Shown piece by piece: positions 1 to 64,000 of a stretch of 64,000 bases of DNA (positions within the stretch are counted from its first letter, which is position 1; each line of letters starts with the position of its first letter). The stretch covers positions 64,001 to 128,000 of IMG/VR virus record IMGVR_UViG_3300021256_000064; one strand, given 5' to 3'. Below the pieces are notes generated by a model. That model was not told the DNA's origin. It did no database searches and saw nothing but the letters and a program-made list of their open reading frames with translations. The translations under genes and the position numbers were made by a program. Source of the stretch: a virus.

Positions 1-60
1 GCACGAGCTTGCGCCCCAGGGATTTTAAGTCCCATGCGTCTGCCATTCCGCCATACCCGC
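1..60 (-). tRNA. tRNA-Leu(UAA), class II with long variable arm, 3' part runs off the left edge of the window
   Basis: RC reads GCGGGTATGGCGGAATGGCAGACGCATGGGACTTAAAATCCC..., with anticodon loop CTTAAAA and long-arm start TGGGGCGCAAGC. Confidence 0.6.
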
Positions 61-93
61 TTTTTAATCAAGACAGCTCAATTATACCTTTTA

Positions 94-165
94 TACTGGA
101 CTCGAACCAGCTAAGATTGTTTTACAGACAATTTGTGAACCATATCACTTAAATATTCTTGAAAG
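94..165 (-). ncRNA. tRNA-like element, non-canonical (T-arm GCTGG-TTCGAGT-CCAGT, anticodon-like loop CTGTAAA giving GUA), acceptor stem not resolvable
   Basis: GGTTCGAGTCC T-loop signature on minus strand, downstream of minus promoter at 195-232. Confidence 0.3.
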
Positions 166-194
166 AAAATTTGCTGTATCTGTCTTTACCTTAC

Positions 195-232
195 ATATAT
201 ATTATATTATAATTTTTATTAAAAATCAAAAG
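195..232 (-). promoter_or_regulatory. sigma70-type promoter (minus) driving the leftmost tRNAs, followed by conserved leader RC GATAAAGACAGATACAGCAAA (also at 1735-1757)
   Basis: RC TTGATT-N17-TATAAT. Confidence 0.5.
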
Positions 233-236
233 TAGG

Positions 237-300
237 GTGAAGGGCTCGAACCTTCATAAATAATTTTTAAATTATCATGTCTCCCACGTCTGCATCATTC
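237..300 (-). ncRNA. tRNA-like element with T-arm GAAGG-TTCGAGC-CCTTC; no canonical acceptor or anticodon stems found
   Basis: T-loop signature only. Confidence 0.25.
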
Positions 301-308
301 TTACTTAA

Positions 309-382
309 TGCAGGGAAAGAGATTCGAACTCTAATTATGCAACTTTTGAGGTTGCCACGTCTACCAATTGCGTCATCCCTGC
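309..382 (-). tRNA. tRNA with anticodon CAA (Leu codon UUG) but class I architecture (5-nt variable loop)
   Basis: GCAGGGA/TCCCTGC acceptor, anticodon stem GCAAC/GTTGC, loop CTCAAAA, T-loop TTCGAAT, A73. Confidence 0.6.
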
Positions 383-599
383 TCAAGCTTTTAGGTCAGC
401 CAACCACACATCCACGTTTAACCTCCCGACATTTGTTCCCTGGAGGAAATTTTTTGGTCATCCGATATTTCATAGTTTTACAGTTTCGTCAACTAACCAA
501 AATAACTACTCCCGAAATCGCACTCCTCGGAATAGGGCACGCTTTACTTTAAGTCAGTTAACTGCACATCCGTTTATACACTTATTTGCTATCGTGTGA

Positions 600-672
600 A
601 GCTCCCCGAGGGACTCGAACCCTCAACCTAGTGATTACAAATCACTTGCGCTGCCAATTGCGCCAGAGAAGC
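600..672 (-). tRNA. tRNA-Thr(UGU)
   Basis: acceptor GCTTCTC with 2 G-U, D-stem GCGC, anticodon stem AGTGA/TCACT, loop TTTGTAA, T-arm GAGGG-TTCGAGT-CCCTC. Confidence 0.7.
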
Positions 673-1100
673 AAAAGCGGCTTATATTCTCTATAAACCG
701 CAGTCTATATTACAACTGAGCATTTTCGTCTTAACTACTTGCTCAGATTATAAAGGATTGCGGCTACACGCCCACCAAATCATTGCGTTACTTTGAGTCT
801 CCGAGTTGAAGCTCGGTATGTTACGTCTTTACACTATTTGGTATCGTGGACCCCGCATTTAGCAAGACTATGATCACTCGTCTTGGATACTTAGGCTCGC
901 ATCAAACCACCTCTTATTTTAACTACCCTTTGGCTGGGGCTGCGTGTTTACCAAACCGCTGGCTAATCATTTGCCCGATTAGTAGGGAGAATTTTTCTCT
1001 ATAGAAATTCTCCAAAAGCACACCCTCATTTAGCCCAGATGTAGGCTACACCATTTTCTTTCACGGAAGTGAACACGTGAAAACGGAGGTGTATCCGCGA

Positions 1101-1174
1101 GTGGCGGGTATGGGATTCGAACCCATGACCTTCAGGATATGAACCTGACGAGCTACCAGACTGCTACCAACCCG
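1101..1174 (-). tRNA. tRNA with anticodon CAU (elongator Met or Ile2-type)
   Basis: anticodon stem TCAGG/CCTGA, loop TTCATAT, T-arm ATGGG-TTCGAAT-CCCAT, G1-C72; one acceptor mismatch. Confidence 0.6.
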
Positions 1175-1178
1175 CTAT

Positions 1179-1253
1179 ATCACCCGACTGGGATTCGAAC
1201 CCAGGATCCGCGGTTTTAGAGACCGCTGTGTTAAGCCACTCCACTATCGGGCG
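1179..1253 (-). tRNA. amber suppressor tRNA, anticodon CUA (reads UAG), class I, A73, U8, G18G19
   Basis: anticodon stem GCGGT/ACCGC with loop CTCTAAA (plus-strand TAG at 1217-1219); acceptor CGCCCGA/TCGGGTG; T-arm CTGGG-(G)TTCGAAT-CCCAG. Confidence 0.75.
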
Positions 1254-1963
1254 CTAGAAATTATAGTGACTCGGCGTGGAAACAAAGCTTACCACCATAC
1301 TTTTGAATAAAAATCATTTTGCCTAGGTAACCAACCCTAATCGCCACTATAATTAACGTGGGTAAATGTTCTCTCTCTGCCTGTCCCACCTTGTTGACCG
1401 CATCTTGCTTTCAATCCATTTATAAAATCAGTCTATCATTTATAAATCCCCCTATTTTTACAAGTAGATGCATAGCCAAGAGTTTCAACAAATTTATATA
1501 AATATAGCTTTGTCCATTTTGAGGCTCCCTTTATACTTTCTATAGCCTGAATTCCGTAGGTCATGACTCCCACAAAGGTAGTCTGCTATGGTCTCTCCCT
1601 ACCGACCGCCGCAGTGTGGTGGACTCTTTAAGGGTTTATGCGCACTATTTACCTTAATCGCCATTGCTATATTTTGTTTTCATTTTATTCAAGACAGATA
1701 ATCTTCGTAGTAACAAGTTTCAGTTACAAAGTATTTTGCTGTATCTGTCTTTATCTTACTTATATATTATAACAAAAATTTTTATAAAAATCAATCGTTG
1801 AGTGTGTAGTTTCAATCACACGCATCTGTTTAGGGTTGCAATGATATGTTCTAAGGTATCTTACGGTTCTTCCCCTGCCTTATGAGGTGTCTCTCCTCGA
1901 TGTCCCTAAGTAATTCAGCTTTATTTTCTTATTGACTTTTAATACTTGTCTATCAACGATTGA

Positions 1964-2036
1964 TACCCCGTGGGAGAGTCGAACTCCCGTCTCTGCCGTG
2001 AAAGGGCAGTGGCTTAAACCGCTTGCCTAACGGGGC
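1964..2036 (-). tRNA. tRNA-Glu(UUC)
   Basis: acceptor GCCCCGT/ACGGGGT, anticodon stem CTGCC/GGCAG, loop CTTTCAC, T-arm GGGAG-TTCGACT-CTCCC. Confidence 0.75.
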
Positions 2037-2194
2037 ATTATTTATTTACAACAACACTCTACTGTAATAAAATCAAATCTTTCCTGAATAAAGAGAACTT
2101 CTTTGTAAGTTCTAACGAAAGTCATATGTCTTACTTTGTCATCATCTCTGTAATATACAATATAAAGCATAACTACTCTCCTTTTCTTAAAAAG

Positions 2195-2250
2195 ATTTTT
2201 TTTTAACTTACAATAATATTATATTATATTTTTTTATAAATATCAAATAA
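2195..2250 (-). promoter_or_regulatory. sigma70-type promoter module (minus) within tRNA array
   Basis: TATATTATATTAT...AAATATCAAA motif family shared with early-gene promoters. Confidence 0.4.
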
Positions 2251-2413
2251 AAGATTTATCTTGGTACGCATTATCAAGAGGCGCGATAAATACTGATAAC
2301 TGAGTTTACTTTGCCTTCTTATTAGACGTTTGCCACAAAGCCACATATCATACGCCGGTGGTAGTTTAACTCTAATCCATGTTAACGTCGATTTTAATGT
2401 CTTATCTGACTAG

Positions 2414-2487
2414 CGGCTCTGAAGGGACTCGAACCCTCGACCTCGTGCGTGACAGGCACGCGTGCCACTCTTCTGCACCACAGAGCC
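2414..2487 (-). tRNA. tRNA-Asp(GUC)
   Basis: acceptor GGCTCTG/CAGAGCC, D-stem GTGC/GCAC, anticodon stem CGTGC/GCACG, loop CTGTCAC, G73. Confidence 0.8.
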
Positions 2488-2492
2488 ATATA

Positions 2493-2672
2493 TCACTTAT
2501 TTGCTTTTCCTTCTATTGTAACTCTTCCCTTTACATAATCAACATAATGTTCATCCGTATAAAACCCTTTCATAGATTTATAATGGTCTAATTCAACAGA
2601 ATCTAACGGAACGGAAAAGTGATTCGCTATAATAACTATAATATCTTGTTCGGTCAGTTCATAAACAGTTTT
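2493..2672 (-). CDS. small hypothetical protein (about 60 aa) inside tRNA array
   Basis: ORF track 2493..2723; internal ATG with AAGGAG RBS. Confidence 0.4.
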   Translation of the reverse strand, partial: KTVYELTEQDIIVIIANHFSVPLDSVELDHYKSMKGFYTDEHYVDYVKGRVTIEGKANK

Positions 2673-2910
2673 CATAAAAAATCTCCTTTTTATTAAGAGT
2701 GTATTTCCCTCGTAAGGACGCATACACTAGGCGCGCCTGCAAACTTGGTTATTTTTTACTCCAGTAACACCTGGCTAAAATCCCGAAAAACAGCCGCGGT
2801 TAGTCACGCTCTTTTTGTTTTCTGTTGAAACTGGTGAGACCCTAACTAGTCCTTTCCAAAGTCACCGCAGCGAATATTTAATGTCTCTGTTTGCGGACGT
2901 TTGAGACAAA

Positions 2911-2983
2911 TACTTCAGGAGGGACTCGAACCCACAAAATCTTGTTCCTAAGACAAGCGCGTCTGCCGTTGCGCCACTGAAGC
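2911..2983 (-). tRNA. tRNA with anticodon UAG (Leu CUA/CUG) but class I architecture
   Basis: acceptor GCTTCAG/CTGAAGT, anticodon stem CTTGT/ACAAG, loop CTTAGGA, T-loop TTCGAGT. Confidence 0.5.
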
Positions 2984-3223
2984 TTACTAAGTAGATAGGT
3001 GCCACCCTTTTAGCCCTGCTCAGGTATCTACTATACCTTACCCTCACTATCTGAGGTGCGAGAAAGATTTCACCTTTATAATCTTTCAAAGATACTTGAC
3101 TTTTACCAGGCACCAAGATTGCCTGACCACTCGTCCTTTACTCCCCTTATGGCGACCGCGGCTATATACTCAACAGCTTAGATTTACATTGGCAAGAGGT
3201 AAATCAACTCTTAGCGCGACAGT

Positions 3224-3291
3224 AGGGCTCGAACCTACCTTTCTAGCTTACTTACTAGAATGTGACCTGTTCCATATCGCGGGCATGCATC
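3224..3291 (-). ncRNA. short tRNA-like (68 nt) with apparent 8-nt anticodon loop; possible pseudo-tRNA
   Basis: acceptor CGCGATA/TGTCGCG, T-arm GTAGG-TTCGAGC-CCTAC, stem TCTAG/CTAGA around loop TAAGTAAG. Confidence 0.3.
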
Positions 3292-3439
3292 ATTTGAGCC
3301 GCGTATCTCAAATGCAAACGGGTACGTACTTTTCATAATTTCTGTGCCCTTTGGGACCTACCTTACTTTTATGAACCGTTCTTTTACACTATTCCTGTTT
3401 GGTAGGAAAAACACCTCACTGTCTCGGTGTGAAACCGGC

Positions 3440-3512
3440 GCGGCTCCTGGAGGACTCGAACCTTCGACCCGCTGCTTAACAGGCAGCTGCTCTGCCAACT
3501 GAGCTAAGAAGC
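3440..3512 (-). tRNA. tRNA-Asn(GUU)
   Basis: D-arm GCTC-AGTTGGCA-GAGC, anticodon stem GCTGC/GCAGC, loop CTGTTAA, T-loop TTCGAGT, G73. Confidence 0.8.
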
Positions 3513-3806
3513 CAAATGTGAGCTTGTTTTAGGCGGACTTCCTCACTGTTCAACCGCACGCCGGATTTGCATTGGGTCAGGCGCGTGACCTTGACAAGAT
3601 AGTAAGCTCTTTTTCTAAATTTCCTTTTAATAGGTAGGCAACTTTATCAAAAAAATATGAGCCACAAAAAACTTTAGTTCTTTATTGGTTTTTCAGTGAA
3701 TTTCAATTTTTTTAAAATTATATCATCTGATTTTTTTGAATTGCTGTTTTACTATCTTTATTATATATATATTATATCATATATTTTTTAAAAAATCAAT
3801 AAAAAA

Positions 3807-3986
3807 TTAATCTACATAAAAAGTTCTTTTTTCACCACAGCATAAACATGTTACTGTTTGACATTCTACAATTCCACTTGGAAGAAAATTAAAACTATAA
3901 TGTTCGCCTGCTGTTGCATAACTTTTACATTTTTCATTATGATTTTCAACCCATTTATCTAATTTCTCATCTGTTTTAAATACCAT
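3807..3986 (-). CDS. small Cys-rich (CxxC...CxxC) zinc-binding protein
   Basis: RC ATG preceded by AAGGAG; overlaps ORF-track 3959..4168. Confidence 0.45.
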   Translation of the reverse strand: MVFKTDEKLDKWVENHNEKCKSYATAGEHYSFNFLPSGIVECQTVTCLCCGEKRTFYVD

Positions 3987-4049
3987 TTGTATTTCTCCTT
4001 TTTTATTAAAAATACATTGATTTTTTTAATCAAGCCCGCCCAAGAAATT

Positions 4050-4901
4050 TTAGAAAAATTCCTTGAGCAGAGCAGCCCTCCGCGGATTACGGAGTTTCTT
4101 AAGAGCGGTAGCTTCAATCTGACGAACTCGTTCTCTACTAATACCAAGTTCTTTACCAATTTCATCAAGCGTTTTTGCTCTATTCATACCAATACCAAAT
4201 CTATTTTTGATAATAAGCTGCTCGCGGTCAGTCAAAGTATTAAGGATATTCTGAACTGCTTCTTTTCTTTCGTCATCCTCAATATTCATAAAAGAATCTG
4301 CAACAGATTCATCTTCAATAAAAGAACCAACAGTAGTATCCTCGTCATCTCCAATAACTACATCAAGAGAAGAAGTATCTTTCATCCATGAATATGCTTC
4401 TTTAACTTTTTTAATATCAATTCCAAGAGCTTCCGCAATATCTGCTTCTTTCGGCTCTCTGTTATGAGACTGCTGGAAATCTCTTTCAGCTTTTTTAATT
4501 TTACTAATCAATTCAATAACATGAATTGGAATACGAATATTTCTAGTCTGGTCCATAACCGCACGAGAAATAGACTGTTTAATCCAATAGGTTGCATAAG
4601 TAGAAAATCTAAAACCTTTATCAACCTCATACTTTTCTGTTGCTTTAATCAGACCAAAATTACCTTCCTGAATAAGGTCAGAAAGAGTAAGCCCTCGTCC
4701 CATATACTTCTTAGCAATAGAAACAACAAGACGGAGATTATGGTTAATCAAAGCATTCTTTGCTCCCTGATTTCCTTTTGCGGCAGCCTCAGCATATCTT
4801 ACTTCATCCTCTTTTGAAAGAAGATTATACTGGCTAATTTCATTGAGATAAACTTTAATAGAATTAACAGTAGTTGCTTCAGACGCTTTAATTTCTGCCA
4901 T
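4050..4901 (-). CDS. phage-encoded sigma-70 family RNA polymerase sigma factor (regions 2-4 recognisable); no in-frame TAG
   Basis: 283 aa; YATYWIKQSI (region 2.x), TLDEIGKELGISRERVRQIEATALKKLR (region 4.2 HTH); AAGGAG RBS. Confidence 0.85.
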   Translation of the reverse strand: MAEIKASEATTVNSIKVYLNEISQYNLLSKEDEVRYAEAAAKGNQGAKNALINHNLRLVVSIAKKYMGRGLTLSDLIQEGNFGLIKATEKYEVDKGFRFSTYATYWIKQSISRAVMDQTRNIRIPIHVIELISKIKKAERDFQQSHNREPKEADIAEALGIDIKKVKEAYSWMKDTSSLDVVIGDDEDTTVGSFIEDESVADSFMNIEDDERKEAVQNILNTLTDREQLIIKNRFGIGMNRAKTLDEIGKELGISRERVRQIEATALKKLRNPRRAALLKEFF

Positions 4902-4986
4902 AATAAACTCCTTTATGTTTTTTCTATCTTTACTGTATATATATTATATAATAATTTTTTTAAAAAATCAAAAAAGATTTTTTGAA

Positions 4987-5057
4987 TAGGGCATAATGGA
5001 GTCGAACCAGTATCACTGGTTTATAAGACCAGCGCTCTCACCACTGAGCTAATGCCC
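4987..5057 (-). tRNA. tRNA with anticodon UAU (Ile, AUA reader)
   Basis: acceptor GGGGCAT/ATGCCCT, D-arm GCTC..GAGC, anticodon stem CTGGT/ACCAG, loop CTTATAA. Confidence 0.55.
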
Positions 5058-5060
5058 CAT

Positions 5061-5133
5061 ATATCTCATAAGGGAATCGAACCCCTATCTTAACATTCGT
5101 AGTGTTATATTCTGTCCATTAAACTAATGAGAT
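5061..5133 (-). tRNA. tRNA-Arg(ACG)
   Basis: acceptor ATCTCAT/ATGAGAT, anticodon stem TAACA/TGTTA, loop CTACGAA, T-arm AGGGG-TTCGATT-CCCTT. Confidence 0.65.
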
Positions 5134-5134
5134 A

Positions 5135-5434
5135 TTAAGCGCAGTAATAATTTATTTGCCGCGCCACTTTATTTACATAAGCACAAAATGCTTTTGCTTC
5201 ACTTTCTTTTAAAAAATGAAAAGCTAAATAGTCAGAATTTATATAATAATGCAAACCTTTTGCATTAAATTTCTTTAATAAAAGATTAACATAATCTTCA
5301 ACAGAAAGATTAAGGATACGCATTGGAGTGTACCATTTACCTGACCGCCCACCTAAATTTTTGACATCATTAACATGCCATTTTCCTGCAATCTCCCAAT
5401 AGGTCATTTGATAAAGATGAACTCCTGCTCCCAT
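5135..5434 (-). CDS. hypothetical protein (99 aa)
   Basis: ORF track. Confidence 0.5.
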   Translation of the reverse strand: MGAGVHLYQMTYWEIAGKWHVNDVKNLGGRSGKWYTPMRILNLSVEDYVNLLLKKFNAKGLHYYINSDYLAFHFLKESEAKAFCAYVNKVARQINYYCA

Positions 5435-5444
5435 AATTATCTCC

Positions 5445-5762
5445 TTACAATCCTAACTTATTTAACAAAGTAGTAAGTCTTTCTTTCTCTTCTGCGGTCG
5501 GCTCCTGAGGAATTTTTTCATTGGTCCCTATAGGTTTTACATCTGCGGTTGCCGCAGTTTTTTCACCAGGAAGAACAATGTCATCCCCGCCCTCAACCGC
5601 AACTTTAGCGCATGTGAGAGTTACTTTAATCTGAAGTTTTTGTCCATCTTCAATTCCGTTAATACGAATTTCTTTACCATCGTTATACAAGAAACTTCCA
5701 GGGAATGCCGCCAGAATCTTTGATGCAACTTCTTGTTTTAAGATACTTCCTTTTGCTGCCAT
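5445..5762 (-). CDS. hypothetical protein (105 aa)
   Basis: ORF track. Confidence 0.5.
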   Translation of the reverse strand: MAAKGSILKQEVASKILAAFPGSFLYNDGKEIRINGIEDGQKLQIKVTLTCAKVAVEGGDDIVLPGEKTAATADVKPIGTNEKIPQEPTAEEKERLTTLLNKLGL

Positions 5763-5763
5763 A

Positions 5764-5970
5764 TTATTTTATTACCTCTTCTACATCTATTGTGTTAATA
5801 TCACCATAGTTTTTAAAAATCCAATTACTAGCATCATAAAGATTTTTCATTTTAATAAAAAGAATAGTTTCATTAGTAACAATATTAAAAATTCTAAAAA
5901 CTTTCATATTTAATATTTTTTCCTTTTCATATTGTATATATATTATATCAAAAAATATTAAAAATGTCAA
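5764..5970 (-). CDS. hypothetical protein (68 aa)
   Basis: ORF track; promoter module at 5925-5975. Confidence 0.4.
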   Translation of the reverse strand: MTFLIFFDIIYIQYEKEKILNMKVFRIFNIVTNETILFIKMKNLYDASNWIFKNYGDINTIDVEEVIK

Positions 5971-6005
5971 CTCTTCTTTTTAACTTGTTTTACGATAATT
6001 TTATT

Positions 6006-6742
6006 CTATTTAAAAGTATCTGCTAAATCAATAAAACGATCACATATTTTACATCCATTAGGATCATACATACAACGTTTTTTACATCCTGTACGAACTG
6101 CTCCAAAAGTACTCATAATACATCTGTTATCAAGATTTTCTTTAAATGAAGGAATAACTTCCTTAAGTTCTCCAAACCATTTCTCTTGTTTATAGATTTT
6201 AAATAGAACTTGTTGTCTTTCTTTGTCTGAAATTAATTCAAAAACATCTACAAAATTAGAATAAATATAAATATCTTCTGGTCTAATAAAAAACTTTTTT
6301 ATATCAGGTATTTCAAAGAAACTTGACTGACATATATTTGGATAAACTCTAACTTTGATATTATTTTCATGTAATAATTTACTTATTGAATTAATAAAAA
6401 ACCCTAGTTCTTCACAAATATACATATCTGTTGGGTGATGTTGAATTAGACCATACAACTAATCAAAAGTTGTAACGGGGTTTGTGAAAAAGTATGGAAG
6501 CTAATAAGATTTAGCCCTTAATAAAGAATCTTTATTAAAAAAGTCAAATATGATTTTAAAATTAGAATATTTATCATATAATGCTTTTAATAATCTTGCA
6601 TCTATTTCTTCAAAAGATTCAGAAACATCTATAATAATAGTCTTATCTTGATACTATGTTAAGAAATCTTCTAATGTGCGGTCTGCAGGATTATATACTA
6701 TTTTTAACTAATCCGCATCTTTTAAATATTTTTCATATGGGT
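6006..6742 (-). CDS. hypothetical protein with C-terminal Cys cluster; contains 4 in-frame TAG codons (early-region gene using the recoded codon)
   Basis: ATG at RC 6742 with AAGGAG RBS; reading frame continuous into ORF 6006..6458 through TAGs only. Confidence 0.55.
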
Positions 6743-6819
6743 AATACTGTAAGCAAAACATAAAATCTCCTTATAATAAAAAAGGGGAGATTAATTAATC
6801 TCCCCCTCATTTTATTTTA

Positions 6820-7224
6820 TTACTCTTCAACAGCTGTTGAAATTCTACGATAAGCCATTCTCTTCTTACCGTCCACTCTAACTGACTCCTTCTCAATAAG
6901 TCCTGCATTAACAAGCTTACCAAGTCTAGCAGTTACCTTAGCACGAGTAACTTCCTCGTCATCAAAAGCAACTGTAATCTCATCTACAGTAACAAGCTTA
7001 TCTGTAATAAGTTCATAGATTGCGTCTGTAAGAGCATCAGATTCAGCCTTTTTCTTCTCTGCGCGGGCTGCCGCAGCTGCCTTACGTTTATCAAGAGCTT
7101 CAATCTGCTTATCAATAAACTCTACATACTCTGTCTGCTTCTCTGCATCAGTTACTGTTGTAAGAACAAGTTCTCTAAGTTCCTCAAAATACATAGCCTT
7201 TGTTTTCTTTGTTGCGTTTTCCAT
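6820..7224 (-). CDS. winged-helix-like protein, distant member of the 117-aa paralog family
   Basis: 134 aa; shares Lys/Ala-rich linker and C-terminal R-x-T-x-R-L-x-x-L-V-x-x-G motif. Confidence 0.5.
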   Translation of the reverse strand: MENATKKTKAMYFEELRELVLTTVTDAEKQTEYVEFIDKQIEALDKRKAAAAARAEKKKAESDALTDAIYELITDKLVTVDEITVAFDDEEVTRAKVTARLGKLVNAGLIEKESVRVDGKKRMAYRRISTAVEE

Positions 7225-7324
7225 AGTGTTTTCTCCTTAATAAAATTGAATGTTTATTTTTTCTCTTTATCTTATGTATCTATTATACCAAAAATTTTTA
7301 AAAGTTGCAAATATTTTTTATTAT

Positions 7325-7537
7325 TTATTTTAGACATGCATTGATATATCTAATCTCTCGTTCTGTTAAATCTTTAATTAAAAGCCCATGCTTTTTAAAG
7401 ACTAATTCAATTTCCCAAAAGCTAAAAGTAGGCTTAGGGTCCTCTTTTATTTCCTGTATCGCTGCATTGATTTTACCAGCTCTTGTTGGAAGAAGTCCTT
7501 CAGCTTCCGCATAAAACATCATTTCCGCAAACTTCAT
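7325..7537 (-). CDS. hypothetical protein (70 aa)
   Basis: ORF track. Confidence 0.45.
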   Translation of the reverse strand: MKFAEMMFYAEAEGLLPTRAGKINAAIQEIKEDPKPTFSFWEIELVFKKHGLLIKDLTEREIRYINACLK

Positions 7538-7543
7538 ATTTAT

Positions 7544-7699
7544 TCATCCTCCTCCGGCTCATCTTCGTCCTCTTTTGGGTTTAGTATTGGACAATTTTCA
7601 CAATCGCATTCTCCAAATATTGTACACCAAGATTCAGGCTGAGTATCAAAATTTCCCATTAATGTTCTCATATAAATGCAACCTGTCCAATACATTAAA
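7544..7699 (-). CDS. small Cys-rich acidic protein (about 51 aa)
   Basis: GGAGG RBS + ATG on minus strand; not in ORF track (under 60 aa). Confidence 0.35.
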
Positions 7700-7765
7700 T
7701 TTTTCCTCCTCTTTTTATATTATTATTATATCAAAAATTATTATAAAAAACAAATATTTTATTTT

Positions 7766-8293
7766 TTATTCAATCCAATAAACGATTCTAATCATACTAT
7801 AATTATCTTTCCAAGAACCACAACCTTCCATAACCTCAAAAAAAGTATCAACACGATTTTTAAGAGACATAAGAGGAGTTGGTTTCATAATTTTAGTTAC
7901 TGGTTCATTATTATAATAAGCTTCATCCATAGTTTCATAATCAGGAACCTCTGGATGTTCAAGACAATAAATATACATATCAGCATAAGTAAACCAACGA
8001 ACAATAGGAGTATAAGTATGTTTTTCATCAATTTCATAACAATGCTCGTTATAAACGGTTTTTATATCTGTTGAAACGTCTTTAGGTAAACCATAATGAA
8101 TCCCTTTCATACTTGGAAAATCTCCTGCATTATTTTCCACAATAGAAAAAAGGTCATGACAACCATTATAAGGAAAAAGTGGTGCGGGAACTCGCTTAGT
8201 GTGATTGTAATTCCAAACTAGCGGATGATATATTTCATATTTACCAGTATGCTCATCGATTTTTTCTACAAAAAAGAAAGGACTTCTACTCAT
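7766..8293 (-). CDS. hypothetical protein (175 aa)
   Basis: ORF track. Confidence 0.55.
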   Translation of the reverse strand: MSRSPFFFVEKIDEHTGKYEIYHPLVWNYNHTKRVPAPLFPYNGCHDLFSIVENNAGDFPSMKGIHYGLPKDVSTDIKTVYNEHCYEIDEKHTYTPIVRWFTYADMYIYCLEHPEVPDYETMDEAYYNNEPVTKIMKPTPLMSLKNRVDTFFEVMEGCGSWKDNYSMIRIVYWIE

Positions 8294-8305
8294 AATATCA
8301 CTCCT

Positions 8306-8512
8306 TTAATAATCTTTTATTTGCTGTTTCATATCTTTGCTTCTAATTTTTTCCATCTTTTGTTTCTTTAAATTTTGGCGGGCAGGGGCACTTCCAAGCT
8401 TAGGTTTATATTTACCGCAAGTCTGACAAGCTTTTCTAAAAGTTCCTGCTTTTCCTTTTAAACAGCTCCCTTCATACTCATAAAAAATACAAGCAATTTC
8501 TCTATCTTTCAT
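8306..8512 (-). CDS. small basic zinc-ribbon protein (68 aa)
   Basis: ORF track; CxxC pairs. Confidence 0.45.
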   Translation of the reverse strand: MKDREIACIFYEYEGSCLKGKAGTFRKACQTCGKYKPKLGSAPARQNLKKQKMEKIRSKDMKQQIKDY

Positions 8513-8523
8513 TGTTTTCTCCT

Positions 8524-9201
8524 TTAATCATCTAAGTAATTTGAAAAATCAAAGATGACAGGTGTCTTATTTAATCTATATCCATAATTTCCAGAATGAG
8601 AATCTTCTAAAATATCTAAATCAACTTCATCACAATATTTTAGAAATTCTCTAACTTTATCTTCTCCATAGACATCTAAACACTTAGCGACCCAATCAAC
8701 TGTTAAATCACCTGTTACTCTTTTTTTACTAAATTGTCTTGCTATCTTTTGAGATTTCTTAGAAGGTTTTTTAAAAGATTCTAACCAACTATCATCTTCA
8801 GATATAGCTTTTTCTTGAATAAAAATTCTAATTCCATCAATTGTTTTATAATATATTGTCTTAGCTACAAAACAATCCAAATTTAAAGACTTTAATTTTT
8901 TATATTTCTCATATTCCGCCAAACAATAATCGCTATTATCTTCAACACTTGGTGCCCAATAAAAACTACTCCACTGATTATCTAAATACTGCCCCTTGAA
9001 AGGGATTTTAATAACAACATTTTTTAAACTGGGAGATATAATTACCATTTTAGAAACGCCATACTCCAATTTTGCTTGAGAATCAATTTCACTGATTTTC
9101 TTACGCATTTCTTTAATTTGTTCTGATTTATAACCGAAGTCCTTTGGGAAAGGAGTAATTGCATTTAAAAATTTATTTACTAGATTATAATCAAAAGTCA
9201 T
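8524..9201 (-). CDS. hypothetical protein (225 aa)
   Basis: ORF track; own promoter module 9205-9260. Confidence 0.55.
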   Translation of the reverse strand: MTFDYNLVNKFLNAITPFPKDFGYKSEQIKEMRKKISEIDSQAKLEYGVSKMVIISPSLKNVVIKIPFKGQYLDNQWSSFYWAPSVEDNSDYCLAEYEKYKKLKSLNLDCFVAKTIYYKTIDGIRIFIQEKAISEDDSWLESFKKPSKKSQKIARQFSKKRVTGDLTVDWVAKCLDVYGEDKVREFLKYCDEVDLDILEDSHSGNYGYRLNKTPVIFDFSNYLDD

Positions 9202-9285
9202 AATTAAACCGCCTTTTTATATTATATATATATTATAATATATATTTATAAAAAAATCAATGAGGGATTTTTATCCCTCATTGAT

Positions 9286-9519
9286 TTACCATTCAATGAC
9301 GTAATCGTGCTGTGACTTATGATGAATTTTATATCCCAACTTTTTTAAATGTCTGATATTTGTTTTCTCAATACCGCCATGCCATACAAGTCCAGTATAT
9401 CCTTGCTGAGACGAAAAATCAATATACTGAAGAATAAATTTTAATTCTGTTCTATTGATTTTAGATTCATACTTATTGACGTTGTTTCTTGCGGCACTTG
9501 CGTTCCAATTAAAAAGCAT
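9286..9519 (-). CDS. hypothetical protein (77 aa)
   Basis: ORF track. Confidence 0.45.
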   Translation of the reverse strand: MLFNWNASAARNNVNKYESKINRTELKFILQYIDFSSQQGYTGLVWHGGIEKTNIRHLKKLGYKIHHKSQHDYVIEW

Positions 9520-9522
9520 TTT

Positions 9523-10440
9523 TTATTCCTCCTCAATCTTTTTTACAATACATCTTGTTAAATAAGTATTTTTAATTCCCATATACTCGTCAAATTTTTT
9601 GATTGTACCCGTAAGGTCAACTGTTTCACCAACAGCAACATTAAGACCTTTTGAAGTCATCCATACAAATACATAATTTTCAGATGTAAATGTATAAACA
9701 TTTGTATATCCATAAATACCTTCAAAGCCGCGGATGCTGGCAATTTTTGCTGTAATATTACGAAGTCTTTCTTTCTCTACGCCAGGATAAAATTCTGAAG
9801 TAGACGGTCCCTTAAGCTCAGCAATCTTACGAGCTACAATATTCTTTGCATCTTCTTTAAAACTTGCCCACTTTGATTCAGGATTATAATCAAAAACCTC
9901 ATCAAAAGCAAGTTCGCAGAGATTATAACCCTCCGGAAGTTCTACTTCTTTTGAAAAGAACCATTTAAAAGTGGGGTCAAATTTTCCACCAAGCTTCTTC
10001 AGCTCATCTTTGATTGCGTAAGTGTCATCACCATAAACAAGATAGATTTTCTCATTTTCGCCGAAGCCGCGTTTAAGAGCTACTTCATGCTTATATTCAT
10101 CAGCATGGTCAATAGCATCCTGGATTCTTGCGGCAGCCGCAGCTTCACGTTTCTCTGCAGCTCTTGCTTTTGCCTTCTGAAGAGCATTGTATTCTTTCTC
10201 TGTATAGGCGCGAACTGTTTTGGTCACAACCTTCGCACCGCCGCACTTATAGCAGACACCGCCATCAACAGGAATAGGAACATACTCGCCATTATGAACA
10301 TGAGAAACAATAAAGCCAAGTCCTGAACAGCGGTCACACGGCTCTTTTACCTTAATAACCATCTTACCTTTTTCATTCTCGAACGGCTCACCAATAACTT
10401 CCATATTCTTATAAGAGTCAGCTACAAAGAATTTTTCCAT
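9523..10440 (-). CDS. hypothetical protein with N-terminal zinc ribbon (305 aa)
   Basis: ORF track; CDRCSG...CYKCGG. Confidence 0.55.
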   Translation of the reverse strand: MEKFFVADSYKNMEVIGEPFENEKGKMVIKVKEPCDRCSGLGFIVSHVHNGEYVPIPVDGGVCYKCGGAKVVTKTVRAYTEKEYNALQKAKARAAEKREAAAAARIQDAIDHADEYKHEVALKRGFGENEKIYLVYGDDTYAIKDELKKLGGKFDPTFKWFFSKEVELPEGYNLCELAFDEVFDYNPESKWASFKEDAKNIVARKIAELKGPSTSEFYPGVEKERLRNITAKIASIRGFEGIYGYTNVYTFTSENYVFVWMTSKGLNVAVGETVDLTGTIKKFDEYMGIKNTYLTRCIVKKIEEE

Positions 10441-10627
10441 GCTTTTCTTTTCCTTTCCTTTCTTTTTTATTACTGCTCTTCAACTAAATTAATCTCACAA
10501 TCCCATCCCTTATCTCTTAAATCTTCTTCTAAAAGATAACGAACAGTAGATTCTGTAGCTTCATCGTCTGCTAAAAAAATATGTGCTTTTAATATTACAG
10601 TAAATTCTTTTGTCTTTTCCATGCTCA

Positions 10628-10840
10628 TCACTCCTTATTCATAAGACGCATTTTTACTTGATTGATATTAATTCTTGTATTATCAATATTTCGCTGTAAT
10701 TCTTTTAATTTCATTATAGTATCTAGATCATGATAATAAGATTTATCTTTATTCTTTCGATATACATGACAACGAAAATATTCATTATATTCATTTGTAA
10801 GATTAATTAATCTTATTTCAAGTAATTGTAAATTTTTCAT
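10628..10840 (-). CDS. hypothetical protein (70 aa)
   Basis: ORF track. Confidence 0.4.
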   Translation of the reverse strand: MKNLQLLEIRLINLTNEYNEYFRCHVYRKNKDKSYYHDLDTIMKLKELQRNIDNTRININQVKMRLMNKE

Positions 10841-11117
10841 TGTCTAAGCCTTCTTTCTTTATCTTGTACATATATTATAACAAAATTTTTAAAAAAAATA
10901 AAGCTGCGATTTTGCAGCTTTACATCTTAATAAATAATGGGGCACATATAAAAATAGAAATTATTAGTATTATAAAAATCTTCATTATTGTGGATAAATT
11001 AAGCATAATTGTGTAATATACAAAAGAAGTATTAGTATGCCAACTATTGTATAAGCATATTCAGTTTCTATTGCACTTTCTCCTATTAACCATCCGCATA
11101 ATGCCCCTATACATATA

Positions 11118-11321
11118 TTAAATATTAACAATTTTCCCTCCTTTATCAATCCAGTGACCTTCATGCAGTTCGGGCTGAATGGTCGGCTGTTTAATCACTA
11201 ATCCAGCAATATAGCCAAGCCAGAAAGAGCCGACCTTATCATCTTGCTTGATAACTGTTTTCGTGTCCTCTTTGATTTCATTAAGAAGGACATCTGCATC
11301 AATCAATCTCATCTCTTTCAC
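11118..11321 (-). CDS. hypothetical protein (67 aa)
   Basis: ORF track. Confidence 0.4.
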   Translation of the reverse strand: MKEMRLIDADVLLNEIKEDTKTVIKQDDKVGSFWLGYIAGLVIKQPTIQPELHEGHWIDKGGKIVNI

Positions 11322-11871
11322 CTCTCATATCAGCTCCACAGTTCGAGCAATAATTTTCTGCGTGAAAACCAATATTGTACCCACATTGGTTACATGTATA
11401 TACTTTTTCACCAAGACCGCCAAAGACGGATTTGTGAGGAATCCACTCACCCTTTTTACGTTCTGGCTGCGCGGGTGGTAATTCTGATAAAATATCCTCT
11501 ACGCTATCAGCAATTGTCCTTCCTGTACTCGTAAAATCAAGAATTTCATCATAGCTATTACGTACAGCATCAATTGCCTGTTGTCTGTCAATCATATTAG
11601 ATGATGTGGGCTGTTTTCTGCGCTCCTGTAATTCTTTAAGCCATGTAACAAGCTGCTTAATTACGAGCAAATACTTTTTGTCAAATTCTTTTGCATATCC
11701 ATTATAACTATCTGTTTTCTTAAATTCCTGTAGTTCTCCAAGCTCTGCGGTAAGCTGTTCAATTACTTTCTGTGATTCCTGTGATTCTATCAGATTGTGA
11801 TTCTCATAGATATTCACAAATTGCTCATATTGTTTAATTGCTTCCTCAAGTGTTAACGTAAATTCCGCCAT
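11299..11871 (-). CDS. coiled-coil protein with C-terminal zinc ribbon (190 aa)
   Basis: ORF track; CNQCG...CSNCG. Confidence 0.5.
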   Translation of the reverse strand: MAEFTLTLEEAIKQYEQFVNIYENHNLIESQESQKVIEQLTAELGELQEFKKTDSYNGYAKEFDKKYLLVIKQLVTWLKELQERRKQPTSSNMIDRQQAIDAVRNSYDEILDFTSTGRTIADSVEDILSELPPAQPERKKGEWIPHKSVFGGLGEKVYTCNQCGYNIGFHAENYCSNCGADMRGERDEID

Positions 11872-11873
11872 TC

Positions 11874-12011
11874 TTTAGTCGCCTCCTGCCATAGCACCAG
11901 CCATAATAATAGCTAGCGCTAAAAACATTGTATTATTATCTGCGTGTAAGTCAAGCCAAACGGACAAAATTGCCCATCCAAGTGCAGCTATAATTGCATA
12001 AAAAAATCTCA
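11874..12011 (-). CDS. small hydrophobic membrane peptide (about 45 aa)
   Basis: hydrophobic ORF read on minus strand. Confidence 0.3.
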
Positions 12012-12209
12012 CTTTATTTCACCCATCCTTTCTTTGATAATATATTCATTTAAATTTATTTCAAGACGTTTACAAAGACTGTGTATTGCAATTTTTTTAT
12101 TTGAATTAAGTCGTAATGCATATAATGCTGCATCGCCAATATCATCTTTATGAATATAACCAAATTTTTTAAGTAATTTTTTAATCATATGATTTATTTC
12201 CCTTCTCAT
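12009..12209 (-). CDS. small possible HTH protein (66 aa)
   Basis: ORF track. Confidence 0.4.
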   Translation of the reverse strand: MRREINHMIKKLLKKFGYIHKDDIGDAALYALRLNSNKKIAIHSLCKRLEINLNEYIIKERMGEIK

Positions 12210-12597
12210 TAATCACTGTCAATAGAAGAGTGTTAACTTCCATATTTTTGCCTTCTTGCCAAGCATGAAAAATTGCATTATTTGCATCTATGTCATCCCC
12301 AACAATAGGATAGCTAGGACTAGCCCATATCATTCCGCATTTATGGCAATTAAATTTCATATGTTTCCAATTATATGTTTTTTTAAATAATCCTTTTCCG
12401 CCAATTGGTCTAGATTTTTCTTCTTTAATCTCTTGATAAGAAACTGTTCCTATTCTTGAATAAGAATATGGAGAAGAACTGTATGGATATAAACTATTAC
12501 TATGGCAATAAGGACAAGTACCATAAACTTCTAATATTTTTTCTTCCATATGATCATCAATATTTAATTTACCAGGTAATCTAATTACATTAATCAT
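12181..12597 (-). CDS. hypothetical protein (138 aa), Cys/His-rich
   Basis: ORF track. Confidence 0.5.
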   Translation of the reverse strand: MINVIRLPGKLNIDDHMEEKILEVYGTCPYCHSNSLYPYSSSPYSYSRIGTVSYQEIKEEKSRPIGGKGLFKKTYNWKHMKFNCHKCGMIWASPSYPIVGDDIDANNAIFHAWQEGKNMEVNTLLLTVINEKGNKSYD

Positions 12598-12686
12598 TTA
12601 TTAAGTTCTCCAAATATAAATAACAAATTTTCCTTTTATTATAAATTATAAAATAATTTTTTGGTAAAAACAACTGAAAGTTGTTT

Positions 12687-13193
12687 TTACCAATTCTGAA
12701 TAACTCTTAACTCCGCATTACAACATTTTGTAACATAATTATGCGGGTACTTGGTCATTTTACAAGCACGTGACCTGCCGCCAACCAGCTTGCCGCACTT
12801 AGAGCAATAGAGGGTATATTTATAGATTTCTTCATTTGCTCTTGTGCGTTCAAGATTATTATAAATAGCGGTATCATTTGTTGTACCAATTTTCTGACAA
12901 TAGAAACGGAATGTAGCATCATGACCATGACTCTCATGGGTGATTGCGCAAGCTACATAATGGGCGCATTCATGAGCAATTACATCTTCAATGCATTTAT
13001 CTGTCGCGGTTTCCAGAAGCTGACGTGAAATTTCAATGCGGCTGGGGTTCCAAACAGAGCCAGACTTCTGATAGAAGCATCTACCAAGAGTACGAGTAAG
13101 TCTACCGTTAATAATTACAGGGGAATTAAACTTAACATCACATCTGCCGCAATAATCAATACAAAGTTCTGTAATTCTTTCTATTGTCCACAT
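12687..13193 (-). CDS. SprT-like zinc metalloprotease domain protein
   Basis: 168 aa; HECAHY HExxH motif plus C-terminal zinc ribbon. Confidence 0.65.
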   Translation of the reverse strand: MWTIERITELCIDYCGRCDVKFNSPVIINGRLTRTLGRCFYQKSGSVWNPSRIEISRQLLETATDKCIEDVIAHECAHYVACAITHESHGHDATFRFYCQKIGTTNDTAIYNNLERTRANEEIYKYTLYCSKCGKLVGGRSRACKMTKYPHNYVTKCCNAELRVIQNW

Positions 13194-13282
13194 AGTTTTT
13201 TTCTCCTTTTTTATTATATAAATATTATATCATAAAAGTTTTAAAAAATCAATAGAAGAAAATAGAAGGAGAAGGAACGATT

Positions 13283-13312
13283 GGACAAACTAAAAAAATT
13301 ATTGTATAATAT
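13283..13312 (+). promoter_or_regulatory. plus-strand sigma70-type promoter at start of the plus island
   Basis: TTGGAC-N17-TATAAT, upstream of 13342 ATG. Confidence 0.45.
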
Positions 13313-13341
13313 AAATATAAAAATGAAAGGTGTGATTTAAA

Positions 13342-13575
13342 ATGTTGATAACTTGTCGATGCGGCGGTTGTCCTTATCATAGTAATTAGGGCTTTTGTTT
13401 AAAGCCAACTGTTTTGAATATAGATGAAAATGGAATGTGTGGAGTGGTATGGAAAAGAGGCCAGCAGCGTGTATTAGAAAGACCTTTTACGGATGCTTAT
13501 TATCCAAAAGGAGAAGTGTTAATTATAGATGGAAAGGAGTATAGTTATTGTGAAGAAGATATTAAAAAGAATTAA
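13342..13575 (+). CDS. small Cys-rich protein, 1 in-frame TAG
   Basis: AAAGGTG RBS, ATG 13342, TAA stop; TAG inside. Confidence 0.4.
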
Positions 13576-13740
13576 AGATATTTTTTGTAATCTCAATAGA
13601 AGAAATGAATAGCTTAAATCTGAAAGTATTCAGTCTCTTGATAGGAATGATATATATTTAAATTTATACGATAAAGAAAAGAAATAGAGTGTTGGCAGAT
13701 GGCGGAAAGCATCTGATTTTATAGATATAGGAGAGAAGTT

Positions 13741-13932
13741 ATGAATAGAGCGCAAAGAAGAAGACTAATGAAGAAAATACCGGGTTACAAGGGCATCGTT
13801 AACGAGACCTCCGCAAAAGCACTTGATGATTTGGAAAAAATGTTCCAAAAGAAATGGATGGATGATGAAACACTTAATGAAGGTGAAAAAGATTATACAG
13901 ATCATGGAGATGATGATATTTATAATGATTAA
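13741..13932 (+). CDS. hypothetical acidic protein (63 aa)
   Basis: ORF track. Confidence 0.45.
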   Translation: MNRAQRRRLMKKIPGYKGIVNETSAKALDDLEKMFQKKWMDDETLNEGEKDYTDHGDDDIYND

Positions 13933-14191
13933 TTATGATGATATTTTTTCAAGAGTAGAAAAGATGGATGCGGCGGCTGGTGATGTATTAATTTTTTATA
14001 TAAAGACTGATGATGCGGGGTTGCCTTATTTAAGTTTTGATGAGTATTTAGATATATTTAATACAGTGAGAAATTTTTTAGATGATAAAAATGTATCTGT
14101 ACTCTTTATGATTGATAAAGTTAGCCTTTTTTCTGTTGAAAATGCAAATGAGGCTAAAGAACATTTAAAAAAGTGTATTTCTTATATTTAG
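13925..14191 (+). CDS. hypothetical protein (about 88 aa)
   Basis: in-frame ATG within ORF 13823..14191. Confidence 0.4.
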   Translation: MINYDDIFSRVEKMDAAAGDVLIFYIKTDDAGLPYLSFDEYLDIFNTVRNFLDDKNVSVLFMIDKVSLFSVENANEAKEHLKKCISYI

Positions 14192-14439
14192 GAGGCAGTG
14201 AATAAGGCTGGGGATATTGAAAATGGAAAGTTTCTGAATCCGATTTAGGTGTAGTTTTATTGTGAAGATGCGGAGGGCTAGGTTTGAGAATTTTTTAACG
14301 TAGTATATGACGGCAAGTGAACAGCTATCGCCGCGTAAAAAATTATAACTGTTGGGTAAATATTTGAAATTTTTGGGTAAAAGTAATTAATTTATATGAT
14401 GGTTTTTTAAAATATATAAAATGAGAAAGGAGAGCTTTT

Positions 14440-15078
14440 ATGACAATTATTGAAAAACATTTTCCCGCAGACACGAGTTTAGATATGTAGACTTTTTTAA
14501 ATAATAAGAATATAGACGGAAGATTATATGCGTATTTGCAAAGTAAATCAATTCCAGTTTTAGTAGAAGAAAATGGTATTAAAAATTATGAGACTAGAGT
14601 AGATAAGTATTAGATAGGTACTCAAACTGAGTTTTGTCAAGCAGTTCATATTAAATCACCAAAGACGTTAAGAAAATATTTAAATATTTTAATGATGACT
14701 GGTTATGTTGAAGATAAAGGGCCTTATTATTTATTGCCGCGTAAGGAAGATATATTTTTTAAGATACCGTTAGATACGTTGAGATTTATTCAAAATACTG
14801 TACAAGAGGATGTTATTAAAATTTATATTTATTTAGGTCAAAGATACAAATATGCGGCGATAAATGGCTACAAATATTCTTTTACTATTAAAGAGATTGT
14901 AGAGCATTTAGGATTAAGTGTTAATAGTGAAAGTAGTAGAGCTTTTGTTAAAGATGGTCTGGATGCGTTAATGAATAATGGGTTGATAAAATTTGTTCCT
15001 TTTCATGAGGGGCGGGTGCCTAAATTGCGTTTAATAGATTTTTCATACGAGTATAAGACAAATTTTTTCAAAAGATAA
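14440..15078 (+). CDS. hypothetical protein (about 212 aa), 2 in-frame TAG; possible winged-helix replication or regulatory protein
   Basis: GGAGAG RBS + ATG 14440, same frame as ORF 14692..15078, separated only by TAG. Confidence 0.5.
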
Positions 15079-15091
15079 TTTATTAGATTGG

Positions 15092-15138
15092 GTAAAAAAT
15101 GATGTTTGATTTGGGTAAAAAATGATGTTTGATAGTAA
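15092..15138. repeat. direct tandem repeat 2 x TTGGGTAAAAAATGATGTTTGAT
   Basis: seen directly. Confidence 0.8.
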
Positions 15139-15184
15139 CAAAAAGTATAGAGTTCTAAGTAAGTAAAGAGTAATTTTTCTAAGT

Positions 15185-15235
15185 AAATAAGTGATTTGAT
15201 CTTTCGCTTCGCTCAAGATCAAATCACTTATAGAG
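15185..15235. repeat. perfect palindrome AAGTGATTTGATC-(TTTCGCTTCGCTCAA)-GATCAAATCACTT
   Basis: seen directly; possible terminator or protein site. Confidence 0.7.
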
Positions 15236-15289
15236 CCGGGCATCTTAGTTAGCGGGGAAAATAAGATGGATAATTAATTAGGCATTTTC

Positions 15290-15400
15290 ATCAAAATTGT
15301 CTAAATTTGCTAAAAAATGGATAAACTCTTAACGATTAAGTTATATATATATAATCGTTAAGAGTTTAATTAAAAATTGGCATATTTAGACAATTTTAAA
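15290..15400. repeat. nested inverted repeats around an AT-rich core: AAATTGTCTAAAT...ATTTAGACAATTT flanking AAACTCTTAACGATT-(AAGTTATATATATAT)-AATCGTTAAGAGTTT
   Basis: seen directly; ori-like or operator-like. Confidence 0.7.
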
Positions 15401-15751
15401 TATTTTATAGAAGATGAAAGAAAATAGGTTATATGTTTGGTTGGGCTTCGCCCAACCAAACTCCGCCGGGCTCGTTTCATGGGGGAATAAGGGGAAAACG
15501 GCAAATCGAATTTTTTGAGAACCCGCAACCGTATAAGAATTGAAATGAAAAATAAATATAACGGGGGTAGTTGGGGGAGAAAAAGAAAGGTATTTAAAGT
15601 TGCCGCATTTTAATATAAAGTTCTTTTAAAAAAATGAAAGGAAAAATGAATGAGAAGGTACACCGCATTACTATTGGGTTGGGAGCTATTTGAAAAAATG
15701 ATTTTAAAATTTCGGAAAGGAATCAAGTGAAAATTCATTTGAAAATTTGAT

Positions 15752-16000
15752 ATGATAGAAATAGTTAGAGCTAAGAATAATGAGAATAGATTAGAAGTGA
15801 TGGATAATAGACCTTTTGCTATTGAAGGTGAATATTGTGTAGATGGAATTTTAGTGAGTTTTTATGATATATTTGGGAAGATGAGAAAAAAGACTTTGTG
15901 GTATAAGGAGATTATGGATTTTAAGAAAGAATGGGAATTCATTGATAGTCTTCAATATCAAATTCGTTCTTTTGATTTAATAAATTATTATCAGGAGTAA
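15752..16000 (+). CDS. hypothetical protein (82 aa)
   Basis: ORF track. Confidence 0.45.
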   Translation: MIEIVRAKNNENRLEVMDNRPFAIEGEYCVDGILVSFYDIFGKMRKKTLWYKEIMDFKKEWEFIDSLQYQIRSFDLINYYQE

Positions 16001-16059
16001 GTATGGAGTTTGTTGCGGTTTTGGGGATAATGTTATTTGTGTTATGGAGGAATATGTGA

Positions 16060-16271
16060 ATGGAAGGAAGCTTTGTGATAATGGCAGGAATTGTGGTGTG
16101 TCTGTTGATTGCGGTAATTCTTTTTTGGTTGGTGTTGATTGGATTTGGGATTTATTGGTTGATTGAGCGTGAGAAGGAGATTAAGGAGCGGAAAAGGGAA
16201 GCGTAGAGAAAGGAATAGTTAATTAATAATATTAGGGAATGGACGGAAGAGGATAAAATAGTGAATAAGTG
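16060..16271 (+). CDS. small transmembrane peptide, TAG read-through to TGA
   Basis: hydrophobic; purine-rich coding strand. Confidence 0.3.
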
Positions 16272-16607
16272 AGGGGAATATGGTATTTGGGATAGTATTT
16301 TTAGGAGTGATAGTTTCTTTGATAGGTATAATACGAATAAGTGATGTGATATGGATGATAATGACTGGGAAGGATAATAAATAAGGGAGCAATAATAGTT
16401 AATATATTAATGTTGCTATTGTTATTAAATAATTAAAGTATTAGAATTGTTAAGACTGTTGAAATTGATAGAGTTGTGAGAATAGTAAAAATAGTGAAAA
16501 TAGTGAGTGTGTAGTGCGCGAAACCAGTCCATGTTTTACCACCTATATTAGGTAAAGCGACCGTAAACATAAAAAAAGCTTAGAATTACTTCTAAGCTCT
16601 TGCCATA

Positions 16608-17018
16608 TTAAATCAGTTTATCAATAAAATCTTTAATTATTGCATCATCCGCACTAACACTAGTTGACTTTTCTCTTGTAAAAGTTGCTTTAGGAATCTT
16701 TTCAGAAAAATGCTTAAGCTTTTCAATTTCTTTCAAATCGTGCTCAATGTCTTTAAGCTCTTCTTCTGTTTCTGCAAGGACCTGCTCAAGGGCGGCGCGA
16801 GTACTCTCATCCAAGAAATTCTTATGACCAGTAAGTGCGATACCATAGTTCTCAAAAGCGCTAACAAGACTCTTACGAGATTCCTCAATTTCTCTTTTCT
16901 TTGCGGCTTCCTCTTCCTCAATCATCTTTGTAGCGCATTTAATTTCATATTCAACTTTTGTTCGAATAAAATCTGCAGTCTGACCAGACTTTAGCGCTTC
17001 ATAAACATTAATATTCAT
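16608..17018 (-). CDS. acidic coiled-coil protein (136 aa)
   Basis: ORF track. Confidence 0.5.
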   Translation of the reverse strand: MNINVYEALKSGQTADFIRTKVEYEIKCATKMIEEEEAAKKREIEESRKSLVSAFENYGIALTGHKNFLDESTRAALEQVLAETEEELKDIEHDLKEIEKLKHFSEKIPKATFTREKSTSVSADDAIIKDFIDKLI

Positions 17019-17119
17019 ATATTTTTCTCCTTTACTATTGTAATTATATTATACTAAAAATTTTTTAAAAAATCAAGCGGATTTAAAAAAGTGTTTTTTT
17101 AAAATTATAACAAAATTTT

Positions 17120-17265
17120 TCTAAAAAATCAAGGCATATGGATGGGGATCAATTCTGGGAAAATGGCGGCGGCCAACTCAAATGGCAAGGTTCTAGAAAA
17201 AAATCGCATATGGGACGCGTGTGGGGGAAGCGGGCCTGGGCGGTAGCCCGCGGCCCGACAATTAT
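17120..17265 (-). ncRNA. minus-strand promoter (TTGACA-N18-TATAAT) driving a GC-rich structured small RNA with terminator; no ORF
   Basis: RC TTGACAAACTATATTATTATATGGTATAAT then GGGCCGCGGGCTACCGCCCAGGCCCGC ... GCGTCCCATATGCG + T-run. Confidence 0.45.
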
Positions 17266-17337
17266 ACCATATAATAATATAGTTTGTCAATACTAATTTA
17301 AAAAAATAAAAAAAGATAAAGCATTTCCGCCTTATCT

Positions 17338-17520
17338 TTAAAATCTTTTTCTAAAATCTTCTTCCCAATATTTAGAAATTAGTTTATAATCTTCATCTGA
17401 ACAAAAAGTGAAACAAAACATCATTGCACCATAAGCTCTATTAAGAGCTTTTTGAGGATTGCCACCCCAGGACAAAGCCCGCCATTCACGTTCACAAAAA
17501 TCTTTAAATTTTTCAAACAT
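17338..17520 (-). CDS. hypothetical protein (60 aa)
   Basis: ORF track. Confidence 0.4.
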   Translation of the reverse strand: MFEKFKDFCEREWRALSWGGNPQKALNRAYGAMMFCFTFCSDEDYKLISKYWEEDFRKRF

Positions 17521-17703
17521 TTAATTTTCCTCCTCCTTTACAAATTCAAGATTCCATTTTTCGGGAAGTTGAGAGGTTCCATCATAAATGTAATCACAAA
17601 ACTTATCAAAAGGACATTCTTGACAGTCATTCCATTCAGGATTGTTCTGACAAGCTGACTGAATCATAAGCATACCCATTTTCATTTCTTCTTTCCAATC
17701 CAT
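17521..17703 (-). CDS. small Cys-rich protein (60 aa)
   Basis: ORF track. Confidence 0.4.
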   Translation of the reverse strand: MDWKEEMKMGMLMIQSACQNNPEWNDCQECPFDKFCDYIYDGTSQLPEKWNLEFVKEEEN

Positions 17704-17920
17704 ATTATTTATTTCCTTTCATTCAGAAATTTCACTAATGTCAATATCATAATCAGGAAAGACATCCTCTCTAAACCGAGTTTCAGCTTGCTCATAAGCC
17801 TCATCTATATCATCGGCTTCCACTACTATTGTTATTGTAATTATTGCTTCATAAGTTTTCATTTTAATTTCTACTTCCTTTCATTTGATAAATTAATTAT
17901 AACAGATTAATAATAATTTG

Positions 17921-18124
17921 TCAAGTCTTTTTCTTCTTTTTTTTGTGTTTTATTTCTCTAAATTCATTAGCCTCATACCAATCAAAGTCAACAAGCCCAT
18001 AATTAAACTCAACCCAGCGGTCACCCTCTAAAAAATACTGTTTTGCTTGTTCAAGAGTGGGATAAATTGCTCTTACATAAGTATCATTACCAAAACCATC
18101 TGTCCATCTTAAAACTGCTATCAT
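17921..18124 (-). CDS. hypothetical protein (67 aa)
   Basis: ORF track. Confidence 0.4.
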   Translation of the reverse strand: MIAVLRWTDGFGNDTYVRAIYPTLEQAKQYFLEGDRWVEFNYGLVDFDWYEANEFREIKHKKKKKKT

Positions 18125-18205
18125 TTTTTTATTTCCTCTCTTTTTTTGATAATATAATTATATAAGATTAATAATAATTTGTCAAGAAAAAAATTAATTT
18201 TCTTC

Positions 18206-18544
18206 TTATTTATGTTTATTACAATACCAGACTAAGCAGTCCCCTTTATCGCAAATATCACAATCACAACAATAACTTTTTTTATCTTTGCATGAAAAAC
18301 AAAGACAATTTATGCAAACTGCGTTGGCTTCCTTAACAGTGATTTCAAATCTTTCTGAACCAAAAACAGAAGGTTTTGAAACAACTTTATAAGCCATGTC
18401 AAATTCTTCTTTTAACAGTATCCAATTTGTTTCGGTAGTGATACCATTAGTCTTGTCATTGATAATAATTTTATGCATTTTTGTCATTTTTCTTTTCCTT
18501 TCATTTGATGTATTAATTATAACAGTTAGAAAATAGTTTGTCAA
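18206..18544 (-). CDS. protein with C-terminal poly-Cys cluster (112 aa)
   Basis: ORF track. Confidence 0.5.
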   Translation of the reverse strand: MTNYFLTVIINTSNERKRKMTKMHKIIINDKTNGITTETNWILLKEEFDMAYKVVSKPSVFGSERFEITVKEANAVCINCLCFSCKDKKSYCCDCDICDKGDCLVWYCNKHK

Positions 18545-18777
18545 GTGTTTTTTTCTAATTTTTTAAATTTAGGAAGCATTTTTTCATGCCACCAACTAAG
18601 CAAATCATTTCTCCAATCAGGTTGACAACTAGAAATAAAATCAATCACACCTTGGCAACCGTCTATAAGAGTTTTTATACTTGCGGTTGAATCAACCTTT
18701 TTAAAGATACATGCAGTTTCATATTTTGTTAAAATCCAATTCTGAATACCATCCATTGTAATAGTTTCTGTTTTCAT
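18541..18777 (-). CDS. hypothetical protein (78 aa)
   Basis: ORF track. Confidence 0.45.
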   Translation of the reverse strand: MKTETITMDGIQNWILTKYETACIFKKVDSTASIKTLIDGCQGVIDFISSCQPDWRNDLLSWWHEKMLPKFKKLEKNT

Positions 18778-19031
18778 TGTTTAATTCCTTTCTTTATCTT
18801 ATGTATAAATTATAATAAATTTTAGGAAAAAAGTCAACATGGCATTTTATACAAAAGTGCGGCGAAAAATTTGTTGAATATTACATCTTGACAAATGGCG
18901 GGGCCCGGCGCTTGTCACCGGGCCGAACATTATATCATACCCGCATGAGGTTGTCAATAGGTAATTTTTAACAAAAAAATAGCCAGATTTTCGTCATTTT
19001 AACGAAAATCTGGCTGAAATTGTCAGATTAT

Positions 19032-19424
19032 TTACTTTTTTGGCGGTCTTTTCTTGACTAAATCCAGTTTATAGTGATTTTCACCGACAGAAAACTCAAT
19101 AATTTTTGATTTATTGGTGATTTCCGCATCAAAACCCTCATTTTTCAGACAATTTGCAAGGATTTCGATAATTTTCTCTTTTTCTACATCGGGTTTCCGC
19201 TCACGCTTGACAGACTTTCTAGGTTTGTCTGATTTAGCTTCACGATTTACCTTATTAGCTTTAGCTTTTGCGGTAAGGGCTTCCACTTCCTCATTTTCCA
19301 TATACCCCTCATCCTCAAGGTACATCTGAATGGCTTCTTCTTTTGACAGGTCAAGGAGTTTCATGCTTTTTTCAATTTCAGCATCGGGGATGTTGATAAC
19401 TTTACCATTAAAATCGTATCTCAT
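19032..19424 (-). CDS. basic, Lys-rich protein (130 aa), possibly nucleic-acid binding
   Basis: ORF track. Confidence 0.5.
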   Translation of the reverse strand: MRYDFNGKVINIPDAEIEKSMKLLDLSKEEAIQMYLEDEGYMENEEVEALTAKAKANKVNREAKSDKPRKSVKRERKPDVEKEKIIEILANCLKNEGFDAEITNKSKIIEFSVGENHYKLDLVKKRPPKK

Positions 19425-19535
19425 TTGTCTACCTCATTTCTTTCTTTTGATGATTTAATTATACCGCATCCCCATACTTTTGTCAAGCGTTTTTTAAAAA
19501 ATGGGGGAGATTTTTTTCTCCCCCAAAATTGGCAT

Positions 19536-19886
19536 TTACGCCATAGAGTAATAAGGGGTTTTCTTTACGTAAACCTTTACAAGCTTACCCTCTTTTACAA
19601 GGGCGGACAGCATGTGTGTCACACGCTGGTTTGTAAAGTTTGCAATAGAGGGGACACCGCCCTGAAGCTCGCGGATTGTCTTAGGCTGGTCTACCTCAAT
19701 CAGGTAGGCGACAATATCAGCCTTGCAACTGTCATTCTCAAGCTGAGTTGCGGTAGGCTTACGAGAAGCAGAACGCTTCTTGTCCAGAAGCTTAATCTCA
19801 TTATCAATGAAAGCCACCATATCAGCATTGTCAACAACTACTTCACGGATTGCTACGAACATCTCTCTCTTTGTCATACTAGACAC
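19536..19886 (-). CDS. 117-aa winged-helix-like paralog A
   Basis: about 55-60% identical to 21850..22206 and 24247..24603 (MSSMTKREMF...ITHLLSALVK..GK). Confidence 0.6.
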   Translation of the reverse strand: MSSMTKREMFVAIREVVVDNADMVAFIDNEIKLLDKKRSASRKPTATQLENDSCKADIVAYLIEVDQPKTIRELQGGVPSIANFTNQRVTHMLSALVKEGKLVKVYVKKTPYYSMA

Positions 19887-20071
19887 CTCTTTCTTTTGAA
19901 AAATTGTTATTTGTTGTTTTCTATGTTATTATTATAACAAAGGTTTTTTGTTTTGTCAAGAACTTTTTTATTTTTTTTGAACTTGTCAATCGAACGACCT
20001 AGGACTTGTTCTACCTTATCAAAAAATTTTTTAGTGGTTGACTTCTTTGACTTTCCTTACCTTATGTATTT

Positions 20072-20100
20072 ATTATAACATAGGTTTTTTTATTTGTCAA
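20072..20100 (-). promoter_or_regulatory. archetypal minus-strand early promoter (one of more than 35 copies)
   Basis: RC TTGACA-AATAAAAAAACCTATGT-TATAAT. Confidence 0.6.
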
Positions 20101-20246
20101 GAACTTTTTTTATTTTTTTCTTGACCGCCAAGGCTTTTTCCCTTACCTTGTATAGTAATTATATCAAAAAATTTTTAAAAAGTCAACAATGGAATAATGC
20201 ACTAATTTTGGGATTTTTGCGGATGAAATTTTGTTCAAATTGTCTA

Positions 20247-20378
20247 TTGACAAAAAGTGCTGAGGTGTGGTATAATGGAATTTCAGGCCTAGCCGGAGGC
20301 GTACGGCCCGCCGACTTTAGCGCACTGAAGTGCAAAAGTGTCAAGAGAAAAAATAAAATCCGCATAAGCGGATTTTAT
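20247..20378 (+). ncRNA. plus-strand unit 1: consensus promoter, GC-rich hairpin RNA, shared terminator
   Basis: TTGACA 20247-52, TGgTATAAT 20271-76, GC segment GGCCTAGCCGGAGGCGTACGGCCCGCCG, terminator AAAATCCGCATAAGCGGATTTT. Confidence 0.5.
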
Positions 20379-20385
20379 AAACTGG

Positions 20386-20563
20386 TTTACATAAAGATAA
20401 AATACACGATACAGATAAACGCCAGACGGAAGCAAGAAGTTTGTACAGCCTTACTAAAGAACGGCTCCCACTCGTCATTGTACCACTTAATGTGGCAATC
20501 CGCGATGTGACCAATGAACATAACAATTACAAAAATAATAAACATTGTCATTCTAGTTTCCAT
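20386..20563 (-). CDS. small membrane protein (about 58 aa)
   Basis: GGAGG RBS; hydrophobic. Confidence 0.4.
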
Positions 20564-20566
20564 TTT

Positions 20567-20794
20567 TTAATCCTCCATTACTTCAAAAATATCAAAATTG
20601 GCTACTTTCTCAAATTCTACTTCAACAGAAACTAAATCCAAAATTTCTTCAACTAAATTAGCTTCTCCTTTAGTAAGATTCAAAAATCTAGGTTCTGAAC
20701 AAGGCAAATACAATACATACAATTCTTTTTTCATTTTTTTAATCCTTTCTTCTTTTGATGATATTATTATATCAAAAGGGGACTGTTTTGTCAA
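20567..20794 (-). CDS. acidic small protein (75 aa)
   Basis: ORF track. Confidence 0.45.
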   Translation of the reverse strand: MTKQSPFDIIISSKEERIKKMKKELYVLYLPCSEPRFLNLTKGEANLVEEILDLVSVEVEFEKVANFDIFEVMED

Positions 20795-20812
20795 TCCCCT
20801 TTTTTAATTTTT

Positions 20813-21520
20813 TTACGCCACGCACATTTTAAAATCAGTCTGAGGGATACGCCAAGGCATAGCCAGAATAATTTTATCCATGTGCTTGTGACAAGCGAAA
20901 CATTTAGCAAAAATTTTAGTTTCAATCAGTGCATCCTCAAGGGCGGTGTGCGCTTCCTCAAAAGAAAAATCCCTATTGATGTAGCGGTGGGCAATTTCAG
21001 CGGATGTTTTCACATTCCCGGCATCACTAACCCATGATTCACGGATGGCAAGCTTAAAGAATGTTTTCTGCTTAAGAATTGTCTGACAGCTCATACCCCA
21101 TGAACACCAGATGACAGTCTTTTCATTGAAAAAAGTCTGCTTTTCGTCAAATTTGCTCAGATAGTTAAGGGTTGAATTTAAAGCCCTTGTATCAAAACCA
21201 GCGTTGTAGGCTACTACAGCCTTTACGTTGTATTCTCTCATAAGAGAAAAGATTTCTTTGCGGATTTCCCAAAAAGATTTTACAATCCACTTGCCTGTTT
21301 TAATACCCTCTTTATATGCGGGAATTTTTTCAGCATAGTAGGCGGTTCTCATCTTCTTCCATTCGCCATAAAAGATTTCTCTTACAACGTAGGAACGTGA
21401 TTCATATATATTGCCTTTCTTGTCATGAATGGTGAAACCAATGTCATATACGAGAGGATTACCAAGGTTACCGCAAGTTTCAGTGTCAAGTGTAAGGTAG
21501 TAGTTTTTACGTCTGTCCAT
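20813..21520 (-). CDS. DnaQ-like DEDDh 3'-5' exonuclease
   Basis: LDTETCG (Exo I), NAGFD (Exo II), HTALEDA (Exo III). Confidence 0.75.
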   Translation of the reverse strand: MDRRKNYYLTLDTETCGNLGNPLVYDIGFTIHDKKGNIYESRSYVVREIFYGEWKKMRTAYYAEKIPAYKEGIKTGKWIVKSFWEIRKEIFSLMREYNVKAVVAYNAGFDTRALNSTLNYLSKFDEKQTFFNEKTVIWCSWGMSCQTILKQKTFFKLAIRESWVSDAGNVKTSAEIAHRYINRDFSFEEAHTALEDALIETKIFAKCFACHKHMDKIILAMPWRIPQTDFKMCVA

Positions 21521-21732
21521 TGTTGTTTTCCTTTCCTTTATCTTATGTACTTATTATACATGATTACTTTTAGTTTGTCAAGAGTTTTTTTTTATTTTTT
21601 TTGATTGTTTTTGTGCTTTCCTCTTGACAATTATTATTATACATGAGGGGCGGTAGAAAGTCAATTAAAAGTTATAAAAAAGTTGCACAAATTACAGGAA
21701 AAAAATTTGTGCAACTTTTTTTCAAAAAATGC

Positions 21733-21832
21733 TTGACAAAAATACGCGGGGTGTGGTATAATGGATTTTGCGCGCCAACCCGGGCGTTGGCGCGCTGACA
21801 AAAAAAGACGCCCACTCAGTGGACGCCTTTTG
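21733..21832 (+). ncRNA. plus-strand unit 2: operator IR GTTGCACAAAT...ATTTGTGCAAC, promoter, 10-bp GC hairpin GCGCGCCAAC-CCGGGC-GTTGGCGCGC, terminator
   Basis: TTGACA 21733-38, TATAAT 21757-62; terminator GACGCCCACTCAGTGGACGCCTTTT. Confidence 0.55.
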
Positions 21833-21849
21833 TGTGAGTATTAGGAGCA

Positions 21850-22206
21850 TCACTCCGCCTTGAGAGCGAAGTGAGCAACTTTCTTGACGGTCGTACGCTC
21901 GACCTTGCCATCCTTAACCAGTGCGGACAGAAGATGTGTAATTCTCTGGTTGGTGAGGTCAGCGATAGATTCGCACACCTCACAGAGTTCCCTAATTGTG
22001 ACAGGCTTGTCAACAGTTGCGAGTGCGGAGAGAATATCAGCCTTGAAAGCCTCGTTCTCTACCTGTGTCTTAGTCGGCTTGCGGGTAGCACCGCTCTTAC
22101 GATTAAGAAGGTCGATTTCCTTGTCAATAAAAGCTACCATTTCAGCGTTATCAGCAACAACCTTACGAATTTCTGCGAACATTTCTTTCTTTGTCATACG
22201 AAGCAC
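21850..22206 (-). CDS. 117-aa winged-helix-like paralog B
   Basis: ORF track; paralog of 19536 and 24247. Confidence 0.6.
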   Translation of the reverse strand: MLRMTKKEMFAEIRKVVADNAEMVAFIDKEIDLLNRKSGATRKPTKTQVENEAFKADILSALATVDKPVTIRELCEVCESIADLTNQRITHLLSALVKDGKVERTTVKKVAHFALKAE

Positions 22207-22660
22207 CTCTTTCTTTTGTGTTTTTGTTTTTCTTATGTATTTATTATATTATATTTTTTTTATTTTGTCAATAGTTTTTTTAAGATTTTGAAAAGTTAAA
22301 GTTTCGCTTCCCAGAGCGAGTTGGACTTCAGCCCTGTATCCCACTCCACTTTGTACGATTTAGTCGACTTTACGTACTCGCCTTTATGGCTCATTTTGTG
22401 GGGCTTGCCCTTTCCTCATCTTGTATAATTATTATATCATATATTTAATTGTTTGTCAAGAAGAATTTTCAAAACTTTTTTTTGTTGGGGGAGTGGAGAA
22501 TGGAGCGTGCGCACGTAACTCTTTCTAACCTACTCTCAAGAACTATGTTTCTGTCATCTCCTGACATTGTGTATTATATCAAATACCCATAAGAATTACA
22601 ATAGTCAAAATACACAAAATTATGGGAAAATGTTTGTGCATTTTGCTGAGAAAGTTTTAC

Positions 22661-22755
22661 TTGACAAAAAATGCGGCGGTATGATATACTGGAATTTCGG
22701 CGCGAACCGGAGGCTCGCGCCCCGCCCAAAAGCAGGATTTAATAACCCTGCTCTT
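22661..22755 (+). ncRNA. plus-strand unit 3 (promoter TTGACA...TATACT, hairpin GGCGCGA-ACCGGAGGC-TCGCGCC)
   Basis: seen directly; terminator hairpin overlaps stop of 22739..23002. Confidence 0.45.
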
Positions 22756-23002
22756 CTGCTTCAAGATATTCCTCTTTTGAAATTTCTTCAACGTAAGCTT
22801 GAACATGCATTTCATATATTTCAATTTCATCCCAATTATCCATATCTTCGACAAACCGCTCATCAGGATAAGCAAAAGAGTATTCATCACAACAAATCTC
22901 GTCTGCTTCAGCCCAGGCTTCACTTTCAGATTCTGCTTGAATGTAAAAATGTTCATCACAACCACAATAGCCATTTGTGCAAGTTATTTTGTAATATTTC
23001 AT
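22739..23002 (-). CDS. highly acidic Cys-containing small protein (87 aa), DNA-mimic-like composition
   Basis: ORF track. Confidence 0.45.
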   Translation of the reverse strand: MKYYKITCTNGYCGCDEHFYIQAESESEAWAEADEICCDEYSFAYPDERFVEDMDNWDEIEIYEMHVQAYVEEISKEEYLEAEEQGY

Positions 23003-23143
23003 TTTAATACCTCACTTCCAACTAATGTAAAGTTTATAAAAACAAAACTCATGGTGATAATCACAATTTTCATTGTAATTATAACCCCAATAGGGGTCGT
23101 TCCAACGGTTCCAACCAATTTTAATTTTCATTTTTGTCTCCTT

Positions 23144-23371
23144 TCAATCTTCTTCTACAAGTTCCCCAAACAGCTCACATACTTCACGCCATTCACCATC
23201 ATTACTTGCAATAAATTCAAAGATTTCATCATCAGGTTCATCGGGGACGCCATCTCTAATCCAAATATCATAAACAAAGTCATCCCCCATATCAATGATG
23301 TAGTTATGCATACCTTTAAGAAGTTCAATTCTTCTTTCAATCTCACTCTGTTTCGTACTCTTAATTGTCAT
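23144..23371 (-). CDS. acidic small protein (75 aa)
   Basis: ORF track. Confidence 0.45.
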   Translation of the reverse strand: MTIKSTKQSEIERRIELLKGMHNYIIDMGDDFVYDIWIRDGVPDEPDDEIFEFIASNDGEWREVCELFGELVEED

Positions 23372-23608
23372 TTTTTTTATTTCCTTTCTTCTTTTGATGT
23401 TATTAGTATATCATAAGGAATTAGAGTTGTCAACCCCTTATTTTTTCATTTAGGCGGCTGTCGGGATGCGCTGCATCCTTTTTATCCGACATTTAATCAT
23501 CTTCGTCCGGTGACGCTCCGCAGATTTGCGGGTCTTCCGACTTGCATCCAGTGGAACCGCTTATGTTATTAGTATATCATAAGGGGTTGGAGTTGTCAAT
23601 CCCTTATT

Positions 23609-23800
23609 TTATCTTTCTCTAAAGAAATAATCAGTGAGTTCACTTTCATCTTTTTCGCTATAAGGACACATATAAGTTTCACGAGCTTCAGGTGGAAAAT
23701 ATTGAGGGTCATTGTGGTCTGCCCTAAGATAACAATATTTTTCAGGTGTCATTTCTACAACTTTTTCTACTCGCATTATATAAGAGATTTTAACTTTCAT
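23609..23800 (-). CDS. hypothetical protein (63 aa)
   Basis: ORF track. Confidence 0.4.
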   Translation of the reverse strand: MKVKISYIMRVEKVVEMTPEKYCYLRADHNDPQYFPPEARETYMCPYSEKDESELTDYFFRER

Positions 23801-24018
23801 TTGGTGTGTTCCTTTCTTTATCTTATGTATAAATTATAATAAATTTTAGGAAAAATGTCAAGTTGTAATTTTGCACAAAATACAAATCAAAAATTTGTAT
23901 AGTATCACATATTGACAAAACGCATCCCGCGGCGGTCCGTTGCGGGATGCCAAAAGGGGACTGCCTTCTACGACAGCCCCCACACCAAAAGAAAGGAAAA
24001 CAAATATTAGATTCTGAG

Positions 24019-24092
24019 TGAGGGTGAGGGGACTTGAACCCCCGACACCTAGATTAAAAGTCTAGTGCTCTAGCCAACTGAGCTACACCCTC
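24019..24092 (-). tRNA. tRNA-Lys(UUU) embedded in early region
   Basis: acceptor GAGGGTG/CACCCTC, D-arm GCTC-AGTTGGCTAGA-GCAC, anticodon stem CTAGA/TCTAG, loop CTTTTAA, T-loop TTCAAGT. Confidence 0.7.
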
Positions 24093-24246
24093 AAAATGGG
24101 CGGGCTTATATTGCAAGGCGCTCCGCCAGCCTTAGGACTATTCTACTTAGTTCGTTCTTTTAGGCAACTCGGCTTGAATTATCCCATATATAGAAAGCCT
24201 TTTCCTTTAATGCGGTTTTTAAGGATGACCGCAAACCCTTATGGAG

Positions 24247-24603
24247 TTAAGCGTAGGAGAAGTAAGCAACCTTCTTCACCTGTGTTCTGACTACTTTGCC
24301 ATCCTTAATGAGGGCTGTCAGAAGGTGTGTGATTCTCTGGTTCGTCAGCTCTGCAATAGAGGGGCAAACCGCACACAGTTCCTTGATTGTTACAGGCTTG
24401 TCAACCTCAATAAGAGAAGCAATAATGTCAGCCTTGAAGCCATCATTCTCAACCTGTGTCTTTGTGGGCTTGCGAGAAGCGGATTTCTTCTTATCCAGAA
24501 GCTTAATTTCGTTCTGGATGAAAGCTACCATGTCCTCATTCTCAGCTACTGCGGAAACCTTAAGCATTTCATTGTACATTTCTCTCTTCGTCATACTAGA
24601 CAC
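24247..24603 (-). CDS. 117-aa winged-helix-like paralog C
   Basis: ORF track. Confidence 0.6.
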   Translation of the reverse strand: MSSMTKREMYNEMLKVSAVAENEDMVAFIQNEIKLLDKKKSASRKPTKTQVENDGFKADIIASLIEVDKPVTIKELCAVCPSIAELTNQRITHLLTALIKDGKVVRTQVKKVAYFSYA

Positions 24604-24639
24604 CTCTTTCTTTTTTTATGTTTTGTTTTTTCTTTATCT

Positions 24640-25200
24640 TATGTATTTATTATAACTTATTTTTTTTATTTTGTCAAGAGTTTTTTTTATTTTTTTTATT
24701 TTGTTTTCGTGGGTTTGGCGCCTTATACCACGTGGCTGATAGCATTTTTGTTAGCCCCTTACATCCACCCTAACATGGGGCTTAAATCCTAACTCCCATA
24801 CACTTAATGTCCTTTTCTTTGCTTAACTTCTGTATTTATTATATCATATCTTTTTTAATTTGTCAATCACTTTTTTTATTTTTTTTCGGCGGGTCTCTCA
24901 TAAGATTGGCTCCTCTCCTGACTTTACTTACTTCCAACTTGAAAGTATGTCATCAACTTTTTTCGTATTTTTTAAAGTTTTTTCGGCGGGTCTCTCATAA
25001 GAATCAATCCTTTCTTTATCTTATGTATTTATTATACCATAAGATTTTTTATTTGTCAATAGTTTTTTTAAGATTTTTTGAAGTGACTTTCTTTTGTTCA
25101 GATAACCGATAGGCGCGAGGCTCTACCAATCACCCTACTTAATGTTGTTGTCCTTCCTTTATCTTGATATAATTATATCAAAAGTTTTTTAAAAAGTCAA
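24640..25200 (-). promoter_or_regulatory. four consecutive promoter modules without ORFs, separated by GC-richer filler; repeated motif CGGCGGGTCTCTCATAAGA (x2 here, x1 at 30331)
   Basis: TATTATA...TTGTCAA modules at about 24650-24700, 24835-24880, 25025-25070, 25160-25200. Confidence 0.45.
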
Positions 25201-25260
25201 CAACGGAATAATGCACTATTTTTGGGATATTTTTTTGTGCAACTTTTTTTCAAATTTCAC

Positions 25261-25364
25261 TTGACAAAATGTGCGGGACATGGTATAATGGTGATTTCGC
25301 GCCAGGCCGATGGCTGGCGCGCCGCTAATCTTTAAATAAAAAAAGAGGGTGTAAAACCCTCTTA
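25261..25364 (+). ncRNA. plus-strand unit 4 (hairpin GCGCCAG-GCCGATGG-CTGGCGC)
   Basis: TTGACA 25261-66, TGgTATAAT 25284-89. Confidence 0.5.
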
Positions 25365-25583
25365 ATTGCCCATTCTCAATTCTCGATTCAGTTCTCTTAC
25401 AATCCTTTTAGTCTCATCAAGACCGATTGTATTAATGGCTTCATTAATTTTGGAGAGGATTTCACGCTTACACTCATAACGTCTCTGCTCCTGTGCTTTC
25501 TTTTCTCTAATTTCCATTAAATATTTGTGGAGTGCTTCGCGTTCGTCTGCTGTAATAAGGTATCCCATGAATTCGTTTTTCAT
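25362..25583 (-). CDS. hypothetical protein (73 aa)
   Basis: ORF track. Confidence 0.45.
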   Translation of the reverse strand: MKNEFMGYLITADEREALHKYLMEIREKKAQEQRRYECKREILSKINEAINTIGLDETKRIVRELNRELRMGN

Positions 25584-25638
25584 TTTTTTATTTCCTTTCT
25601 TTTTGATGATTTAATTATACTACAGAAATTATTATCTG

Positions 25639-26094
25639 TCAAGACTTTTGTGTAAAAATAATTTCTGTACCAGTATAGAAAGAGCGAGTACTTATGACTT
25701 CTTTTTTAAACCCTTCTAATTCAAATTTATCATTGAGATATTCCTCAATTTTCCAATGGAATTTACTCCAAAAAAGGCGGTCTTTTATTTTTAAATATTT
25801 TTTTGCAAAACCTATAGTCCATCCTATCCCGTTGTCATAAAAGAAAAAGGTTTTATCATCAGGGTTCCAATCACTTATCTGAGGGATGTAATAAGTAAGA
25901 ATCTCATCGGCTCTTTTTTCATCCCAAGTTGTGCGCTCATAATTCCAATTTTTGATTCGGTCGCTAATTTCAACACAAATCCAAATAGGGAAGAGGATGA
26001 TTCTCATTACTTTATAATCATTTTTGTGCCACCAATCGCGGATGAGGTGCTTTTTCTGTTTATCTTCAATAGCTTTTAAGATTTCTTTATTCAT
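25639..26094 (-). CDS. hypothetical protein (151 aa)
   Basis: ORF track. Confidence 0.55.
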   Translation of the reverse strand: MNKEILKAIEDKQKKHLIRDWWHKNDYKVMRIILFPIWICVEISDRIKNWNYERTTWDEKRADEILTYYIPQISDWNPDDKTFFFYDNGIGWTIGFAKKYLKIKDRLFWSKFHWKIEEYLNDKFELEGFKKEVISTRSFYTGTEIIFTQKS

Positions 26095-26159
26095 TTTTTT
26101 ATTTCCTTTCTTTCTTTTGATATATTAATTATACTATGAAAAACTAAAATTGTCAATAG

Positions 26160-26399
26160 TTATTTTATTTTTTCAATAATTAACCAACCGCAATTAATAC
26201 GAGCTGAATCATTAACCCTTTCAATAATAGATGTTCCCCATCCATTAGCTTTTGAAAAAATCATTTGCTTTGCGGAGTCATAAGAGTTAAAAGCATGTGG
26301 ATATTCACCAAATTTAGTTGAAAGGTCATTCTCATCACAAAAGGCTATTACATATTGAGGGGTATTTATTTCTTTTTCTTTAGAAAATATAAAAAACAT
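26160..26399 (-). CDS. hypothetical protein (79 aa)
   Basis: ORF track. Confidence 0.45.
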   Translation of the reverse strand: MFFIFSKEKEINTPQYVIAFCDENDLSTKFGEYPHAFNSYDSAKQMIFSKANGWGTSIIERVNDSARINCGWLIIEKIK

Positions 26400-26465
26400 T
26401 ATTTAGCTCCTTTTCTTTTGATACACTAATTATACAGCATTCTTTTTGGAATGTCAAGGGGATTT

Positions 26466-26909
26466 TTACATCCCCTTGAGAATTTCAATAATTGAGTGGA
26501 CATCGAAAGCCTTGCCTGTCCAGTTTTCTCTGTTCTTAGATTCATCATCGAACAGAATATCATTAGTTGTGTTAGCGAACGTCTGTTTAGGAGTGCCATA
26601 AGGAACAATGTTAATTTCATCGAATTTTACACTTGCCAGATGCTTATTAAGCCATGCCATTTTAGCTTCCGTTACTTTTGTATCGTATGATGCGGTGGAT
26701 GTTTTAGAAAGCCAAGAGATAACGCCGATTCTGTAGCCCTGTTTCTGAAGTCTATTCAAAATGCGGGCAAGTGAATTGAGGTTGACAAGTGGCTTTGCAT
26801 TAGCGTACGGGAACGGGTCATATGCTCTAAGAAGGGGAAGCCAATTGGGGACACTGTAAAGGTCTGCGATTGTACCGTCCATATCAAAGTAGATTGTAGT
26901 AGCTGTCAT
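26466..26909 (-). CDS. HAD-superfamily phosphatase (5'-nucleotidase-like)
   Basis: FDMDGTIAD DxDGT motif near N-terminus; GAGGAG RBS. Confidence 0.65.
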   Translation of the reverse strand: MTATTIYFDMDGTIADLYSVPNWLPLLRAYDPFPYANAKPLVNLNSLARILNRLQKQGYRIGVISWLSKTSTASYDTKVTEAKMAWLNKHLASVKFDEINIVPYGTPKQTFANTTNDILFDDESKNRENWTGKAFDVHSIIEILKGM

Positions 26910-27036
26910 GTTTCTGTTCTCCTCTCTCTTGATGATACTATTATAGCATGGGGGCATTGGGGTGTCAACTATTTTCAATAAAAAAGTTGCACAAATTATG
27001 GGATAAAAATTTGTATTTTTTTGTGCAAAATTTCGC

Positions 27037-27134
27037 TTGACAAAATGGTGCGGCATGTGGTATAATGGTTGAACGGGCTGCGCCCGGCCGCCCCCGCGGC
27101 GACGAAAAAATAGAGGTAATTACCCCTATTTTTT
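27037..27134 (+). ncRNA. plus-strand unit 5
   Basis: TTGACA 27037-42, TATAAT 27061-66, GC tract GGGCTGCGCCCGGCCGCCCCCGCGGCG, terminator AGAGGTAATTACCCCT+T6. Confidence 0.5.
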
Positions 27135-27405
27135 AAATATGATAAAGTTTTCCGTCAAGGACGTAGATGACACCCTCAGAACCATCATACTCGTCAATCT
27201 CCCAATCAGTAGCTTCATCCGGAATATCTACAATAGCAAGTCGGGCACAATGACCATTTGCGGCTTTCCCTAAAGTGTTAACTACCTCGATTAGACGAGG
27301 GTCTGTTCGAGAGATTAGAGGATAACGAGTTTTAAACCCAAGCATCTGCAAAGCTTCATCTGAAAGACCAAAACCGCCAAAACAAGTATTAATGCAAATC
27401 TTCAT
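27133..27405 (-). CDS. hypothetical protein (90 aa)
   Basis: ORF track. Confidence 0.5.
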   Translation of the reverse strand: MKICINTCFGGFGLSDEALQMLGFKTRYPLISRTDPRLIEVVNTLGKAANGHCARLAIVDIPDEATDWEIDEYDGSEGVIYVLDGKLYHI

Positions 27406-27438
27406 TTTTTATTTCCTCTCTTTTCTTTATCTTATGTA

Positions 27439-27624
27439 TTAATTATAGCCTGCTTCTTTCATTTTGTCAAGCATTTTTTGAGAAGTTTTTAAATATTTAT
27501 ATTTTCTATTTTCTTCACACCAGGGGCAACCGCCATGATTTCTGCATCTTTTAGAAATTGCTTTTCCGCCAGAATAGGGGCGCCGATGTTCTTTTCCACT
27601 TGTGATTGATTTCATTAAAGACAT
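27439..27624 (-). CDS. small basic zinc-ribbon protein (61 aa)
   Basis: ORF track; CRNHGGCPWC. Confidence 0.45.
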   Translation of the reverse strand: MSLMKSITSGKEHRRPYSGGKAISKRCRNHGGCPWCEENRKYKYLKTSQKMLDKMKEAGYN

Positions 27625-28163
27625 TTTTATTTACCCCCTTTTTAATTTTCCTTAAGGTTTTTATAAAGTTCCGCCAGTTGCTCATACAGAACTCCAATTT
27701 CATAATCCAATTTAATTCTTTTTGCAAAACTCCGGCACTTATTATAAGCACGTCTTTTATCTTTAAGCTGTTTCTCTATCTCATCAATCTGAATTCTTGT
27801 CATTGTTTTAACTTCCTTTCTCTTGATGATATAATTATACTATAGGGGTTGAGATTTGTCAACCCCTATTTTAATTTTTTAATTCGGGAAGGCTTCCATC
27901 ATAGCCTTGTACTCATCAGGTGTCTTTGCCAGTCTATCAACAATACGCCACCAAAGATCCATTCGGTCAGAAATATTGGACTTATGACCAACCAGATATT
28001 CAAAATTTTCGATTGTTTTGTTGTAGATTGCGATTGCTTCTTCCATGTCTGTGTTCTCCTCTCTCTTGATGATACTAGTATAGCATAGCCTACATAAGAA
28101 GTCAAGTAAAATATTGCACAAATTTGGGAATTTTTTCAGCTAATTTTTTGTGCAAATTGCCAA

Positions 28164-28257
28164 TTGACAAAAGTTGGAAGGTATGCTATAATGGTTCGGC
28201 GGGCAGGCCCCGGCTGCCCGCGCGCCACTCAAAAAAGAGGGCTTAAGCCCCCTTTCT
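28164..28257 (+). ncRNA. plus-strand unit 6 (hairpin GCGGGCAG-GCCCCGG-CTGCCCGC)
   Basis: TTGACA 28164-69, TATAAT 28187-92, terminator AGAGGGCTTAAGCCCCCTTTCT. Confidence 0.5.
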
Positions 28258-28434
28258 GGCTCTCTCACGTCTCTTCTTTTCAGCTTTCAGTGCGTGCTCC
28301 CGCATCTGAAGCTTCACATTTTCTGGAGTTTCGTCTACAGGAAGCAGGTGAACCGCCTTAATACCCTCAGCCTTAGCAGTTGCAAAATTCTCAGTTACCT
28401 TACCGCCCTTTGTCTCGTATCTAACTGTTCTCAT
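28243..28434 (-). CDS. hypothetical basic protein (63 aa)
   Basis: ORF track. Confidence 0.45.
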   Translation of the reverse strand: MRTVRYETKGGKVTENFATAKAEGIKAVHLLPVDETPENVKLQMREHALKAEKKRRERARKGA

Positions 28435-28503
28435 TCTAATTTCTCCTTTTCTTTTGTTATCTTATATATAAATTATACTATTTTTCTTTTAAGTTGTCAA
28501 CAA

Positions 28504-28692
28504 TTATTTTTCATTTTCAAAAGGAACGTTTAAAGCTACAACCATAGCCAGTGTTACGATTTCATCAGAAACTGCTTTGTTTTCCGCCAGATTGCAAAAC
28601 CAAATTGTAGTTTCGTCCTCTAATCCTCTAAAAGTTGCGACCTTATTTTCCATTTCCATTCTAGACATAATTAATCCTCCATTTTGATCCAT
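28504..28692 (-). CDS. hypothetical protein (62 aa)
   Basis: ORF track. Confidence 0.4.
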   Translation of the reverse strand: MDQNGGLIMSRMEMENKVATFRGLEDETTIWFCNLAENKAVSDEIVTLAMVVALNVPFENEK

Positions 28693-28734
28693 ATATGAGG
28701 GGTTCGGTTCGTTTACCGAACCCCTAACCAGTTA

Positions 28735-28920
28735 TCAGATTCTAGCAAGAATCTTTGACATGATTTCATTGTGTGCGTTAAGAGCATCCATATACAGGCT
28801 ATCAGCTCTGCACCATGCTTCGAAGTTGTTTGCCCTTGTAGCTCTGACCAGTTCGGCATATGCACGATTAAGTTCTGTTCTAAGTTCCTGTTCCTTTGCT
28901 CTCATTTCTGTAAGTGTCAT
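28735..28920 (-). CDS. hypothetical protein (61 aa)
   Basis: ORF track; similar to 32146..32328 (MT..EMRAKE..L...AY.L..A). Confidence 0.45.
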   Translation of the reverse strand: MTLTEMRAKEQELRTELNRAYAELVRATRANNFEAWCRADSLYMDALNAHNEIMSKILARI

Positions 28921-29178
28921 TTTTGTTTTCCTCTCTTTCTTTATCTTATGTACTTATTATACATGATGTTTTTTATTTTGTCAAGGGGTTTTTTATTTTT
29001 TTTCAAGTTTCCAGATTGGATTTTTTGTTGTATCCCGTGTGCCGTCGGCATTGAAGAACCAAATTGCGCGATAATTATCCATTGAAATAATTACCATATT
29101 GCCAAACTCTTTTATTTGATAGCCACGGCTTCTATGAATACGAATGAATTTGTCTTTTGTCATTTTTTTGTTCTCCTT

Positions 29179-29361
29179 TCAAAAACCAATGTAGTGGTCA
29201 AACTGTCCGTCAATCCGACATTCAATGTACCAATCTTCTTCAGAACACATATCTTCTTCTAAAAGACAGCCAAAAGCGTGAGCATTTTCGTAAGAAGTAA
29301 ATGTATCTTCTTTAAAATGATGTCCCATACAATCAATCACCCACACCACATATTCAAACAT
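29179..29361 (-). CDS. acidic Cys/His small protein (60 aa)
   Basis: ORF track. Confidence 0.4.
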   Translation of the reverse strand: MFEYVVWVIDCMGHHFKEDTFTSYENAHAFGCLLEEDMCSEEDWYIECRIDGQFDHYIGF

Positions 29362-29449
29362 TTTTTTGTTCTCCTCTCTTGTTTCTGATATAATGATACT
29401 ACTTTTTTAGTCACTTGTCAAAGGATTTTTTTAATTTTTATGCGGTTTA

Positions 29450-29732
29450 GCATTTTGCACAAAAAGGCTTTAAAAAGTTTGTGCAATTTGCTATTTTTAT
29501 TTTTAGCTATTGACAAAAAATTTTTTGTGCAAACTGCACAATAACAGAGTGCTTCACTTGTGTAGTTTGCACAACTCCAGAAAAGTCAAGTAGAAATGTT
29601 GCACAAAAATGGGGCAGTTTTGGGCGTTCTTTTTGTGCAATTTGACGAGAAGCACATCTGCACCGATCTGTCAATGGGCAAATTGCACAAATTTGGGAAA
29701 AAATTGCGCTTAATCTTTGTGTAATTTGCCTA
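29450..29732. promoter_or_regulatory. dense array (8 or more) of TTGCACAAA / TTTGTGCAA operator half-sites upstream of unit 7 promoter
   Basis: seen directly. Confidence 0.6.
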
Positions 29733-29815
29733 TTGACAAAACCGCGAGGGTATGGTATAATGGTTGAACGGGCAAAGCCCGTGCGCCCACGGCGCGCCGA
29801 GCAAGAGCCGGAGCT
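29733..29815 (+). ncRNA. plus-strand unit 7 (hairpins ACGGGC-AAA-GCCCGT and GCGCC-CAC-GGCGC)
   Basis: TTGACA 29733-38, TGgTATAAT 29756-61. Confidence 0.45.
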
Positions 29816-30009
29816 TAGGAGAAGAATCTATTCCAAGCTTCCCACTCCTCAGTCCAGAGGTCCTCGATGTCTGTCCAATCGAGGTTCTCATCTCCGCTCA
29901 GCATAGCCGAACGAGCAAAGGCTGTAGCTTCCATAGCCTTGCGGTACTGCTCTACCTTGCGGTTTGTGAGGGTTGCTGTGATGCCGTCTGCGATAATGAT
30001 TGTTGTCAT
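29815..30009 (-). CDS. acidic small protein (64 aa)
   Basis: ORF track. Confidence 0.45.
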   Translation of the reverse strand: MTTIIIADGITATLTNRKVEQYRKAMEATAFARSAMLSGDENLDWTDIEDLWTEEWEAWNRFFS

Positions 30010-30094
30010 TTTTTTATCTCCTCTCTCTTGATGATTTTATTATATCAGATGGGATTGTTTTTGTCAACTACTTTTTTTTATTTTTTTTAGCGGA

Positions 30095-30180
30095 GCGAGT
30101 GGGAGTTGAACCCAAGAGAACTACTTGCTAGCATTTTCGTTCCCAGACGTCACCGTCTACCTACTTCCGTTCGGCTTACC
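30095..30180 (-). ncRNA. promoter-driven tRNA-like RNA (T-loop GGGTTCAACTCCC) occupying the slot where a module normally carries a CDS
   Basis: promoter 30185-30235 has ATCATCGGAAGG in place of RBS; transcript lacks ORF. Confidence 0.35.
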
Positions 30181-30418
30181 CTTCCGATGATTTTATTATA
30201 TCAAAGACTTTTTAGTTTGTCAACTACTTTTTTTATTTTTTGGTGAGGGATGGGAACTTGTCCGCTCACCGTGCCTGTATTCATCGCGCCCTAATGTCCC
30301 CAGGCTCTGGCGCATTTCTTTGGTTTGTTGGTTTTTACGGCGGGTCTCTCATTTCTGTGTTCCTCTCTTTTGATGATTTTATTATATCAGGTGGGGTTGA
30401 TTTTGTCAACCCCTTTTT

Positions 30419-30565
30419 TCAATTTTTTTCTTCTATTGTCATGTACTCTTCATAACCGAGGTTATCCCAAGCAGTATCTACATATTCGCAAGCCTCTTCA
30501 TAAGAATCGAATACTTCATCTACACTCCAGTTTCCACAGCAATCCATGAACCATACTTCGTACAT
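30419..30565 (-). CDS. acidic Cys-containing small protein (about 48 aa)
   Basis: internal ATG of ORF 30419..30622. Confidence 0.35.
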   Translation of the reverse strand: MYEVWFMDCCGNWSVDEVFDSYEEACEYVDTAWDNLGYEEYMTIEEKN

Positions 30566-30734
30566 TTTTGTTCTCCTCTCTCTTGATGATTCTATTATAT
30601 CAGATAGGTTGAAGTTTGTCAACCTTTTATTTTTATTTTTTAGAAGTTTTTGATATGAGTGGGAGATTTTCGACTTAGTTTAAAACTTACTCGCCTCGTC
30701 TGGGTGAACTTGCTTTAAAACACCCTTCGAAGTA

Positions 30735-30790
30735 AAGGAAGGAATCGAACCTTGTGTTGCTGTCAGCCTTTCTGACTGCCTTTACCTTAT
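30735..30790 (-). ncRNA. mini tRNA-like RNA at +1 of a promoter module: acceptor-like, D-arm-like and T-arm (AAGG-TTCGATT-CCTT) but no anticodon arm
   Basis: RC GGTAAAGGCAGTCAGAAAGGCTGACAGCAACACAAGGTTCGATTCCTTCCTTTACT. Confidence 0.3.
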
Positions 30791-31494
30791 GTTTTTATTA
30801 TACCAGAGGGGTTGAGGTTTGTCAACCCCTCTTTTTCATTTTTTTAATTTTCTTTGAGAAGCTCTTCAGCGATTTCCTCGGCTTCCGCCTCGGTGATTTC
30901 GTTGTATGCTACCATTCTGACCAGTTCTTCGAACATCATGTACTTCATTTTGCGTTCCTCGCTTTCTTTATCTTATGTACTTATTATATCAGATGTTTTG
31001 TAGTTTGTCAACTACTTTTTTTATTTTTTTGAAGCTTTCTACATTTCAGATGAACAACCGGCGCTTGGCTCGTCCGCCCACCCTATTCTGTTTTGTTGCT
31101 TCCTTTCTTTTGATGATTTAATTATATCATGGGGCTTGGCTTTTGTCAAGCCCCTTTTTTAATTTTTTTAAAAGATTTTTACGACTTTTCTGTCATCGTT
31201 ATCGTTATCTGTTGTGATAACCGCTGTTGTAGCATCTACATCTACAATACCATCCCAACCGCCATCCATAGCTGTCTGAACCGGAATGTTAAGTGCGTTA
31301 TTTGCTACTGCCCAGTTATAAAGATCCATGATTGTCATTTTTTTTACTTCCTTTCGTTTGTGTTTTTGTTTTCCTTTGATGATATAAGTATACCATCCTA
31401 GGTTTCTGTTGTCAATAGTTTTTTAAAAATCATATCAAAAATATTGCACAAAAATAGGAATTTATTTTTGTACATTTTGACGAATAAATTAGTC

Positions 31495-31606
31495 TTGACA
31501 AACTGCGTTGTAGTGTGGTATAATTTTCACGGCCTCCAGCCGTTCGTTTGTGGTTGCTAATCTTATTAGTTAATAAAAAGATAAGAGCGTTTCCGCTCTT
31601 ATCTTA
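31495..31606 (+). ncRNA. plus-strand unit 8 (hairpin ACGGC-CTCCA-GCCGT; terminator AGATAAGAGCG-TTTC-CGCTCTTATCT)
   Basis: TTGACA 31495-500, TGgTATAAT 31519-24. Confidence 0.5.
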
Positions 31607-31904
31607 CCTCGTTATATTTATTTCTTGTGTGTTCTTTTGCCAGTGCTAAAAGGTCTGTCGGGATTGTTTCATTTTCGTTGTAGTATCTTCTAATCTGTCC
31701 TGGTCTAGCGATTAATCTAGTTACCATTTTCTTTGTTCTTTCATTGTAGATTGTAATGATTGCTGTTGAGCTAATCACGTGGATTTCAGCACCGTTGCGA
31801 TGTCCTCTGTCTACTCTAACTTCCTTTACTGGTGTTCCTTCACCGATCTGCTGAATAAGTTCTTCTCTTGCTTTTCTATCTTTTGTGTAATGCTTGCTTG
31901 TCAT
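31599..31904 (-). CDS. hypothetical protein (101 aa)
   Basis: ORF track. Confidence 0.5.
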   Translation of the reverse strand: MTSKHYTKDRKAREELIQQIGEGTPVKEVRVDRGHRNGAEIHVISSTAIITIYNERTKKMVTRLIARPGQIRRYYNENETIPTDLLALAKEHTRNKYNEVR

Positions 31905-32044
31905 GTCTTTGTTCTCCTTTGCTTTTGTTTTCTTTTGATGATACTATTATAACGCTTACTTTATTAGTTGTCAATAGGTTTTCAACAAAAATATTGCACA
32001 ATTTTAGGTGATTTATTTTGTTACTTTTGACGAATAACTTAGTC

Positions 32045-32140
32045 TTGACAAACTGCATCGTTGTGTGGTATGCTGTTTCGGTGTCCGAACGACTGTTCAC
32101 GTTAGCAAATAAGTAAAAGCCTAACTTTCGTTAGGCTTTT
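32045..32140 (+). ncRNA. plus-strand unit 9 (promoter near-identical to unit 8, -10 TATGCT; terminator AAAAGCCTAAC-TTTCG-TTAGGCTTTT)
   Basis: seen directly. Confidence 0.45.
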
Positions 32141-32145
32141 ATTCT

Positions 32146-32328
32146 TTATACTCTATCGAGCAGTTCGCTTGTGGCGTCCAGCCATTCACGAGAAGCTTTC
32201 ATGTAGTTATCGTTTGCTAACATCCATGTTTCTGCATCAGCTGTTTTTGCTTCGATAAGCTGATTAAATGCGTAATCCATGTTTGCCTTAAGTTCCTTGC
32301 ATCTCATTTCCATAGCCTTTACTGTCAT
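32146..32328 (-). CDS. hypothetical protein (60 aa)
   Basis: ORF track. Confidence 0.45.
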   Translation of the reverse strand: MTVKAMEMRCKELKANMDYAFNQLIEAKTADAETWMLANDNYMKASREWLDATSELLDRV

Positions 32329-32439
32329 TGTTTTGTTCTCCTTTTCTTTTGTTTGAGGTTTCTTTCCTCATCTCTTGAATACATTATACTGCTAAGTAGT
32401 TCACTTGTCAATACTTTTTTATAAAAAATATTATCTTTT

Positions 32440-32940
32440 TATTGGTTAGTAGTGCCTACCTACTACCATGCTGTACTACATACATGTATTAACATATTAA
32501 TGTGTTAATGTATTAATGTTGTATTGTGTTAATGTGTTAATGTTGTATCACTTCACATCGTTACACTTCAACGTGGTGAAGTGATGCAGCTCAGCACTTC
32601 AACGTGGTGAAGCGTCACAGTGATACCACTTTAACGCGCTGAAGTGGCAATGCTTTAACGCGGTGAAGTGATAGCGCTTTAACGTACTAAAGTTTCATAC
32701 TTTAACGCGGTGAAGTGGCACCGTGGTGACGCGCGAAAAACAGCCATAAGTAAGACTTTAGCGAGGTGAAGTGTTAACGCGCTGACGCTTTAACGCGGTG
32801 AAGTGGTGACGCTGTGAAGCGCTGAAATCGCCCCTAAAATGGGACTTTAGCGCGGTGAAGTGTGACGCTTTAACGCGCTAAAATTTAACGCTTTAGCGTG
32901 GTGAAGTGCAAAAACGGCTCTCAACCAACCCGTTTCGAGC
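32440..32940. repeat. iteron array: about 11 degenerate copies of ACTTYAACGCGGTGAAGTG (partly palindromic ACTTCA-N6-TGAAGT) at irregular 20-45 bp spacing, preceded by GTTAATGT mini-repeats
   Basis: seen directly; noncoding 950-bp gap between gene blocks. Confidence 0.75.
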
Positions 32941-33060
32941 CGCGCGCAATACGAAGATTATTATAATTACTAATCAAGAATTTTCCATAAATTAAGAATT
33001 GATTTTTTGAAAATATTATTTTTATTATTTTATTTTTTATTATTTTATTTTTATGGCAGG
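32941..33060. repeat. AT-rich tract with TATTTTATT repeats (DNA-unwinding-element-like) adjoining the iterons
   Basis: seen directly. Confidence 0.6.
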
Positions 33061-33297
33061 TATGAGTGTTTTATGTATTTTTTGGGGCGTATCAATCTAC
33101 AGACGTACTCGTCAGATTTGTTCAGCTACAGACACTTCCTTAATAATTATCTGGGGGGGTATATTTCGGGAGAAAAATTTTTTAAAAATGTGAAAAGGGT
33201 ATTGTCTCCACACAACTCTCTCCAAATTAATTTTCAAAATTAAAAAACGATTTAAATCCCACTTCCCTCTCCAAACCAAAAATGGAGGGATGATTTA

Positions 33298-33654
33298 TCA
33301 TCCCTCCATTTCCTTTGCCTCATAAATATTTGGATACCAACTAAAAAATGGTTTCCTACTTCCGCCAACTTTTATCCTATAAGTTTTTCCAACTTCAATT
33401 TTCCCATATAAATCAGAAGAATTAAATCTTCCATAAAGCCAACTATCAGTAATCTCATAAGTGGTATCAGTAGAATAAACTAAATATTTATCATCTTTAA
33501 CCATTTTATCAGTAACTTCAATAGTTTCATATCTTATATTTGTAGCTTTATCAATAGGTCTCCAAAAACTAACTACAATAAGAAACCCTATAATAAGGAT
33601 ATAAAAAATAAATGCAATAACTTTTACATTAGAACCTTCATCATAATAACCCAT
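33298..33654 (-). CDS. membrane protein (118 aa, N-terminal TM helix)
   Basis: ORF track. Confidence 0.5.
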   Translation of the reverse strand: MGYYDEGSNVKVIAFIFYILIIGFLIVVSFWRPIDKATNIRYETIEVTDKMVKDDKYLVYSTDTTYEITDSWLYGRFNSSDLYGKIEVGKTYRIKVGGSRKPFFSWYPNIYEAKEMEG

Positions 33655-33657
33655 CTC

Positions 33658-33840
33658 TTAATCCTTCACATTTTCCCAATTAAGCGGGGTTCCACAGTGC
33701 CCGCAAGTTTCTCTTTCCCAATTTGCGGAATCTCTATAAAAAGCAGCTCCGCACGTCGGACACCAAACAACATTCTTTTCATCTTCTCTAATTACAACAT
33801 TCTTTTCATTCATTTCCTTCTTACCTCTCCTTTTAATCAA
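33658..33840 (-). CDS. zinc-ribbon small protein (60 aa)
   Basis: ORF track; CPTCG...CGHCG. Confidence 0.45.
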   Translation of the reverse strand: MIKRRGKKEMNEKNVVIREDEKNVVWCPTCGAAFYRDSANWERETCGHCGTPLNWENVKD

Positions 33841-33981
33841 AACATCTTGCCGCCAAATTTACAAGCAACATAATCCAACACAAAACATAATTAACAATAG
33901 AAATCTCTCCACCATTAGCGGCGTTCGCAATATTAATTACTCCAATAAAAATCCAAAGTATCAATAACAACATATCCATTT

Positions 33982-34314
33982 TTATTCATCCTTATCCGCC
34001 ACATAATCAGCGATTCTTTCAATAGTATCTTCTACCTTATCCAAATTTTCTGCGGTGACCTGTGATGCAATAATCATTTTATAACAAGTACTCTGTGAAG
34101 GAATAGCTACTGCAAAAATCATAAAAATAATTCCAATAATTGTAACTATTTTTGTTTTCTTATCCCACCAAAAAGATCTTATTTCTCCAGCCTTCCATAA
34201 ACCCCATATACATGCTACATAAACAAAAGCAGTTATTGCAAAAATAATAGCAACAGCCTTTATTCCCTCACATATTTCAGCAAAATAAAAAATCCACGGA
34301 TTTACAATAAACAT
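33982..34314 (-). CDS. multi-TM membrane protein (110 aa)
   Basis: ORF track. Confidence 0.5.
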   Translation of the reverse strand: MFIVNPWIFYFAEICEGIKAVAIIFAITAFVYVACIWGLWKAGEIRSFWWDKKTKIVTIIGIIFMIFAVAIPSQSTCYKMIIASQVTAENLDKVEDTIERIADYVADKDE

Positions 34315-34316
34315 TC

Positions 34317-34673
34317 TTATACTCCTTTTCTTTCAGGTAGATTTAAAATTTCATCAATTGGTGCGGATCTCCATATAACTCTCCACCAATTATTTTCATC
34401 ACGATACCCACTATAACAATGTGATGCTTGAGGAGAGCCAGAAAGCGGGCTCCAATCAATTAAACAATCACTGCAGTCCCCATCTTTCTGCTCATCATAT
34501 TCACACAAAAAACAATGAGCCATTACATCTTTAAAATTATGTTCTGCGCACCATTTTTCTTTAAATTTTCTTCTATCAAAACCATCAGGATTATTACCTA
34601 ATTCCGCCCGCATATCACTCCACATCCGCCGATGAAGCTCTAGCGCTCTTTCTTTTGTTAATTTCTCTTTCAT
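34317..34673 (-). CDS. hypothetical Cys/His/Trp-rich protein (118 aa)
   Basis: ORF track. Confidence 0.5.
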   Translation of the reverse strand: MKEKLTKERALELHRRMWSDMRAELGNNPDGFDRRKFKEKWCAEHNFKDVMAHCFLCEYDEQKDGDCSDCLIDWSPLSGSPQASHCYSGYRDENNWWRVIWRSAPIDEILNLPERKGV

Positions 34674-35062
34674 TATACAAGTCCTTTGTTTGCGGCTTCA
34701 ATCTCAGGATTTTCTTTTGAATATCCCCTAGGCGGAGTTGGCTTTTTTAGCATACCATAAGTTTCAAGTGTTACAAGTCTATCACGCATACTAAAAGTAT
34801 AGTCATAGATTTCATTATTAATATCTACCTGACGCTGACGCTCAGCTCTCCATTCTGCAAGTTTCTTCCCATAAGATTCATCCCAGGTATCCTGCGGGCA
34901 GCATTTCGCAATTCCTTTATAAATGCGAACATCTTCAATATCATCATATTTATCATCACCAAGTCCATATTTTTCAATTCTAGTGATAAAATCATCAACT
35001 GTAGTAATGATACAAACAACTGTGCGCTTCTTTTCATTTACAATAAATTCTGTAGTTACCAT
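34673..35062 (-). CDS. hypothetical protein (129 aa)
   Basis: ORF track. Confidence 0.5.
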   Translation of the reverse strand: MVTTEFIVNEKKRTVVCIITTVDDFITRIEKYGLGDDKYDDIEDVRIYKGIAKCCPQDTWDESYGKKLAEWRAERQRQVDINNEIYDYTFSMRDRLVTLETYGMLKKPTPPRGYSKENPEIEAANKGLV

Positions 35063-35343
35063 GCGGTTTTGCAGGTATATGGCCGTCTCATACCTGCCGC
35101 CTCCTTTTCTCTTTAGTCTTTAATATTTTATTTATTTATCATTTACAAGTATATTATATTATAAATTTTTTAATTTTTCAAAATAGTAAAAAATATATCA
35201 AACTCCGCAAATTCTAAATCTTGCTCTTTACCTTCTTCTGTTGTTATAAAAAATTTTCCTTTACGCTCTTGATAATTGTAAACTTTATTTTTTACAAAGC
35301 TTCCTTTATTAAGAGTTAAATTATAATTTGCTTTAACTTTCAT

Positions 35344-35772
35344 TTATCTTAACCCCATATATTCAATAATTTGTTTATTTTTTTCAATAGCATAATTCCT
35401 TGTTATGAATGTTCCTCCACCGCCAACACCGTCCCATACACACAAGAGAGTATCTGCATTATCCACCATAAAACGGTCTCTAACAAAATATGCCATTTTT
35501 GAATATTTATCAGAAATAAAAGCAATATGATTTCCTTCCATAATCCACTTTTCTGTTGGTGAATAATACTTTTTGGGAAATGGATAGCAGCAAACTATAG
35601 GTATATCCAACTCCTTTGCGGCTGTTGCTATAATTTGATCAGTCCCTTGTGCCATGCCGTCAAAAATCAATGATGGCTGAAGGCGAGTAAGCTGCTCCAC
35701 CGCCCACTTTTTTACTAGTTTCTCTTGTCCTTTTAATCGTCCTGGTCGATGTCCTGTTACAGCTAAAATCAT
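35344..35772 (-). CDS. SLOG / DUF1273 (YpsA-like) family protein
   Basis: 142 aa; N-terminal VTGHRPxRL and GGG(G)T motifs. Confidence 0.5.
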   Translation of the reverse strand: MILAVTGHRPGRLKGQEKLVKKWAVEQLTRLQPSLIFDGMAQGTDQIIATAAKELDIPIVCCYPFPKKYYSPTEKWIMEGNHIAFISDKYSKMAYFVRDRFMVDNADTLLCVWDGVGGGGTFITRNYAIEKNKQIIEYMGLR

Positions 35773-35858
35773 TTTTTATTTTCCTCTTTCATTTTTACTA
35801 TACAATTATTATACAAAATTTTTTTAAAAAAATCAATTAAGGTATGCTTAAAACTAGA

Positions 35859-35888
35859 TTGACAAAGAAAAATTTTTTTGCTATAATA
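35859..35888 (+). promoter_or_regulatory. first late (plus-strand) promoter, divergent from last minus early promoter (35790-35830)
   Basis: TTGACA-AAGAAAAATTTTTTTGC-TATAAT then AAGGAG RBS. Confidence 0.6.
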
Positions 35889-35917
35889 TATCTATAAGAC
35901 TAAGAAAGGAGTGTTTT

Positions 35918-37048
35918 ATGAAATAGGCAGGTATAAAAAATGCTCCTCTATCTAAAAATATTGATAGTAAAAGACCTTATGCTAGATTGGATCATACTAT
36001 TACTGATATTAATTAGCGTAATAAAATAGTTCATCAAATTGTAAATACTACACCTCCTTAGCGGTTAACGCCTTATTATTTGGAAGAGTTAACTAGATAT
36101 TTAGTATAGACTCAACAGAGCAAGAAAGAAAAGACAATTTTAACAGATAATAGAATGGTTACCGTTAATAAAAGAGAAACTTCTTATGAAGGGCTTGTTT
36201 TAAAATTAGAGAATGGTGAAGATGGTATTTATAATTTTATGACTGGCGGCGATAAGAATATTTTATTAGTTCCAAAAATATAGATCACTGAAGATGATAT
36301 TGCTACAATACCTGGATTAAAAGAATTAAGAGAATAGATAAAAAAAATAGAGAGTCAACAAAAAGAAGCAACTGGGAAAAAGAAATTTTTATTAACTAAA
36401 CAATTAATATAGATGCGGCAAGATCAATACATATTAAAAAGTTCCTATAAACCGCCAATTACCTCAATGAAATTAACAAAAAATGTAAATCATATTGTTT
36501 TAAATGAAAGAGTAAAAATTGATGAAAAAGGTGACCCAGTTAGTAATTGTTTAATATCATTATTTAATCCTCATCATGTTAGTTGTCTATTGTGTAATTA
36601 TTCTAAAATAAAAGAATAGGCTTGGGGTAATTTTGATGGAGATTGGTGGTTTTTAATGGAGGATTTTGATAATCTTATTGATAAAGCTTTACAAAAAGAT
36701 TATCCTATTTTATATGATGTTGTTAAATTAAAAATTGACGGCTTACAAAATAAAGACATTTCTATATAGCTGAAACAAAAATATGGCGTTACCTATTCTG
36801 TTGAATACCTTTCCGTTGTTTGGCGTAAAAAAATCCCAAAAATAATTTCAGATAGGGCAAAAGAAGATTGGATCGTATGGTATTATACCATAAAAGAAAA
36901 GGGTAAATGGAAAAGATGTTCTAGATGTCATGAAGTAAAATTAGCTCATCCCTATTTTTTCACAAAAAATAAAACCGCAAAAGATGGTTTATATAGTATG
37001 TGTAAATGTTGTAGAAATAAAAAAACAACAAAGGTCAAAAAAGCTTAA
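35918..37048 (+). CDS. late protein with C-terminal Cys/His cluster (possible HNH/Zn-finger); 7 in-frame TAG
   Basis: single frame (mod 3 = 2) open from ATG 35918 to TAA 37046 except TAGs; ORF-track fragment 36413..36619 in same frame. Confidence 0.55.
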
Positions 37049-37091
37049 TTTAATATACTATTTTTTATATAAAAATAGAAAGGAGATTTTT

Positions 37092-38414
37092 ATGGCAAAG
37101 AAATTAGGACAAGAACCAGATAAGAATGGGAAATGTGCATGTTAGAGATGCGGTAAACGGATCGGTCAAATTAATTTTTACACATATAAAGATGGTAGTA
37201 AATGTGAGATTTGTAAAGAATGTTTAACTGCACATATTGATAATTTTGATTTCCATACTTTTGAATGGATTTTAGAAAAATTTGATGTTCCCTATATTCC
37301 TACTGAATGGAATGTATTAAGAGATAGAGCATTTGCTAAAGATCCTTATAAAATGAATGGAATGTCAGTTGTAGGTAAGTATCTTGCGAAAATGAAACTT
37401 AAACAATGGCGGGAATATGGATATGCAGATACTAAAAAAATTCAAAAAGAAATGGATGAAAAAAAGGCTAAAAAAGAATAGGCAGAAAAAGAAGAAAAGT
37501 AGCGATATGAAGCTGAATTGAAAGTTAAATTAAGTTAGGGAAAAATTTCACTTGCTGAATATCAAACTTTAGTTAGCACAGAAACCCAAAATAAAGAATT
37601 ACCTCAATGGGGAAATAATATAACTGGCTAGCATTTGGGTCAAATGTATTAGGCATATGGTCAACCGCAATCTTATGCTGATGCATTAAGCCAAGCTAAA
37701 AATCCATTTCAATAGCAGAACTTTTTATCTTAGAATGAACTGCCAGATGTTGGTTCAGATTTAAGTAAAGATGATAAAATGTATCTTGCGGTTAAGTGGG
37801 GTAGATTGTATAAACCTAGTCAATGGGTTGCTCTTGAACAGTTATATAATGAGTTTATGAGTTCTTTTGATATACAAGGTGCCGCCAGAATTGATACTTT
37901 AAAGAAAATTTGTAAAACTTCTTTAAAAATGGATTAGGCTATTGATTGCGGCGACATAGATTCTTATCAAAAATTATCTCGTGTATATGATTCATTAATG
38001 AAATCCGCAAAATTTACAGAAGCGCAAAATAAAGATAAAGAAGGTGCGGGAATTGATTCTGCTTCTGCTATTGTTGATTTTGTATAGAGTCATAGTGGAG
38101 AAATTCCACGTTATCATTGTGATGAACCTCAGGATATTATTGATCAAATTATTTTAGATTTAAAAGCTTATAATAAAAATTTAATTTATGAAGATAAATC
38201 TTTAGCTCAAGAAATTGAAAAATATCTTCAAGATAAGCGTATCTCTGATGAAATGAAGAAAGATAAAAAAGAAGCAAGAGCAAAAGGATTAGATACCGTT
38301 GAACTTGAAGATGATGATTTTGTAGATTTTAAAAATGTTTTAAATCATATGAAGACACATGATAATGACCTAGATGATACTTTAATTGAAGAATAGTATC
38401 AAAATAGGAGGATA
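37092..38414 (+). CDS. packaging-region protein with N-terminal zinc ribbon (possible small terminase by position); many in-frame TAG
   Basis: GGAG RBS, ATG 37092, TAA 38412; immediately upstream of TerL. Confidence 0.45.
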
Positions 38415-38421
38415 AAACAAG

Positions 38422-40159
38422 TATGAATTTAAAAGAATTACTTTAGTTATCCTCGGGGAGAGATTTTAGAAAACAAGGGCTATCTGAATAGCGATTACTA
38501 CAAGATATAGATGGATTAAGAGATTTAATTGCTTATTTTAGGGAATACCCTGATATATTTGTAGATTTTATAAAAGGAAAAGATAGTACATTTAATTTCT
38601 TATTTTATCAAAGAATATTTTTAAGAATTGTTATGCGGCATAGGTATGTGTACGCGACTTTTCCACGTGCTTATTCGAAGTCTTTTTTGTCAATGATGGC
38701 GTTGATGATAAGATGTATTTTATATCCTAACTCACATTTGTTTGTAACCACGGGCGGTAAGTAGCAAGCAGCCTCGATTACAATCGCAAAGATCTAGTAG
38801 ATATGTAGACTTATTCCTGGATTAAATAATGAAATTAATTGGGATCGTGGAGTTTCTACTAAATCAAAAGACAACGTAAAATATGTATTTAAAAATGGTT
38901 CAACTATTGATATTCTTGCGGCAAGACAATCTTCTAGAGGCCAGCGTCGAACAGGCGGATTAATGGAATAGTGCGTTCTTATTGATGGAGACATTTTAAA
39001 TGAAGTTATTATTCCTACTACCAACGTTGATAGGCGTCTCTCAGATGGCAGCCGCCACAAAGAAGAAAATGTAAATAAAAGTCAAATTTATATTACTACC
39101 GCCGGATGGAAAAATTCATTTGCTTATCATAAACTAATATAGATTTTAATTAATTCAATTATAGATCCTGATTAGTTTATGATTATGGGTGGAACTTATG
39201 AAACGCCTGTTGTTTCAGGACTATTAGATGAAGACTTTGTTTAGCAATTAAGATTACAAGGTACTTTTAATGATTAGTCGTTTAATAGATAGTATAGAAG
39301 TATATGGTCTGGAGATGTAGAAAATGCTTTCTTTTCTTCCGAAAAATTTGATAAATATAGAGTATTATTACAACCAGAATATGAGTACAGCGGGAGATCT
39401 TCTAAAAATGCATATTATGTATTTGGAGTGGACGTTGGGCGTGTAGGATGTACAACTGAAATTTGTGTTTTTAAAGTAACCCCACAAGTACAGGGGTCAG
39501 CTCATAAGACTCTTGTTAATATTTATACATATGATGCAGAACATTTTGAAACTCAATGTATTCATATTAAACATTTATATTATAAATATAAACCTCGTAG
39601 AATTGCGGTGGATGCGAATGGATTAGGTGTTGGATTAATTGATTATTTAATAAAACCGCAAGACACTGAAGATGGATAGTATTTACCTCCTTTTGGAGTT
39701 TTTAATACAGATGAATATCCTGAATATAAAAAATTTGTGACACCAGAGACTTAGAAAGATGTTTTATATTTAATTAAAGCTAATGCACCAATTAATACTT
39801 AGGCTTATAGTTATGCTCAAACTCAAATGTTTAGCGGGAAAATCAGATTTTTAATTGATGAAGGATTAGCAAAAACAAAATTAATGTCTACTAAGCAAGG
39901 TCAAAATATGAACATGGATGAAAGAAATGAATATTTACGACCTTTTATATTAACTTCTATTTTAAAATAGCAAATGTTAAATCTTGTTTAGGAAAATGAA
40001 GGTGTTAATATTATTTTAAAACAAAGTAATAGAAGTGTCAAAAAAGATAAATTTTCTGCTTTTATTTATGGTTTATATTATATTCGTTATGAAGAATAGT
40101 TAAATAAAAAGAAAAGAAAACGTAATATTTCTGACTTTTTATTTTTTACACAAGGTTAA
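38422..40159 (+). CDS. terL: terminase large subunit (Walker A ATFPRAYSKSF; RNaseH-like nuclease motifs FGVDVGRVG, IAVDANGLGVG); N-terminus shows a frame discontinuity
   Basis: body in frame 2 from 38432 to TAA 40157; strong RBS+ATG at 38422 is in frame 1 which hits TGA at 38485; in-frame TAGs throughout. Confidence 0.7.
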
Positions 40160-40221
40160 GGTCAAAAGTTATTAATTATATAAAAACTTTTTTTATATAA
40201 TTATAGTGAAGGAGAAAAAAT

Positions 40222-40578
40222 ATGCGAGCGTCTAGAGGAGAAATAAAAATAGAATAGATTTTACAAGCATCTGGATTAGAGTTCGCAGAAGAATACTCTT
40301 TTCCAGATTTAGTAAGTAATACTGGTCGTCCATTAAGATTTGATTTTGCGGTTTTTGATGATTAGCATAATATTGATTTTTTAATTGAATTTCAAGGTAT
40401 TCAACATTATGAAGCTAAAGAAAAATTTGGTGGATATAATGGTTTAAGAAAACAACAATATAATGATATGAAAAAAAGATAGTATTGTCGAGATCATGAT
40501 ATTAATTTAGTGATTATTCCCTATTGGGACTATGGTAGAATTAATTATGATTATATTCTTAATGCGGCAGGGTATTAA
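40222..40578 (+). CDS. small putative nuclease-like protein, 3 in-frame TAG
   Basis: GGAG RBS; frame consistent ATG to TAA. Confidence 0.4.
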
Positions 40579-40640
40579 AGAAGGAGAGGTATCTAAAGTT
40601 GATAAATCGAATGGCATAGATAAAGAAAAAAGGCTTTAAT

Positions 40641-42182
40641 ATGATTGGAACTGAAGATTACCAAATTCCCAATTAGGCTACTGGATATACACCAGTTGAT
40701 TTTGCAAAAATTCGAGTTGGAGTAAAAAATGTATCTGATGTTATTTTAAAACTTGGAGATTTAAGAAGAGTCAATCCGCAACTAGCAGATAAAGGACAAG
40801 TATTAAGAGCTATCCATTATGGTGATCTTAATAAGATGAGAGATATTTCTAATTATTTTTATAAAATTAGTGGTATTTATCAAAGATTATGTCGTTATAT
40901 GGCATATATGTATAGATATGATTGGCTTGTTACCCCTTATTATGCTTAGTCTGTCAAGCCTACAAAGATACTTGATGGTTTTAATAAAGTTTTAACATAC
41001 TTAGATAAATTTGAGGCTAAAAGATTTTTTGGAGACGTTGCTTTAAAAGTTATTAAAAATGGTTGCTATTATGGATATTTAATTGCTAAAAATGGAACTG
41101 TGGTAGTTCAAGAACTACCTCCGAGATATTGTAGATCTAGATATGTAGTTTCTAATGGGCAGCCGCTTGTTTAGTTTAATATGAAATACTTTGATGATAT
41201 GTTTACAGATGCGTAGCAACGTCTTAGAATGTTAAAAGTATTTCCGCCAGAATTTGAAAAAGGATATAAGTTGTATAAACAAGGAAAATTAAAGCCTGAT
41301 TTTCCTGGAGATGATTCTGGATGGTACTTATTGACTGTTGGTTCTGTTATAAAATTTAATTTAAATGGGGAAGATTTCCCGCCTTTTATTGCAGTTATTC
41401 CAGCTATTATTGATTTAGATGCAGCGCAAGATCTCGATCGTAGAAAGATGCAACAACAATTATTAAAAATTATTATTCAGAAAATGCCTATTGATAAAAA
41501 TGGAGATTTAGTGTTTGATGTAGACGAAGCTCAACAACTTCATAATAATGCAGTGCAAATGTTATCAAAAGCTATTGGTATTGATGTTTTAACTACTTTT
41601 GCGGAAGTTGATGTTGCGGATATGGCAGATAATCATACTACAACAACAACAGATGATTTAGAAAAAGTAGAGCGTACTGTTTATAATGAAGCAGGTGTTT
41701 CACAGATGCAATTTAATACTGATGGTAATATTGCTCTTGATAGATCTATTTTAAATGATGAAGCTTCAATGTGGAATTTAATACAGCAATTTGAAACATT
41801 TTTAAATGCTTTATTAACACCTTTCAATACAAGTCCAAAAAAAGTAACTTACAGAGCGCAAATTCTTCCTACTACGATTTACAATTATAAAGATTTAGCT
41901 AAACAATATAAAGAGCATACTCAATTAGGTTATTCTAAAATGTTACCTCAGATTGCTCTTGGGCAATCACAAAGCGCAATTTTAGCAACAGCTTATTTTG
42001 AAAATGATATTCTTGATTTAGTTAATGTCTTTATTCCACCATTAATGTCGAGCACTATGAACGCAGAAGTTCTTAATCGCAATAAGACTACTGGCGAGAC
42101 AAAATAGGGTGCGGGTAGGCCTGAGAAAGAAGATAGTGAGAAATCAACTAAAACAATTCAGAATCGTGAAAGTATGAATTAA
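40641..42182 (+). CDS. portal protein (by position and size, about 513 aa)
   Basis: ATG 40641 in frame with ORF 41229..42107; continues through TAG to TAA 42180. Confidence 0.55.
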
Positions 42183-42267
42183 AAATTTTTAAAATTTTTT
42201 GGACAAGAGTTATTAAGAATATTATTCAAATTTTTATTATATATGGGAATGAAAAGGAGATTTTATT

Positions 42268-43611
42268 ATGCATCAATCAGTTGCGACAATAGATTCTCCT
42301 GAATTTTTAAATCTTCAACCTCTTGATATAAATCCTTTAATGTCAAAATGTGATATTAAAGTTCTTTATGTTGGAACAAATAGAAACCGCAGTTTCATTT
42401 CTGAAGAAGTTGCGACAGAAATTGGTAAGACCCTTCGTGGGGCGCCAATTGTTGGATATTATAGAGATAATAAAGAAGATTTTACAGATCATGGAGAAAA
42501 AATAATTATTGATGATGAGGGAATCAAATTCGAGTGTCAAACAATTCCTTATGGATTTGTTTCTCCTGATGCTCAAGTGTGGTTTCAAAATTTCGAAGAC
42601 AGTGATGGAATGGGTAATACAGTTGTTAGAAAGTATCTTATGACAACTGGTTATCTTTGGACAGAACAATTTCCAGAATCCAGCTTACCTGTGAAAGAGG
42701 GACGTCCACAGTCAATGTAGCTTCAATAGAAATCAGTTCAAGGACATTGGGAAAAGAATTATGCTAATGGATTAGATTTCTTTATTATAAATGATGCTAT
42801 TATTCAAAAAATTTGTATATTAGGAGACGATGTTGAGCCTTGCTTCGAAGGCGCTTCTGTAACGGCTCCAGATGTAAGTACAAAATTTACATTAGACGAT
42901 AAGTTTACGCACACACTTTATAGTATGATGCAAGATTTAAAGAATGCCTTAAACGGAGGAGGACAACAGATGGAGAATCTTGAAAACACTGTGGTTGTTG
43001 AGAATGAAAATACTGATCCTGTAACTGAATTTACACAGGAAACGGCGGTTTCTGAAACAACTCCATAGGTTAATGATGAAGGAACTTCTGCTCCTGCTGA
43101 TTATGTAAAAAAGGATGAAGAAAAAGAAAAGAAATCTGCGGAAGAAAATGCAGATGGCGAATCTGATGAAAATTCTGAAGATGACACAGACGATGAAAAT
43201 ACTGATAAAGATGATGATGATAAAGATAAGAAAAATGCTAAGAAGTATGAATTACTTCAAGAAGAACTTGATTCTTTAAAGAATTCTTATACTGAACTTC
43301 AAAGTCAATATCAAGAACTTTTAAATTTCAAGAAAGAAATTGATAATCAGAAAAAGGATGCACTTATTGCTGAATTCTATATGCTTTCTGATGAAGATAA
43401 GGCTGATGTTATTAGCAATAAAGAGAAGTACACTTTAAGTGAAATTAAAGCAAAACTTTCAGTAATTTGTTTTGATAAGAAAATCAGTTTTTCAAAAGAA
43501 ACTGAAGAAAAAGAAGATAAAATTATTACTTATACATTAAATAGTGATAATGAAAACAGCAACTTACCAGATTGGGTGAAAGCTGTTAAAGAACAAGAAA
43601 AACTTGGTTAA
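42268..43611 (+). CDS. scaffolding / prohead-core protein (acidic D/E-rich and coiled-coil C-terminal half)
   Basis: ORF fragments 42268..42720 and 43381..43611 are one frame joined across TAGs. Confidence 0.5.
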
Positions 43612-43637
43612 TATTTTTATTAGGAGGATGCTAAAAT

Positions 43638-44216
43638 ATGGCAACGATTAAGAGAAAAGGTTATGGACAAGTTGAGCCTAATCACCTTTCTGGTATTGTC
43701 ACTGGTCAGATTTATGCTCAATTACCTGCAAAAGCTAACACTGCGGCAAGTGGCCAGCCAAGTAATGCAATTACTCAACTTGAGCAGGGTCAGTTTGCTA
43801 AATATGACTACGCTGCAGGTGAAGTAAATTTCACTGGTGATGGTGAATTTATGCTTGTTTACAATGAAGAAAAACTTTATGATGAAAGAAAACAACATCA
43901 TAAAGATTTTGTATATAAAGTGGACGATTTTACTGATGGAAAAATTTATCCACGCTTAATTAGAACTTATGTTGGCGATATTATGACAACAAATACTTTT
44001 GAAGCTAACACTTCAGATACGGCAGAAACTACTGGTGTTGAAATTTCTGAGGGTAATTATTTAGCGCCTGGAACTACAGGATTCTTAGAAGTAATTAAGT
44101 CTAGTGGTAGTGCTGCTTCTACTCTTTCTGGAGTAACAGGAATGGCTTGGAAAGTTGTAAAAATTTATACTATGCCCGATGGACAACAGGGTGTTAAAAT
44201 TCAGAGAGTTCAGTAA
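43638..44216 (+). CDS. head-associated protein (192 aa, no TAG)
   Basis: ORF track; between scaffold and capsid genes. Confidence 0.45.
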   Translation: MATIKRKGYGQVEPNHLSGIVTGQIYAQLPAKANTAASGQPSNAITQLEQGQFAKYDYAAGEVNFTGDGEFMLVYNEEKLYDERKQHHKDFVYKVDDFTDGKIYPRLIRTYVGDIMTTNTFEANTSDTAETTGVEISEGNYLAPGTTGFLEVIKSSGSAASTLSGVTGMAWKVVKIYTMPDGQQGVKIQRVQ

Positions 44217-44236
44217 TAAGGAAGGAGAAAAAAACA

Positions 44237-45298
44237 ATGGCATTAACAAAAGATCAATTAATTGAATTAGCTAGAGCCAATGCGAAAGCATCATTAAATC
44301 CTTCTACTGCTTTTTCTTTTGGTGGAGAAAAGCTTTCAGCAGAAGCTCTGAATAAAACTTTTATTAAAGAATTAAATGAACTTGGGGCAACTCCTCAAGA
44401 TTTTAGAGAGAATAAAAATCTTATTTATACATTAATGTAGGTAAGTCTTACAGAAGTTTTACCGCAAAAGATTATGCAATCTTATGGACAGTTTGCGGAT
44501 GTTCGTACTTTTGCTCAGGGAACAAAGCCTGTTTACAAAGTTAAAATTAGTGAAGCTTCAAAGAAGCGTGCTAAGCAGTTCGTAACTAGAGTTGGATTAG
44601 CAGGTAGATATGAAGTCTTCAAGCTTGATGGATATTCATTCGAAGTTGCTACAGCTGCATACGGAGGAGCTTCTCGTGTAGAATGGGAAGAACTTCTTGA
44701 TGGCCGCATGACAATGAATGATTACTATAGCCTTGTTCTTGAAGGAATGGATGAACAAGTTTATAAAGAAATCGCGAAAGCTCTTGAAGCTTTAATTAAT
44801 AGTATTCCTGCACTTCAAAAGGTAATTCATACTGGTTTCGACGAAACCAAGATGGATACATTATTAGCACTTGCTGATAGCTATGGCGGAAAGAGTACAA
44901 TTTATTGTACATTTGAATTTGCTTCAAAAATGCTTCCAGCTTCAAGTGCTAATTGGTCAGATGGAATGAAAGAAGAAATCTGGAATAATGGATATTTTGC
45001 TACTTATAAAGGACATAGAGTAATTATTCTTCCGCAGTCTATTGAAGATAATGTAGGTATGACAGATACTAGAATTAATAAAGTTATTAATCCTCAGCTT
45101 GCCTATATCATTCCGACTGGTTCAGAAAAACCTGTAAAAGTTGCTTTTGAAGGTTCTGCACAGGTTAAATCTTTTGATAATCGTGATTGGTCAACAGAAA
45201 TTCAGACTTATCAAAAATTTGGTGTAGCTACTTATTTAGTACATCCAGGTATTTGTATCTATAAGAATGAAGCGTTAAATCCTTATTATGGTGTATAA
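44237..45298 (+). CDS. major capsid protein candidate (about 353 aa, one in-frame TAG)
   Basis: ORFs 44237..44440 and 44474..45298 share a frame and are separated by a single TAG; position after scaffold. Confidence 0.55.
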
Positions 45299-45392
45299 TG
45301 GATAAGGATTAATTATCAATAAAATTACATAGGGGAGAATTGTTTTAATTCTCCCCTATTTTTTGTAAGTAGAGATAAAAGGAGATTTTTAT

Positions 45393-45971
45393 ATGATTGA
45401 TGAAAATAAAGTTATAAAAGTTATAAATAAATATAATGGAATTGTTGGGTATAAAGTTCCATAGCTTGGAGTTGAGAGAACTTTTCATCCAAAAGAAAGT
45501 AAGAAAATTACTTTTAATGAATTAGAAAAATTATCATTTTTACCCGGTGGAGAGTCTATCTTAAAAAATTATTTGGAAATTACTGATGAAGATGCTATTA
45601 TGGAATTATTTAATACTAAATTAGAACCAGAATATCATTATTCAGAATAGGATATAAAGACGCTATTAAGAGAAGGGACTTTAGATCAGTTTTTAGATTG
45701 TTTAGATTTTGCTCCTTAGGGAATTATTGATTTAATTAAAGATATAGCAGTTAGTTTACCTGTAAATGATATGGCTAAAAGAGAAGCTATAAAAGAGAAA
45801 TTGGGTTTTGATGTTACAAGAGCCATCGAAATTAAAAACACTAAGTATGATGGCGGTGATGAGGATGATTCAAAATCTGATAATCATAGAACTGGTAGAA
45901 GAACTGCTCCAATTAAAACTGGTGCGGCGCCCGCGCCAACAGGACGAAGATATACTTCAAATAAAGAATAA
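45393..45971 (+). CDS. hypothetical head/neck protein, 4 in-frame TAG
   Basis: GGAG RBS; same frame as ORF 45771..45971. Confidence 0.45.
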
Positions 45972-45992
45972 TTTTATACAGGGGGTATATAA

Positions 45993-46712
45993 ATGAATAC
46001 TACTTCTTTTTCACTTGTATATGACTCCTTTTTTTCAAAAATTACAGATGATATGTATTTATAGTTAAATGAAATAGATACATTCAGAATGTTATAGTAG
46101 TTATTACTTTCTGCTATTGAAAAATTTGAATTTCCAAGAGTTAATTTATGGAATTATGAGTTATTTGAAATAACAGATCAAACAACTTATAATGGAGTGG
46201 AGAGTAATCATCAAGATGCTTTAGCTATTGTTTATAGTGGTGGATGTTTTAATATTAAATTGACACATGAAGAGATAAATATTTTAGCTGTTTATATGAT
46301 CGTTGAATGGCTAAGTCAGCAGCTTGCTAGTGTAGAAAATACGCGAATGAAGTACAGCGGATCTGATTTTAAATTTACATCGCAAGCTAATCATATGCAA
46401 AAACTTTTACAATTAAAAAAAGATTATGAAAGAGAAGGCTTTCATCTTCAAAGATTATATAAAAGAAGAATCCAAGATAGACGAGGAGTTATGCGTTCTA
46501 CTTTTGGAGTTATTATGCAATCAACGCCTTATCCTTCAGATGAAAATTTATCTAAAGATAATTATGAAAACAGAAATGTTATTAATTACGAAGATTTAAT
46601 TAATAAACCAAAAATAGAGCATCATACATTAATTAATGATAAGAGTTTTAGTGATTTAGATATGACAAGAATTGATTATGATGAATTAGAAAGTATTATT
46701 TCTTCTTCATAA
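45993..46712 (+). CDS. hypothetical head-tail joining region protein, 2 in-frame TAG
   Basis: same frame as ORF 46197..46712. Confidence 0.45.
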
Positions 46713-46728
46713 AGGAGGCTGATAAAAT

Positions 46729-47136
46729 ATGCCAAAATATTTAGATTCAGATGGCGTTGCTTATTTATGGAGAAAATTAAAAAATAATTTAAGTAATAAA
46801 ATGGTTTATTATTCTAAGAAAAAAGCTGATTGGGATGCGGATCGAGATATGATTTCTTAGAAAGATGTTCTCTATATTTATTCAGATTATAAATTAATTG
46901 ACCAAGATGGAAAACAAATATATATGCCTGGAATAAAGGTAGGGGATGGGACTAGTTATTTAATTGATTTACCTTTTGCTAATTAGAATAAAAATAATGA
47001 GATTGAAGATTTATTATTAGATCATATTAATAATAAAATAGTCCATATTTCCGCAGAATAGAGAGATTTTTGGAATAATAAATTAAATTTATCATTAACT
47101 CCATAGTCATAGACTCTTGTTTTAAATAGATATTAA
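46729..47136 (+). CDS. hypothetical protein, several in-frame TAG
   Basis: GGAGG RBS; frame consistent to TAA 47134. Confidence 0.4.
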
Positions 47137-47149
47137 GGAGGGTTTTAAA

Positions 47150-48754
47150 ATGGCTGATATTTCGAAGATTACGCTGCCTAGTGGAACTACGTATGACATT
47201 AAAGATGCTACTGCACGTTCTTTAATAGAATAGTTACAAAGTTATACTGATTATTTAGGTGTTTCTGCTACTGCGATTTCAGATGGATCAACCACAAATC
47301 CAATTAAAATTGGCACAGAAGATGTTACTGCAAAAAAAGGTAATATTGTCAATTATAATAGTAAAGAATTTATTTTTAATGGAACTGCTTGGCAAGAGTT
47401 TGGTGATTTAAGTGCTTTAGGCGATCTTGCTTACAAGGATACGGCAAGTGCAACATATAAGCCAGAAGGTACAATAACAGCGCCAACTTTTACTGGTAAG
47501 AGTTCTAATTTAACAATTACAACAGCTGATAATACCAGTGGAAATTATCAGCCAAAAGGTACTGTAAGTAAGCCTACTTTTACTGGTGAAAGCACAACTT
47601 TTACTGGTACATTTACACCAGAAGGCTCAATTTCAGTTACTACAAATGCAACTACAAATAAAACTGCAACTGTTAGTGCTGCAGCTTCTGGTACTACAAC
47701 TTATACTCCTGGTGGAGATATATCTCAAATTAACTTTACAGGTACTTCTTTTAGTTCAACTGGAAAATTTACGCCTACAGGAAGCGTTGCTTTAACTAAT
47801 ACTAATAAAACTGCGGAGGTTAGTCCTATAGAGGGAACAGCTACTTATATTCCTGGTGGACAAATTTCACAACCAACTTTTTCAGGTAATAATTTAACTT
47901 CTGAAGGTACTTTTACACCACATGGAAGTGTAAGTTTTACTAATGAAAATAGGACTACTACAGTTAGTGCTGCCTCTTCCGGTACCGCAACTTATACTCC
48001 TGCGGGGAATGTTAGTACACCAACTATAACCGTAAAAACAGCGGGATCAACAACTACAATTAAAAATCCTACTAGCGTTACTGTAGCAAAGACTGTAGTT
48101 GCAGCTGCTCCTGGGGCGACGGCTCCAAGTAATGCGATAACATATTATAATGTTGCAGATGAAACATTAAGTTTATATCAATTGGGATATACAACTGGAG
48201 CATCAATTACTACAAGTAATGTAACTGTCAAAAATGGAGACGCTACCTACGAATCTTCACAGCCTTCCTTTACTGGTACTGGAGCAAGACTTGTAACTGG
48301 TAATATTTCAGTACCGAAAAGTGCTTCTTTTACTGGCACCGAAGAAGATATAAGCGTTTCAGGAAAACCTTCTGGTACTGTTTCTAAACCAGAATTTACT
48401 GGTACTGGGGTTAGATTGGTTACTGGAGATATTCCTGTACCCACAAGCGCTTCTTTTACTGGTACAGAAGGAAATGTTAGTGTTAGCGGTATTCCAACAG
48501 GAAGTGTTTCTCAACCAGAATTTACTGGTACTGCGGTTAGACTTGTTACTGGAAATATCCCTGTGCCTGATACTTATACTGCGACTTGGACAGGGACTGA
48601 GGGAGATGTTTCTGTGTCTGGACAACCAAAAGGATCTGTTTCACAGCCAACCTTTACAGGAACAAAAACTCAAATTTCTGGTACAACAATCGCAAATGGA
48701 GATGTTTCAGCACCTACATTTACAGGTACTCAAAAAACTATTACAGTTAGCTAA
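47150..48754 (+). CDS. tail fibre protein with about 12 repeats of PTFTG / SVSQPEFTGT modules; conserved N-terminus MADISKITLPSGTTYDIKD
   Basis: same frame as ORF 48182..48754; repeat visible at nucleotide level. Confidence 0.6.
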
Positions 48755-48769
48755 TAAGGGGGTAATTTT

Positions 48770-49567
48770 ATGGCAGAAATATCTAAAATTACCCTGCCCA
48801 ATGGCAACACTTATGATATAAAAGATACTGTAGCATATGCACATGCCACAGATGCAAATAGGTTAACTACAGCAACATCAAGTGGTTTATATAAAATTGC
48901 CGCGACTGAGTATGGACATGTATCTTCGTTAACAGCAGTTACAAAAGCTGATATTACTGGTTTAGGAATTCCTGGGTCTGATAATGATACAAAAAATACT
49001 GCGGGTTCAACCAATTCATCTAAAAAATTATTTTTAATTGGTGCAGAAACACAAGCAGCTAATCCACAAACTTATTCACAAGATACTGCTTATGTTGGAA
49101 CAGATGGTAAATTATATTCTAATAGTAAAGTAGTATTAACTGGTGGATCTAATGCTTCATCTGCTGTTACTATTATACCGAGTACTACTGATGTATATTC
49201 GATGACTAGTGCGGGTAGTGTAACAGCGGGAACTAAAAATGTTCCAACAAAAATTGATACAAGTAAATTTAGCGGTGGTAGTTTTACAAGAGGAACTTTT
49301 AATCAAGGAACTTTGCCAACCCTAACTTTTGCTATGGATACAGTAGATACTAAAAGATTAAAAATTTCTTTTAATCAAGGTGCTTTACCTACACATGCGG
49401 CGGATAGTTTTACTGCTGCTGCAATTCAAAGTGGTTTTTATACTGCTGGTACAGCTAATACTCCAACTGCAGTTACGTTACCAGGAAGAAGCTCGGCTAT
49501 TAAAGCATGGACTGGATATACTTCAGCGACGGCGGCCGCGCAAACTTTCACTGGAAGTTCGAATTAA
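48770..49567 (+). CDS. tail fibre paralog (N-terminus MAEISKITLPNGNTYDIKD), Ser/Thr/Gly-rich
   Basis: ORF track 265 aa, no TAG. Confidence 0.6.
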   Translation: MAEISKITLPNGNTYDIKDTVAYAHATDANRLTTATSSGLYKIAATEYGHVSSLTAVTKADITGLGIPGSDNDTKNTAGSTNSSKKLFLIGAETQAANPQTYSQDTAYVGTDGKLYSNSKVVLTGGSNASSAVTIIPSTTDVYSMTSAGSVTAGTKNVPTKIDTSKFSGGSFTRGTFNQGTLPTLTFAMDTVDTKRLKISFNQGALPTHAADSFTAAAIQSGFYTAGTANTPTAVTLPGRSSAIKAWTGYTSATAAAQTFTGSSN

Positions 49568-49580
49568 TGGGGGTGATTAA

Positions 49581-51335
49581 ATGAGTTTACAAGTTTGGTT
49601 GCCCCTAAATGGGGACTTACATAATCAAGGAATTTTAGGTAATTTAAATTTCACTAAAATTGGTGAAAGCGGAACTATTATAGATACAAATGAAGGCAAA
49701 ATTGGAAAAGCAAAAGAATTTTCTGCCGCAGGATTAAGAGCACCTCTATCTTATACTCTTGGATCATAGCTTTCTTTTTCTTGTTGGATATATTATAATA
49801 GTTTTCAAACTAATAATGAATGGATTCTTGAATTAGGAGATACTAGTTCTGGATACGCCAATGCTTTATTTGGAATTGCTTCAACTCCGACTAAACTTGT
49901 AGTTTGTGTTGGAGGAGCTTATGATTCTGCAACTGTTCATGATTTTGTTATAAACACATGGTATCATTTAGCTTTTACATATGATGGTACTACATGGAAA
50001 ATTTATAAAAATGGTTAGTTAATAAGAAATTTTGATAAAAATATAAGTTCTATTACTTCTAGTTCAAATATAACTATTGCTTCTAATGTTGCGTCTTCCG
50101 CAACAAAACTTAATGGGCGATTAAATGATATTAGAATATATAATAATTGTTTATCTTAGCAATAGATTAAAGAAATTTCTAAAGGATTAATTTTACATTA
50201 TCCATTAAATAGACAATGTTGGGGACAAGAAAATTTATTAAAAGCATCAAACGTTCCAGTTACTAATAGTAACTATTGTATTCAATCTTATTATTTTGGA
50301 GATAATCCGCCACAAGCAGACGAGTAGGTTACGATTCAAATTAAAGGACATCTTGCTGATACAAAATCATATTGGTATGTATATAATAGCGGTGGTACTG
50401 TTCAATGTTTAAAAATATAGAAAAATACTTATAATGAAAATACTGGTATATACACTATGGCAGGGGAATGGAAAACTCAAAAGAATACTACAACTGCTGC
50501 GAACACTTATATAAATGTATATGCATTTACAAGGTCTCAATCGGGTGAATCTACAATTGAATGGATAAAATTAGAACGAGGTAATAAAGCAACTCCATGG
50601 TGTCCTAATGCGGCGGATGATATATATACTACATTAGATTTAGGTAATAATATTTAGTATGATATATCTGGTTATCAAAATAATGGTACTAAATATAATA
50701 TCACTTATGATTCTGATACACCAAAATATGATGTATCTTCAGTATTTACAAGTGTAGATACTAGTTATATAAAAGTAAATGAAAATAATTGGATACCGCA
50801 ATATCAAGAGGCTATGACAATAAATCTTTTTGCGTATTCTACAAATTGGGCATAGACCACAAAATTATATTCTTGTATGCAGACCGGTGGTTTTGGAACT
50901 AATGTTAGTAAGATATCTGGGTATGTAAGAATTGCGGTTTATGTAGCTACAAATGAATAGAGAACAAATCATAGTTATAAATATAGTAATCAAGAATTAA
51001 AAATTTCAGACTTACCTGCGGGTTGGCATATGCTTACTTTTATTTATGATTCTACTGGTAATAAAGTTTATGTAGATGGACAATTACATTCTAGTTATGC
51101 TTTTACTTCATATGGTATAAAATATAATACTAATGCAAAATTATTTTTAGGATGTGAGGGAGATGCCGCTTCTCCTACCGGTCCTTATTTTAATGGAAAA
51201 ATAAGTGATTTTAGATTATATGCAACAGCGTTTTCTGCTGAGGATGTATTATCACTTTATAATGATAAAGTTGATTTTTCATCTAGTGATATTGTAGGAG
51301 AAGGATTAGTAGGCTATATGATATTAAAATAGTAA
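49581..51335 (+). CDS. tail / receptor-binding protein with two concanavalin-A-like (LamG) lectin domains; ends TAG-TAA
   Basis: ORFs 50457.. and 51030.. in same frame (mod 3 = 0) as ATG 49581; motifs TWYHLAFTYDGTTWKIYKNG and WHMLTFIYDSTGNKVYVDGQ. Confidence 0.6.
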
Positions 51336-51405
51336 AAAAAATATATTATATAGTTTTATAATATAGTTTTATAACTCACGGACAAATGAGATAAAAGGAG
51401 AAAAT

Positions 51406-54400
51406 ATGGCAACTTATATTACAGATAAAATTGAATTTAATAATAATATATATAAATTACAAGATAGTGATGCCCTACCTCTTGCGGGAGGTAACGTAAC
51501 TGGTCCAGTGAATTTCGGTGATACGGTTACAATGGAATAGGCATCAGTTGGAGATCTTATTATTACTGGTAATGCAAGTTCCACTAATAACCTTCAAGTA
51601 AATACAATTAATGGTGTCGCAGTTGGTAATTCACCGAAATTTACTGATACTGGATGGATTCCTTTTGGTCAAGTAGATAGTACTTCAACAAGCACTGCTT
51701 TTACAGCTACGATAGATGGAATTACTGAATTAAAACCTGGAACTTGTGTATTATTAAAGAATGGAGTTGTTACTAGCGATTCTGGTTTTACTATAAATAT
51801 TAATAATTTAGGAGCAAAAAGAGTTTATAATAATCTGACTGCTGGCACAGCAGACACGACAATCTTTAATATACACTATACAATGTTATTTATTTATGAT
51901 CCAACTGTAACGATTGAGGATAGCGTTGGATGTTGGAATTGTTATAGAGGATACGATTCTAACACTAATACCATTGGGTATCAATTAAGAACAAATAATA
52001 CAGTATTAAAAACTTATGATAAGAGCAGATATTATAGAATATTTTTTACATCTGCAGATGGGACGCATTGGGTTCCAGCAAATACGGGAACAGATAACAG
52101 CTCTACATCCAAAAAAACAGTGAATCAAAGACCTATTAATCCCTTTGGTCGAATTGTTTATACATCAGCTTCAACTAGTTATGCAGCAGGAGCTGATATT
52201 GCAGCAACAACTATTTGGGATCAATATAATATGAATTTAGGATATTCATTTAATACTACTGGAGCAACGTTAACATTAACTTCAAAAAACCCTGTATATA
52301 TTAAATGTGCGCCACAATCAGACGGTTCTGTTGTCATAGATTCAACGACTCCTTTTGTGCAAACACTTCCTACTTCTGAAGATGGTAAAATTTATATATT
52401 TTTAGGAATTGCAACTTCAGCAACTAACGTCGAATTAATTATTAATCATCCTGTGTATATGTATAAAAATGGAAAAATTATACAATATACTGGTTCGGAG
52501 ACAGATGATTTATCTTAGATTGGCGGTAGAAATCTTTTAATTGGAACTGAGAAGAAACTTTTTTAGGGAGTTTCTAACACTCTTGAGATTCCTTATTAGC
52601 TGTCTTTATACGCACAAAGTAAGAATGTTTTTTATATACAAGATGAAACTTATACTATTTCTTTTGATTATACTGTTTCAAATGCTGGTGGTACAGTAGC
52701 TATAAAAGTTAATAATTTAGATGGAGTGCCTTTAGATATAGGAAATAGATATGATAGTTCTTTAAGTCAAAGCGTTACTGCGGTTAAAACAACATATAGA
52801 CGGACTGTGAAAATATCTCAAGCGCAAGCTAATAATGCTGGTAATGCAAGCTTTAAAATAGTTTTTAGCGGACTTACTTCAAATAGCACTGTTACAGTGT
52901 AGAATGTAAAACTTGAATATGGAAACATAGTAACTGATTATACACCTTCTCCTGAAGAGCTTGGATGGGAACCTCAAGTTATTGCACCTAGTGGAGAAAA
53001 AATTTAGTATCAAGGTGAAGAAGTTAATTTAAATATTTTAAATAAACCAAATGTCTATCTTGAATAGTTTAAACGTGCAGGTGGGACTTCAGGAAATAGT
53101 AATAGAAATGCATGGCAAGGTATGGACGTTTATGGAAAATATTTATTTAGGGCTAAAGTCGGAGGGGTAGTATATGTTTATGATTTAACTGAAAATACTC
53201 AAGATTTAACTATACTAGGTTCTTTTAGATTAGGTAGTTATAGAGCTAGTGCAGGAACAATGCATGGTATTGAATTTTCTACTTCTAATCATGCTGGAGT
53301 TTTAAGTTTTACTGATTATACAATTCCTGGTGATGAATTTCCTTTGTTACTTGTATCTGATGGAAGTAGCGTAGACACTGGTGATAATACGCAAGTAGAT
53401 GCTAAAGGATATTGTTATATATAGAGGATCCAAAGAACAAATGATACATCAAATCCTTTTACAAGTACTTTACTTACTATTATTGAATTACAATTTGTGA
53501 TGGCAAGTCCACAAAACCCTTGGGATTCTCAACACTTTTTCTATCCTTGGTGCCAATGGCATTATTATGATAATCATATATATAGTTTTGGACATTATAG
53601 GAGAGGGGCAGGTGGTACTACAAAAAAATTTAATGAACATATTTTGACTAGATGGTCACCTTCCATTGCGTCTTTACTTCCGCAAGGAAATGAAAGTACA
53701 CCTAACTATCAACTTTTTACACAAAATCAAATGGATAATCTATGGAGAATAGAATATACTTAGCAATATATGCAAGGTTGTAGATTTTATAATGATAAAA
53801 TTATTGCTACATTTGGTCATCCAGGTAAAGGTTTTCCAAATTATGTAATAATTTTTTCTATATCATCTAGTACTGTACTTAGTATTATAGACTTAACCAC
53901 AACATTAATATCTGCAAAAACTATGGAAGGATGTTTTGTTTATAATAATAAAATTTATTTAGGTTTTACAGGAAGTAATGATGATGATAGTAATCTTTAT
54001 TCTTTAACTCTAGTTAAAAATGAAAATAATGAAGTTGCTAGTCCGCTTGCACCTGCTACAACTAGTTCAAATGGTTTAATGACTGCTCAAGATAAAATAG
54101 CATTAAATACAGTATATTCTAATTATTTATTAAATCCATAGCTTCAACCTCCAACCGGATTGCCAGTAGATCCTTCTCTATCTATATTTCGTTCAATGGC
54201 AGTTTTTGGAGATAGCTATGCTAGTGGTAGCTTTTATTGGGCTGATAATAGTAATAGTGGTAAATCTAATGAATATGAAAGATCCTGGGGCAAACAAATA
54301 GGAAGACATTATGGTATAAATATAATGAACTATTCAGCTGGAGGATGGACTGCAAAAGATTTTATGTATGCTCCAACACGACAATAGGATCCAACTGGCT

Positions 54401-55062
54401 ATACATTATCAGATAACCATGGATGGATTAAATTTAATAGAGATTTAACTTCTGCTACTGATTCTGAAATTAGACATAGAGATTTATATATTTTAGCTTT
54501 TGGTATTAATGATTTTAGAATTATAAATACGGCAAATAGTGATTATAAATGGACAAATTATTATAATATTGATGATGATGATATTTCTTATTTTAATAAT
54601 ACCACTCAGTCAAATAATTCTCAATATTATTTAAACAGTCCAGATACTTTTTTTGGAGTACATAATAAAATCATTAGACATATTTTAAAATATTCTGAAC
54701 ATTCAGTAATTCTTTTATTATCATATTTAAGACCTGTTCCAATTGGAACCTATGATGTTGATAATAATTATAGTAGTGATGATCCAAGGTATTTTAAAGC
54801 TAAAAACGATGTAAATGGTAACTTGCAACAAATTGCTTCTCATTTTTCATCAAATAATGTTTTATATATAGATGTTAATGCTGATCCATTTTTTGCATCA
54901 GATTTTTATAAATCTGATGCATATAAAAATTATCATCCTGCTGCAATTGGATATGCTGGAATGGCTACAGCGATAGAAAGATTAATTAGTAAAGCAATGA
55001 GATAGCATCCAAATAAATTTTTATCAGTTGGTAGAGTAACGAATCCTACTAATTGGCTCTAA
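51406..55062 (+). CDS. giant tail fibre/tailspike (about 1218 aa) with C-terminal SGNH/GDSL hydrolase domain
   Basis: six ORF-track fragments (51883, 53122, 53497, 53770, 54160, 54823) all mod 3 = 1 with ATG 51406, separated only by TAG; N-terminus LQDSDALPLAGGNVTGPV; FGDSYASGSF, GGWTA, FGINDF, NYHPAAIGYAGMA. Confidence 0.7.
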
Positions 55063-55138
55063 TTTTAATTATAAAAATAATTATTCCATTTATCTACCGA
55101 AAATATTTTGTAGATAAATGGAATATAAAGGAGATAAA

Positions 55139-58018
55139 ATGGCAACTCAAATTGTAAACAAAATAAATTATAATGGAAAAGTATATAAGCTACAAGATAG
55201 TGATGCTTTACCTCTTGCTGGCGGTAATGTAACTGGTCCAGTAGAATTTAATGATTCAGTTACAATGTAGTAGGCATTAGTTGGAGATCTTGTTATTACT
55301 GGTAATGCGAGTTCTACTAATAATCTTCAAGTAAATACAATTAATGGTGTTGCGGTAGGGGCTAATCCGCGATTTACTGATACTACTTATAATCCAGTTA
55401 CAACTTCTGCAAATGGATTAATGTTAAAAGAAGATAAGCAATTTATTGATACATTATAGATTGGCGGAAGAAATTTATTAAATGAAACTGAAAGAAAAGT
55501 TTTTGAGAATGTTTCTAGCCCATTTGAAGTTTCTTATCCACTTTCTTTATATGCTCAAGATAAAAATGCTTTTCGTGTACAAGATGAAATTTATACTATT
55601 TCTTTTGATTATATAGTTTCAAATATTGGCGGAGTTGTGACTGTAAAGATTAATGATTTAGATGAAGTTTTATTGGATAAAGGAAATAAATATGAAAATT
55701 CAATAAATCAAAATATTACCGCAATTAAAATGACTTATAAACGAACTTTTAAAATAACTTAGGAACAAGCTAATAGTATAAATACAAGTTTTAAAATAGT
55801 TTTTAATGACTTAGTTTCAAATAATGTTATTATAATAGAAAATGTAAAACTTGAATATGGAAATATGGCAACAGACTACACTCCGTCTCCTGAGGAACTT
55901 GGATGGGAACCTTAGCTTGTTGCTCCTGAGGGAGACAAAGTTCAGTATTAGGGTGAAGAAGTTTCTTTTAATATTTCAAATAAGCCAAATGTTTATATTC
56001 AAGAATTTAAACGGGCAGGTGGCAATAGCGGAGCTAGTGATGAAGACGCATGGCAAGGTATGGACACCTATGGAAAATATCTATTTAGATCAAAAAAGAA
56101 TGGTACAGTATATGTTTATGATTTAACTGAAGATTCACAAAATTTATCAATTATTGATAGCTTTCAACTAGGAAGTTACAGAACCACTGGAAAAACAGTG
56201 GATGCATGGGGTCTAACTTTTAATGAACATAATCATGCTGGTGTTCTGTGTTTTACAGATAAAAAGTTTAATAACAATGATGAATTTCCTTTATTGCTTG
56301 TATCTGATGGATGCGGATCAGGAACTAAAGGAATAGATGGTCAAGGATTTTGTTATATATAGAGAATCCAAAGAACTGATAATAATTTTACCAGTACTAC
56401 CGTTGGAGTTATTTAGTTACGTTGGACAAAAGGTAGTGAGGCAGATTACGCTGATGCAACAAAAGGTCTTACAGAATATTTTTTCTTCCCTTGGTGTCAA
56501 TGGCATTATTATAATGGATATATTTATAGTTTTGGGCACAAAAGAAGAGGTACTGGTACTGTAACAAAAAAATTTAATGAACATATACTTACCCGATGGC
56601 ATCCAGACATTTTAACTTTAATTAACAAAAATGCCACAAATTCCAATCAAGCTAAAATAACTAGATTTTATTAGGGAACTTATACAACAAATGGGGCGTC
56701 TGTATCAATAATAGATAATCAATGGAAAATAGAATATGCTTGGGATTACTTAGATGGTTGCAGATTTTATGATGATAAAATTATTGCTACATATGGACAT
56801 GGGACATGGCTTCTTCCTAATAAAATTGTAATTTTTTCTTTAGCTTCTACAACAGCTATAGCTACTATTGATTTATCTAAAAATCCAGCTTCATCAACAA
56901 AATAGATGGAAGGATGTATTATTTATAATAATAAAATATATTTAGGATATAATGCAGATAGTATGCTTTATTTATTATCCTTTGTAAAAAATAAAACTGG
57001 TGAAATTGCAAATCCAATCTCTATTGCAACTCCTACTACAGATGGATTAATGTCTATTGCAGATAAAGTAATGTTAGATACAATGAGTGCAAGCTATGTA
57101 TTAAATCCAAATCTTTAGCCACCAGTTTTAGCAGTTGATCCTGCTATATCAGCTTTTCGTACTATTGGTATTCTTGGAGATAGCTATTCTTCTGGGTCAT
57201 TTTATTTTCCTGTTCCAGTGTCAACTGAACATCCCAATGGTTATTCTAATCAATTAGGTTCAAATGAATATACTTCAGATAGATATACTACTTCATGGGG
57301 AAAACAATTAGGTAGAATGACTGGAAGAGATAATGGAAAAAATGTAATGATCTATGCTAAAGGCGGATGGACAGCTAAAAAATGGTATTAGGATACAACA
57401 GGAAGTGGTCGTAGCTGGGGAAAGTTTGATCGAGATATGCAACCAAAAAATGGTACTGAAGGTGGAAAAGCAAAAGATTTATATATTATAGCTTTTGGTA
57501 TTAATGATTACAGAGAAATAGTAGAAAAAAGTGGACAAAATGTTGATTTAACATATGATTGGGGTGACCCTACTGATATTACAAACTATAGTAATATTAC
57601 AGATAGCACTAGTAATTTTTATTATTTAAAAGCTCCAAATACTTTTTTTGGTGTTTATAATAAAATTATTAGAAATATAAAAAGATGGACACCAGATTCT
57701 ATTATTATTATATTATCATATTTAAAATATGAATAGGGATTTGAAACAGCAAGAGATTTTACTAATCAAAAACTTATAAAGATTGCAAATACTTTTAATA
57801 ATGCAGGTGAATCTGTAGTTTATATTGATGTTAATGGTGATCCGTTTTTTAATTCAGATTTTTATAAGAAAAAAGCTTATATAAACCATCATCCTACTGT
57901 CATTGGGCATGCGGGTATGGCGACTGCAATAGCAAGACTCATTAGTAAAGCTATGCGCGAATAGCCAGAGAAATTTCTTACACTTGGTAAGATTGATGAT
58001 CCTGATTATATCACTTAA
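55139..58018 (+). CDS. paralogous giant tail protein (about 959 aa) with C-terminal SGNH/GDSL hydrolase domain
   Basis: fragments 56060, 56906, 57437 mod 3 = 2 with ATG 55139; LGDSYSSGSF, GGWTAK, FGINDY, NHHPTVIGHAGMA; N-terminus near-identical to 51406 gene. Confidence 0.7.
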
Positions 58019-58044
58019 TAAAGTAAAAGTAAAGGAATGAATTT

Positions 58045-58375
58045 TATGATTTTAAAATATGATATTGAAATAAATAATAAAATAATTTCTGAACGATTAC
58101 AAAATCTTATAAATCAAACTTATAAACTTTTACCAAATCGAGAATAGGGAATAGATTGGAAAAAACCTTTATAGACAATTTTAGAATAGTTAATTGGAAT
58201 GTATAGATTAATGAATGATTATTCAGAAATCTTTTTTCCTTTGTTAAATAAAATGGAAGGGCTTTATTCATTAACTAAAGATGATGACTTTTCATGTTAT
58301 CGAAGAACAATTTTTGAATGTCTAGGTTTAATGAATGAGTTGCGGTAGAACATATGTCATCATTAGAATTGTTAA
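58045..58375 (+). CDS. small tail-region protein with apparent +1 frame discontinuity after codon 15
   Basis: RBS+ATG 58045 frame 1 stops at TGA 58090; frame 2 open 58073..58375 (TAA). Confidence 0.35.
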
Positions 58376-59337
58376 AACAAAGATTACAATATCAAGGCGG
58401 GAATCAAGAGCAAAGATTTATTAACGATAAATTAAAAGGATTAAAGAAGGCTTTACTTTATTCTTATCAGGCGGCGACTGCTATTTTAGAAGATGGAAAA
58501 TAGTTTAGATGTTTAATTAACCCTGATAAAAATAAACCTGCTTATGATAATAAAATTATTTCAATTCCTTATAAGGATGTTTGTTTAAATATGCCAAGAG
58601 TTGGAAAAACTACTCAAGGAGAGATTGATATTAATTTAAAACCAGGTAATACTTTTACTTGGAAAGAAACTAACACGCACTGGTTAGTTTATTTAGAGTA
58701 TCTTGAGTAGGACGCTTATTTTAGAGCAGAGATTCGTAGATGTGATCAATAGGTAAAGATAGGGTAGAAAAACTACTGGGCTTATATCAGAGGCCCAGTA
58801 GAAACTTCCATTTAGTGGTCACAGAAAGCAGGAATTGAATGGAATACTTTAAATTATTCATTAGTTATGTATATTACAGCTGATGAAAATACCAATAATT
58901 ATTTTGAAAGATTTAAAACTATAAAAATATCAGATCCAAGAAAGAATATTGAAAAAACTTGGCAAGTAGTTGGTGTTGACCCGTATTATGGAGATGGAAT
59001 TATTCAAGTATTTTTAGATGAGTTCTTTGAAAATAGTATTGCGGATGCGGTCACTCAAGAACGCAAAGAAACTGGATAGAAAGATCCGATAGATGAGACT
59101 GCCGCGTATATAGATGGACCAACTTAGGTTGCTCAATATAGTAAAGCATATTATGAAATTCATAATGCTGAAAATGGTCATTGGTATATTTTATGGGGTA
59201 ATGAAGAAATAGATTTAAATAGTTCTTTAAAAATTCTTCCGCTAGAGATAACTGGTAAATTAAAAACATTTACTTTAATTTATAGAGTGGAAGGTCAAGA
59301 TGATATTAAATTAGATATAAATATCACAACACTATAA
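58354..59337 (+). CDS. tail/baseplate-region protein (about 327 aa), many in-frame TAG
   Basis: ATG 58354 same frame as ORF 58867..59079; TAA 59335. Confidence 0.5.
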
Positions 59338-59364
59338 AGGAGATAAAAGGAGTAGATAAAATAT

Positions 59365-59973
59365 ATGAAGAAAGATTTAGCTTTAAGACCTGTTGACTTT
59401 ACTTCATCTTTTTTATCATGCTAGAAAGATTTAGAAGAGATTTTGAAAAGATTGTTCGTAACAAGTCAACCATATAGTGATGAGTTGAAAAGATTGTTAG
59501 TAATCAACACAAAAGATTGTTTAGATGATAAAAATAGCGTTGTTTATAAAAACGCTATTAAAGACATGAGTCTTGCAAAACTGAGGGAAAAGGGATATAT
59601 CAAATTTGAACCAAAAATAAAAATGACAGAACATGAATAGGTAAAAAGTTATTTATTAATTAGTTTTGATAATTTTAGACCTAATATGCAAAATCCTCAG
59701 TTTAGAGATTGTAATGTACATATTGATGTGCTTTGTCACACAGATTGTTGGGATTTAGGTAATTTTAGAATCCGACCTTTAAAGATTTGCGGATATATTG
59801 ATGGAATTTTAAATAATGCTCGTTTATCTGGCATTGGTACATTCCAATTTGCGGGATGTAATGAATTAGTTTTAGATGAAACTTTATCTGGTTATACATT
59901 AACATACGCCGCAATTCATGGCACAGATGATGTATTACCAAGTTCACATGGGTGGATTCCAGTAAATGCTTGA
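59365..59973 (+). CDS. hypothetical tail-region protein, stops at TGA-TGA
   Basis: same frame as ORF 59686..59973; shows TGA is a stop in this genome. Confidence 0.5.
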
Positions 59974-59979
59974 TGAGTT

Positions 59980-60005
59980 ACTTTTGTTATCGGGGAATGA
60001 TATAC
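59980..60005 (+). terminator. hairpin GGGGAATG-ATATAC-CATTCCCC after 59973 stop
   Basis: seen directly. Confidence 0.5.
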
Positions 60006-60151
60006 CATTCCCCTAGGCACAGTTAATAATCCATCAACCGCGATTGAAAGAAATAGCTTATATCACTGAATAGCGCTTTTGGCCTGGATGTGAACTATTA
60101 AAATTTAATAAAGAAAATTTAACAACTTAGGACAAAGTTGATTTATCAAAT

Positions 60152-60745
60152 ATGTCAAATTTTAATATAATAATGATGATAATACAAGAAAAAAATTTAT
60201 AGGCTCATTAGGCTAGATTAAATGTTTTATCTATTCTTGCGTTATTATTTCCAACAAAAGAAATTTTGTTGGGTCGAAAAGCAATACAGCTACGTGATAA
60301 TTAGACTGGAGAAGTAAATGAGATAAATGAAAAAAATTTTGAGGCTTTTAAGAAAATTATCATTTAGATGTTTTGTCTTACAAATAAAGAAAATAAATAG
60401 TATAATCCGAGTGGATAGTTAGCTAAGAAGATTGCTGATAAAATTAAAAAAGGTAGACAGAAAAAGGCGGAGCTGGCGCCCGATTCTAAAATTGCCATAT
60501 TAAGTCGTTATATTTCTATTCTTGCTGTTGGTTAGCAAAAAAATATAAATGATTTAATGAATTATACTATTTATCAACTTATGGATGAATTTAACCGATT
60601 TGAATTAAAAATGCGTTATGACTCTTGGTAGAGATTTAAAGCAGCAGGATGTACTGGTATGGATGATCCTGAAGATTGGTTAAAAGATATTCATGATGAC
60701 AATTAGTCTAACGATTAGGATAACGATATTTTGTACAAAATATAA
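60152..60745 (+). CDS. hypothetical protein with several in-frame TAG
   Basis: ATG 60152; frame consistent to TAA 60743 overlapping next RBS. Confidence 0.35.
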
Positions 60746-60758
60746 GGAGGAAATCCAA

Positions 60759-61766
60759 ATGAAATTTGGTGTACGTGAAATTGCTAACGTAGTATTTAAG
60801 GCTAAGAATCAACAAAGAATTGGTAGCCAAATTTTCGCAAAAGGACAACCAGTTTTTTATCTTGATTCTGCAAAAACTTCTTCTATGGAAGGCGCGGCTA
60901 CTACAGTATATGCAACAGGTGGTCGTGGTAATACTCGTTTAATTGCTTGGGAAGGTGAAAAAACTTTAACATTTACTGTTGAAGATGCTCTTCTTTCACC
61001 GGTAAGTTTTGCTATGCTTTCTGGTGCTGGTATTATAAAAGGTGCGGCAGATTCTGAAAAAACAATTCATTTCCATCAAACTACTAATGCAGTAATTGAA
61101 ACAGCTCAAGGTGGAGGTCTTGAAATTGATTTAACAGAAGCTTTAGAATCTACAGAAAAAATTTGTCCGACAGCTCCTATTTATATTATGAAACTTGATG
61201 CTTATGGAGATTTAACTGGAGAAGTTCTTACAGGATGGACGGTTGATAGTGCTGGTAAGAAATTAACTCATAGTAAAGTTAGTGGATTAGAAGGCGCTAT
61301 TATGGTTGACTATTATGTATTAAAGAAAGAAGGAACTGTTTCCGAACTTCAAATTGATGCAGAACACTTTGGTGGATACTATTATGTAGAAGCTGATACA
61401 TTATTTAGACGTCAATCAGATGGTAAAGATTTACCTGCAAATCTTACATTCCCTAATGTTAAGATTCAGTCTAATTTTACATTCTCTATGGCTTCAACTG
61501 GTGATCCAAGTACATTTACTTTTACTATGGATGCGTTCCCTGGATATACATATTTTAATAAAACAAATAAAGTCTTATGTGCTATCCAGGTTGTTGATGA
61601 TGCTACAGAAGCTAAATATGAAGCTAAGCCATTATTCCCACATCCAACGGGATTCAATATTGAGGAATCTATTCCTAGAACTGAAGCTGATGGTCAAGTT
61701 ACTAGATATGGTGACTCTGTTGATGGCCCAGATAATGAAGATGGTGTAGAAGGAGATGCGCCGTAA
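60759..61766 (+). CDS. major structural protein candidate (tail tube/sheath-like), no TAG
   Basis: AAGGAGG RBS, MKFGVREIANVVFKAKN...; 335 aa continuous. Confidence 0.5.
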   Translation: MKFGVREIANVVFKAKNQQRIGSQIFAKGQPVFYLDSAKTSSMEGAATTVYATGGRGNTRLIAWEGEKTLTFTVEDALLSPVSFAMLSGAGIIKGAADSEKTIHFHQTTNAVIETAQGGGLEIDLTEALESTEKICPTAPIYIMKLDAYGDLTGEVLTGWTVDSAGKKLTHSKVSGLEGAIMVDYYVLKKEGTVSELQIDAEHFGGYYYVEADTLFRRQSDGKDLPANLTFPNVKIQSNFTFSMASTGDPSTFTFTMDAFPGYTYFNKTNKVLCAIQVVDDATEAKYEAKPLFPHPTGFNIEESIPRTEADGQVTRYGDSVDGPDNEDGVEGDAP

Positions 61767-61848
61767 GGCTAACTTTGAAACATTAAAAATTTTATAGGGA
61801 GAGTATAATTTTACTCTCCCTATTTTTTGTTAAAATAGGTGAGGTCAT

Positions 61849-62922
61849 ATGGATGAAATTACAAAAATTGGTGTCCAATATGTTGCAAAAGATATAAAAG
61901 AGCAGGAATTAAAAAATGCGGCTCATTTAGTAGACGCTGCTGTAACTTTTATAAGAGATGTAGAAATTATTATAAATAAATATGAAATTTTAGGAAAATA
62001 GATTAGTTTATTTGGACAACCTTTGAAAAATTTGGGAAAAGCTATGCAACGAAATAACGAAGATTTACAAGCCATAATCTCTAGACAATATACATTTGAA
62101 TAGTAGTTAAATAGATTTTTAGGTAGGTCAATAAATTTTGCTTGGGTTGATTCTAACGGAAAAATTTTGTATGCAGATGAAGAAACAGCAAGAAAAATAT
62201 ATGAAACTGCTACTTTATCTACAGATAAAGATAAAACTTATGTAGGAAAATTATCTTCATCTTAGGTAAAAAAGAAAGCACAAGAAGTTCCTAATTTTGT
62301 TCTAAAATTATACGCAGATGCAGTTCAAGAAAGGACTCAAAAACATCAGAGACTTTTTCAAGAAATGATAAAACGGTTAAATGAAAATAAAAATAAAGAA
62401 AATGTTTGGGCAAAAGAACATTATTCAACAGTATATTGGAGAGGGCATTCACCTTTTGGAGATTCAAATTTTCATCATCCAAAATATTAGTGGTCTTACA
62501 AATATAATCAAGGACATATTTCATAGGGATATGTAAATTTTATTTTTAATAAAATAATAAACTATGATTCTGGAGAAAGCAGTATTGGTAATTTTATGAT
62601 GAATGAAATTACAAAAGATACTACCCCAGGAATTGTAAAAGGAGACGTAGTTTTAGGATAGGGAAATGGAATAAGTAATAAAATTCAAATTGCAGTAAAA
62701 TCTCAAGATACTTTTAACACTGCTTCTATTGGAACTTATTTAAGTGTTGCCTATCAAGTCGTAGCTTTTAATAATAATTTAGAAAATTTAACAACATAGG
62801 AAGTAGAAAAAATATTAAATAATTTAAAACGATATAGTGTTAAAGTCACTGAAGCAGGTAGAAAAGAAGCTAAAAAAATTATTGAAGATATGGCTAAAGA
62901 TACTGGCGGTAAAATAACATGA
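61849..62922 (+). CDS. hypothetical late protein, multiple in-frame TAG, TGA stop
   Basis: frame consistent ATG 61849 to TGA 62920. Confidence 0.4.
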
Positions 62923-62924
62923 AC

Positions 62925-62953
62925 TTGACAAAATAAAAATTTTATATTATAAT
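62925..62953 (+). promoter_or_regulatory. internal late promoter
   Basis: TTGACA-AAATAAAAATTTTATAT-TATAAT. Confidence 0.45.
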
Positions 62954-62982
62954 ATAAAAAAGAGTTAAAAGGAGAACTGGAT

Positions 62983-63534
62983 ATGAAAGTATCATATGCA
63001 AATATGAAATTAAAAGTTAATACACAAGTGAAAACTTTTGATTTTTGCGGACAAAAGATTTAGGTTTTACAATACCTTCCCGCAAGAGATAAATATGATT
63101 TATTAATGATCACGTTACAAAAAGCTTAGGAAAATGGTATTTATAATGAATTTAAATTAAATCTTTATTTTGAATTAAATTTAGTATATTTATATACAAA
63201 TATTTCATTTACTGAAAAACAAAGAGAAGATGAATTAAAATTATATGATACGTTAAAAAGTAATGGATTCTTTGAACAATTTTTCCAAGCTATAAATGAA
63301 GAAGAATATAATGAACTTTTTGCACAACTTAATGCGATTAGATATTCCTTAACACAGAATCATAAGAGCGTTGCGGCAATTGTTCAATCACTTATTAATG
63401 ATTTACCTGCTAATGCAGAAGCTGCCGCTAAGATTGTAGAAAGTTTTGATATGAATAAATATAAACAAGTAATTGATTTTGCTACTTATGCAAATGGTGG
63501 TAGAAATATTAAAACTAATTTACCAATGGAATAA
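62983..63534 (+). CDS. hypothetical late protein, in-frame TAGs
   Basis: AAGGAG RBS; ATG 62983 to TAA 63532. Confidence 0.4.
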
Positions 63535-63547
63535 TGAATAAAAATAA

Positions 63548-63584
63548 AAGGGTAGATGATTTAATCATCTACCCTCTTTTTTAT
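63548..63584. terminator. bidirectional rho-independent terminator between late operon and convergent dUTPase
   Basis: AAAAGGGTAGATGATT-TAA-TCATCTACCCTCTTTTTT. Confidence 0.7.
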
Positions 63585-63588
63585 TGTT

Positions 63589-64000
63589 TACCAGTTGAAC
63601 CAAAACCGCCATCTCCACGTTCTGTTTCAGATAAATTATCTGTTTCATAAAAATCCATTTCAATATAAGGAAGAAGAATCATTTGAGCAATTCGTTCTTG
63701 AGGTACGATAGTTTGAACTTCATCTGTATCATTATGAATAGCTACAATATACTATCCACGATAATCACTATCACATACACCTACACAATTTGCAGGGCGA
63801 AGACCTTGCTTTGCGGCGATGCCTGATCTGGCGAAGATTGCTGCAAAAGTTCTTTCAGGTAACTCAAAAGAAAGACCTGTTCCAATTTTCATTGTAGAAT
63901 GAGGTAAAATATAAACAGTATCATCGGTTGCTGCATACAAATCATATCCCGCTGCATATTCACTTCCTCTTGTGGGAAGTTTAGCAAGATTATTAAGTTT
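63589..64000 (-). CDS. dut: dUTPase (C-terminal part; N-terminus beyond window) with one in-frame TAG at the conserved residue after DSDYRG
   Basis: RSGIAAKQGLRPANCVGVCDSDYRG-TAG-YIVAIHN...RGDGGFGSTGKQ* (motifs 3 and 5). Confidence 0.75.

Follow-up and report, generated by a model that had tools for sequence, protein, structure and literature searches.

A phage tRNA with anticodon CUA and the probable decoding of UAG as glutamate in the late genes of an SPbeta-like virus

The tRNA(CUA) and its surroundings

The window, by which the whole 64,000-nucleotide stretch of viral DNA analysed here is meant, opens on part of a minus-strand tRNA array, followed by a block of short early genes on the same strand and by a late block of virion genes on the plus strand (Table 1). 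One tRNA of the array has the anticodon CUA of an amber suppressor.

Table 1. Features of the window, with position, strand and remarks.
Feature	Position	Strand	Remarks
Window part of the tRNA array	309..5134	-	10 tRNAs, early strand
tRNA(CAU)	1101..1176	-	3 nt downstream of the suppressor; 38.1 bits (Rfam)
tRNA(CUA), amber suppressor	1180..1253	-	74 nt; ARAGORN and Rfam; no CCA encoded
Sigma-70/sigma-A-like promoter match	1766..1794	-	TTGATT-17-TATAAT with TG extension; consensus match only
tRNA-Glu(UUC), the phage's own	1962..2037	-	Comparator for the Glu-like D-arm of the suppressor
Sigma-70-family factor	4050..4901	-	Full, with regions 1.2, 2, 3 and 4; within the tRNA array; no TAG
264-aa gene, function not assigned	5967..6761	-	Beside the array; 5 in-frame TAGs
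Early block	6820..35772	-	Short genes, essentially TAG-free, ending in TAA or TGA
First late-strand gene	35918..37048	+	Match to phrog_5767 (PHROG annotation: sigma factor); in-frame TAGs: 9, starting at codon 3
Late (virion) block	36984..63534	+	SPbeta-like content; TAG-rich
Terminase large subunit	38423..40159	+	17 in-frame TAGs
Portal protein	40611..42182	+	6 in-frame TAGs

The suppressor is called by ARAGORN, whose name for it, Pyl, is simply the default of the tool for CUA, and by the Rfam model RF00005, which matches it over its full length (1-71 of 71) and in the same register, at 62.8 bits, where the gathering score is 29, and with E = 3e-11 over the whole window. The sequence-only reading had placed a phage-encoded amber suppressor with anticodon CUA in the tRNA array, and the two programs agree with it; a check with both for a different anticodon register, or for failure to fold as a tRNA, returned the CUA register and the full-length match. 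Of the bounds 1179-1253 proposed there, the end stands, and the start is moved to 1180, since position 1179 is one base past the discriminator.

The molecule is a canonical elongator-type tRNA. Its acceptor stem consists of C1-G72, G2.U71, C3-G70, C4-G69, C5-G68, G6-C67 and A7-U66, and its D-stem of G10-C25, U11-A24 and G12-C23 plus a G13.A22 mismatch. The D-loop has 9 nt (AGUGGCUUA), the anticodon stem GCGGU/ACCGC encloses the 7-nt loop CUCUAAA, and the variable loop is the 5-nt GGAUC of a class I tRNA, which bears out the earlier exclusion of Ser, Leu and Tyr identities. The T-loop is UUCGAAU, and U8, G18G19 and A73 are present, so that every feature previously listed for this tRNA is found in it.

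Copies of the tRNA body were sought with its 5' and 3' halves. Seventeen occur elsewhere in viral and metagenome contigs, all of them with CUA, and no sibling with a sense anticodon was found with these halves. In the eight distinct sequences of the family, 95.2% of cells are paired, a value that drops to 33-46% when the pairing is slid by 1-3 columns as a control. Five pairs show changes on both sides, four of them in the anticodon stem, and U11-A24 is invariant among the eight aligned members.

The tRNA(CAU) does lie beside the suppressor, as first described; the two adjoin also in the close relatives L086 and L162/L163 and are about 100 nt apart in L101. ARAGORN finds 11 tRNAs within the window, in agreement with the initial count of 11 or more. 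The full array, read from a contig 99.97% identical to the window (L162), comprises 24 tRNAs and extends beyond window position 1; tRNA-Gln(UUG) and tRNA-Trp(CCA) lie in that outer part. The promoter match upstream of the suppressor is one of five similar minus-strand matches in the array, all of which are consensus hits only. A distant blastn search with the array yielded generic tRNAs and sigma-factor genes and no other matches.

In-frame TAG codons in the window

Read with the standard code, 50% of the window lies in ORFs of 100 aa or more. With TAG as a sense codon the coverage rises to 78%, and the terminase, portal and virion genes become whole again, which, together with the number of in-frame TAGs in the terminase gene alone, upholds the earlier statement that the late genes need TAG as sense. 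The late block of the plus strand (35.9-64 kb) contains 113 in-frame TAGs in 21 genes, beside 374 GAA and 65 GAG codons, and TAG thus makes up about 20% of GAA, GAG and TAG together. Four late genes (43638-44216, 44237-45298, 47150-49567 and 60693-61766) are nearly devoid of TAG; they probably encode the most abundant virion proteins. Between 4050 and 35772 the minus strand has 43 genes of 60 aa or longer, and their 5206 codons include seven TAGs; five of the seven belong to the gene at 5967-6761, the only sizeable minus-strand gene with in-frame TAGs. The main stop codon is UAA, with TAA ending most genes called in the window. The tRNA(CUA) is present in all four recoded relatives from which both the terminase and the array loci were recovered.

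Phage lineage and host

The virion genes match SPbeta Pfam families, and by its genes the source is an SPbeta-like virus, with a genome estimated at about 125-140 kb. Its host probably belongs to the Bacillota, because every cultured relative of the terminase infects Bacillota, and the sample seems to come from rumen or gut; two contig labels, SHIW14-1_SAMN02144230 and STEW19-1_SAMEA5384020, suggest rumen studies of sheep and cattle. A megablast search with 11.5 kb of late genes against deposited phages gave no match. A distant relative is phAss-1, which has a genome of similar size and a terminase that is 44.7% identical. The phage family holds Gln-type, Glu-type and unrecoded lineages side by side.

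The amino acid at TAG

The meaning of TAG was read from alignments, as the residues that relatives have opposite TAG. In an alignment of 51 terminases, TAG occurs in 51 columns, and the other sequences have 1478 Glu codons against 67 Gln codons there; TAG is almost never seen in columns of conserved Gln. A second comparison covered ten late-gene families, with only those relatives as reference that have no TAG in the gene concerned. Opposite 55 TAG sites of the window, these relatives have E in 55%, D in 13%, Q in 6%, K in 6% and W in 0% of cases. Genuine GAA codons give nearly the same profile in this comparison (57% E, 8% D, 6% Q and 6% K), and genuine CAA and CAG codons a different one (51-60% Q and 5-8% E). 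The log-likelihoods for TAG are -97.6 for E, -135.3 for D, -157.7 for Q, -162 for K and -223 for W. When the reference is joined by cultured standard-code phages, the number of TAG sites is 78, with 47% E and 5% Q. The same pipeline returns 35% Q and 6% E for phAss-1, whose code 15 is published and which served as the positive control.

Single positions of the terminase point in the same direction. Ten of its 17 TAGs are Glu in all 11 aligned standard-code relatives, and in the dipeptides GGK-E-Q-AA and LK-E-Q-M the TAG occupies the E slot here and the Q slot in phAss-1. The TAG at residue 183 takes the second acidic place in a Walker-B-like motif (GLME-TAG; GLIDE in Enterococcus phage H1), and would probably be the catalytic Walker-B Glu; this assignment is motif-based, because the terminase matched no PDB chain in either sequence or profile searches. 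When lineages are pooled, those with this suppressor family have more E than Q at TAG, and those with Gln-type suppressors more Q than E. Per-locus TAG profiles near the array were too noisy and were replaced by the cleaned, pooled comparison. An apparent preference for Gln in a 97% relative (L166) was caused by antisense ORFs that overlap the DUF2828 gene.

These alignments argue strongly that UAG stands for Glu, inserted by the tRNA(CUA) of this SPbeta-like phage, and that UAA and UGA stay stops, a reading that we consider very probable. The Gln identity suggested at first is not supported: TAG aligns with Glu in the manner of GAA and GAG, and the acceptor and discriminator elements of tRNA-Gln are missing from the suppressor. 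NCBI code 30, in which TAA and TAG both mean Glu, was rejected, as TAA ends most genes of the window and TAG alone behaves as Glu.

Identity elements of the suppressor

The identity set used for tRNA-Gln consists of U1-A72 or a weak 1-72 pair, G2-C71, G3-C70 and G73. The phage's own tRNA-Gln(UUG) has U1-A72, G2-C71, G3-C70 and G73, and a 7-nt D-loop, AGUGGUA. None of the four elements occurs in the suppressor, which carries C1-G72, G2.U71, C3-G70 and A73, and its 9-nt D-loop differs from the short tRNA-Gln type. Position 35 is U as in tRNA-Gln, and position 36 is A, not G. The use of U35 as a pointer to Gln in the sequence-only reading is not supported, since U35 is just one of many recognition elements of GlnRS, and GlnRS is missing from 18 of the 28 Firmicutes surveyed, which have a non-discriminating GluRS only; the other 10 have GlnRS.

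The phage tRNA-Glu(UUC) has A73, a 9-nt D-loop (AGCGGUUUA), an A13.A22 mismatch and a 4-nt variable loop, AGAC. With it the suppressor shares A73, the length of the D-loop and a purine.A22 mismatch, and the D-loops end similarly, in ...GGCUUA in the suppressor and in ...GGUUUA in tRNA-Glu. The suppressor also has U11-A24, an identity element of E. coli tRNA-Glu. Other elements of the E. coli tRNA are missing, namely U13-G22 (here G13.A22), the 4-nt variable loop (here 5 nt) and G1-C72 (here C1-G72). Among the loop determinants of tRNA-Glu, U34, U35, C36 and A37, two of four are kept (C34, U35, A36, A37), the loss of U34 and C36 being unavoidable in any amber suppressor. Because several determinants of E. 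coli tRNA-Glu are missing, charging by a host GluRS is not assured.

Sibling suppressors in relatives have, to judge from their sequences, plain tRNA-Glu bodies. That of L168 carries the D-loop and the 4-nt variable loop of the window's tRNA-Glu, and it shares the 4-nt variable loop and A13.A22 with that of L169. The suppressors of L099 and L093 both have a GUCU/GGAC D-stem and U13.G22, with a 4-nt variable loop in L099 and a longer one in L093. In whole-body comparisons, the variants of L168 and L190 are nearest to tRNA-Glu; the window tRNA does not group with tRNA-Glu, and its nearest-neighbour isotypes are Thr, Cys, Met and Asp, all with low values (0.35-0.38). Bacterial tRNAs with the same T-arm and 3' acceptor half are, in one genome-collection scan, tRNA-Lys of Flavobacteriia and Gammaproteobacteria, matches that are uninformative about isotype or host. 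BLAST hits to phage tRNA-Trp and to crAss 'tRNA-Gln' were also rejected as evidence of identity: they rest mostly on the anticodon and T arms, and they are dismissed because the same anticodon arm sits on 41 different suppressor bodies.

Charging of the suppressor and alternative readings

Decoding may proceed as follows. The array is probably transcribed from host-type promoters, and the suppressor would accumulate ahead of late translation; late genes rich in TAG, among them the first gene of the late strand with its TAG at codon 3, would be translated to the end only once it is present. C34 would restrict the tRNA to UAG, so that UAA, the main stop of the phage, is spared. The host glutamyl-tRNA synthetase would load Glu by way of the tRNA-Glu-type D-arm, U35 and A37. 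[quoted passage not shown] Charging by host GluRS without subsequent amidation is the most likely route, to which we give slightly less than even confidence. A wider view, which we hold more tentatively, is that one host enzyme set serves two phage codes, UAG being Glu or Gln according to tRNA features alone, which would be an undescribed natural code. A suppressor open to charging by a host GluRS would then end up as Gln-tRNA where GatCAB (or GlnRS) takes it for a tRNA-Gln, and would remain Glu-tRNA where its first pair is G-C or C-G and its D-loop has the greater length seen in tRNA-Glu.

Among the alternatives, the one that survives best keeps TAG as Glu and assigns the charging to a phage synthetase, such as a CUA-tolerant GluRS variant, or to another phage factor, encoded in the roughly 60 kb outside the window. 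C34 and A36 remove strong GluRS determinants, the GluRS of B. subtilis depends on modified U34, and some recoded phages do have a synthetase beside the suppressor, as in TrpRS:tRNA(UCA) pairs. However, no aminoacyl-tRNA synthetase was found in the 64-kb window, in about 6 kb beyond its start (read from L162) or in 10 kb downstream of the DUF2828 gene (read from L166), such enzymes are rare in recoded phages (Borges et al.), and phAss-1 has none; we consider this explanation unlikely. A search for a release factor in the window and next to the array was also negative.

Ambiguous decoding, in which partial amidation or mischarging by GlnRS would yield a mixture of Glu and Gln that late proteins tolerate, is less probable again. 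A minority of Gln would be compatible with the comparative data, and amber suppressors are prone to mischarging where GlnRS exists, as it does in the 10 Firmicutes mentioned above. Yet TAG is freely used at invariant Glu positions, and the suppressor has antideterminants both against GlnRS (a strong C1-G72 pair, A73 and no G2-C71 or G3-C70) and against GatCAB.

A suppressor that inserts Gln, through GlnRS (by U35) or through GluRS and GatCAB, would give code 15 as in crAss-like phages and phAss-1. It has precedent on its side, as every phage TAG recoding found in the literature is Gln and 28 of 29 phage tRNA(CUA) analysed in E. coli extract inserted Gln; furthermore, source pipelines already put Q at TAG in this clade, and Q for E is a conservative replacement. 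This reading is very improbable here, as the profile of TAG sites is like that of GAA/GAG and unlike that of CAA/CAG in three analyses, made with a method that does return Gln for phAss-1. TAG stands at invariant Glu positions, including the probable catalytic Walker-B Glu, and hardly ever in columns with conserved Gln, and the tRNA lacks U1-A72, G2-C71, G3-C70, G73 and G36 and has extra D-loop bases.

Other residues (Asp, Lys, Trp or pyrrolysine), or a relic tRNA gene with TAG read through in another way, are scarcely credible. In their favour, Asp is the second-best fit, the T-arm and 3' acceptor half match bacterial tRNA-Lys, the anticodon arm is tRNA-Trp-like with BLAST hits to phage tRNA-Trp genes, and ARAGORN offers the label Pyl. 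Against them, D, K and W all have log-likelihoods well below that of E, K and W occur at 6% and 0% of TAG sites, and conservation of the gene is seen both in its compensatory changes and in the CUA that all 17 copies keep. The tRNA-Pyl candidate was rejected on the canonical cloverleaf, which differs from one with a very short D-loop, 3-nt variable loop and 6-bp anticodon stem, and on the alignment of TAG with Glu, not Lys; no pyl genes are among the annotated genes of the window.

Significance of a glutamate reading

In phages whose code differs from that of the host, only TAG to Gln and TGA to Trp have been seen, which was explained by the ease with which GlnRS and TrpRS can be repurposed (Borges et al.). 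If UAG is Glu in this clade, Glu would be a third amino acid for phage stop-codon recoding, one that needs another charging logic, and phage recoding would not be confined to Gln and Trp. No report of TAG as Glu in phages was found in the literature, and UAG as Glu appears to be undescribed so far as a bacterial-virus code.

A Glu reading would also matter for databases, in which pipelines for TAG recoding apply table 15 and would place Q instead of E in the proteins of this clade. In one such database protein (P0034), 12 of 32 Q residues are TAG codons, and the error would affect about 1 in 5 Glu positions of late proteins, including probable catalytic residues. For genetic-code engineering, a natural amber suppressor that apparently carries Glu and avoids Gln identity is of interest, since in E. 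coli the identity of amber suppressors is apt to shift to Gln. Since one family contains Gln-type, Glu-type and unrecoded lineages, it would lend itself well to work on the first steps of a code change.

Comparison with known systems

The closest known systems are the code-15 phages, that is, crAss-like phages (Borges et al.; Peters et al. 2022) and phAss-1 with the 'Caudoviricetes code 15 clade' (PMC10607447). They likewise encode a tRNA(CUA), concentrate in-frame TAGs in late, structural and packaging genes, have early genes that fit both codes, and have no synthetase found nearby. They differ in that their TAG is Gln, whereas here it appears to be Glu, as the different slots used in the conserved E-Q dipeptides indicate. 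The suppressors differ too: those of the Gln type have U1, an unpaired 1-72, G73 and an encoded CCA, and the one described here has C1-G72, A73 and a long D-loop.

Reassignment of UAG to Glu by means of a stop-complementary anticodon is known from the peritrich ciliate nuclear code (NCBI table 30) and other stop-to-Glu changes of ciliates, which are the only stop-to-Glu reassignments found in the literature. The ciliate codes are eukaryotic and nuclear and reassign UAA and UAG together, genome-wide, whereas here UAG alone would be affected, with a concentration in late genes, in a virus that presumably infects a host with the standard code.

[quoted passage not shown] The same features part the suppressor from the phage's own tRNA-Gln. 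To our knowledge, no natural substrate of this pathway has a CUA anticodon.

Laboratory amber suppressors (E. coli supE, su7 and synthetic tRNA(CUA) sets) likewise carry CUA in a CUCUAAA loop, and the anticodon arm of the phage tRNA resembles that of tRNA-Trp and su7. In E. coli such suppressors tend towards Gln through GlnRS, whereas the predicted product here is Glu-tRNA.

The SPbeta-like siphoviruses (Bacillus SPbeta, Enterococcus phage H1, Geobacillus virus E3 and the Lactococcus 949 group) have a homologous YonF-type terminase, the same YonG, YonD, YonB, YomX, YomW, YomV and YomU virion families and genomes of about 120-140 kb, and large tRNA arrays are also found in their metagenomic relatives. 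The late genes of the cultured Enterococcus phage H1 and Geobacillus virus E3 are annotated as uninterrupted, which fits the standard code, whereas the clade described here is recoded.

Late genes and the use of TAG

Reading TAG as sense raises the share of the window covered by ORFs of at least 100 aa from 50% under the standard code to 78%, and the longest ORF then reaches 1244 aa instead of 506. The TAG-containing ORFs form a single block that also encodes virion proteins, with 17 TAGs in the terminase large subunit and 6 in the portal protein, and the early block of short genes is almost devoid of them. This gain in coverage, together with the restored terminase, portal and virion genes, bears out the proposal of the sequence-only reading that the late genes need TAG as sense. 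The 21 late genes contain 113 TAG, 374 GAA and 65 GAG codons; the 43 early genes contain seven TAGs, five of them in one gene. TAG is nearly avoided by what are probably the most abundant virion proteins, and most genes called in the window stop at UAA, which C34 of the suppressor tRNA should spare by limiting its reading to UAG. Nine TAGs, the earliest at codon 3, lie in the first gene of the late strand, whose PHROG match is annotated as a sigma factor. This agrees with the published proposal that recoding holds back the translation of late genes until there is suppressor to read them (Borges et al.).

Two pairs of adjacent paralogous late genes share N-terminal motifs (MA-D/E-ISKITLP..TYDIKD, and ..YKLQDSDALPLAGGNVTGPV..), and in the larger pair (1218 and 966 aa) long C-terminal regions are common to both members as well. 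Their sequences suggest duplicated genes for tail fibres or receptor-binding proteins.

The amber suppressor tRNA

Among the 11 tRNAs that ARAGORN calls in the window is a 74-nt tRNA with anticodon CUA, which the Rfam tRNA model matches over its full length (62.8 bits, gathering score 29, E=3e-11 for the whole window). Since Rfam keeps the register of ARAGORN, with no shift of the anticodon, the loop is C32-U33-C34-U35-A36-A37-A38. The structural details first read by eye are correct (stem GCGGU/ACCGC, U8, G18G19, T-loop UUCGAAU, A73, class I variable loop); the start, 1179, had been set one base too far. The tRNA(CAU) described as its neighbour lies 3 nt downstream.

Exact-match scans for the 3' half of the suppressor in viral and metagenome contigs found 17 copies of its body. 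CUA, the loop CUCUAAA and A73 are kept in 17/17, CCA is encoded in 0/17, and none of the copies found has a sense anticodon. Across the eight distinct sequences, 95.2% of cells are paired, versus 33-46% in controls slid by 1-3 columns, and five pairs, four of them in the anticodon stem, have changed on both sides.

Exact copies of the 17-nt anticodon arm GCGGUCUCUAAAACCGC are present on 51 viral contigs (loci L080-L130), in 41 distinct suppressor tRNAs with unrelated bodies: these are Gln-type, Glu-type or class II with long arms, and some contain long inserts. The arm is similar to that of tRNA-Trp (UUGGUCUCCAAAACCAA in this phage), and its sharing suggests that an optimal UAG-reading arm has been reached by convergence or passed on by exchange.

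Coordinates of features in the window and in related contigs
Feature	Sequence	Position	Strand	Remark
Suppressor tRNA(CUA)	window	1180..1253	-	
Anticodon arm GCGGUCUCUAAAACCGC	window	1211-1227	-	
tRNA(CAU)	window	1101-1176	-	38.1 bits; several non-standard acceptor and D-stem pairs in Rfam alignment
Sigma-70-like promoter matches (five)	window	229-201, 1794-1766, 2246-2218, 3799-3771, 4971-4943	- (array strand)	near-consensus; near-identical; TTGATT or TTGATA, 17 nt, TATAAT
Early block	window	4-35.8 kb	-	
Late block	window	~35.9 kb to window end	+	
Paralogous pairs	window	47150-49567; 51406-58018	+	
DUF2828/DUF7788 gene	L162	18602-20119		
tmRNA	L099	7283-7563		101.9 bits
tmRNA	L093	4572-4855		75.3 bits
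tRNA(UUA)	L173 (= L086)	6562-6634 (= 2898-2972)		51.3 bits vs Rfam tRNA
Terminase P0034	L160	10001-11737		

TAG as a probable glutamate codon

Database homologues of the terminase are full length and, where the window has its 17 TAGs, carry E or Q, with roughly constant E+Q totals. Of the 32 Q residues in one of them, P0034, 12 are TAG in the DNA, so its source pipeline had applied code 15. Public protein collections store the terminases of this clade with Q at TAG (proteins P0001-P0120). The PHROGs phrog_15503 and phrog_24618 ('unknown function') are apparently separate N- and C-terminal terminase fragments, probably produced by standard-code gene calls on recoded phages.

In the 79 related viral loci collected, terminases have between 0 and 17 in-frame TAGs. 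A codon alignment of 51 terminases has 51 TAG-containing columns, many of them otherwise invariant Glu, at which the other sequences show 1478 Glu, 312 Asp and 67 Gln codons. Profiles were compared over ten late-gene families, with relatives lacking TAG in the gene concerned as reference and 55 scorable window TAG sites. Summed log-likelihoods at TAG were -97.6 for E, -135.3 for D, -157.7 for Q, -162 for K and -223 for W. The TAG profile follows that of GAA and GAG, unlike that of CAA and CAG, and the Gln identity once suggested for the suppressor is not supported; TAG very probably stands for Glu in this phage, as judged from the residues aligned with it.

Residues of relatives at window codons
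Codon	E	D	Q	K
TAG	55%	13%	6%	6%
GAA	57%	8%	6%	6%
GAG	57%	9%	2%	6%
CAA	8%	3%	51%	10%
CAG	5%	1%	60%	8%

The control was phAss-1, a distant relative (terminase 44.7% identical in a protein-level search) with published TAG=Gln, which NCBI places under 'Caudoviricetes code 15 clade' (PMC10607447). Both phages went through the same pipeline, against a reference restricted to standard-code sequences: Enterococcus phage H1, Geobacillus virus E3 and, from the clade, 15 members with TAG-free terminases. The 20 TAG sites of phAss-1 gave Q 35% and E 6%, resembling its CAA/CAG, and the 78 window sites gave E 47%, D 11% and Q 5%, resembling the window's GAA/GAG. In the conserved terminase dipeptides of GGK-E-Q-AA and LK-E-Q-M, TAG occupies the E slot in the window, whereas it occupies the Q slot in phAss-1. 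Ten of the 17 window terminase TAGs are Glu in 11/11 aligned standard-code relatives. One of these, residue 183, is the second acidic position of GLME-X (GLIDE in Enterococcus phage H1), ~96 residues past the P-loop-like PRAYSKS and 42 ahead of TTAG, and by motif pattern it is a candidate Walker-B catalytic glutamate. PDB searches with the terminase gave no match.

A few relatives have a single TAG where Trp (TGG) is otherwise invariant (terminase alignment columns 153 and 242, and other late-gene families), and W accounts for ~4% of the residues found opposite TAG overall. Such cases may reflect TGG-to-TAG changes that were tolerated because this code reads them as W-to-E and not as stops, or else assembly errors. 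In L026, L028, L051, L065 and L073, related contigs, the terminase gene is interrupted by a ~0.8 kb insertion (match ~2.5 versus 1.7 kb); because an HNH homing endonuclease is annotated under the terminase match in Enterococcus phages EF1 and EF5, these insertions are probably introns, inteins or homing elements.

Body and proposed charging of the suppressor

Features of three tRNAs of the window phage
Feature	tRNA-Gln(UUG)	tRNA-Glu(UUC)	Suppressor
First pair	U1-A72	G1.U72 (Rfam-bounded reading)	C1-G72
2-71, 3-70	G2-C71, G3-C70	C2-G71, C3-G70	G2.U71, C3-G70
Discriminator	G73	A73	A73
D-loop	7 nt	9 nt (AGCGGUUUA)	9 nt (AGUGGCUUA)
13.22	A.A	A.A	G.A
Variable loop	6 nt	4 nt	5 nt

Whole-body similarity assigns the suppressor to no isotype, and bacterial tRNA-Lys shares its T-arm and 3' acceptor half, so the Glu identity rests mainly on the codon evidence. 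Suppressors of related contigs link its body to tRNA-Glu. In that of L168, the D-loop and the 4-nt variable loop are those of the window tRNA-Glu, and acceptor pairs 1-6 match the L099 tRNA-Glu. The suppressors of L099 and L093 show the classic D-stem, GUCU/GGAC, those of L175 and L190 have a window-type body with G1-C72, and in that of L226 the D, anticodon and T arms are retained on a different acceptor stem. A paired U1-A72 occurs in none of the family members with a parsable acceptor stem. More distant relatives of the same phage family have Gln-type suppressors (U1, unpaired 1-72, G73, encoded CCA), and relatives at 63-67% identity showed no suppressor in the region fetched. Pooled by lineage, TAG sites in array-near genes gave E 25% and Q 10% (n=29) in window-family lineages, and Q 23% and E 5% (n=43) in Gln-type lineages.

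Cultured relatives of the window terminase all infect Bacillota, and the virion genes match SPbeta-prophage Pfam families; the contig labels, by name, presumably refer to sheep and cattle rumen studies. In a published survey of Firmicutes, 18/28 had only a non-discriminating GluRS and 10/28 had GlnRS, and bacterial GatCAB needs U1-A72 and rejects the extra tRNA-Glu D-loop base (PMC2811023; PMC9976931). From the survey and these rules, the simplest model is that host GluRS would charge the suppressor through its Glu-type D-arm, U35 and A37, and that the Glu would not be amidated, a route we consider tentative, at slightly below even chances. The chief objection to this route is the strength of U34 and C36 as GluRS determinants, along with the reliance of B. 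subtilis GluRS on modified U34 (PMC9976931). Charging by a phage synthetase encoded in the ~60 kb of genome beyond the window is less likely, and none was found within the window or beside the array.

The tRNA array and its surroundings

In L162 (ENA, 124.6 kb), 99.97% identical to window 1-14901, the array extends beyond the window edge to a total of 24 tRNAs, including the phage's own tRNA-Gln(UUG), tRNA-Glu(UUC) and tRNA-Trp(CCA). The array region holds 24 promoter-like sites versus 15.3 expected from shuffles, and the sigma-70-type matches on its strand would fit transcription by host polymerase, as weak evidence. Directly downstream of the array in L162 lies the gene of a conserved 505-aa DUF2828/DUF7788 protein, with relatives on at least 173 viral contigs, mostly beside large tRNA arrays (loci L166-L245). 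Phage-encoded tmRNA genes end the array in L099, a recoded relative of the window's clade, and in L093, a contig with a sibling suppressor; none was seen in the window or L162. One close recoded relative, IMGVR_UViG_3300021399_000007, whose terminase is 93% identical and free of in-frame TAA, carries a second stop-complementary tRNA with anticodon UUA and a Glu-type D-arm (GUCA...AGAC); neither the window nor L162 showed an equivalent.

Comparison with known recodings

Stop-to-glutamate reassignment was found in the literature for ciliates only, in a coverage that is incomplete and may miss an earlier phage report. The phage recodings described in key papers are TAG to Gln and TGA to Trp only, plus TGA to Gly in phages that match hosts using that code. 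For the 29 phage tRNA(CUA) analysed in E. coli extract, the residue inserted was Gln in 28 cases and Ala in one.

Follow-up and report, generated by a model that had tools for sequence, protein, structure and literature searches.

We show that a gut phage uses the TAG codon in two states: its genes either lack it or carry it at appreciable density, the TAG-bearing exceptions stand at late-gene density, and no gradient joins the two states. The window, the whole stretch of DNA analysed here (64,000 nucleotides, positions 64,001 to 128,000 of IMG/VR record IMGVR_UViG_3300021256_000064), covers roughly half the genome of a tailed phage (125-140 kb) that infects low-GC gut Firmicutes, with a host probably of the class Bacilli, the group to which MAG bins point. 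UAG is a sense codon in this phage, and a phage-encoded tRNA(CUA) reads it. Building on the observed codon distributions, promoter consensus matches, exchange between TAG and glutamate codons, and tRNA features, we consider the best explanation, on the whole a probable one, to be a joint one: two TAG classes with a translational gate, a cost of inefficient suppression, and UAG read as glutamate. From the interpretation given in the initial annotation, the two gene classes are retained, while grading, timing as the sole cause and code 15 are abandoned.

TAG usage separates two classes of genes

Genes were called with TAG as sense by a simple caller of our own that uses codon usage and Shine-Dalgarno sites, and the calls of the smallest ORFs are those of this caller alone. 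On the minus strand between 1.5 and 36 kb, 67 genes contain five in-frame TAGs in 6,530 codons, all five within gene 5967-6761, whereas the plus-strand late block (35918-63534) contains 135 in 8,933 codons, with at least one in 20 of its 23 genes (early-late contrast, Fisher p = 2e-25). As a share of Glu-like codons, TAG stands at 0 in the remaining 66 early genes (0/587 codons), at 0.24 in gene 5967-6761, at 0.16 in the plus-strand island and at 0.22 in late genes. The density per gene is thus not uniform, and the earlier claim that most early genes avoid TAG is upheld, TAG-free and TAG-containing genes being sharply set apart; the 'graded' recoding described with it gives way to two states. 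Depletion in the early genes concerns in-frame TAG only, since out-of-frame TAG trinucleotides are frequent there (126 and 102). The two-class pattern is seen again in relatives at 50-83% protein identity.

The TAG-free block includes the sigma factor, SprT and the HAD phosphatase (an NT5C nucleotidase) that had been named as uninterrupted genes. The 'DnaQ exonuclease' listed with them is likewise TAG-free, but its identity goes back to a sub-threshold match (Table 1).

Table 1. Features of the window that bear on TAG usage
Feature	Position	Strand	Details
tRNA array, 10 genes	309-5134	-	ARAGORN, Rfam; Leu, Thr, Met, Sup-CUA, Glu, Asp, Leu, Asn, Ile, Arg
Suppressor tRNA, anticodon CUA	1180-1253	-	C1-G72, G2.U71, A73, U11-A24, G13.A22 mismatch, 9-nt D-loop
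Sigma-70-like promoter	1766-1794	-	TTGATT-17-TATAAT, TG extension; nearest upstream of suppressor tRNA
Sigma-70 family sigma factor	4050-4901	-	Regions 1.2, 2, 3, 4; Pfam; no TAG, also none in relatives
Only TAG-containing minus-block gene	5967-6761	-	264 aa; 5 TAGs (codons 18, 36, 87, 101, 252)
Intrinsic terminator	6778-6805	-	GGGGAGATTAATTAATCTCCCC then TTTTTT; directly upstream of gene 5967-6761 ribosome-binding site
Mostly small genes, ~60	6820-35772	-	Strong Shine-Dalgarno sites; no in-frame TAG; stops TAA or TGA only
SprT	12687-13193	-	Pfam; within TAG-free block
Plus-strand island in early block	13282-15078	+	Five genes, four with TAG, 9 TAGs in total
Island promoter	13282-13310	+	TGGACA-17-TATAAT; precedes the five genes
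Promoter array	17261-32411	-	33 perfect (12 of 12) TTGACA-N17/18-TATAAT, before almost every small early gene
DEDD-type nuclease candidate	20813-21520	-	Sub-threshold Rv2179c-like match, E = 9e-4
NT5C/HAD nucleotidase	26466-27056	-	Within TAG-free block
Divergent promoter pair, early/late boundary	35808-35887	both	Minus TTGATT-17-TATAAT 35836-35808; plus perfect TTGACA-17-TATAAT 35859-35887
First late-block gene, PHROG 5767	35918-37048	+	376 aa; 9 TAGs; behind perfect sigma-70 promoter
Late structural and packaging block	37092-63534	+	Large terminase, HNH endonuclease, portal, head, fibre, tail; 126 TAGs
TAG at large terminase Walker B catalytic glutamate	38969-38971	+	GGLME-TAG in the window
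Probable major capsid protein, PHROG 4088	44237-45298	+	By position and size; 1 TAG vs 26 GAA/GAG; terminator after
Virion structural protein, probably major tail protein	60759-61766	+	0 TAG vs 24 GAA/GAG; terminator after
Perfect promoter	62925-62953	+	TTGACA-17-TATAAT; precedes TAG-containing gene 62983-63534
dUTPase, 5' end beyond window	63581-64000	-	One TAG, 63752-63754

The exceptions needed some revision. The TAG gene first placed at 6006-6742 does require TAG as sense, but its true extent is 5967-6761. Its product is conserved, resembles a TIM barrel in fold and has an invariant Cys cluster at the C-terminus. In 13 of 14 relatives the orthologue has one or more TAGs, which are gained and lost at differing positions while adjoining genes stay without TAG. 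No promoter was found between the terminator at 6778-6805 and this gene. In the island, the two TAG genes reported before (13342-13575, one TAG; 14440-15078, two) are both real and are joined by 13550-13744 (two) and 13913-14287 (four); relatives too carry opposite-strand TAG genes. The dUTPase contains TAG as claimed, but lies on the minus strand past the late block and hence not in the early region. The suggestion that such genes form a middle class holds in part: being conserved as TAG genes in relatives, they would fit a delayed class, but their TAG density is that of late genes.

Host-type promoters and a translational gate

Between 16.5 and 36 kb we found 41 perfect TTGACA-N17/18-TATAAT matches (33 minus, 8 plus) where chance predicts essentially none; seven of the plus-strand promoters face the opposite way within the interval of the minus-strand array. 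The tRNA array is interspersed with sigma-70-like promoters of TTGATTTTTTAAAAA...TATAATATATA type, and the plus-strand promoter at the early/late boundary is kept in 14 of 18 relatives. From the consensus matches we infer that the TAG-free block is transcribed by host polymerase. With dozens of host-type sigma-70 promoters, the block is of early type, as had been proposed, and the placing of the sigma factor in the immediate class agrees with its position, together with the suppressor tRNA, in the TAG-free part.

Three TAG-containing plus-strand units (13342, 35918 and 62983) also start at sigma-70-type promoters. Therefore, a translational gate is plausible, and it would weigh most on these three units because host polymerase could transcribe them early; the timing itself is suggested by promoter consensus and gene content. 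The TAG-free class would comprise the sigma factor, the tRNA array and some 66 small genes of the minus strand, nearly all of them behind a host-type sigma-70 promoter. Since early genes end in TAA or TGA and contain no TAG, they specify the same protein whether UAG is stop or sense, and their expression could begin in the first minute of infection. The TAG-using class, made up of the structural block, the island, gene 5967-6761 and the dUTPase, has TAG at about 22% of Glu-like codons and would give full-length products only after the suppressor tRNA has begun to compete with release factor 1 of the host. Homologues of the first late-block gene are annotated 'sigma factor' or 'LuxR family' in cultured relatives, and its product is a candidate late transcription factor. 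In TAG-containing genes the first TAG falls at a median codon of 23, against 40 expected for random Glu sites (p = 0.011), and the bias has the same direction at 22 of 24 loci from relatives, a pattern that fits a gate.

Timing alone, as first proposed, does not account for the late block, where TAG is used least by structural genes whose products are probably abundant; this points to translation yield. TAG makes up 3/52 Glu-like codons in the probable scaffold, 1/27 in the probable capsid protein (which has no Pfam match) and 0/24 in the probable tail protein; under-use against the late-block mean of 0.22 is significant for 42268-43611, 44237-45298 and 60759-61766. Low-copy proteins use TAG most often: the terminase has 17 and gene 59966-60745 has 13. 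It is possible, then, that high-yield genes avoid TAG whenever they are expressed, suppression being inefficient against release factor 1, a reading with which the consensus promoter and strong Shine-Dalgarno site at almost every early gene agree and by which TAG avoidance in the TAG-poor late genes is explicable without timing. As a complete account, yield is nevertheless unlikely. Early avoidance is absolute, whereas abundant late proteins tolerate an occasional TAG; maximal output is improbable for all of the approximately 66 accessory genes; and the 5' bias of TAG suits a gate more than a yield cost. Because TAG is scarce in the proteins that are probably required in the greatest numbers, inefficient suppression carries a cost that also shapes TAG use; this effect, compatible with the joint explanation, probably acts alongside the gate.

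TAG behaves as a glutamate codon

TAG appears to encode glutamate, not glutamine, in the window phage. Opposite 115 TAG sites, about 100 relatives (kin, so that the counts are phylogenetically non-independent) have GAA in 39%, GAG in 10%, TAG in 9%, CAA in 5% and CAG in 1% of cases, that is, glutamate codons in 49% and glutamine codons in 6%, a roughly eightfold difference. The majority residue among relatives is E at 65 and Q at 9 of 98 sites, and site-level log-likelihoods are -134 for E, -237 for D and -250 for Q. Measured against three standard-code cultured phages, the values are -240 for E and -271 for Q, favouring glutamate by 31 nats. The same test recovers glutamine in the control phAss-1, a published TAG-to-Gln phage (Q -58, E -68). 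Typed genome by genome, Glu-type relatives show 50-68% E and 3-8% Q, Gln-type relatives 9-12% E and 27-40% Q, and sister lineages type as TAG-to-Gln.

Motif sites agree: TAG stands at invariant glutamate positions, among them one in the terminase and one in the dUTPase. At the terminase Walker B position, standard-code homologues read GLIDE, GLIEE or GLVEE, and relatives have GAG (15), GAA (11) or TAG (3) and no Gln codon. In the dUTPase, the TAG lies in DSDYRG-TAG-YIV, at the YRGE motif, where relatives have GAA (13), GAG (6) or TAG (1). The code 15 assumed in the initial annotation, with TAG as glutamine, thus conflicts with relatives' codons, likelihoods and motif sites. Glutamine would match crAss-like phages and phAss-1, and the published phage TAG reassignments that we found are all to glutamine, while we found no report of TAG-to-Glu in phages; it is also the majority residue at the nine sites noted above, and TAG partners in two tail-fibre paralogues of the window are ambiguous (6 Glu codons, 5 Gln codons). 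We regard it as very improbable here, given the eightfold codon preference, the recovery of glutamine by an identical method in phAss-1 and a subset of relatives, a suppressor without tRNA-Gln acceptor features, and the expected loss of ATPase activity with glutamine at the Walker B catalytic position, presumably as in T4 gp17 E256 mutants. If glutamate is correct, the window phage departs from the TAG = Gln assumption made for all recoded phages so far.

The suppressor tRNA is tRNA-Glu-like and lacks the U1/A1 first base and G73 of phage tRNA-Gln genes. Suppressors of the clade never have U1/A1 or G73, features found in phage tRNA-Gln genes and in the suppressor of phAss-1, and share their D-stem with the same-genome tRNA-Glu (L007, L139); most have a 5-nt variable loop, against the 4 nt typical of tRNA-Glu. 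These features suggest a tRNA-Glu derivative that would be charged by host GluRS. In bacteria without GlnRS, a non-discriminating GluRS and the Glu-tRNA(Gln) amidotransferase GatCAB form an indirect Gln-tRNA pathway, in which GatCAB recognises U1-A72 of tRNA-Gln and rejects tRNA-Glu with G1-C72. A suppressor whose first pair is G-C or C-G and which lacks G73 would therefore be predicted to keep its glutamate unconverted by GatCAB. The acceptor positions by which this pathway discriminates tRNA-Gln from tRNA-Glu are exactly those that separate Gln-type from Glu-type suppressors here.

Origin of the early block

The early block differs from the late block in codon usage (GC3 0.28 vs 0.16; CAG above CAA for glutamine, against CAA far above CAG) and contains paralogous units of about 2.3 kb each. 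A history as a fast-turnover region of recent accessory imports from standard-code genomes, too young to have acquired TAG, would suit both features but is largely refuted and hardly credible, since such imports should have TAG stops at about 16% (18 of 112 long ORFs in three standard-code relatives) and none of the 67 minus-strand genes has one (P ~1e-5), early orthologues stay without TAG in relatives at 55-70% identity while TAG-bearing 5967-6761 gains and loses TAGs, and the early genes have many out-of-frame TAGs.

Comparison with known systems

Host-takeover early regions of virulent phages such as SPO1, T5 and T4 have many strong host-type promoters. Like them, the early region of the window combines dense consensus sigma-70 promoters with small uncharacterised genes that lie on the other strand from the structural genes; it differs in its complete avoidance of one codon, and no homology of its genes to SPO1, T5 or T4 early genes was found. 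Reassignment of stop codons to glutamate is known from the peritrich ciliate nuclear code (NCBI table 30; TAA and TAG). That code is eukaryotic and nuclear, with both codons reassigned genome-wide and no second code imposed on a host.

The timer idea has already been published by Borges et al. (bioRxiv 10.1101/2021.08.26.457843; later Nat Microbiol 2022) as a model in which recoding regulates late-gene translation in alternatively coded gut phages; that study reports only TAG-to-Gln and TGA-to-Trp for phages whose code differs from that of the host. In those phages, as in ours, the early genes and the machinery for the code change are compatible with the standard code and the structural genes are recoded; a suppressor tRNA encoded by the phage, a Firmicutes host presumed to use the standard code, and the proposed switch itself are also common to both. 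The window phage differs in that TAG behaves as Glu, consensus host-type promoters in an array are a second mark of the early class, and some TAG-containing units share the early promoter type. In crAss-like phages, code 15 (TAG to Gln) has been validated by metaproteomics (Peters et al. 2022, PMC9523058). They too use amber as sense in late genes and encode tRNA(CUA), but belong to an unrelated lineage, read TAG as Gln and infect Bacteroidota, with different promoters and weak Shine-Dalgarno use.

A further comparison is with phAss-1, of the proposed Phassvirus (Babkin et al. 2023, PMC10607447), in which TAG is likewise a sense codon and a tRNA(CUA) gene is present. Together with Enterococcus phages H1 and EF1 and Geobacillus virus E3, it belongs to the same broad family of ~120-140 kb siphoviruses of Firmicutes. 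Nucleotide-level kinship of the window phage to phAss-1 and the cultured relatives is only distant, but large terminases of this group are 44-45% identical to its own, and a PHROG 5767 'sigma factor' gene lies upstream of the terminase, as in the window. The cultured relatives, unlike the window phage, use the standard code; in phAss-1, TAG sites align with Gln and the acceptor end of the suppressor is Gln-like (U1, G73).

A recoded phage with a matching suppressor tRNA

The long reading frames between 35.9 and 63.5 kb of the window require TAG as a sense codon. The terminase, portal, fibre and tail genes reach full length only when TAG is read through, and the recoded late genes have PHROG matches to large terminase, HNH endonuclease, portal, virion and tail proteins that cover the TAG positions. 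All called genes in the window stop at TAA or TGA and none at TAG. Eleven tRNA genes are present, all on the minus strand, and the one with anticodon CUA (1180-1253) matches the recoded codon; Rfam searches of the window returned only tRNAs, both at gathering thresholds and at E <= 0.1. With read-through genes, a matching suppressor and no TAG stops, the window phage is a stop-codon-recoded phage. It has a near-identical relative in a 139.8-kb IMG/VR contig, and metagenome contigs of 85 and 124.6 kb carry its sigma-factor protein. Its large terminase shares 44-45% identity with the terminases of Enterococcus phages H1 and EF1, Geobacillus virus E3 and phAss-1, and the closest genome-bin copies of its tail protein come mostly from 'Bacilli bacterium' MAGs. 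Searched at the nucleotide level against 50,697 phage records, the late block had a sole match, an unannotated 12-kb record with 76% identity. A Firmicutes host is also suggested by the strong Shine-Dalgarno sites and the TTGACA/TATAAT promoters.

TAG aligns with glutamate rather than glutamine

Against standard-code homologues, the 17 TAG positions of the terminase face E in 22 cases, D in 6 and Q in 5, and the real Gln codons of the same alignment face Q in 22. Among about 100 IMG/VR relatives, the codons opposite 115 TAG sites of the window are GAA (39%), GAG (10%), TAG (9%), GAT (8%), CAA (5%) and CAG (1%), and E is the majority residue at 65 of the sites, Q at 9, and K and D at 8 each. 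A site-level log-likelihood, with substitution frequencies taken from the same alignments of relatives, favors Glu (-134) over Asp (-237) and Gln (-250); when the comparison is with three standard-code phages in culture, the margin of Glu over Gln is 31 nats. For phAss-1 the identical likelihood procedure returns Gln by 10 nats, in agreement with its publication, which describes a related phage group with TAG as sense (PMC10607447). TAG is also found at positions that are invariant Glu in distant homologues, including GGK-E-QAA, the Walker B motif GL(I/V)(D/E)-E and FNR-E-Y in the terminase, as well as the motif YRG-E in the dUTPase, and at these sites the relatives have GAA, GAG or TAG only. 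The Walker B glutamate of T4 gp17 is not known to tolerate Gln. A comparison of two fibre paralogues within the genome was ambiguous between Glu and Gln. In the window phage, TAG does not align with Gln and swap with CAA/CAG, as genetic code 15 implies; it aligns with Glu and exchanges with GAA/GAG, and the code 15 assumed in the initial annotation is probably wrong.

When each related genome was typed by the residues opposite its own TAGs, most genomes, the window included, had 50-68% E and 3-8% Q. In seven genomes (L074, L075, L119, L120 and L125-L127) the values are 27-40% Q and 9-12% E. These Gln-type relatives provide an internal control for the Glu typing, and the typing suggests that lineages of a single phage family give TAG different meanings. 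Relatives with a 51-64% identical tail protein include both the seven Gln-facing genomes and the Glu-facing ones among the other loci in L010-L073. No suppressor tRNA lies in the late-gene loci of the Gln-type relatives, and a pattern search matched other contigs; phAss-1 is the only genome at hand with both Gln typing and a suppressor tRNA.

Features and proposed charging of the suppressor tRNA

Overall pairwise identity to other tRNAs proved uninformative as a guide to isotype, and position-specific features were used instead. The tRNA-Glu identity set, established in E. coli and T. thermophilus, comprises an augmented D-helix (U11-A24, a non-Watson-Crick 13-22 pair and a missing residue 47) and a strong 1-72 pair. 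The window suppressor has C1-G72, G2.U71, A73 and U11-A24, with a variable loop of 5 nt. In all 11 distinct tRNA(CUA) genes of the clade the first pair is G-C, C-G or G.U, position 73 is A, U or C, U11-A24 is present, bases 13 and 22 are mismatched and the D-loop spans 8-13 nt; G2.U71 occurs in nine of them, and a variable loop of 4 nt in only four. In L007 and L139 the suppressor D-stem is identical to that of the same genome's tRNA-Glu(UUC), and in L129-131 the suppressor follows the tRNA-Glu pattern over its entire D-arm and 4-nt variable loop. In phage tRNA-Gln(UUG) genes the corresponding bases are U1 or A1, G2-C71, G73 and C11-G24, and U1 and G73 are also found in the suppressors of phAss-1 and the phAss-like L143. 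Judged by these positions, the window suppressor appears to lack the tRNA-Gln identity features that code 15 would entail.

In bacteria that lack GlnRS, Gln-tRNA is made through GluRS and then GatCAB, which recognizes the U1-A72 end of tRNA-Gln. The glutamate on a CUA tRNA whose body is Glu-like and whose first pair is strong would therefore stay in place. We infer that the window suppressor escapes GatCAB in this way. With moderate confidence, we favor the following scheme for this clade of gut-Bacilli phages of ~125-140 kb. The suppressor would derive from tRNA-Glu and be charged with glutamate by host GluRS, and GatCAB would leave it alone because its acceptor end is not Gln-like, giving a UAG = glutamate code not described for any virus or prokaryote. 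Sister lineages would read UAG as glutamine via suppressors with a Gln-like acceptor end, so that changes at the tRNA acceptor end would switch the meaning of TAG within one phage family, and the codon would gate translation under both meanings.

Full-text searches of open-access papers and preprints found no phage TAG-to-Glu reassignment, and Borges et al. report only TAG-to-Gln and TGA-to-Trp in phages with a code unlike that of their host (bioRxiv 10.1101/2021.08.26.457843). The amino-acid assignment is weightier than the early/late partition of TAG, since reading TAG as Gln in this clade would give the wrong residue at about 1.5% of late-protein positions, catalytic glutamates included, and would also distort homology searches and structure prediction. 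To our knowledge, current pipelines (Prodigal-gv, Pharokka-gv, Mgcod, NCBI table 15) all translate phage TAG as Gln, and we know of no earlier TAG-to-Glu reassignment outside ciliates, of which this would be the first. Glu- and Gln-inserting amber suppressors in related phages would form a natural matched pair, making the host enzyme that charges phage suppressors directly testable, and genetic-code engineering could gain useful tools from natural amber suppressors that insert Glu and function in Gram-positive hosts.

Two further tRNA genes of relatives deserve mention. The Glu-type relative L136 (IMGVR_UViG_3300021399_000007) has a tRNA-like gene at 14099-14173 whose anticodon, UUA, would read TAA, the main stop codon of these phage genomes. 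Among the tRNA(CUA) genes of phAss-1 (L047, OQ749652), that at 47443-47533 is 91 nt long and its variable arm is long (class II, as in tRNAs for Ser, Leu or Tyr), and phAss-1 may thus carry suppressors of two different identities.

TAG use is two-state

Genes were called with TAG as neutral, on the basis of codon usage, Shine-Dalgarno strength and length. The initial annotation had described TAG-free early genes with a few TAG-using exceptions, and this description holds: the 67 genes of the early block (minus strand, 1.5-36 kb) have 5 in-frame TAGs in 6,530 codons, all of them in gene 5967-6761, and the late block (plus strand, 35918-63534) has 135 in 8,933, so that TAG density is far from uniform in correctly called genes (Fisher p = 2e-25). 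Out-of-frame TAG is equally common in early and late genes, which indicates that the depletion acts on the reading frame. All 67 early-block genes end in TAA or TGA, and since TAG is the stop of 16% of long ORFs in standard-code relatives, the lack of TAG stops among them is itself significant. Early genes thus appear to be built for identical reading under both codes.

The gradation in TAG use proposed in the initial annotation did not survive. TAG per Glu-like codon, a measure chosen for the alignment of TAG with Glu, is 0/587 in the other 66 early genes, 0.24 in gene 5967-6761, 0.16 in the plus-strand island within the early block (13282..15078) and 0.22 in the late block; TAG use is two-state, and intermediate classes are absent. 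Variation within the late block runs opposite to a graded pattern, as the significantly TAG-poor late genes are those for the probable scaffold (3/52), the probable capsid protein (1/27) and the probable major tail protein (0/24), two of which are followed by terminators. TAG scarcity in these probable high-copy late proteins fits a cost of inefficient suppression, rather than timing.

Codon usage also differs strongly between the early and late blocks, with a GC3 of 0.28 versus 0.16, a CAG:CAA ratio of 95:55 versus 50:260 and a GAG share of GAA+GAG of 28% versus 15%. In the late block, TAG seems to stand in for the G-ending Glu codon. Another recoding, with TGA or TAA as sense, was considered for the ORF-poor region at 17-33 kb and ruled out, as small genes with strong Shine-Dalgarno sites fill it.

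The exceptions listed in the initial annotation were right overall and require some correction: the early gene is 5967-6761 rather than 6006-6742, the plus-strand island has four TAG genes and not only 13342-13575 and 14440-15078, and the dUTPase does contain TAG and lies on the minus strand beyond the late block. Gene 5967-6761, whose ribosome-binding site directly follows an intrinsic terminator with no promoter between them, encodes a conserved core protein of 264 aa with >200 homologues and an invariant Cys cluster. Its modeled fold is generic and TIM-barrel-like; the best PDB matches were weak (E = 4e-4, TM about 0.4) and no function was assigned from structure, and tblastn with the protein against phage records gave no match. 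The orthologue has 1-7 TAGs in 13 of 14 relatives, at lineage-dependent positions, its same-strand neighbors stay TAG-free, and relatives also have opposite-strand islands with TAG genes. Given this recurrence, the exceptions appear to be a stable class and not noise. An HNH homing-endonuclease gene between the terminase and portal genes (40222-40578, plus strand) has 3 TAGs, and the GIY-YIG endonuclease genes close to the tRNA array of relative L008 have 4 and 7 TAGs among TAG-free neighbors, which places mobile endonuclease genes in the TAG-using class.

Promoter architecture and a possible translational gate

Promoters were called as consensus matches. Between 16.5 and 36 kb, 41 sites match TTGACA-N17/18-TATAAT perfectly (12 of 12), 33 of them on the minus strand and 8 on the plus; on the minus strand almost all small genes have one ahead of them. 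A second conserved promoter type, TTGATTTTTTAAAAA...TATAATATATA, precedes tRNAs, the suppressor tRNA among them, the sigma factor and larger genes at 0-17 kb and 35 kb. The sigma-70 family gene (4050-4901) matches PF00140, PF04542, PF04539 and PF04545 (regions 1.2, 2, 3 and 4), all above Pfam cut-offs. The AT-rich intergenic regions of the window yielded no late-promoter motif that could be called confidently.

The first gene of the late block, 35918-37048, has 9 TAGs and a perfect sigma-70 promoter, an arrangement kept in 14 of 18 relatives, and its orthologues have 1-14 TAGs. Near-perfect or perfect sigma-70 sites likewise mark the start of the plus-strand island and of gene 62983-63534. When TAG counts are set against promoter class, TAG-free genes do lie behind sigma-70 sites, but so do these TAG-using genes; promoter type is no simple predictor of TAG use. 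Provided that host polymerase uses these predicted promoters, translation would be the only barrier to early expression of 35918-37048, the island and 62983-63534, and no other sequence-level argument for a gate is as strong as such TAG genes behind sigma-70-type promoters. Relative to random Glu sites, TAGs are shifted toward the 5' end (p = 0.011), and 22 of 24 relatives' loci show the same direction. Counts over relatives, those on the residue facing TAG included, are not independent because the relatives share ancestry, although TAG positions turn over fast, with only 9-28% shared. The product of 35918-37048 matches PHROG 5767 (E = 2e-47), and its relatives are annotated as 'sigma factor' or 'LuxR'; it has no Pfam match and no PDB sequence match, and Foldseek with the AlphaFold model (pLDDT 63) returned nothing. 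The PHROG family and the annotations made by others suggest a putative sigma-like factor. In the scheme favored above, TAG would gate the translation of genes already transcribable by host polymerase, including this putative late transcription factor.

In the window, which contains no lysis genes, the standard code suffices for the early genes and the code-change machinery, and structural genes are recoded. This early/late split matches the model of Borges et al., in which recoded late genes come after early genes and code-change machinery that the standard code can read (bioRxiv 10.1101/2021.08.26.457843). The translational timer of the initial annotation, set by the suppressor tRNA, is a restatement of that published work; the known model is partly supported here, with two states in place of a gradient and with protein abundance as a second factor. 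The early/late partition is thus an ordinary finding, another well-resolved example of the published model with a direct link to promoter architecture; the meaning of the codon, found while checking it, is not ordinary.

Small plus-strand units and repeats in the early block

The early block also contains eight short plus-strand units of about 60-90 nt without an ORF (Table). In each, a perfect sigma-70 promoter whose -10 is extended (TGTGGTATAATGG) precedes a 5' hairpin of ~35 nt that is very rich in GC, then an A-run and an intrinsic terminator, and the hairpin stems vary in sequence with pairing kept. None of the eight matches an Rfam family, and RNAalifold gave no consensus structure from their plain alignment. 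They look like a family of predicted small RNAs. About 40-90 nt upstream of each of the eight promoters, just before the -35 box, lies an inverted repeat, TTGCACAAA-N20-30-TTTGTGCAA (family D18), which looks like a candidate operator for a DNA-binding regulator. Three diverged paralogous units, 67-73% identical and about 2.3 kb apart, each consist of a minus-strand gene of ~115 aa and its promoter. In many minus-strand promoters the -35 box lies inside a GC-rich hairpin followed by a T-run on the plus strand, and this element could be a plus-strand terminator and a minus-strand promoter in one.

Table. Short units, repeats and hairpin-embedded promoter elements of the early block
Feature	Coordinates	Strand
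Short unit	20247-20375	+
Short unit	21733-21830	+
Short unit	22661-22760	+
Short unit	25261-25375	+
Short unit	27037-27140	+
Short unit	28164-28262	+
Short unit	29733-29835	+
Short unit	31495-31612	+
D18 inverted repeat (example)	28109-28159	
D18 inverted repeat (example)	29594-29644	
D18 inverted repeat (example)	29678-29728	
D18 inverted repeat (example)	26982-27032	
Paralogous unit (families D16, D17, D19)	19707-19946	
Paralogous unit (families D16, D17, D19)	22027-22266	
Paralogous unit (families D16, D17, D19)	24424-24663	
Hairpin-embedded -35 box (example)	30393-30413	
Hairpin-embedded -35 box (example)	30805-30832	
Hairpin-embedded -35 box (example)	31131-31154	
Hairpin-embedded -35 box (example)	27842-27869	
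Hairpin-embedded -35 box (example)	23579-23607	

A lone tRNA-Lys(UUU) gene (24018-24092, minus strand) sits in the middle of the small early genes, distant from the main tRNA array. The 673 nt at 15079-15751 hold no convincing ORF on either strand and have no Rfam match, and GC skew around them is strongly positive (0.41 for 14-16 kb).

Follow-up and report, generated by a model that had tools for sequence, protein, structure and literature searches.

A probable early accessory region of recombining promoter cassettes with small genes and small RNAs in a large uncultivated phage

About 50 textbook-perfect bacterial promoters within 15 kb, each with a tiny gene or a small RNA, raise the question of what such a phage locus does and how its contents change. 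We examined it in a window of 64,000 nucleotides, the whole stretch of DNA analysed. It is rather probable, in our judgement, that the locus is an early accessory region, presumably for host takeover, made of ~40 self-contained expression cassettes whose promoter modules recombine. Its architecture, its conservation in relatives, indels bounded by cassettes, the mosaic nature of modules and the variability of the cargo are seen directly.

Portal and virion protein matches mark the DNA as phage. Reading TAG as sense raises the portal match from 171 to 275 bits and shows the TAG recoding; the phage also has a tRNA with anticodon CTA. On these grounds the window belongs to an uncultivated phage that is large (~140 kb) and recodes TAG in its late genes. 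Ruminococcus genomes carry the same promoter consensus at single sites in the chromosome, related phage-like contigs are mostly binned with Clostridia, and the host is likely a rumen or gut member of this class. Host RNA polymerase of the SigA type would read the array promoters right after infection; alternatively, the phage's own RpoD-like sigma factor, the gene for which is present, could do so.

In the window, 43 sites match the perfect TTGACA-N16-18-TATAAT promoter, where shuffles predict 0.14, and 40 of them (33 on the minus strand, seven on the plus strand) fall within a single interval:

17261-32411, minus strand: putative early promoter-cassette array with 41 sigma70/SigA-consensus promoters, 36 small ORFs, ~14 noncoding inserts and one tRNA

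The 41 minus-strand promoters are those found with one mismatch allowed; they have an A-tract together with one of two conserved types of leader/RBS. A preliminary description had reported near-identical cassettes across 3.6-35.8 kb, and this is partly confirmed. The array is real and its promoter count significant, but it covers 17.26-32.41 kb, half the claimed span; the flanks (3.6-17.2 and 32.4-35.8 kb) are nearly promoter-free, with only 5970-5942 and a one-mismatch site at 35181. Nor are the modules near-identical, as their mean pairwise identity is 55% (-12 of the -35 to +31) and the longest exact run shared between them has a median of 10 nt. The leader is indeed conserved, but not as the single type ..AAATCATCAAAAGAAAGGA (12 copies within the array) described before, since a second class, ..AAATACATAAGATAAAGAAAGGA, is present in 13 copies.

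Each cassette combines a perfect TTGACA-17-TATAAT promoter, in many cases of the extended -10 type (TG), with an A-tract that looks like an UP element, one of the two leaders with a strong Shine-Dalgarno sequence, and the cargo. The cargo is a small ORFan protein or, for about one cassette in three, a small RNA. Cassettes are grouped in blocks that start with a divergent-promoter module of ~180 bp and end with a bidirectional terminator. An ORF follows 27 of the 41 minus-strand promoters, and 27 of the 36 ORFs lie immediately downstream of a promoter. The earlier picture of a hyperplastic accessory region with small, often acidic or Cys-rich cargo agrees with these counts and with the ORFs themselves (median 63 aa; 14 with pI <5; five with at least 4 Cys). 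The ORF-bearing units are:

32146-32411, minus: 60-aa ORF (32328-32146); perfect promoter 32411-32383; bidirectional terminator 32141-32114 downstream
31599-31974, minus: 101-aa basic ORF; promoter 31974-31946; terminator 31605-31578
31168-31415, minus: 56-aa acidic ORF, missing in closest relative; promoter 31415-31387, one mismatch
30844-31011, minus: 34-aa acidic ORF; promoter 31011-30983
30419-30622, minus: 48-aa acidic ORF, whole cassette missing in closest relative; promoter 30622-30594
29815-30067, minus: 64-aa acidic ORF; promoter 30067-30039
28993-29421, minus: two ORFs (60 and 56 aa); promoter 29421-29393
28504-28984, minus: two ORFs (61 and 54 aa); promoter 28984-28956
28243-28500, minus: 63-aa basic ORF; promoter 28500-28472
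27879-28105, minus: module M6 sense promoter 28105-28077 (10/12 matches) and 55-aa ORF
27439-27862, minus: 53-aa ORF and 61-aa basic Cys-rich ORF, the latter kept in 7 relatives; promoter 27862-27834
27133-27470, minus: 90-aa ORF (phrog_16527); promoter 27470-27442
26466-26968, minus: 147-aa 5' deoxyribonucleotidase-like protein, a core early gene in all relatives; promoter 26968-26940
26160-26457, minus: 79-aa ORF; promoter 26457-26429
25639-26156, minus: 151-aa ORF; promoter 26156-26128
25362-25642, minus: 73-aa ORF; promoter 25642-25614; terminator 25363-25343
23900-24677, minus: 115-aa winged-helix paralogue (24594-24247), 155-nt spacer, tRNA-Lys(UUU) 24092-24018, G+C-rich hairpin; promoter 24677-24649; gene-then-tRNA order also in L019 and L006
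23609-23861, minus: 63-aa ORF; promoter 23861-23833
22739-23433, minus: three ORFs (75, 39, 87 aa; first and third very acidic); promoter 23433-23405
21850-22271, minus: 115-aa winged-helix paralogue; promoter 22271-22243
20813-21664, minus: M2 sense promoter 21664-21636, then promoter 21581-21553 and 235-aa DEDD-type exonuclease-like protein, a core early gene
20387-20794, minus: ORFs of 56 and 58 aa; promoter 20794-20766; terminator 20378-20353
19536-19959, minus: 113-aa winged-helix paralogue; promoter 19959-19931; terminator 19525-19502
19032-19486, minus: 130-aa ORF kept in relatives; promoter 19486-19458; terminator 19015-18981
17338-18837, minus: four cassettes, promoters 18837, 18544, 18185 and 17924; ORFs of 78, 93 (10 Cys), 67, 47, 60 and 60 aa

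Searches of 20 cargo proteins against Pfam and PHROG gave almost no matches, and neither these searches nor one structure prediction, which was uninformative, assigned an anti-host function to any cargo protein. The 115-aa paralogue, by contrast, is modelled as a winged helix. In the proposed reading the cargo would act on the host, and the anti-defence or host-takeover roles suggested before are candidate functions.

In relatives, whose arrays hold 8-26 perfect promoters per locus, the cargo is highly variable, with only ~6 of 36 ORFs found beyond the closest relative (L191/L019). This relative lacks the cassette of the 48-aa ORF (promoter 30622 to 30419): there, promoter 30622 with its upstream flank runs into the leader and cargo that belong to promoter 30409, the crossover lying inside TATAAT..ATCATCAAGAGAGAGGA. 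It likewise lacks the cassette of the T-loop RNA (30223-30093), again with a junction in the promoter, and larger blocks are transposed, with junctions inside repeated regulatory modules that are hybrid at those points. In the distant relative L006, cassette 18186-17917 has 85% identity in another context, against 65-74% for the remaining shared DNA, and the match ends at promoters. These findings support the earlier proposal that units are exchanged at a shared promoter module. Ends of homology blocks lie within 40 nt of a promoter in 59% of cases, compared with 34% of random positions but 67% of random intergenic ones. Block ends are therefore not promoter-enriched among intergenic positions and may reflect either promoter-mediated recombination or selection for breaks between genes, except for the junctions aligned base by base, where the crossover lies inside the promoter/leader. 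We favour recombination between promoter/leaders or modules, which serve as portable homology because they recur dozens of times, and by which cargo would be deleted, inserted, transposed or horizontally exchanged. As a counterpoint, the modules share only ~55% identity, and their median exact run of 10 nt is short for RecA-type recombination.

The array architecture matches the published definition of PeSL (PMC2839356), and sequence comparison supports PeSL-like shuffling. Swapping at shared promoter sequence resembles the known shuffling mechanism of T4-like phages, and the architecture is similar to the SPO1 host-takeover module. Reported PeSL terminators lie on the sense strand, whereas here hairpins overlapping the -35, overlooked in the preliminary description, are predicted terminators for the opposite strand:

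30393-31154, plus: four intrinsic terminators (30393-30413, 30606-30625, 30805-30832, 31131-31154)

They are built from a hairpin over the sense -35 and the sense A-tract, as are two further plus-strand terminators (27842-27869, 23579-23607).

As described before, there are cassettes without an ORF (14 of 41):

31033-31149, minus: N1, ~80-nt RNA, hairpin with conserved apex GAGCCnnnGCGCC; promoter 31149-31121; paralogue 25200-25085
25085-25200, minus: N1b, second N1 small-RNA copy; sense promoter of module M4
30650-30825, minus: N5, acceptor-like helix first, one hairpin, T arm (GGUUCGAUUCC, 30751-30741); promoter 30825-30797; homologues in L191 (94.7% identity), L002 and L062
30243-30409, minus: N3, 5-codon mini-ORF (MRDPP*, motif ATGAGAGACCCGCCG) and ~110 nt of RNA; promoter 30409-30381
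30093-30223, minus: N4, ~96-nt RNA, 3' T arm (GGUUCAACUCC, 30112-30102) then CUCGCUCCGCUA; promoter 30223-30195
24880-25059, minus: two ATGAGAGACCCGCCG mini-ORF motifs (24998-24984, 24901-24887); promoter 25059-25031
24700-24866, minus: N6, ~130-nt RNA, kept in L019 (91.6%) and L004; promoter 24866-24838
23450-23599, minus: N7, ~115-nt structured RNA, fold z-score -1.9, 98% identity in L019; promoter 23599-23571
22482-22590, minus: N8, ~85-nt RNA on M3 sense side, kept in L003, L005 and L018; extended -10 TGATATAAT at ~22581-22573
22295-22459, minus: N9, 130 nt without an ORF having a well-spaced RBS (32-aa ORF possible), no homologue found in relatives; promoter 22459-22431
19985-20186, minus: N10 (promoter 20186-20158) and N11 (promoter 20100-20072), N11 with 84-99% identity in five relatives

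These inserts had been taken for noncoding filler, a term that does not fit, since several are kept in relatives and the N1 family has compensatory base changes in its pairs. The repetition of ATGAGAGACCCGCCG is borne out (3 copies, 0.01 expected). There are 12 copies of the T-loop motif GGTTCRANTCC, with 0.17 expected: nine within called tRNAs, one uncalled (98-108), and the remaining two at 30102-30112 and 30741-30751. The T-loops of the two cassettes said to carry tRNA-like fragments are thus present, but ARAGORN and Rfam call neither site a tRNA. Several ORF-less inserts appear to be conserved small RNAs, two of them with a tRNA T-loop.

Extended -10 promoters that start directly on a G+C-rich hairpin (eight plus-strand, two minus-strand) are located in the ~180-bp divergent-promoter modules, together with operator-like TTGCACAA repeats. 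The octamer has 20 copies where 3.5 are expected, and modules other than M7 contain inverted pairs spaced by 24 or 34 bp (21683/21707, 26987/27021, 28114/28148).

29440-29740, no strand: M7 long spacer, 7 exact octamer copies TTGCACAA/TTGTGCAA
20247-20315, plus: M1 antisense unit, extended -10 promoter 20247-20276, then G+C-rich structured start
21733-21795, plus: M2 antisense unit, promoter 21733-21762, then 10-bp hairpin (GCGCGCCAAC/GUUGGCGCGC)
22661-22721, plus: M3 antisense unit, promoter 22661-22690, then 7-bp hairpin
25261-25321, plus: M4 antisense unit, promoter 25261-25289, then 8-bp hairpin
27037-27104, plus: M5 antisense unit, promoter 27037-27066, then G+C-rich structured start
28164-28221, plus: M6 antisense unit, promoter 28164-28192, then 8-bp hairpin
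29733-29800, plus: M7 antisense unit, promoter 29733-29761, then G+C-rich hairpins
31495-31543, plus: M8 antisense unit, weaker version, promoter 31495-31524, then 5-bp hairpin 31529-31543
18885-18957, minus: sense promoter-hairpin unit, promoter 18957-18929, hairpin GGCCCGGUG/CGCCGGGCC, then AUUUGUC
17200-17290, minus: sense promoter-hairpin-terminator unit at array end, promoter 17290-17261, G+C-rich hairpin, terminator 17219-17205

In the proposed mechanism, winged-helix paralogues would bind the operator-like repeats, and the back-facing extended -10 promoter of each module would start a short RNA at the base of a G+C-rich hairpin of 7-11 bp. Across 80 loci we found 167 distinct promoter-hairpin units, of which 153 have an extended -10. 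Their hairpin starts 7-8 nt past the -10, and their folding is more stable than that of shuffled sequence (mean z-score -2.0). Such units may yield stable small RNAs, a layer undescribed so far that this phage would add to the T4-like mechanism. The antisense units and operator-bearing divergent modules were absent from the preliminary description.

The early region of this phage is built from promoter cassettes, each consisting of a promoter and leader followed by a small ORF or a noncoding insert. The observation stands and, once corrected, so does its main interpretation; the architecture, the conservation and the exchange junctions are directly observed. The 64-kb window contains 43 TTGACA-N16-18-TATAAT sites, compared with 0.14 expected from dinucleotide-preserving shuffles, and 40 of these fall inside 17261-32411, 33 on the minus strand (the sense strand of the array) and seven on the plus strand. 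When one mismatch is allowed, the minus-strand promoters in 17.26-32.41 kb number 41 (33 perfect and eight with one mismatch), and the array in total carries about 50 consensus promoters in 15 kb. The preliminary description had placed the cassettes across 3600-35800. The array it saw is there, but it spans ~15 kb rather than 32 kb, and outside 17261-32411 that stretch adds only a perfect promoter at 5970-5942 and a one-mismatch promoter at 35181.

Promoters of the array have in common a -35 element TTGACAAA, frequently a TG one base upstream of the -10 and, upstream of TTGACA, an AT-rich A-tract with the consensus aaaAaaattaAAAAAA. The conserved leader reported earlier, ..AAATCATCAAAAGAAAGGA, is present in 12 copies, but a second class, ..AAATACATAAGATAAAGAAAGGA, with 13 copies, had been overlooked. 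Nor are the modules near-identical, as was claimed: their alignment gives a mean pairwise identity of 55% over 72 nt, and the longest exact run shared between two modules has a median of 10 nt and a maximum of 47 nt, reaching 15 nt or more in 11% of pairs. At 11 of the 40 sense promoters a hairpin of -5 kcal/mol or stronger spans the -35 element and the spacer. Combined with the sense A-tract, these -35 hairpins are predicted by a terminator scan to act as intrinsic terminators for the plus strand, i.e. for antisense transcription; since the T-run is on the plus strand, the prediction makes them terminator-like only in that direction and not for same-strand transcripts.

The protein cargo is small and mostly unfamiliar. 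At 27 promoters an ORF starts 29-55 nt past the -10 element; these account for 27 of the 36 ORFs of the array, the rest being second or third genes in short operons. All are intact under the standard code, with a median of 63 aa (range 34-235), a pI below 5 in 14 and at least four cysteines in five. Pfam and PHROG searches with 20 cargo proteins identified a nucleotidase and an exonuclease-like protein and otherwise returned only phage families without a name; two of the proteins match PHROGs whose function is unknown.

Cargo proteins of the early array with a family match
26909-26466, minus strand, 5' deoxyribonucleotidase-like protein
21520-20813, minus strand, DEDD exonuclease-like protein

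PDB sequence searches with two conserved cargo proteins gave no match, and the AlphaFold model of an acidic 87-aa protein is of low confidence (pLDDT 68), with no meaningful viral fold match. A family of 113-115-aa paralogues, three in the array and a fourth outside it, is modelled with a pLDDT of 83.6, and every top PDB fold match of its C-terminal half is a winged-helix DNA-binding domain, although with weak E-values of 0.01-0.05. Separately, the 15-mer ATGAGAGACCCGCCG occurs on the minus strand at 30338-30352, 24984-24998 and 24887-24901 (three copies in the window, 0.01 expected) and at 3550-3564 of L019, a locus of the closest relative. Each window copy lies 10-15 nt past a Shine-Dalgarno-like sequence, and the copies could encode a candidate peptide of 5-8 codons, MRDPP.., with a Pro-Pro stalling motif.

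The cassettes without an ORF that had been noticed are confirmed: 14 of the 41 promoters have none before the next promoter, the gaps being 55-175 nt. Their inserts had been described as noncoding filler, a view that does not survive comparison with relatives, where several are kept at up to 98-99% identity and one shows compensatory changes.

Noncoding inserts of ORF-less cassettes (N numbers) found in IMG/VR loci of relatives (L numbers)
N1, two copies in the window (31149-31033 and 25200-25085, minus strand), also in L019 and in the distant relative L006
N6, 92% identical in L019
N7, 23564-23450, minus strand, 98% identical in L019
N8, found in three loci
N11, 20065-19985, minus strand, 84-99% identical in five loci

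The four N1 sequences share one hairpin with a conserved apex, GAGCCnnnGCGCC, and compensatory changes at 6 of its 19 pairs. Single-sequence folds of most of the noncoding inserts are no better than those of shuffles, so that N1 alone and, weakly, N7 have support for a structure. For the N9 insert a peptide of 32 aa is possible, behind a ribosome-binding site with poor spacing. Judging by their conservation, the conserved noncoding inserts are best read as putative small-RNA genes.

Some of this noncoding cargo resembles tRNA. The window has 12 copies of the T-loop motif GGTTCRANTCC (0.17 expected), nine of them within called tRNAs. Two more are found in promoter-driven noncoding cassettes, GGTTCGATTCC at 30741-30751 and GGTTCAACTCC at 30102-30112 (minus strand). 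The suggestion that these cassettes encode tRNA-like RNAs is thus upheld as regards the canonical T-loops, but not as regards tRNA identity, as ARAGORN and the Rfam models for tRNA and tmRNA call neither the RNA at 30790-30715 nor that at 30188-30093. In the 30790 RNA, sequence from near +1 pairs with sequence past the T arm in a predicted terminal helix of 8-9 bp, and there is one further hairpin. This RNA is 95% identical in the closest relative, and its terminal helix is retained in L191 (the second locus of that relative), L002 and L062; in the L002 homologue the middle hairpin has another sequence and still folds. Searching IMG/VR for more members of the family returned only an already known contig, and folding of the 30188 RNA gave no convincing terminal helix. 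The 1.8 Mb of loci compared contain 12 T-loop motifs that are outside tRNAs and no more than 260 nt from a perfect promoter, none of these RNAs being recognised as tRNA or tmRNA. Relatives supply cleaner examples: a minimal T-loop RNA in L062 combines a T arm with a perfect 7-bp terminal helix, and the terminal helix of one in L024, GGGGCGAG/CUCGCUCC, includes a G3.U pair. The T-loop motif at the very start of the window (98-108, minus strand), also outside called tRNAs, probably marks a tRNA gene that was missed or is cut by the window edge.

Minihelices of the tRNA acceptor and T arms are known, and tmRNA has a tRNA-like domain. The T-loop RNAs share with these a canonical T-loop (GGUUCRANUCC) on a 4-5 bp stem, stacked on a terminal helix in which the 5' end pairs with what comes after the T arm, but they have no anticodon arm, D arm or encoded CCA. 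The array also contains a tRNA-Lys(UUU) gene (24092-24018, minus strand), just downstream of a winged-helix paralogue and predicted to be co-transcribed with it; the same order is seen in L019 (4368-4443) and in L006 (6633-6704). One may speculate that an early tRNA-Lys(UUU) might counter anticodon nucleases that target tRNA-Lys.

A second repeat in the array, not covered by the preliminary description, is the divergent-promoter module (M1-M8), which measures ~180 bp and has a plus-strand promoter-hairpin unit at one end and a sense promoter, often TTGACT rather than TTGACA, at the other. The plus-strand unit of each module stands just past the bidirectional terminator of a sense block, and the array is laid out in blocks, each running from a module through several promoter cassettes to a bidirectional terminator. 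Between the two promoters of the modules lie 17 of the 20 window copies (3.5 expected) of an octamer, TTGCACAA/TTGTGCAA, which forms inverted pairs 24 or 34 bp apart. The copies span 21683-32001 and are densest at 29455-29690, with seven. The octamer is likely to be an operator for a phage regulator. It is possibly bound by the winged-helix paralogues, which would be the obvious candidates to occupy such operators and to time the module promoters. A related motif, TGTGC, overlaps the spacer of the back-facing promoters.

Promoter-hairpin units, the second element of these modules, are extended -10 promoters that start on a G+C-rich hairpin. On the plus strand, seven perfect promoters and one with a single mismatch have an extended -10 (mostly TGTGGTATAAT) and the hairpin immediately after it, and two minus-strand units are of like design.

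Promoter-hairpin units in the window (start of the -35 element for the plus-strand units)
20247, plus strand, promoter and hairpin
21733, plus strand, promoter and hairpin
22661, plus strand, promoter and hairpin
25261, plus strand, promoter and hairpin
27037, plus strand, promoter and hairpin
28164, plus strand, promoter and hairpin
29733, plus strand, promoter and hairpin
31495, plus strand, promoter and hairpin
18957, minus strand, promoter and hairpin
17290, minus strand, promoter and hairpin

Such units are widespread. An IMG/VR scan with the pattern TTGACAAA-N10-11-TGTGGTATAATGG found at least 118 loci, and among the matches listed, 67 of 132 have a promoter with GGAAWTTC behind it, then a perfect G+C-rich stem and a tail that is first C-rich and then A-rich. 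When all loci are pooled there are at least 167 distinct units in at least 80 loci, 153 of those 167 having the extended -10 TG. In these pooled units the stem has a median of 9 bp (range 7-16) and the loop a median of 8 nt, and the hairpin usually begins 7-8 nt past the -10, which is the expected transcription start. Unit folds compared with dinucleotide shuffles give a mean z-score of -2.0, with 55% below -2, and the fold is kept while the stem sequence varies from unit to unit. A consensus fold from a MAFFT alignment was unusable because of register shifts. With a hand-given structure and a covariance model, only ~60% of cells are paired, and covariation is above all 500 shuffles but only modestly above slid controls. 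The formal covariation is modest because stem and loop lengths vary between units, and we therefore judge unit structure by the perfect stems of individual units and by the shuffle z-scores. In Rfam 15, searched with the gathering cutoff and with a permissive one, only tRNAs score high enough for the former, and at E <5 the units and noncoding cargo give only two tmRNA fragments of 15-25 nt (E 0.5-1.2). A literature search found no description of antisense hairpin units, T-loop minihelix RNAs or operator modules.

On the simplest reading, the hairpin units would yield abundant short RNAs that a hairpin at the 5' end protects. As some copies stand alone in the sense orientation, we favour such an RNA product over a purely cis-acting role, although we would put its chances somewhat below even. 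The short antisense RNAs lambda OOP and P22 sar offer a parallel: they too are short transcripts driven by a constitutive promoter of their own, which converge on a neighbouring gene, overlap the 3' end of its mRNA and stop at a terminator. The present units differ in having ~ten copies per genome and a 5'-terminal G+C-rich hairpin of variable sequence, in overlapping only a terminator or 3' UTR, and in occurring in both orientations.

The units may instead be cis-acting control elements. In one version they would be sites, like lambda nut and HK022 put, that make polymerase terminator-resistant, so that late plus-strand transcription runs antisense across the early genes toward the late genes; in another, they would be roadblocks or insulators between blocks. 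Both nut and put are promoter-proximal RNA elements, and the units likewise place a structured RNA directly past a strong promoter and upstream of terminators, eight of them facing the plus-strand late genes with the hairpin at the very start of the transcript. Moreover, plus-strand terminators are embedded in the sense promoters as if antisense transcription must be contained, and some relatives have face-to-face promoters around one hairpin. Mismatches in the stems are not biased toward G.U over A.C (16 versus 13), which gives no sign of selection on the RNA of only one strand. However, the units consist of a single simple hairpin without a recognised boxA-like element or identified factor, no candidate antiterminator protein was found, the stems differ widely in sequence, and sense-oriented units with a terminator of their own, such as 17290-17200 (minus strand), resemble stand-alone small-RNA genes. 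We regard a cis-acting role as possible but doubtful. In loci of other large phages (L048, L072, L090, L095, L112, L053, L035, L042 and L078), one G+C-rich hairpin lies between face-to-face extended -10 promoters whose -10 elements are only ~45 bp apart; at that spacing two polymerases would exclude each other or collide.

Two further readings concern the purpose of the hairpins and of the promoters themselves. Short hairpin RNAs that a phage makes from its early region, each driven by a strong promoter of its own, might mimic CRISPR repeats (RNA anti-CRISPRs) or another host RNA. We give this hardly any weight, as Rfam returned no match and as the hairpins are without the conserved 3' handles typical of type I-C and I-E repeats; CRISPR-repeat mimicry was rejected on the grounds that stems differ between units of one genome, whereas a mimic should match one host repeat. 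Alternatively, the array could chiefly be a sink drawing host RNA polymerase off host promoters, with the cargo secondary. This would explain why a third of ~50 promoters in 15 kb are ORF-less and why the hairpin transcripts are tiny, and the back-facing promoters would give short RNAs only. It is nevertheless improbable in view of noncoding inserts conserved at up to 98-99%, a family with compensatory changes and a hairpin fold maintained while its sequence changes.

With an RNA product for the hairpin units still our preferred reading, a broader proposal can be made tentatively and with real doubt: that the promoter-hairpin units are undescribed, widespread small-RNA genes or cis elements of large gut and rumen phages, and that the T-loop minihelices together with the early tRNA-Lys(UUU) are tRNA mimics directed against host tRNA-targeting defences. 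If this is true, the early array is as much an RNA-based as a protein-based host-manipulation toolkit.

How the array evolves can be seen in 21 IMG/VR loci, chosen as encoding relatives of two core early genes. Nearly all of them have 8-26 perfect promoters per 10-20 kb, many with opposite-strand promoter-hairpin units. The cargo varies greatly. In loci other than those of the closest relative, only about six of the 36 ORFs have counterparts, namely a protein of 130 aa, a Cys-rich one of 61 aa, the nucleotidase, the exonuclease, the winged-helix family and a few others. In the closest relative, IMGVR_UViG_3300021400_001206 (L019 and L191), shared blocks are ~75-95% identical; it is colinear with the window at 12-17 kb and 31.4-35.8 kb and rearranged inside the array, where the block order A-B-C-D-E of the window becomes A-C-B-E. 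Two indels in L191 are resolved to the base. In the first, the flank and promoter of 30622 are fused to the leader and cargo of 30409, a 48-aa ORF and one promoter are gone, and the switch point lies within TATAAT..ATCATCAAGAGAGAGGA. In the second, the leader and ORF of 30067 follow directly on the flank that in the window lies upstream of promoter 30223, and the T-loop RNA cassette is gone. Three module junctions of the same relative are hybrids of two window modules, including one that switches from an M5 side to an M4 side near L019 3200-3300 and one that joins an M4 side to an M2 side near L019 9750-9800. These indels and hybrid junctions support the earlier proposal that units are exchanged at the promoter module. 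The cassette at 18186-17917 is found in L006 in another neighbourhood with 85% identity, the remaining shared DNA being 65-74% identical, and the match has its ends no more than 1 nt from two promoters.

Ordinary gene gain and loss could in principle give a similar picture, if selection kept breaks between genes and the promoters merely marked boundaries instead of serving as the recombination substrate. Block ends lie within 40 nt of a promoter in 59% of cases, versus 34% for random positions and 67% for random intergenic positions; they are thus no nearer to promoters than the intergenic background, and the case for promoter-mediated exchange rests on the resolved junctions. The shortness of the exact shared runs also agrees with simple gene turnover. 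Yet in both indels the flanks are continuous with two different window promoters and the switch falls inside the conserved -10/leader, and together with the three hybrid module junctions this makes turnover without promoter recombination an unlikely account. For exchange at the promoters, homology would be provided by promoter and leader (tens of nt) and by the modules (100-200 nt, 70-85% identity), and independent expression of each cassette would allow it to be gained, lost or moved without disturbing its neighbours.

The plus strand from 35.9 kb encodes virion genes, including a portal protein and a virion structural protein. These late genes (35852-64000, plus strand) are broken by in-frame TAGs. 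Six interrupt the portal gene, and two tail-fibre-like paralogues of ~1000-1250 aa contain 13-14. If TAG is read as sense, long ORFs are restored and the portal PHROG match grows from profile positions 192-471 (171 bits) to 57-495 (275 bits), and a tRNA with the anticodon CTA is found at 1180-1253 (minus strand). The TAG-recoded phAss-1 group (PMC10607447) was considered as a relative; neither megablast of the array nor tblastn of a late protein against deposited phages gave a match. Scanning bacterial and archaeal genomes with the extended promoter pattern gave two kinds of match, phage-like contigs, mostly binned with rumen and gut Clostridia (Ruminococcus, Oscillospiraceae, Acutalibacteraceae), and single chromosomal promoters of identical consensus in Ruminococcus genomes. 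Because of this binning and this shared consensus, the host is most likely, as far as such sequence signals go, a member of the Clostridia with a SigA-type polymerase. In the Ruminococcus genomes or MAGs L140, L141, L143, L154, L168 and L186, such a promoter precedes a conserved leader, ..GGGACAGAGGTGGGTnnnTACCACA.., which is probably a regulatory RNA leader of the host and helps to indicate what that host is.

A host SigA-type polymerase would fire all cassettes right after infection. The phage, however, encodes an RpoD/SigA-like sigma factor (4901-4050, minus strand) with regions 1.2, 2, 3 and 4 and a score of 307 bits on the RpoD C-terminal model, which should recognise -35/-10 promoters of the array type. 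If this factor were the main reader, the array would be a middle-phase or sigma-takeover regulon rather than a host-driven immediate-early one. But the sigma gene lies far downstream and has no consensus promoter of its own, so that something else must start transcription; Ruminococcus chromosomes share the promoter consensus, and known phage arrays of like type are host-transcribed. A phage-read array therefore seems rather improbable. The sigma gene adjoins a cluster of at least 10 tRNA genes (300-5134).

The analogy that had been drawn with the promoter-early stem-loops (PeSLs) of the hyperplastic regions of T4-like phages (Arbiol et al. 2010, PMC2839356; Comeau et al. 2014, PMC4122927) fits the sense cassettes in most defining features. 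Both systems comprise dozens of promoters of sigma70 consensus, accompanied by an AT-rich tract upstream, by a stem-loop next to the promoter or overlapping it, and by a Shine-Dalgarno sequence with a start codon; both precede small ORFans and are concentrated in a variable region; and in both, close relatives differ by indels and replacements with junctions in the repeated element. Tests of the array found the consensus promoter, the AT tract, the stem-loop, the Shine-Dalgarno sequence with an ORFan and the junctions in the element, the stem-loop being present at 11 of 40 sense promoters with ten further promoters followed by a G+C-rich hairpin. Excised mini-circles formed by recombination between elements are a further PeSL trait. 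The array differs from PeSLs in its unrelated phage lineage, with a Clostridia-type host signal and TAG-recoded late genes, in -35 stem-loops that are predicted to terminate the opposite strand, where those of PeSLs are reported to terminate or attenuate same-strand transcription coming from upstream, in putative small RNAs carried by a third of the cassettes, and in its second, larger repeat, the divergent-promoter module with likely operators and a back-facing promoter-hairpin. Common descent with the T4-like PeSLs found no backing in nucleotide or protein matches to deposited phages, and because the shared sequence is the host promoter consensus, the resemblance is probably functional and convergent.

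Another comparison is with the host-takeover module of the Bacillus phage SPO1, which, as PMC6873191 summarises Stewart et al. 1998, comprises ~26 genes in 12.4 kb of terminal redundancy, several with demonstrated host-shutoff function. The likeness lies in small early genes that are clustered and that each have a host-type promoter and a ribosome-binding site of great strength, and the difference in the RNA cargo and antisense units of the array, and in cargo proteins for which homology searches pointed to no host-directed function.

Promoter-mediated modular shuffling, documented in T4-like coliphages and vibriophages, is hereby extended to unrelated, recoded, uncultivated gut and rumen phages, which suggests that strong host-consensus promoters are a general vehicle for early-gene exchange. 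The array provides a catalogue of ~36 ORFan early proteins and about a dozen promoter-defined small RNAs, and two of the RNA families are found again in many phages: the G+C-rich hairpin units and the T-loop minihelices. The small-RNA layer is most likely the part with the best claim to novelty. The cargo offers compact, self-contained candidates for host-takeover and anti-defence screens, and the cassettes strong, portable expression parts for use in Clostridia.

Two further features lie on the late side of the array. A perfect consensus promoter at 35859-35887 (plus strand) heads the plus-strand late region and points away from the early genes; the third codon of the first ORF behind it is TAG, and translation of this ORF would therefore depend on a suppressor tRNA. 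At 32480-32910 there is a noncoding iteron array with at least 12 copies of about ACTTTAACGCGGTGAAGTG, in both orientations and at spacings of 23-24 bp and multiples, which may serve as an origin of replication or as an array of binding sites for a protein. The iterons come after an AT-rich tandem repeat of 8 bp (32484-32543), and one iteron-like copy also occurs at ~20313-20331.

Follow-up and report, generated by a model that had tools for sequence, protein, structure and literature searches.

Diverged copies of a small winged-helix gene and their partial linkage to antisense promoter-hairpin units in an uncultured gut/rumen phage

The stretch of DNA analysed here (64,000 nt, positions 64,001 to 128,000 of IMG/VR virus record IMGVR_UViG_3300021256_000064, hereafter the window) carries three related small genes on one strand and short promoter-hairpin units on the other, and this raises the question of what the gene products do and whether genes and units belong together. 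The first-pass annotation had described three near-identical paralogs, each wired to one of three plus-strand RNA units. ORF calling confirmed the existence of the ORFs at 19536-19886, 21850-22206 and 24247-24603, all on the minus strand, and the likely ATG starts, each preceded by a Shine-Dalgarno sequence, are at 19877, 22197 and 24594. The genes considered are:

19536..19877, minus strand: P1, winged-helix family paralog, 113 aa, 12.8 kDa, pI 9.2 (ORF, alignment, pI, family HMM and tblastn)
21850..22197, minus strand: P2, paralog, 115 aa, the sequence used for the structure model
24247..24594, minus strand: P3, paralog, 115 aa, sister of P2
6820..7224, minus strand: P4, distant family member, 134 aa
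24018..24092, minus strand: tRNA-Lys(UUU), immediately following P3 and co-oriented with it

Rather than being near-identical, the three proteins (113-115 aa from the ATG) have diverged, sharing 58 % (P1/P2), 66 % (P1/P3) and 69 % (P2/P3) amino acid identity. They share a helical hairpin at the N-terminus that is strongly conserved (MTKxEMF...FIDxEIxLLxKK), followed by a basic linker (KPTKxQxEN) and, at the C-terminus, a winged helix whose recognition helix is nearly identical in all three. The more distant relationship proposed for 6820-7224 held up, at 29-32 % identity and a pairwise BLASTP E value of 2e-4; P4 has one promoter, its own terminator and no unit close by, and its orthologue is conserved and single-copy in related phages (L048-L060). 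P1-P3 are three diverged copies of a small uncharacterised winged-helix gene, and the uncultured gut/rumen phage carries them in its early region.

The winged-helix C-terminus, which had been suggested from sequence, was recovered when structure prediction was run. The AlphaFold2 model of P2 (a protein 100 % identical to P0001; pLDDT 88) has helices at residues 3-13 and 18-36 followed by a canonical winged helix at 43-112, with the topology H-H-linker-H-S-H-H-S-S, and its three-helix bundle, in which a beta-hairpin wing follows the recognition helix (H1-S1-H2-H3-S2-W1-S3), places the domain in the winged helix-turn-helix superfamily. Below that level, many winged-helix families fit the model equally well, and profile searches gave weak matches to the winged-helix domains of Hop2 and BlaI. 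No model in Pfam, PHROG or NCBIfam reached threshold for the family; the best match in PHROGs v4 was to phrog_19455 (E=0.004, function unassigned) with no PHROG common to 60 members, and the best NCBIfam score was 17.8 bits against a cut-off of 100. The structural neighbours in BFVD are uncharacterised proteins of gut Siphoviridae.

Four known families were considered and rejected. The MarR dimer interface is formed by N- and C-terminal helices flanking the winged helix, and the model has no helices after the wing; in the Pfam MarR/MarR_2 comparison, MarR_2 reached 15.8 and 16.7 bits where the cut-off is 27. BlaI/MecI proteins have an N-terminal winged helix and then a C-terminal helical dimerisation/cleavage domain, so that their domain order is the reverse of that found here, where the extra helices are N-terminal; the best Pfam score (Penicillinase_R) in a representative was 18.5 against 22.6, and the profile match to PDB entry 1sd4 (E=0.016) covers the winged helix only. 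The marks of ArsR/SmtB are an HTH_5 or HTH_20 match, an alpha1/alpha5 dimer and metal-sensing sites, and here HTH_20 reached 14.4 bits against 27, in P4 only, matches to CadC had E values of 0.24-0.44, and there is no alpha5. The Zalpha signature consists, in ADAR1 numbering, of Asn173 and Tyr177 in the recognition helix and Pro192-Pro193-x-Trp195 in the wing; when P1-P3 were aligned to an approximate ADAR1 Zalpha sequence, Thr was found at N173 and Ser/Thr at Y177 with no PPxW wing, and the fold is no more similar to Zalpha than to other winged helices. Compared with the MarR, ArsR/SmtB, BlaI/MecI and Fur N-domain repressors, the family adds the conserved N-terminal helical hairpin and basic linker, has no ligand or metal site, and is phage-only and multi-copy, and its layout is unlike that of small dimeric winged-helix repressors, in which the dimerisation helices are C-terminal or flanking.

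The family is large, unannotated, essentially phage-restricted and repeatedly multiplied within phage lineages. There are 438 close homologues, and searches returned at least 4,472 clusters at 50 % identity (E<=1e-3; 1,947 at E<=1e-10), almost only from phage contigs; among 185,579 species genomes, only 12 matches were found, all in MAG contigs, several of them 140-175 kb. In related phages a 12-kb locus holds 2-5 copies, which all lie on one strand. The copies form orthologous groups common to several phages in the window's own clade and cluster by lineage in more distant ones.

Each of P1-P3 is a separate transcription cassette made up of 2-4 tandem consensus sigma-70 promoters, a Shine-Dalgarno sequence, the gene and a terminator:

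19931..20186, minus strand: three tandem sigma-70 promoters feeding P1, at 20186-20158 (TTGACT), 20100-20072 and 19959-19931; repeat family D1
19502..19525, minus strand: intrinsic terminator of P1
22243..22601, minus strand: tandem promoters feeding P2, at 22601-22573 (10/12), 22459-22431 and 22271-22243
24649..25200, minus strand: four tandem promoters feeding P3, at 25200, 25059, 24866 and 24677; repeat families D1 and D12

A 32-aa ORF (start 22394) lies between the P2 promoters and two MRDPPKK micro-ORFs lie between those of P3, the cassette of which ends with the tRNA and then a terminator, and the tRNA-Lys(UUU) and P3 are probably co-transcribed. Fifteen perfect (12/12) promoters are found within 6.4 kb, promoter-like sites number 43 vs 17.9 ± 4.7 in shuffles, and repeats are far above chance. 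Family genes have on average more consensus promoters upstream than other ORFs (1.8 vs 0.48) and longer intergenic regions (318 vs 85 nt).

The units on the opposite strand consist of a perfect consensus sigma-70 promoter, then a 5' GC hairpin, then a terminator. The window holds not three but eight plus-strand units (-35 boxes at 20247, 21733, 22661, 25261, 27037, 28164, 29733 and 31495); besides these plus-strand units, two same-sense ones are at 18957 and 17290. Those closest to P1-P3 are:

20247..20382, plus strand: unit 1, perfect extended -10 promoter, GC hairpin(s) and terminator, head-to-head with the P1 promoter stack
21733..21836, plus strand: unit 2, promoter 21733-21762, hairpin 21770-21795 and bidirectional terminator at about 21803-21836, convergent with P2
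22661..22757, plus strand: unit 3, promoter, hairpin 22699-22721 and terminator 22731-22752, divergent from the P2 cassette
25261..25368, plus strand: unit 4, promoter, hairpin at about 25298-25321 and terminator 25343-25363, divergent from the P3 cassette
23871..23950, unstranded: degenerate unit, TTGCACAAA and a TTGACA box with no -10

Unit 2 does lie immediately 3' of the P2 stop, as had been noted, with its terminator just beyond that stop. Unit 1, the terminator of which is common to the minus-strand gene 20387-20563, is indeed near P1; described earlier as 3' of 19536, it lies 361-370 nt beyond the 5' end of the gene, upstream of it and divergent. Unit 3, the best covariance-model match (33.9 bits), is 464 nt upstream of P2. 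The degenerate copy reported at 23921 retains TTGCACAAA and TTGACA but no -10, and its hairpin (23913-23950) reads on the minus strand as the terminator after the tRNA; P3 does have an intact, divergent unit, unit 4, 667 nt upstream.

The GC hairpin shows compensatory changes and is conserved as a structure rather than as a sequence: 89.6 % of cells are paired (71.1 ± 1.3 in shuffles), double changes number 72 (21.4 in shuffles) and the covariation score is 0.40 vs 0.10 (0/500 shuffles), with 0.03-0.10 for slid controls. The hairpins of 248 distinct units have a median energy of -19 kcal/mol (z = -1.9 vs dinucleotide shuffles), and the stems are rich in alternating CG/CA steps. Because the stem sequence is different in each of the eight window hairpins and a GGAAWTTC leader is common to them, they are the opposite of what RNA anti-CRISPR mimicry of one CRISPR repeat would predict. 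With Rfam 15, only tRNAs reached the gathering score in the window, and 19900-32000 gave no match with E<=1 that overlaps the promoter or hairpin of a unit.

Co-occurrence analysis in related phages, as had been proposed, found gene-unit linkage well beyond chance. When IMG/VR was scanned with the unit motif alone, a family gene was on the opposite strand in 52 of 60 loci. The nearest divergent ORF was a family gene for 74 of 182 distinct units, a 3.4-fold head-to-head excess over the 22.0 ± 4.1 expected from label permutation (maximum 37 in 2,000 permutations), and the convergent neighbour was a family gene for 35 of 182 (21.9 ± 4.1 expected; 1.6-fold). However, units outnumber genes (eight to three in the window), in related phages a family neighbour is present for only 51 % of units and only 39 % of family genes are flanked by an intergenic region that contains a unit, which does not fit each gene being wired to one unit. 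The linkage is real but partial, not one-to-one.

In the prevailing arrangement, the outermost cassette promoter is back-to-back with the antisense unit in a stereotyped layout in which the two facing -35 boxes are about 59 nt apart and enclose the motif TGCACAAA...GGGAA...TTTGTGCAA. Two such control regions or operator-like elements in the window are:

20187..20246, unstranded: control region from the outermost P1 promoter to unit 1, carrying ATGCACTAATTTTGGGA...TTTTGTTCAA; repeat D11
21676..21721, unstranded: operator-like inverted repeat (18 nt, perfect; AAAAAAGTTGCACAAATT / AATTTGTGCAACTTTTTT), located upstream of unit 2

The first has 81 % identity with 25170-25274, upstream of unit 4. 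TTGCACAAA occurs 17 times vs 1.2 expected, the half-site spacers are 14 or 24 nt and thus one helical turn apart, and the sense-side -35 is imperfect in 138 of 166 cases.

The reading we tentatively favour, while rating it somewhat short of probable, is that the family members are abundant, dimeric, early DNA-binding regulators that act on the common divergent control region. P1-P3 would then set the balance between their own outermost promoter, with its weak -35, and the antisense promoter, and this balance-setting would amount to an autoregulatory or temporal switch in the early region. As the recognition helices of P1-P3 are near-identical, one common target is suggested, not three separate circuits. 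A functional analogy can be drawn with p4 of phi29, a ~12-kDa early protein of a Firmicute (Bacillus) phage, which binds between the back-to-back promoters A2b and A3, represses the early promoter and activates the opposing promoter, which has a poor -35. Both are small early phage proteins associated with back-to-back promoters, but p4, which is not known to have a winged-helix fold and occurs as a single copy, targets a late mRNA promoter, whereas the promoter here is that of a short hairpin RNA.

Against the regulator reading, 61 % of family genes lack an adjacent unit, and none of the P4-type genes had one nearby. Moreover, the TGCACAA motif is common to clades with very different family recognition helices (TNQRITH, SNQRVSA, SLAKATA and EVQKTSA) and is missing altogether at some family-bearing loci. 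Helix and operator therefore do not co-vary, and another phage or host protein may read the operator; since most of the neighbouring early proteins have no recognisable fold, other proteins may also bind the control region.

These proteins could alternatively be made in bulk, as an abundant architectural or host-takeover winged helix that coats DNA non-specifically or titrates an abundant host target, the linkage to units being a by-product of duplication and recombination of promoter/terminator cassettes. The lack of helix/operator covariation is consistent with this, as is conservation across 120 representatives, which is higher in the N-terminal half than in the recognition helix and suggests a protein-protein or other non-sequence-specific role. 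Stacked perfect promoters (2-4 per gene) and multiple copies (2-5 per locus) are better suited to a protein required in large amounts than to a classical low-copy repressor, and lineage-wise clustering of copies in distant clades is expected for dosage-driven duplication or concerted evolution. Furthermore, the duplicated segment D11 includes the region upstream of the unit (control region plus the beginning of the unit promoter), and co-duplication of whole cassettes could be a partial source of the linkage.

A possible precedent is provided by the PeSL (promoter-early stem-loop) cassettes of T4-type phages, many copies of which, each a strong sigma-70-type promoter and a stem-loop, lie among small early ORFs without assigned function and can mediate duplication and shuffling (PMC2839356, PMC4122927), including of early genes (PMC2839356). 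With these may be compared the co-oriented promoters and terminators that recur here (repeat families D1 and D11), the paralogs and the one duplicated cassette pair (D11). However, host type and phage lineage differ, and PeSLs point in the same direction as the genes and their stem-loop is a terminator, whereas here an extra perfect promoter points backwards, the hairpin is at the RNA 5' end and a conserved motif lies between the promoters; the antisense promoter-hairpin unit has no PeSL counterpart (PMC2839356). Against a by-product, the 3.4-fold head-to-head excess is seen across very divergent clades and in unit-ascertained loci too, the pI of P1-P3 is only mildly basic (8.6-9.2; family median 6.7), unlike that of typical DNA-coating proteins, and divergence of the copies exceeds what pure dosage would need. 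We consider bulk action doubtful as the main explanation.

It is improbable that the winged helix instead binds the 5' GC hairpin of the neighbouring unit's small RNA, in an RNP that stabilises, sequesters or delivers it. The winged helices of SelB, Roquin and Zalpha do bind RNA stem-loops, the family gene adjoins an RNA gene as often as the linkage counts indicate, and the hairpin is stable, structurally conserved and rich in alternating CG/CA steps. However, there are more units than family genes, half of the units lack a family neighbour, the family has no sequence relationship to the SelB C-terminal domains or to Zalpha of ADAR1/ZBP1, the contact residues of which are not conserved, and most winged-helix proteins of comparable size bind double-stranded DNA. 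The stems also vary between units of one phage while the paralog recognition helices are the same, and therefore any RNA recognition would be by shape only. A two-part protein-RNA module that multiplies inside phage genomes, recognises the alternating CG/CA hairpin by shape and acts on the host as an RNP, e.g. by acting as decoy for a nuclease or for a defence that senses RNA or hairpins, is likewise a decidedly long shot.

The antisense circuits also proposed in the first-pass annotation, in which plus-strand RNAs would regulate the paralog mRNAs, are very unlikely: though unit 2 converges on P2 with a terminator in common and convergent pairs are in excess, the commoner, divergent arrangement gives no complementarity to the gene, the predicted convergent RNA stops at the bidirectional terminator before the coding sequence and overlaps only the 3' UTR terminator stem, and the same layout is found behind many unrelated genes (20387-20563, 22739-23002 and 25362-25583 in the window; 88 and 92 units with a non-family convergent neighbour in related phages).

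Among unannotated early-gene families, this is one of the more abundant in a broad clade of gut/rumen phages of 130-190 kb in which TAG is read as a sense codon. With a predicted fold and a genomic grammar (perfect promoters in tandem, and an antisense promoter-hairpin unit placed head-to-head at a fixed 59-nt geometry with a common motif), a patch of phage dark matter becomes a regulatory module that can be tested. Should the proteins control the divergent promoters, they would form the early-gene switch of the gut/rumen phages that carry the family, and should they bind the hairpin RNAs, this would be a new class of small phage-encoded RNP. Under either reading, the consensus for promoter and hairpin offers a means of annotating the early regions of related phages.

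The window has a low GC content (33 %) and comes from an uncultured phage. Its left 36 kb are transcribed leftward and carry small genes and 11 tRNAs, including the three paralogs P1, P2 and P3, for each of which AAAGAAAGAGGTG precedes the probable ATG, and a further relative, P4.

19536-19886, minus strand: P1 ORF, probable start ATG 19877, giving 113 aa
21850-22206, minus strand: P2 ORF, probable start ATG 22197, giving 115 aa
24247-24603, minus strand: P3 ORF, probable start ATG 24594, giving 115 aa
6820-7224, minus strand: P4, 134 aa

P1-P3 are mildly basic (pI 8.6-9.2). The first-pass annotation had called them near-identical, an overstatement since they share only 58 % (P1/P2), 66 % (P1/P3) and 69 % (P2/P3) amino-acid identity, and had rightly taken P4 to be a distant relative (29-32 % identity, BLASTP E=2e-4). 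As a whole, that observation was partly confirmed and its interpretation partly supported. No cultured or deposited phage matched 17-27 kb at the nucleotide level, and the single tblastn match was the unannotated faecal contig MT835855.1. The early minus-strand genes, paralogs included, use the standard code. In the late plus-strand half (35800-64000), TAG is read as a sense codon: frames that run for at least 200 codons from stop to stop rose in number from 8 (2,449 codons) to 18 (8,401 codons) with read-through of TAG, TGA read-through produced no change, TAG is the third codon of the gene that the 35859 promoter precedes, and the tRNA cluster includes a CUA-anticodon suppressor tRNA (1180-1253, minus strand). 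phAss-1 is a TAG-recoded phage group of similar size, but the paper describing it (PMC10607447) is silent on promoters and on these genes.

The suggestion that the paralogs contain a winged helix was right, because an AlphaFold2 model of P2 (60 homologues as input, mean pLDDT 88) has one of textbook form (H43-62, S66, H68-74, H83-95, hairpin 99-112), preceded by N-terminal helices (3-13 and 18-36) and a basic linker of lower confidence. Searches of Pfam, PHROGs and NCBIfam using the four proteins, 60 members and 10 distant representatives returned nothing above threshold, and sub-threshold winged-helix families were the sole hints. Foldseek found no match in the PDB at E<=1e-3, and a structure search of BFVD matched uncharacterised proteins only. 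Zalpha identity was ruled out on signature residues. An exhaustive profile search recovered 4,472 clusters defined at 50 % identity when E<=1e-3 was required, and 1,947 with E<=1e-10. Only 12 matches were found among 185,579 species genomes, all on MAG contigs (several spanning 140-175 kb) with mutually inconsistent taxonomy, and hence a host could not be assigned. The family of P1-P3 thus lies outside every named family, and is a new, large winged-helix family that is in practice confined to phages. Among 120 representatives (median 37 % identity), the best-conserved parts are MTKxEMF, FIDHEIELLxKK, KPTKxQxENE and LSNQKxSALLxxLxxxGxVxRTxxKKxAYF, and the N-terminal module is under constraint at least equal to that on the DNA-reading helix. 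One public-library representative, P0360 (1,394 aa), includes three matched family-domain stretches near the C-terminus together with a weak BRCT hint; it may be a fusion, which could provide a clue to function.

The paralogs lie among units that combine a promoter with a GC-rich hairpin. In the plus-strand units, the promoter is a perfect sigma-70 promoter (TTGACAAA, a 17-18 nt spacer, TGnTATAAT, then GG), the hairpin comes a few bases beyond the start site, and downstream of it are an A-rich stretch and the terminator belonging to the converging minus-strand gene. In the two same-sense units, the hairpin forms the mRNA 5' end, with an inverted TTGACA box behind it. The -35 positions are as follows.

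20247, plus strand: unit 1
21733, plus strand: unit 2
22661, plus strand: unit 3
25261, plus strand: unit 4
27037, plus strand: unit 5
28164, plus strand: unit 6
29733, plus strand: unit 7
31495, plus strand: unit 8
18957, minus strand: same-sense unit
17290, minus strand: same-sense unit

A degenerate copy proposed at 23921 retains the upstream motif and a -35 box; however, it is without a -10, and its hairpin serves as the terminator of tRNA-Lys. No unit matched Rfam, and in 19900-32000 no unit promoter or hairpin was overlapped by an Rfam match at E<=1. Over the 248 distinct units in all fetched loci, the hairpin medians are 12 pairs and -19 kcal/mol, with a z of -1.9 relative to dinucleotide shuffles. 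Aligned with MAFFT, 33 unit RNAs yielded no RNAalifold consensus structure, since their stems are not in register. A covariance model seeded with 11 hairpins of equal geometry recovered 69 matches, 60 of them distinct; it is narrow, and within the window it detects units 3 and 4 alone. Though fitting the alignment to the model biases it towards pairing, 89.6 % of cells were paired versus 71.1 ± 1.3 in shuffles, there were 72 double changes versus 21.4 ± 3.2, and the covariation score was 0.40 versus 0.10 (reached by 0/500 shuffles; slid controls 0.03-0.10). Hence the structure of the hairpin is maintained even though the sequence drifts. The loops are often purine-rich and Shine-Dalgarno-like (CCGGAGGC, GAGGAACG, AAGGACAG; e.g. 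window 22706-22714, L035 4636-4672 and L040 4217-4253, L-numbers denoting related viral loci), and the stems favour alternating CG/CA steps (...CGUGCGCG). In related phages, many of the hairpins sit between two perfect promoters that face each other approximately 94 bp apart (L062 9640/9734; L067 2198/2292 and 7513/7607; L024 8616/8710; L039 5580/5674; L073 7216/7311), so that one hairpin, read in opposite directions, opens both transcripts, a layout that suggests transcriptional interference or an insulator.

Each of P1-P3 has an intact unit head-to-head upstream, with -35 to ATG distances of approximately 370 nt (20247 to P1), 464 nt (22661 to P2) and 667 nt (25261 to P3), and unit 2 meets the 3' end of P2, as had been noted before. 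The claim that each paralog is wired to an RNA unit holds in that the two are linked beyond chance, but the relationship is not one-to-one; units 5-8 are antisense units without a nearby family gene. An initial association test, confined to convergent pairs within 220 nt, gave a weak signal (25/136 versus 75/1117), and the linkage emerged only when the divergent side was examined. After duplicate removal, the nearest divergent ORF was a family gene for 74/182 units (expected 22.0 ± 4.1, maximum 37 in 2,000 label permutations) and the nearest convergent ORF for 35/182 (expected 21.9 ± 4.1 on label permutation), and an intergenic region next to the gene held a unit for 64/164 family genes. When IMG/VR was scanned with the unit motif alone, 52 of the 60 loci found included a family gene, always on the opposite strand. 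P4-type genes have one promoter and never a unit, and a unit was also lacking, by the criteria used here, from 3/12 MAG loci longer than 10 kb.

The gap between the unit -35 and the family ATG (median 397 nt) is filled by tandem consensus promoters, three each for P1 and P2 and four for P3. Family genes have 1.8 upstream consensus promoters and intergenic regions of 318 nt versus 0.48 and 85 nt for other ORFs. The stack upstream of P2 also holds a 32-aa ORF (start 22394), and that of P3 holds two repeated micro-ORFs, MRDPPKKL and MRDPPKKNKKSD (repeat family D12; 24871-25030, minus strand), each with its own perfect promoter and Shine-Dalgarno sequence. The outermost sense promoter, whose -35 is usually imperfect (e.g. 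TTGACT, TTGATT, TTGTAT), is set back-to-back to the unit promoter, and the spacing of the two is fixed (median 59 nt between -35 boxes). The control region between them contains the motif TGCACAAA/GGGAA, and each unit is preceded by TTGCACAAAtt-N-GGGAa ... TTTGTGCAA. TTGCACAAA occurs 17 times versus 1.2 expected, and the half-site spacers of 14 or 24 nt are one helical turn apart. The non-coding stretch 29380-29760 clusters 3.5 TTGCACAAA/TTTGTGCAA half-site pairs with these spacers, and at a promoter-like site one of its half-sites separates the -35 from the -10 position. This stretch may serve as an origin or as a master control region.

Related viral loci (61, each of 12 kb, on which this census rests) carry 2-5 family copies per 12 kb, nearly always on one strand. 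A neighbour-joining tree divides the window's clade into two groups, P1 and P2/P3, and in more distant phages the copies from one phage lineage fall together (L037 with five, L024 and L040 with three each), which indicates repeated duplication or concerted evolution. The recognition helices are nearly alike within one phage (TNQRITH in the window) and vary across clades (SNQRVSA, SNQKLSA, SVNKASA, SLAKATA, EVQKTSA). As TGCACAA is common to clades with very different helices, there is no support for the family helix as its reader, and some family-bearing loci do not have the motif. It may be read by another protein. Pfam searches with 20 neighbouring early proteins as other DNA-binding candidates identified only the following, the other early ORFs tested giving no match.

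20813-21520, minus strand: sub-threshold DnaQ/Rv2179c-like 3'-5' exonuclease
26466-27056, minus strand: NT5C-type 5'-nucleotidase
12687-13193, minus strand: SprT-like metalloprotease
35344-35772, minus strand: weak DprA/SLOG-like protein

The family gene is an early winged-helix gene that is strongly and independently transcribed and multiplied within genomes. Its preferred position is head-to-head with an antisense promoter-hairpin unit, the two being separated by a stereotyped control region that includes an inverted repeat. As the likeliest reading, though a somewhat doubtful one, we tentatively propose that the proteins are abundant, dimeric putative DNA binders that would act at the control region and balance the activity of their own outermost promoter with that of the antisense promoter. 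P1-P3 would then have a single target in common instead of each running its own circuit, because the recognition helix is common to all three. The main weakness of this regulator model is the distribution of TGCACAA, shared by clades with differing helices and missing from some family loci. A rival is a bulk architectural or host-takeover protein, with the unit linkage reflecting co-duplication of a cassette; repeat D11 is indeed one duplicated cassette, and the PeSL-mediated shuffling known in T4-type phages (PMC2839356) is analogous. Another is that protein and RNA would form one module, with the winged helix binding the unit hairpin. The antisense circuit originally envisaged fits poorly, because the divergent layout is the commoner one and convergent RNAs end at the shared terminator. 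The winged-helix family described here is new, large and phage-only, and its genomic grammar is both unusual and conserved.
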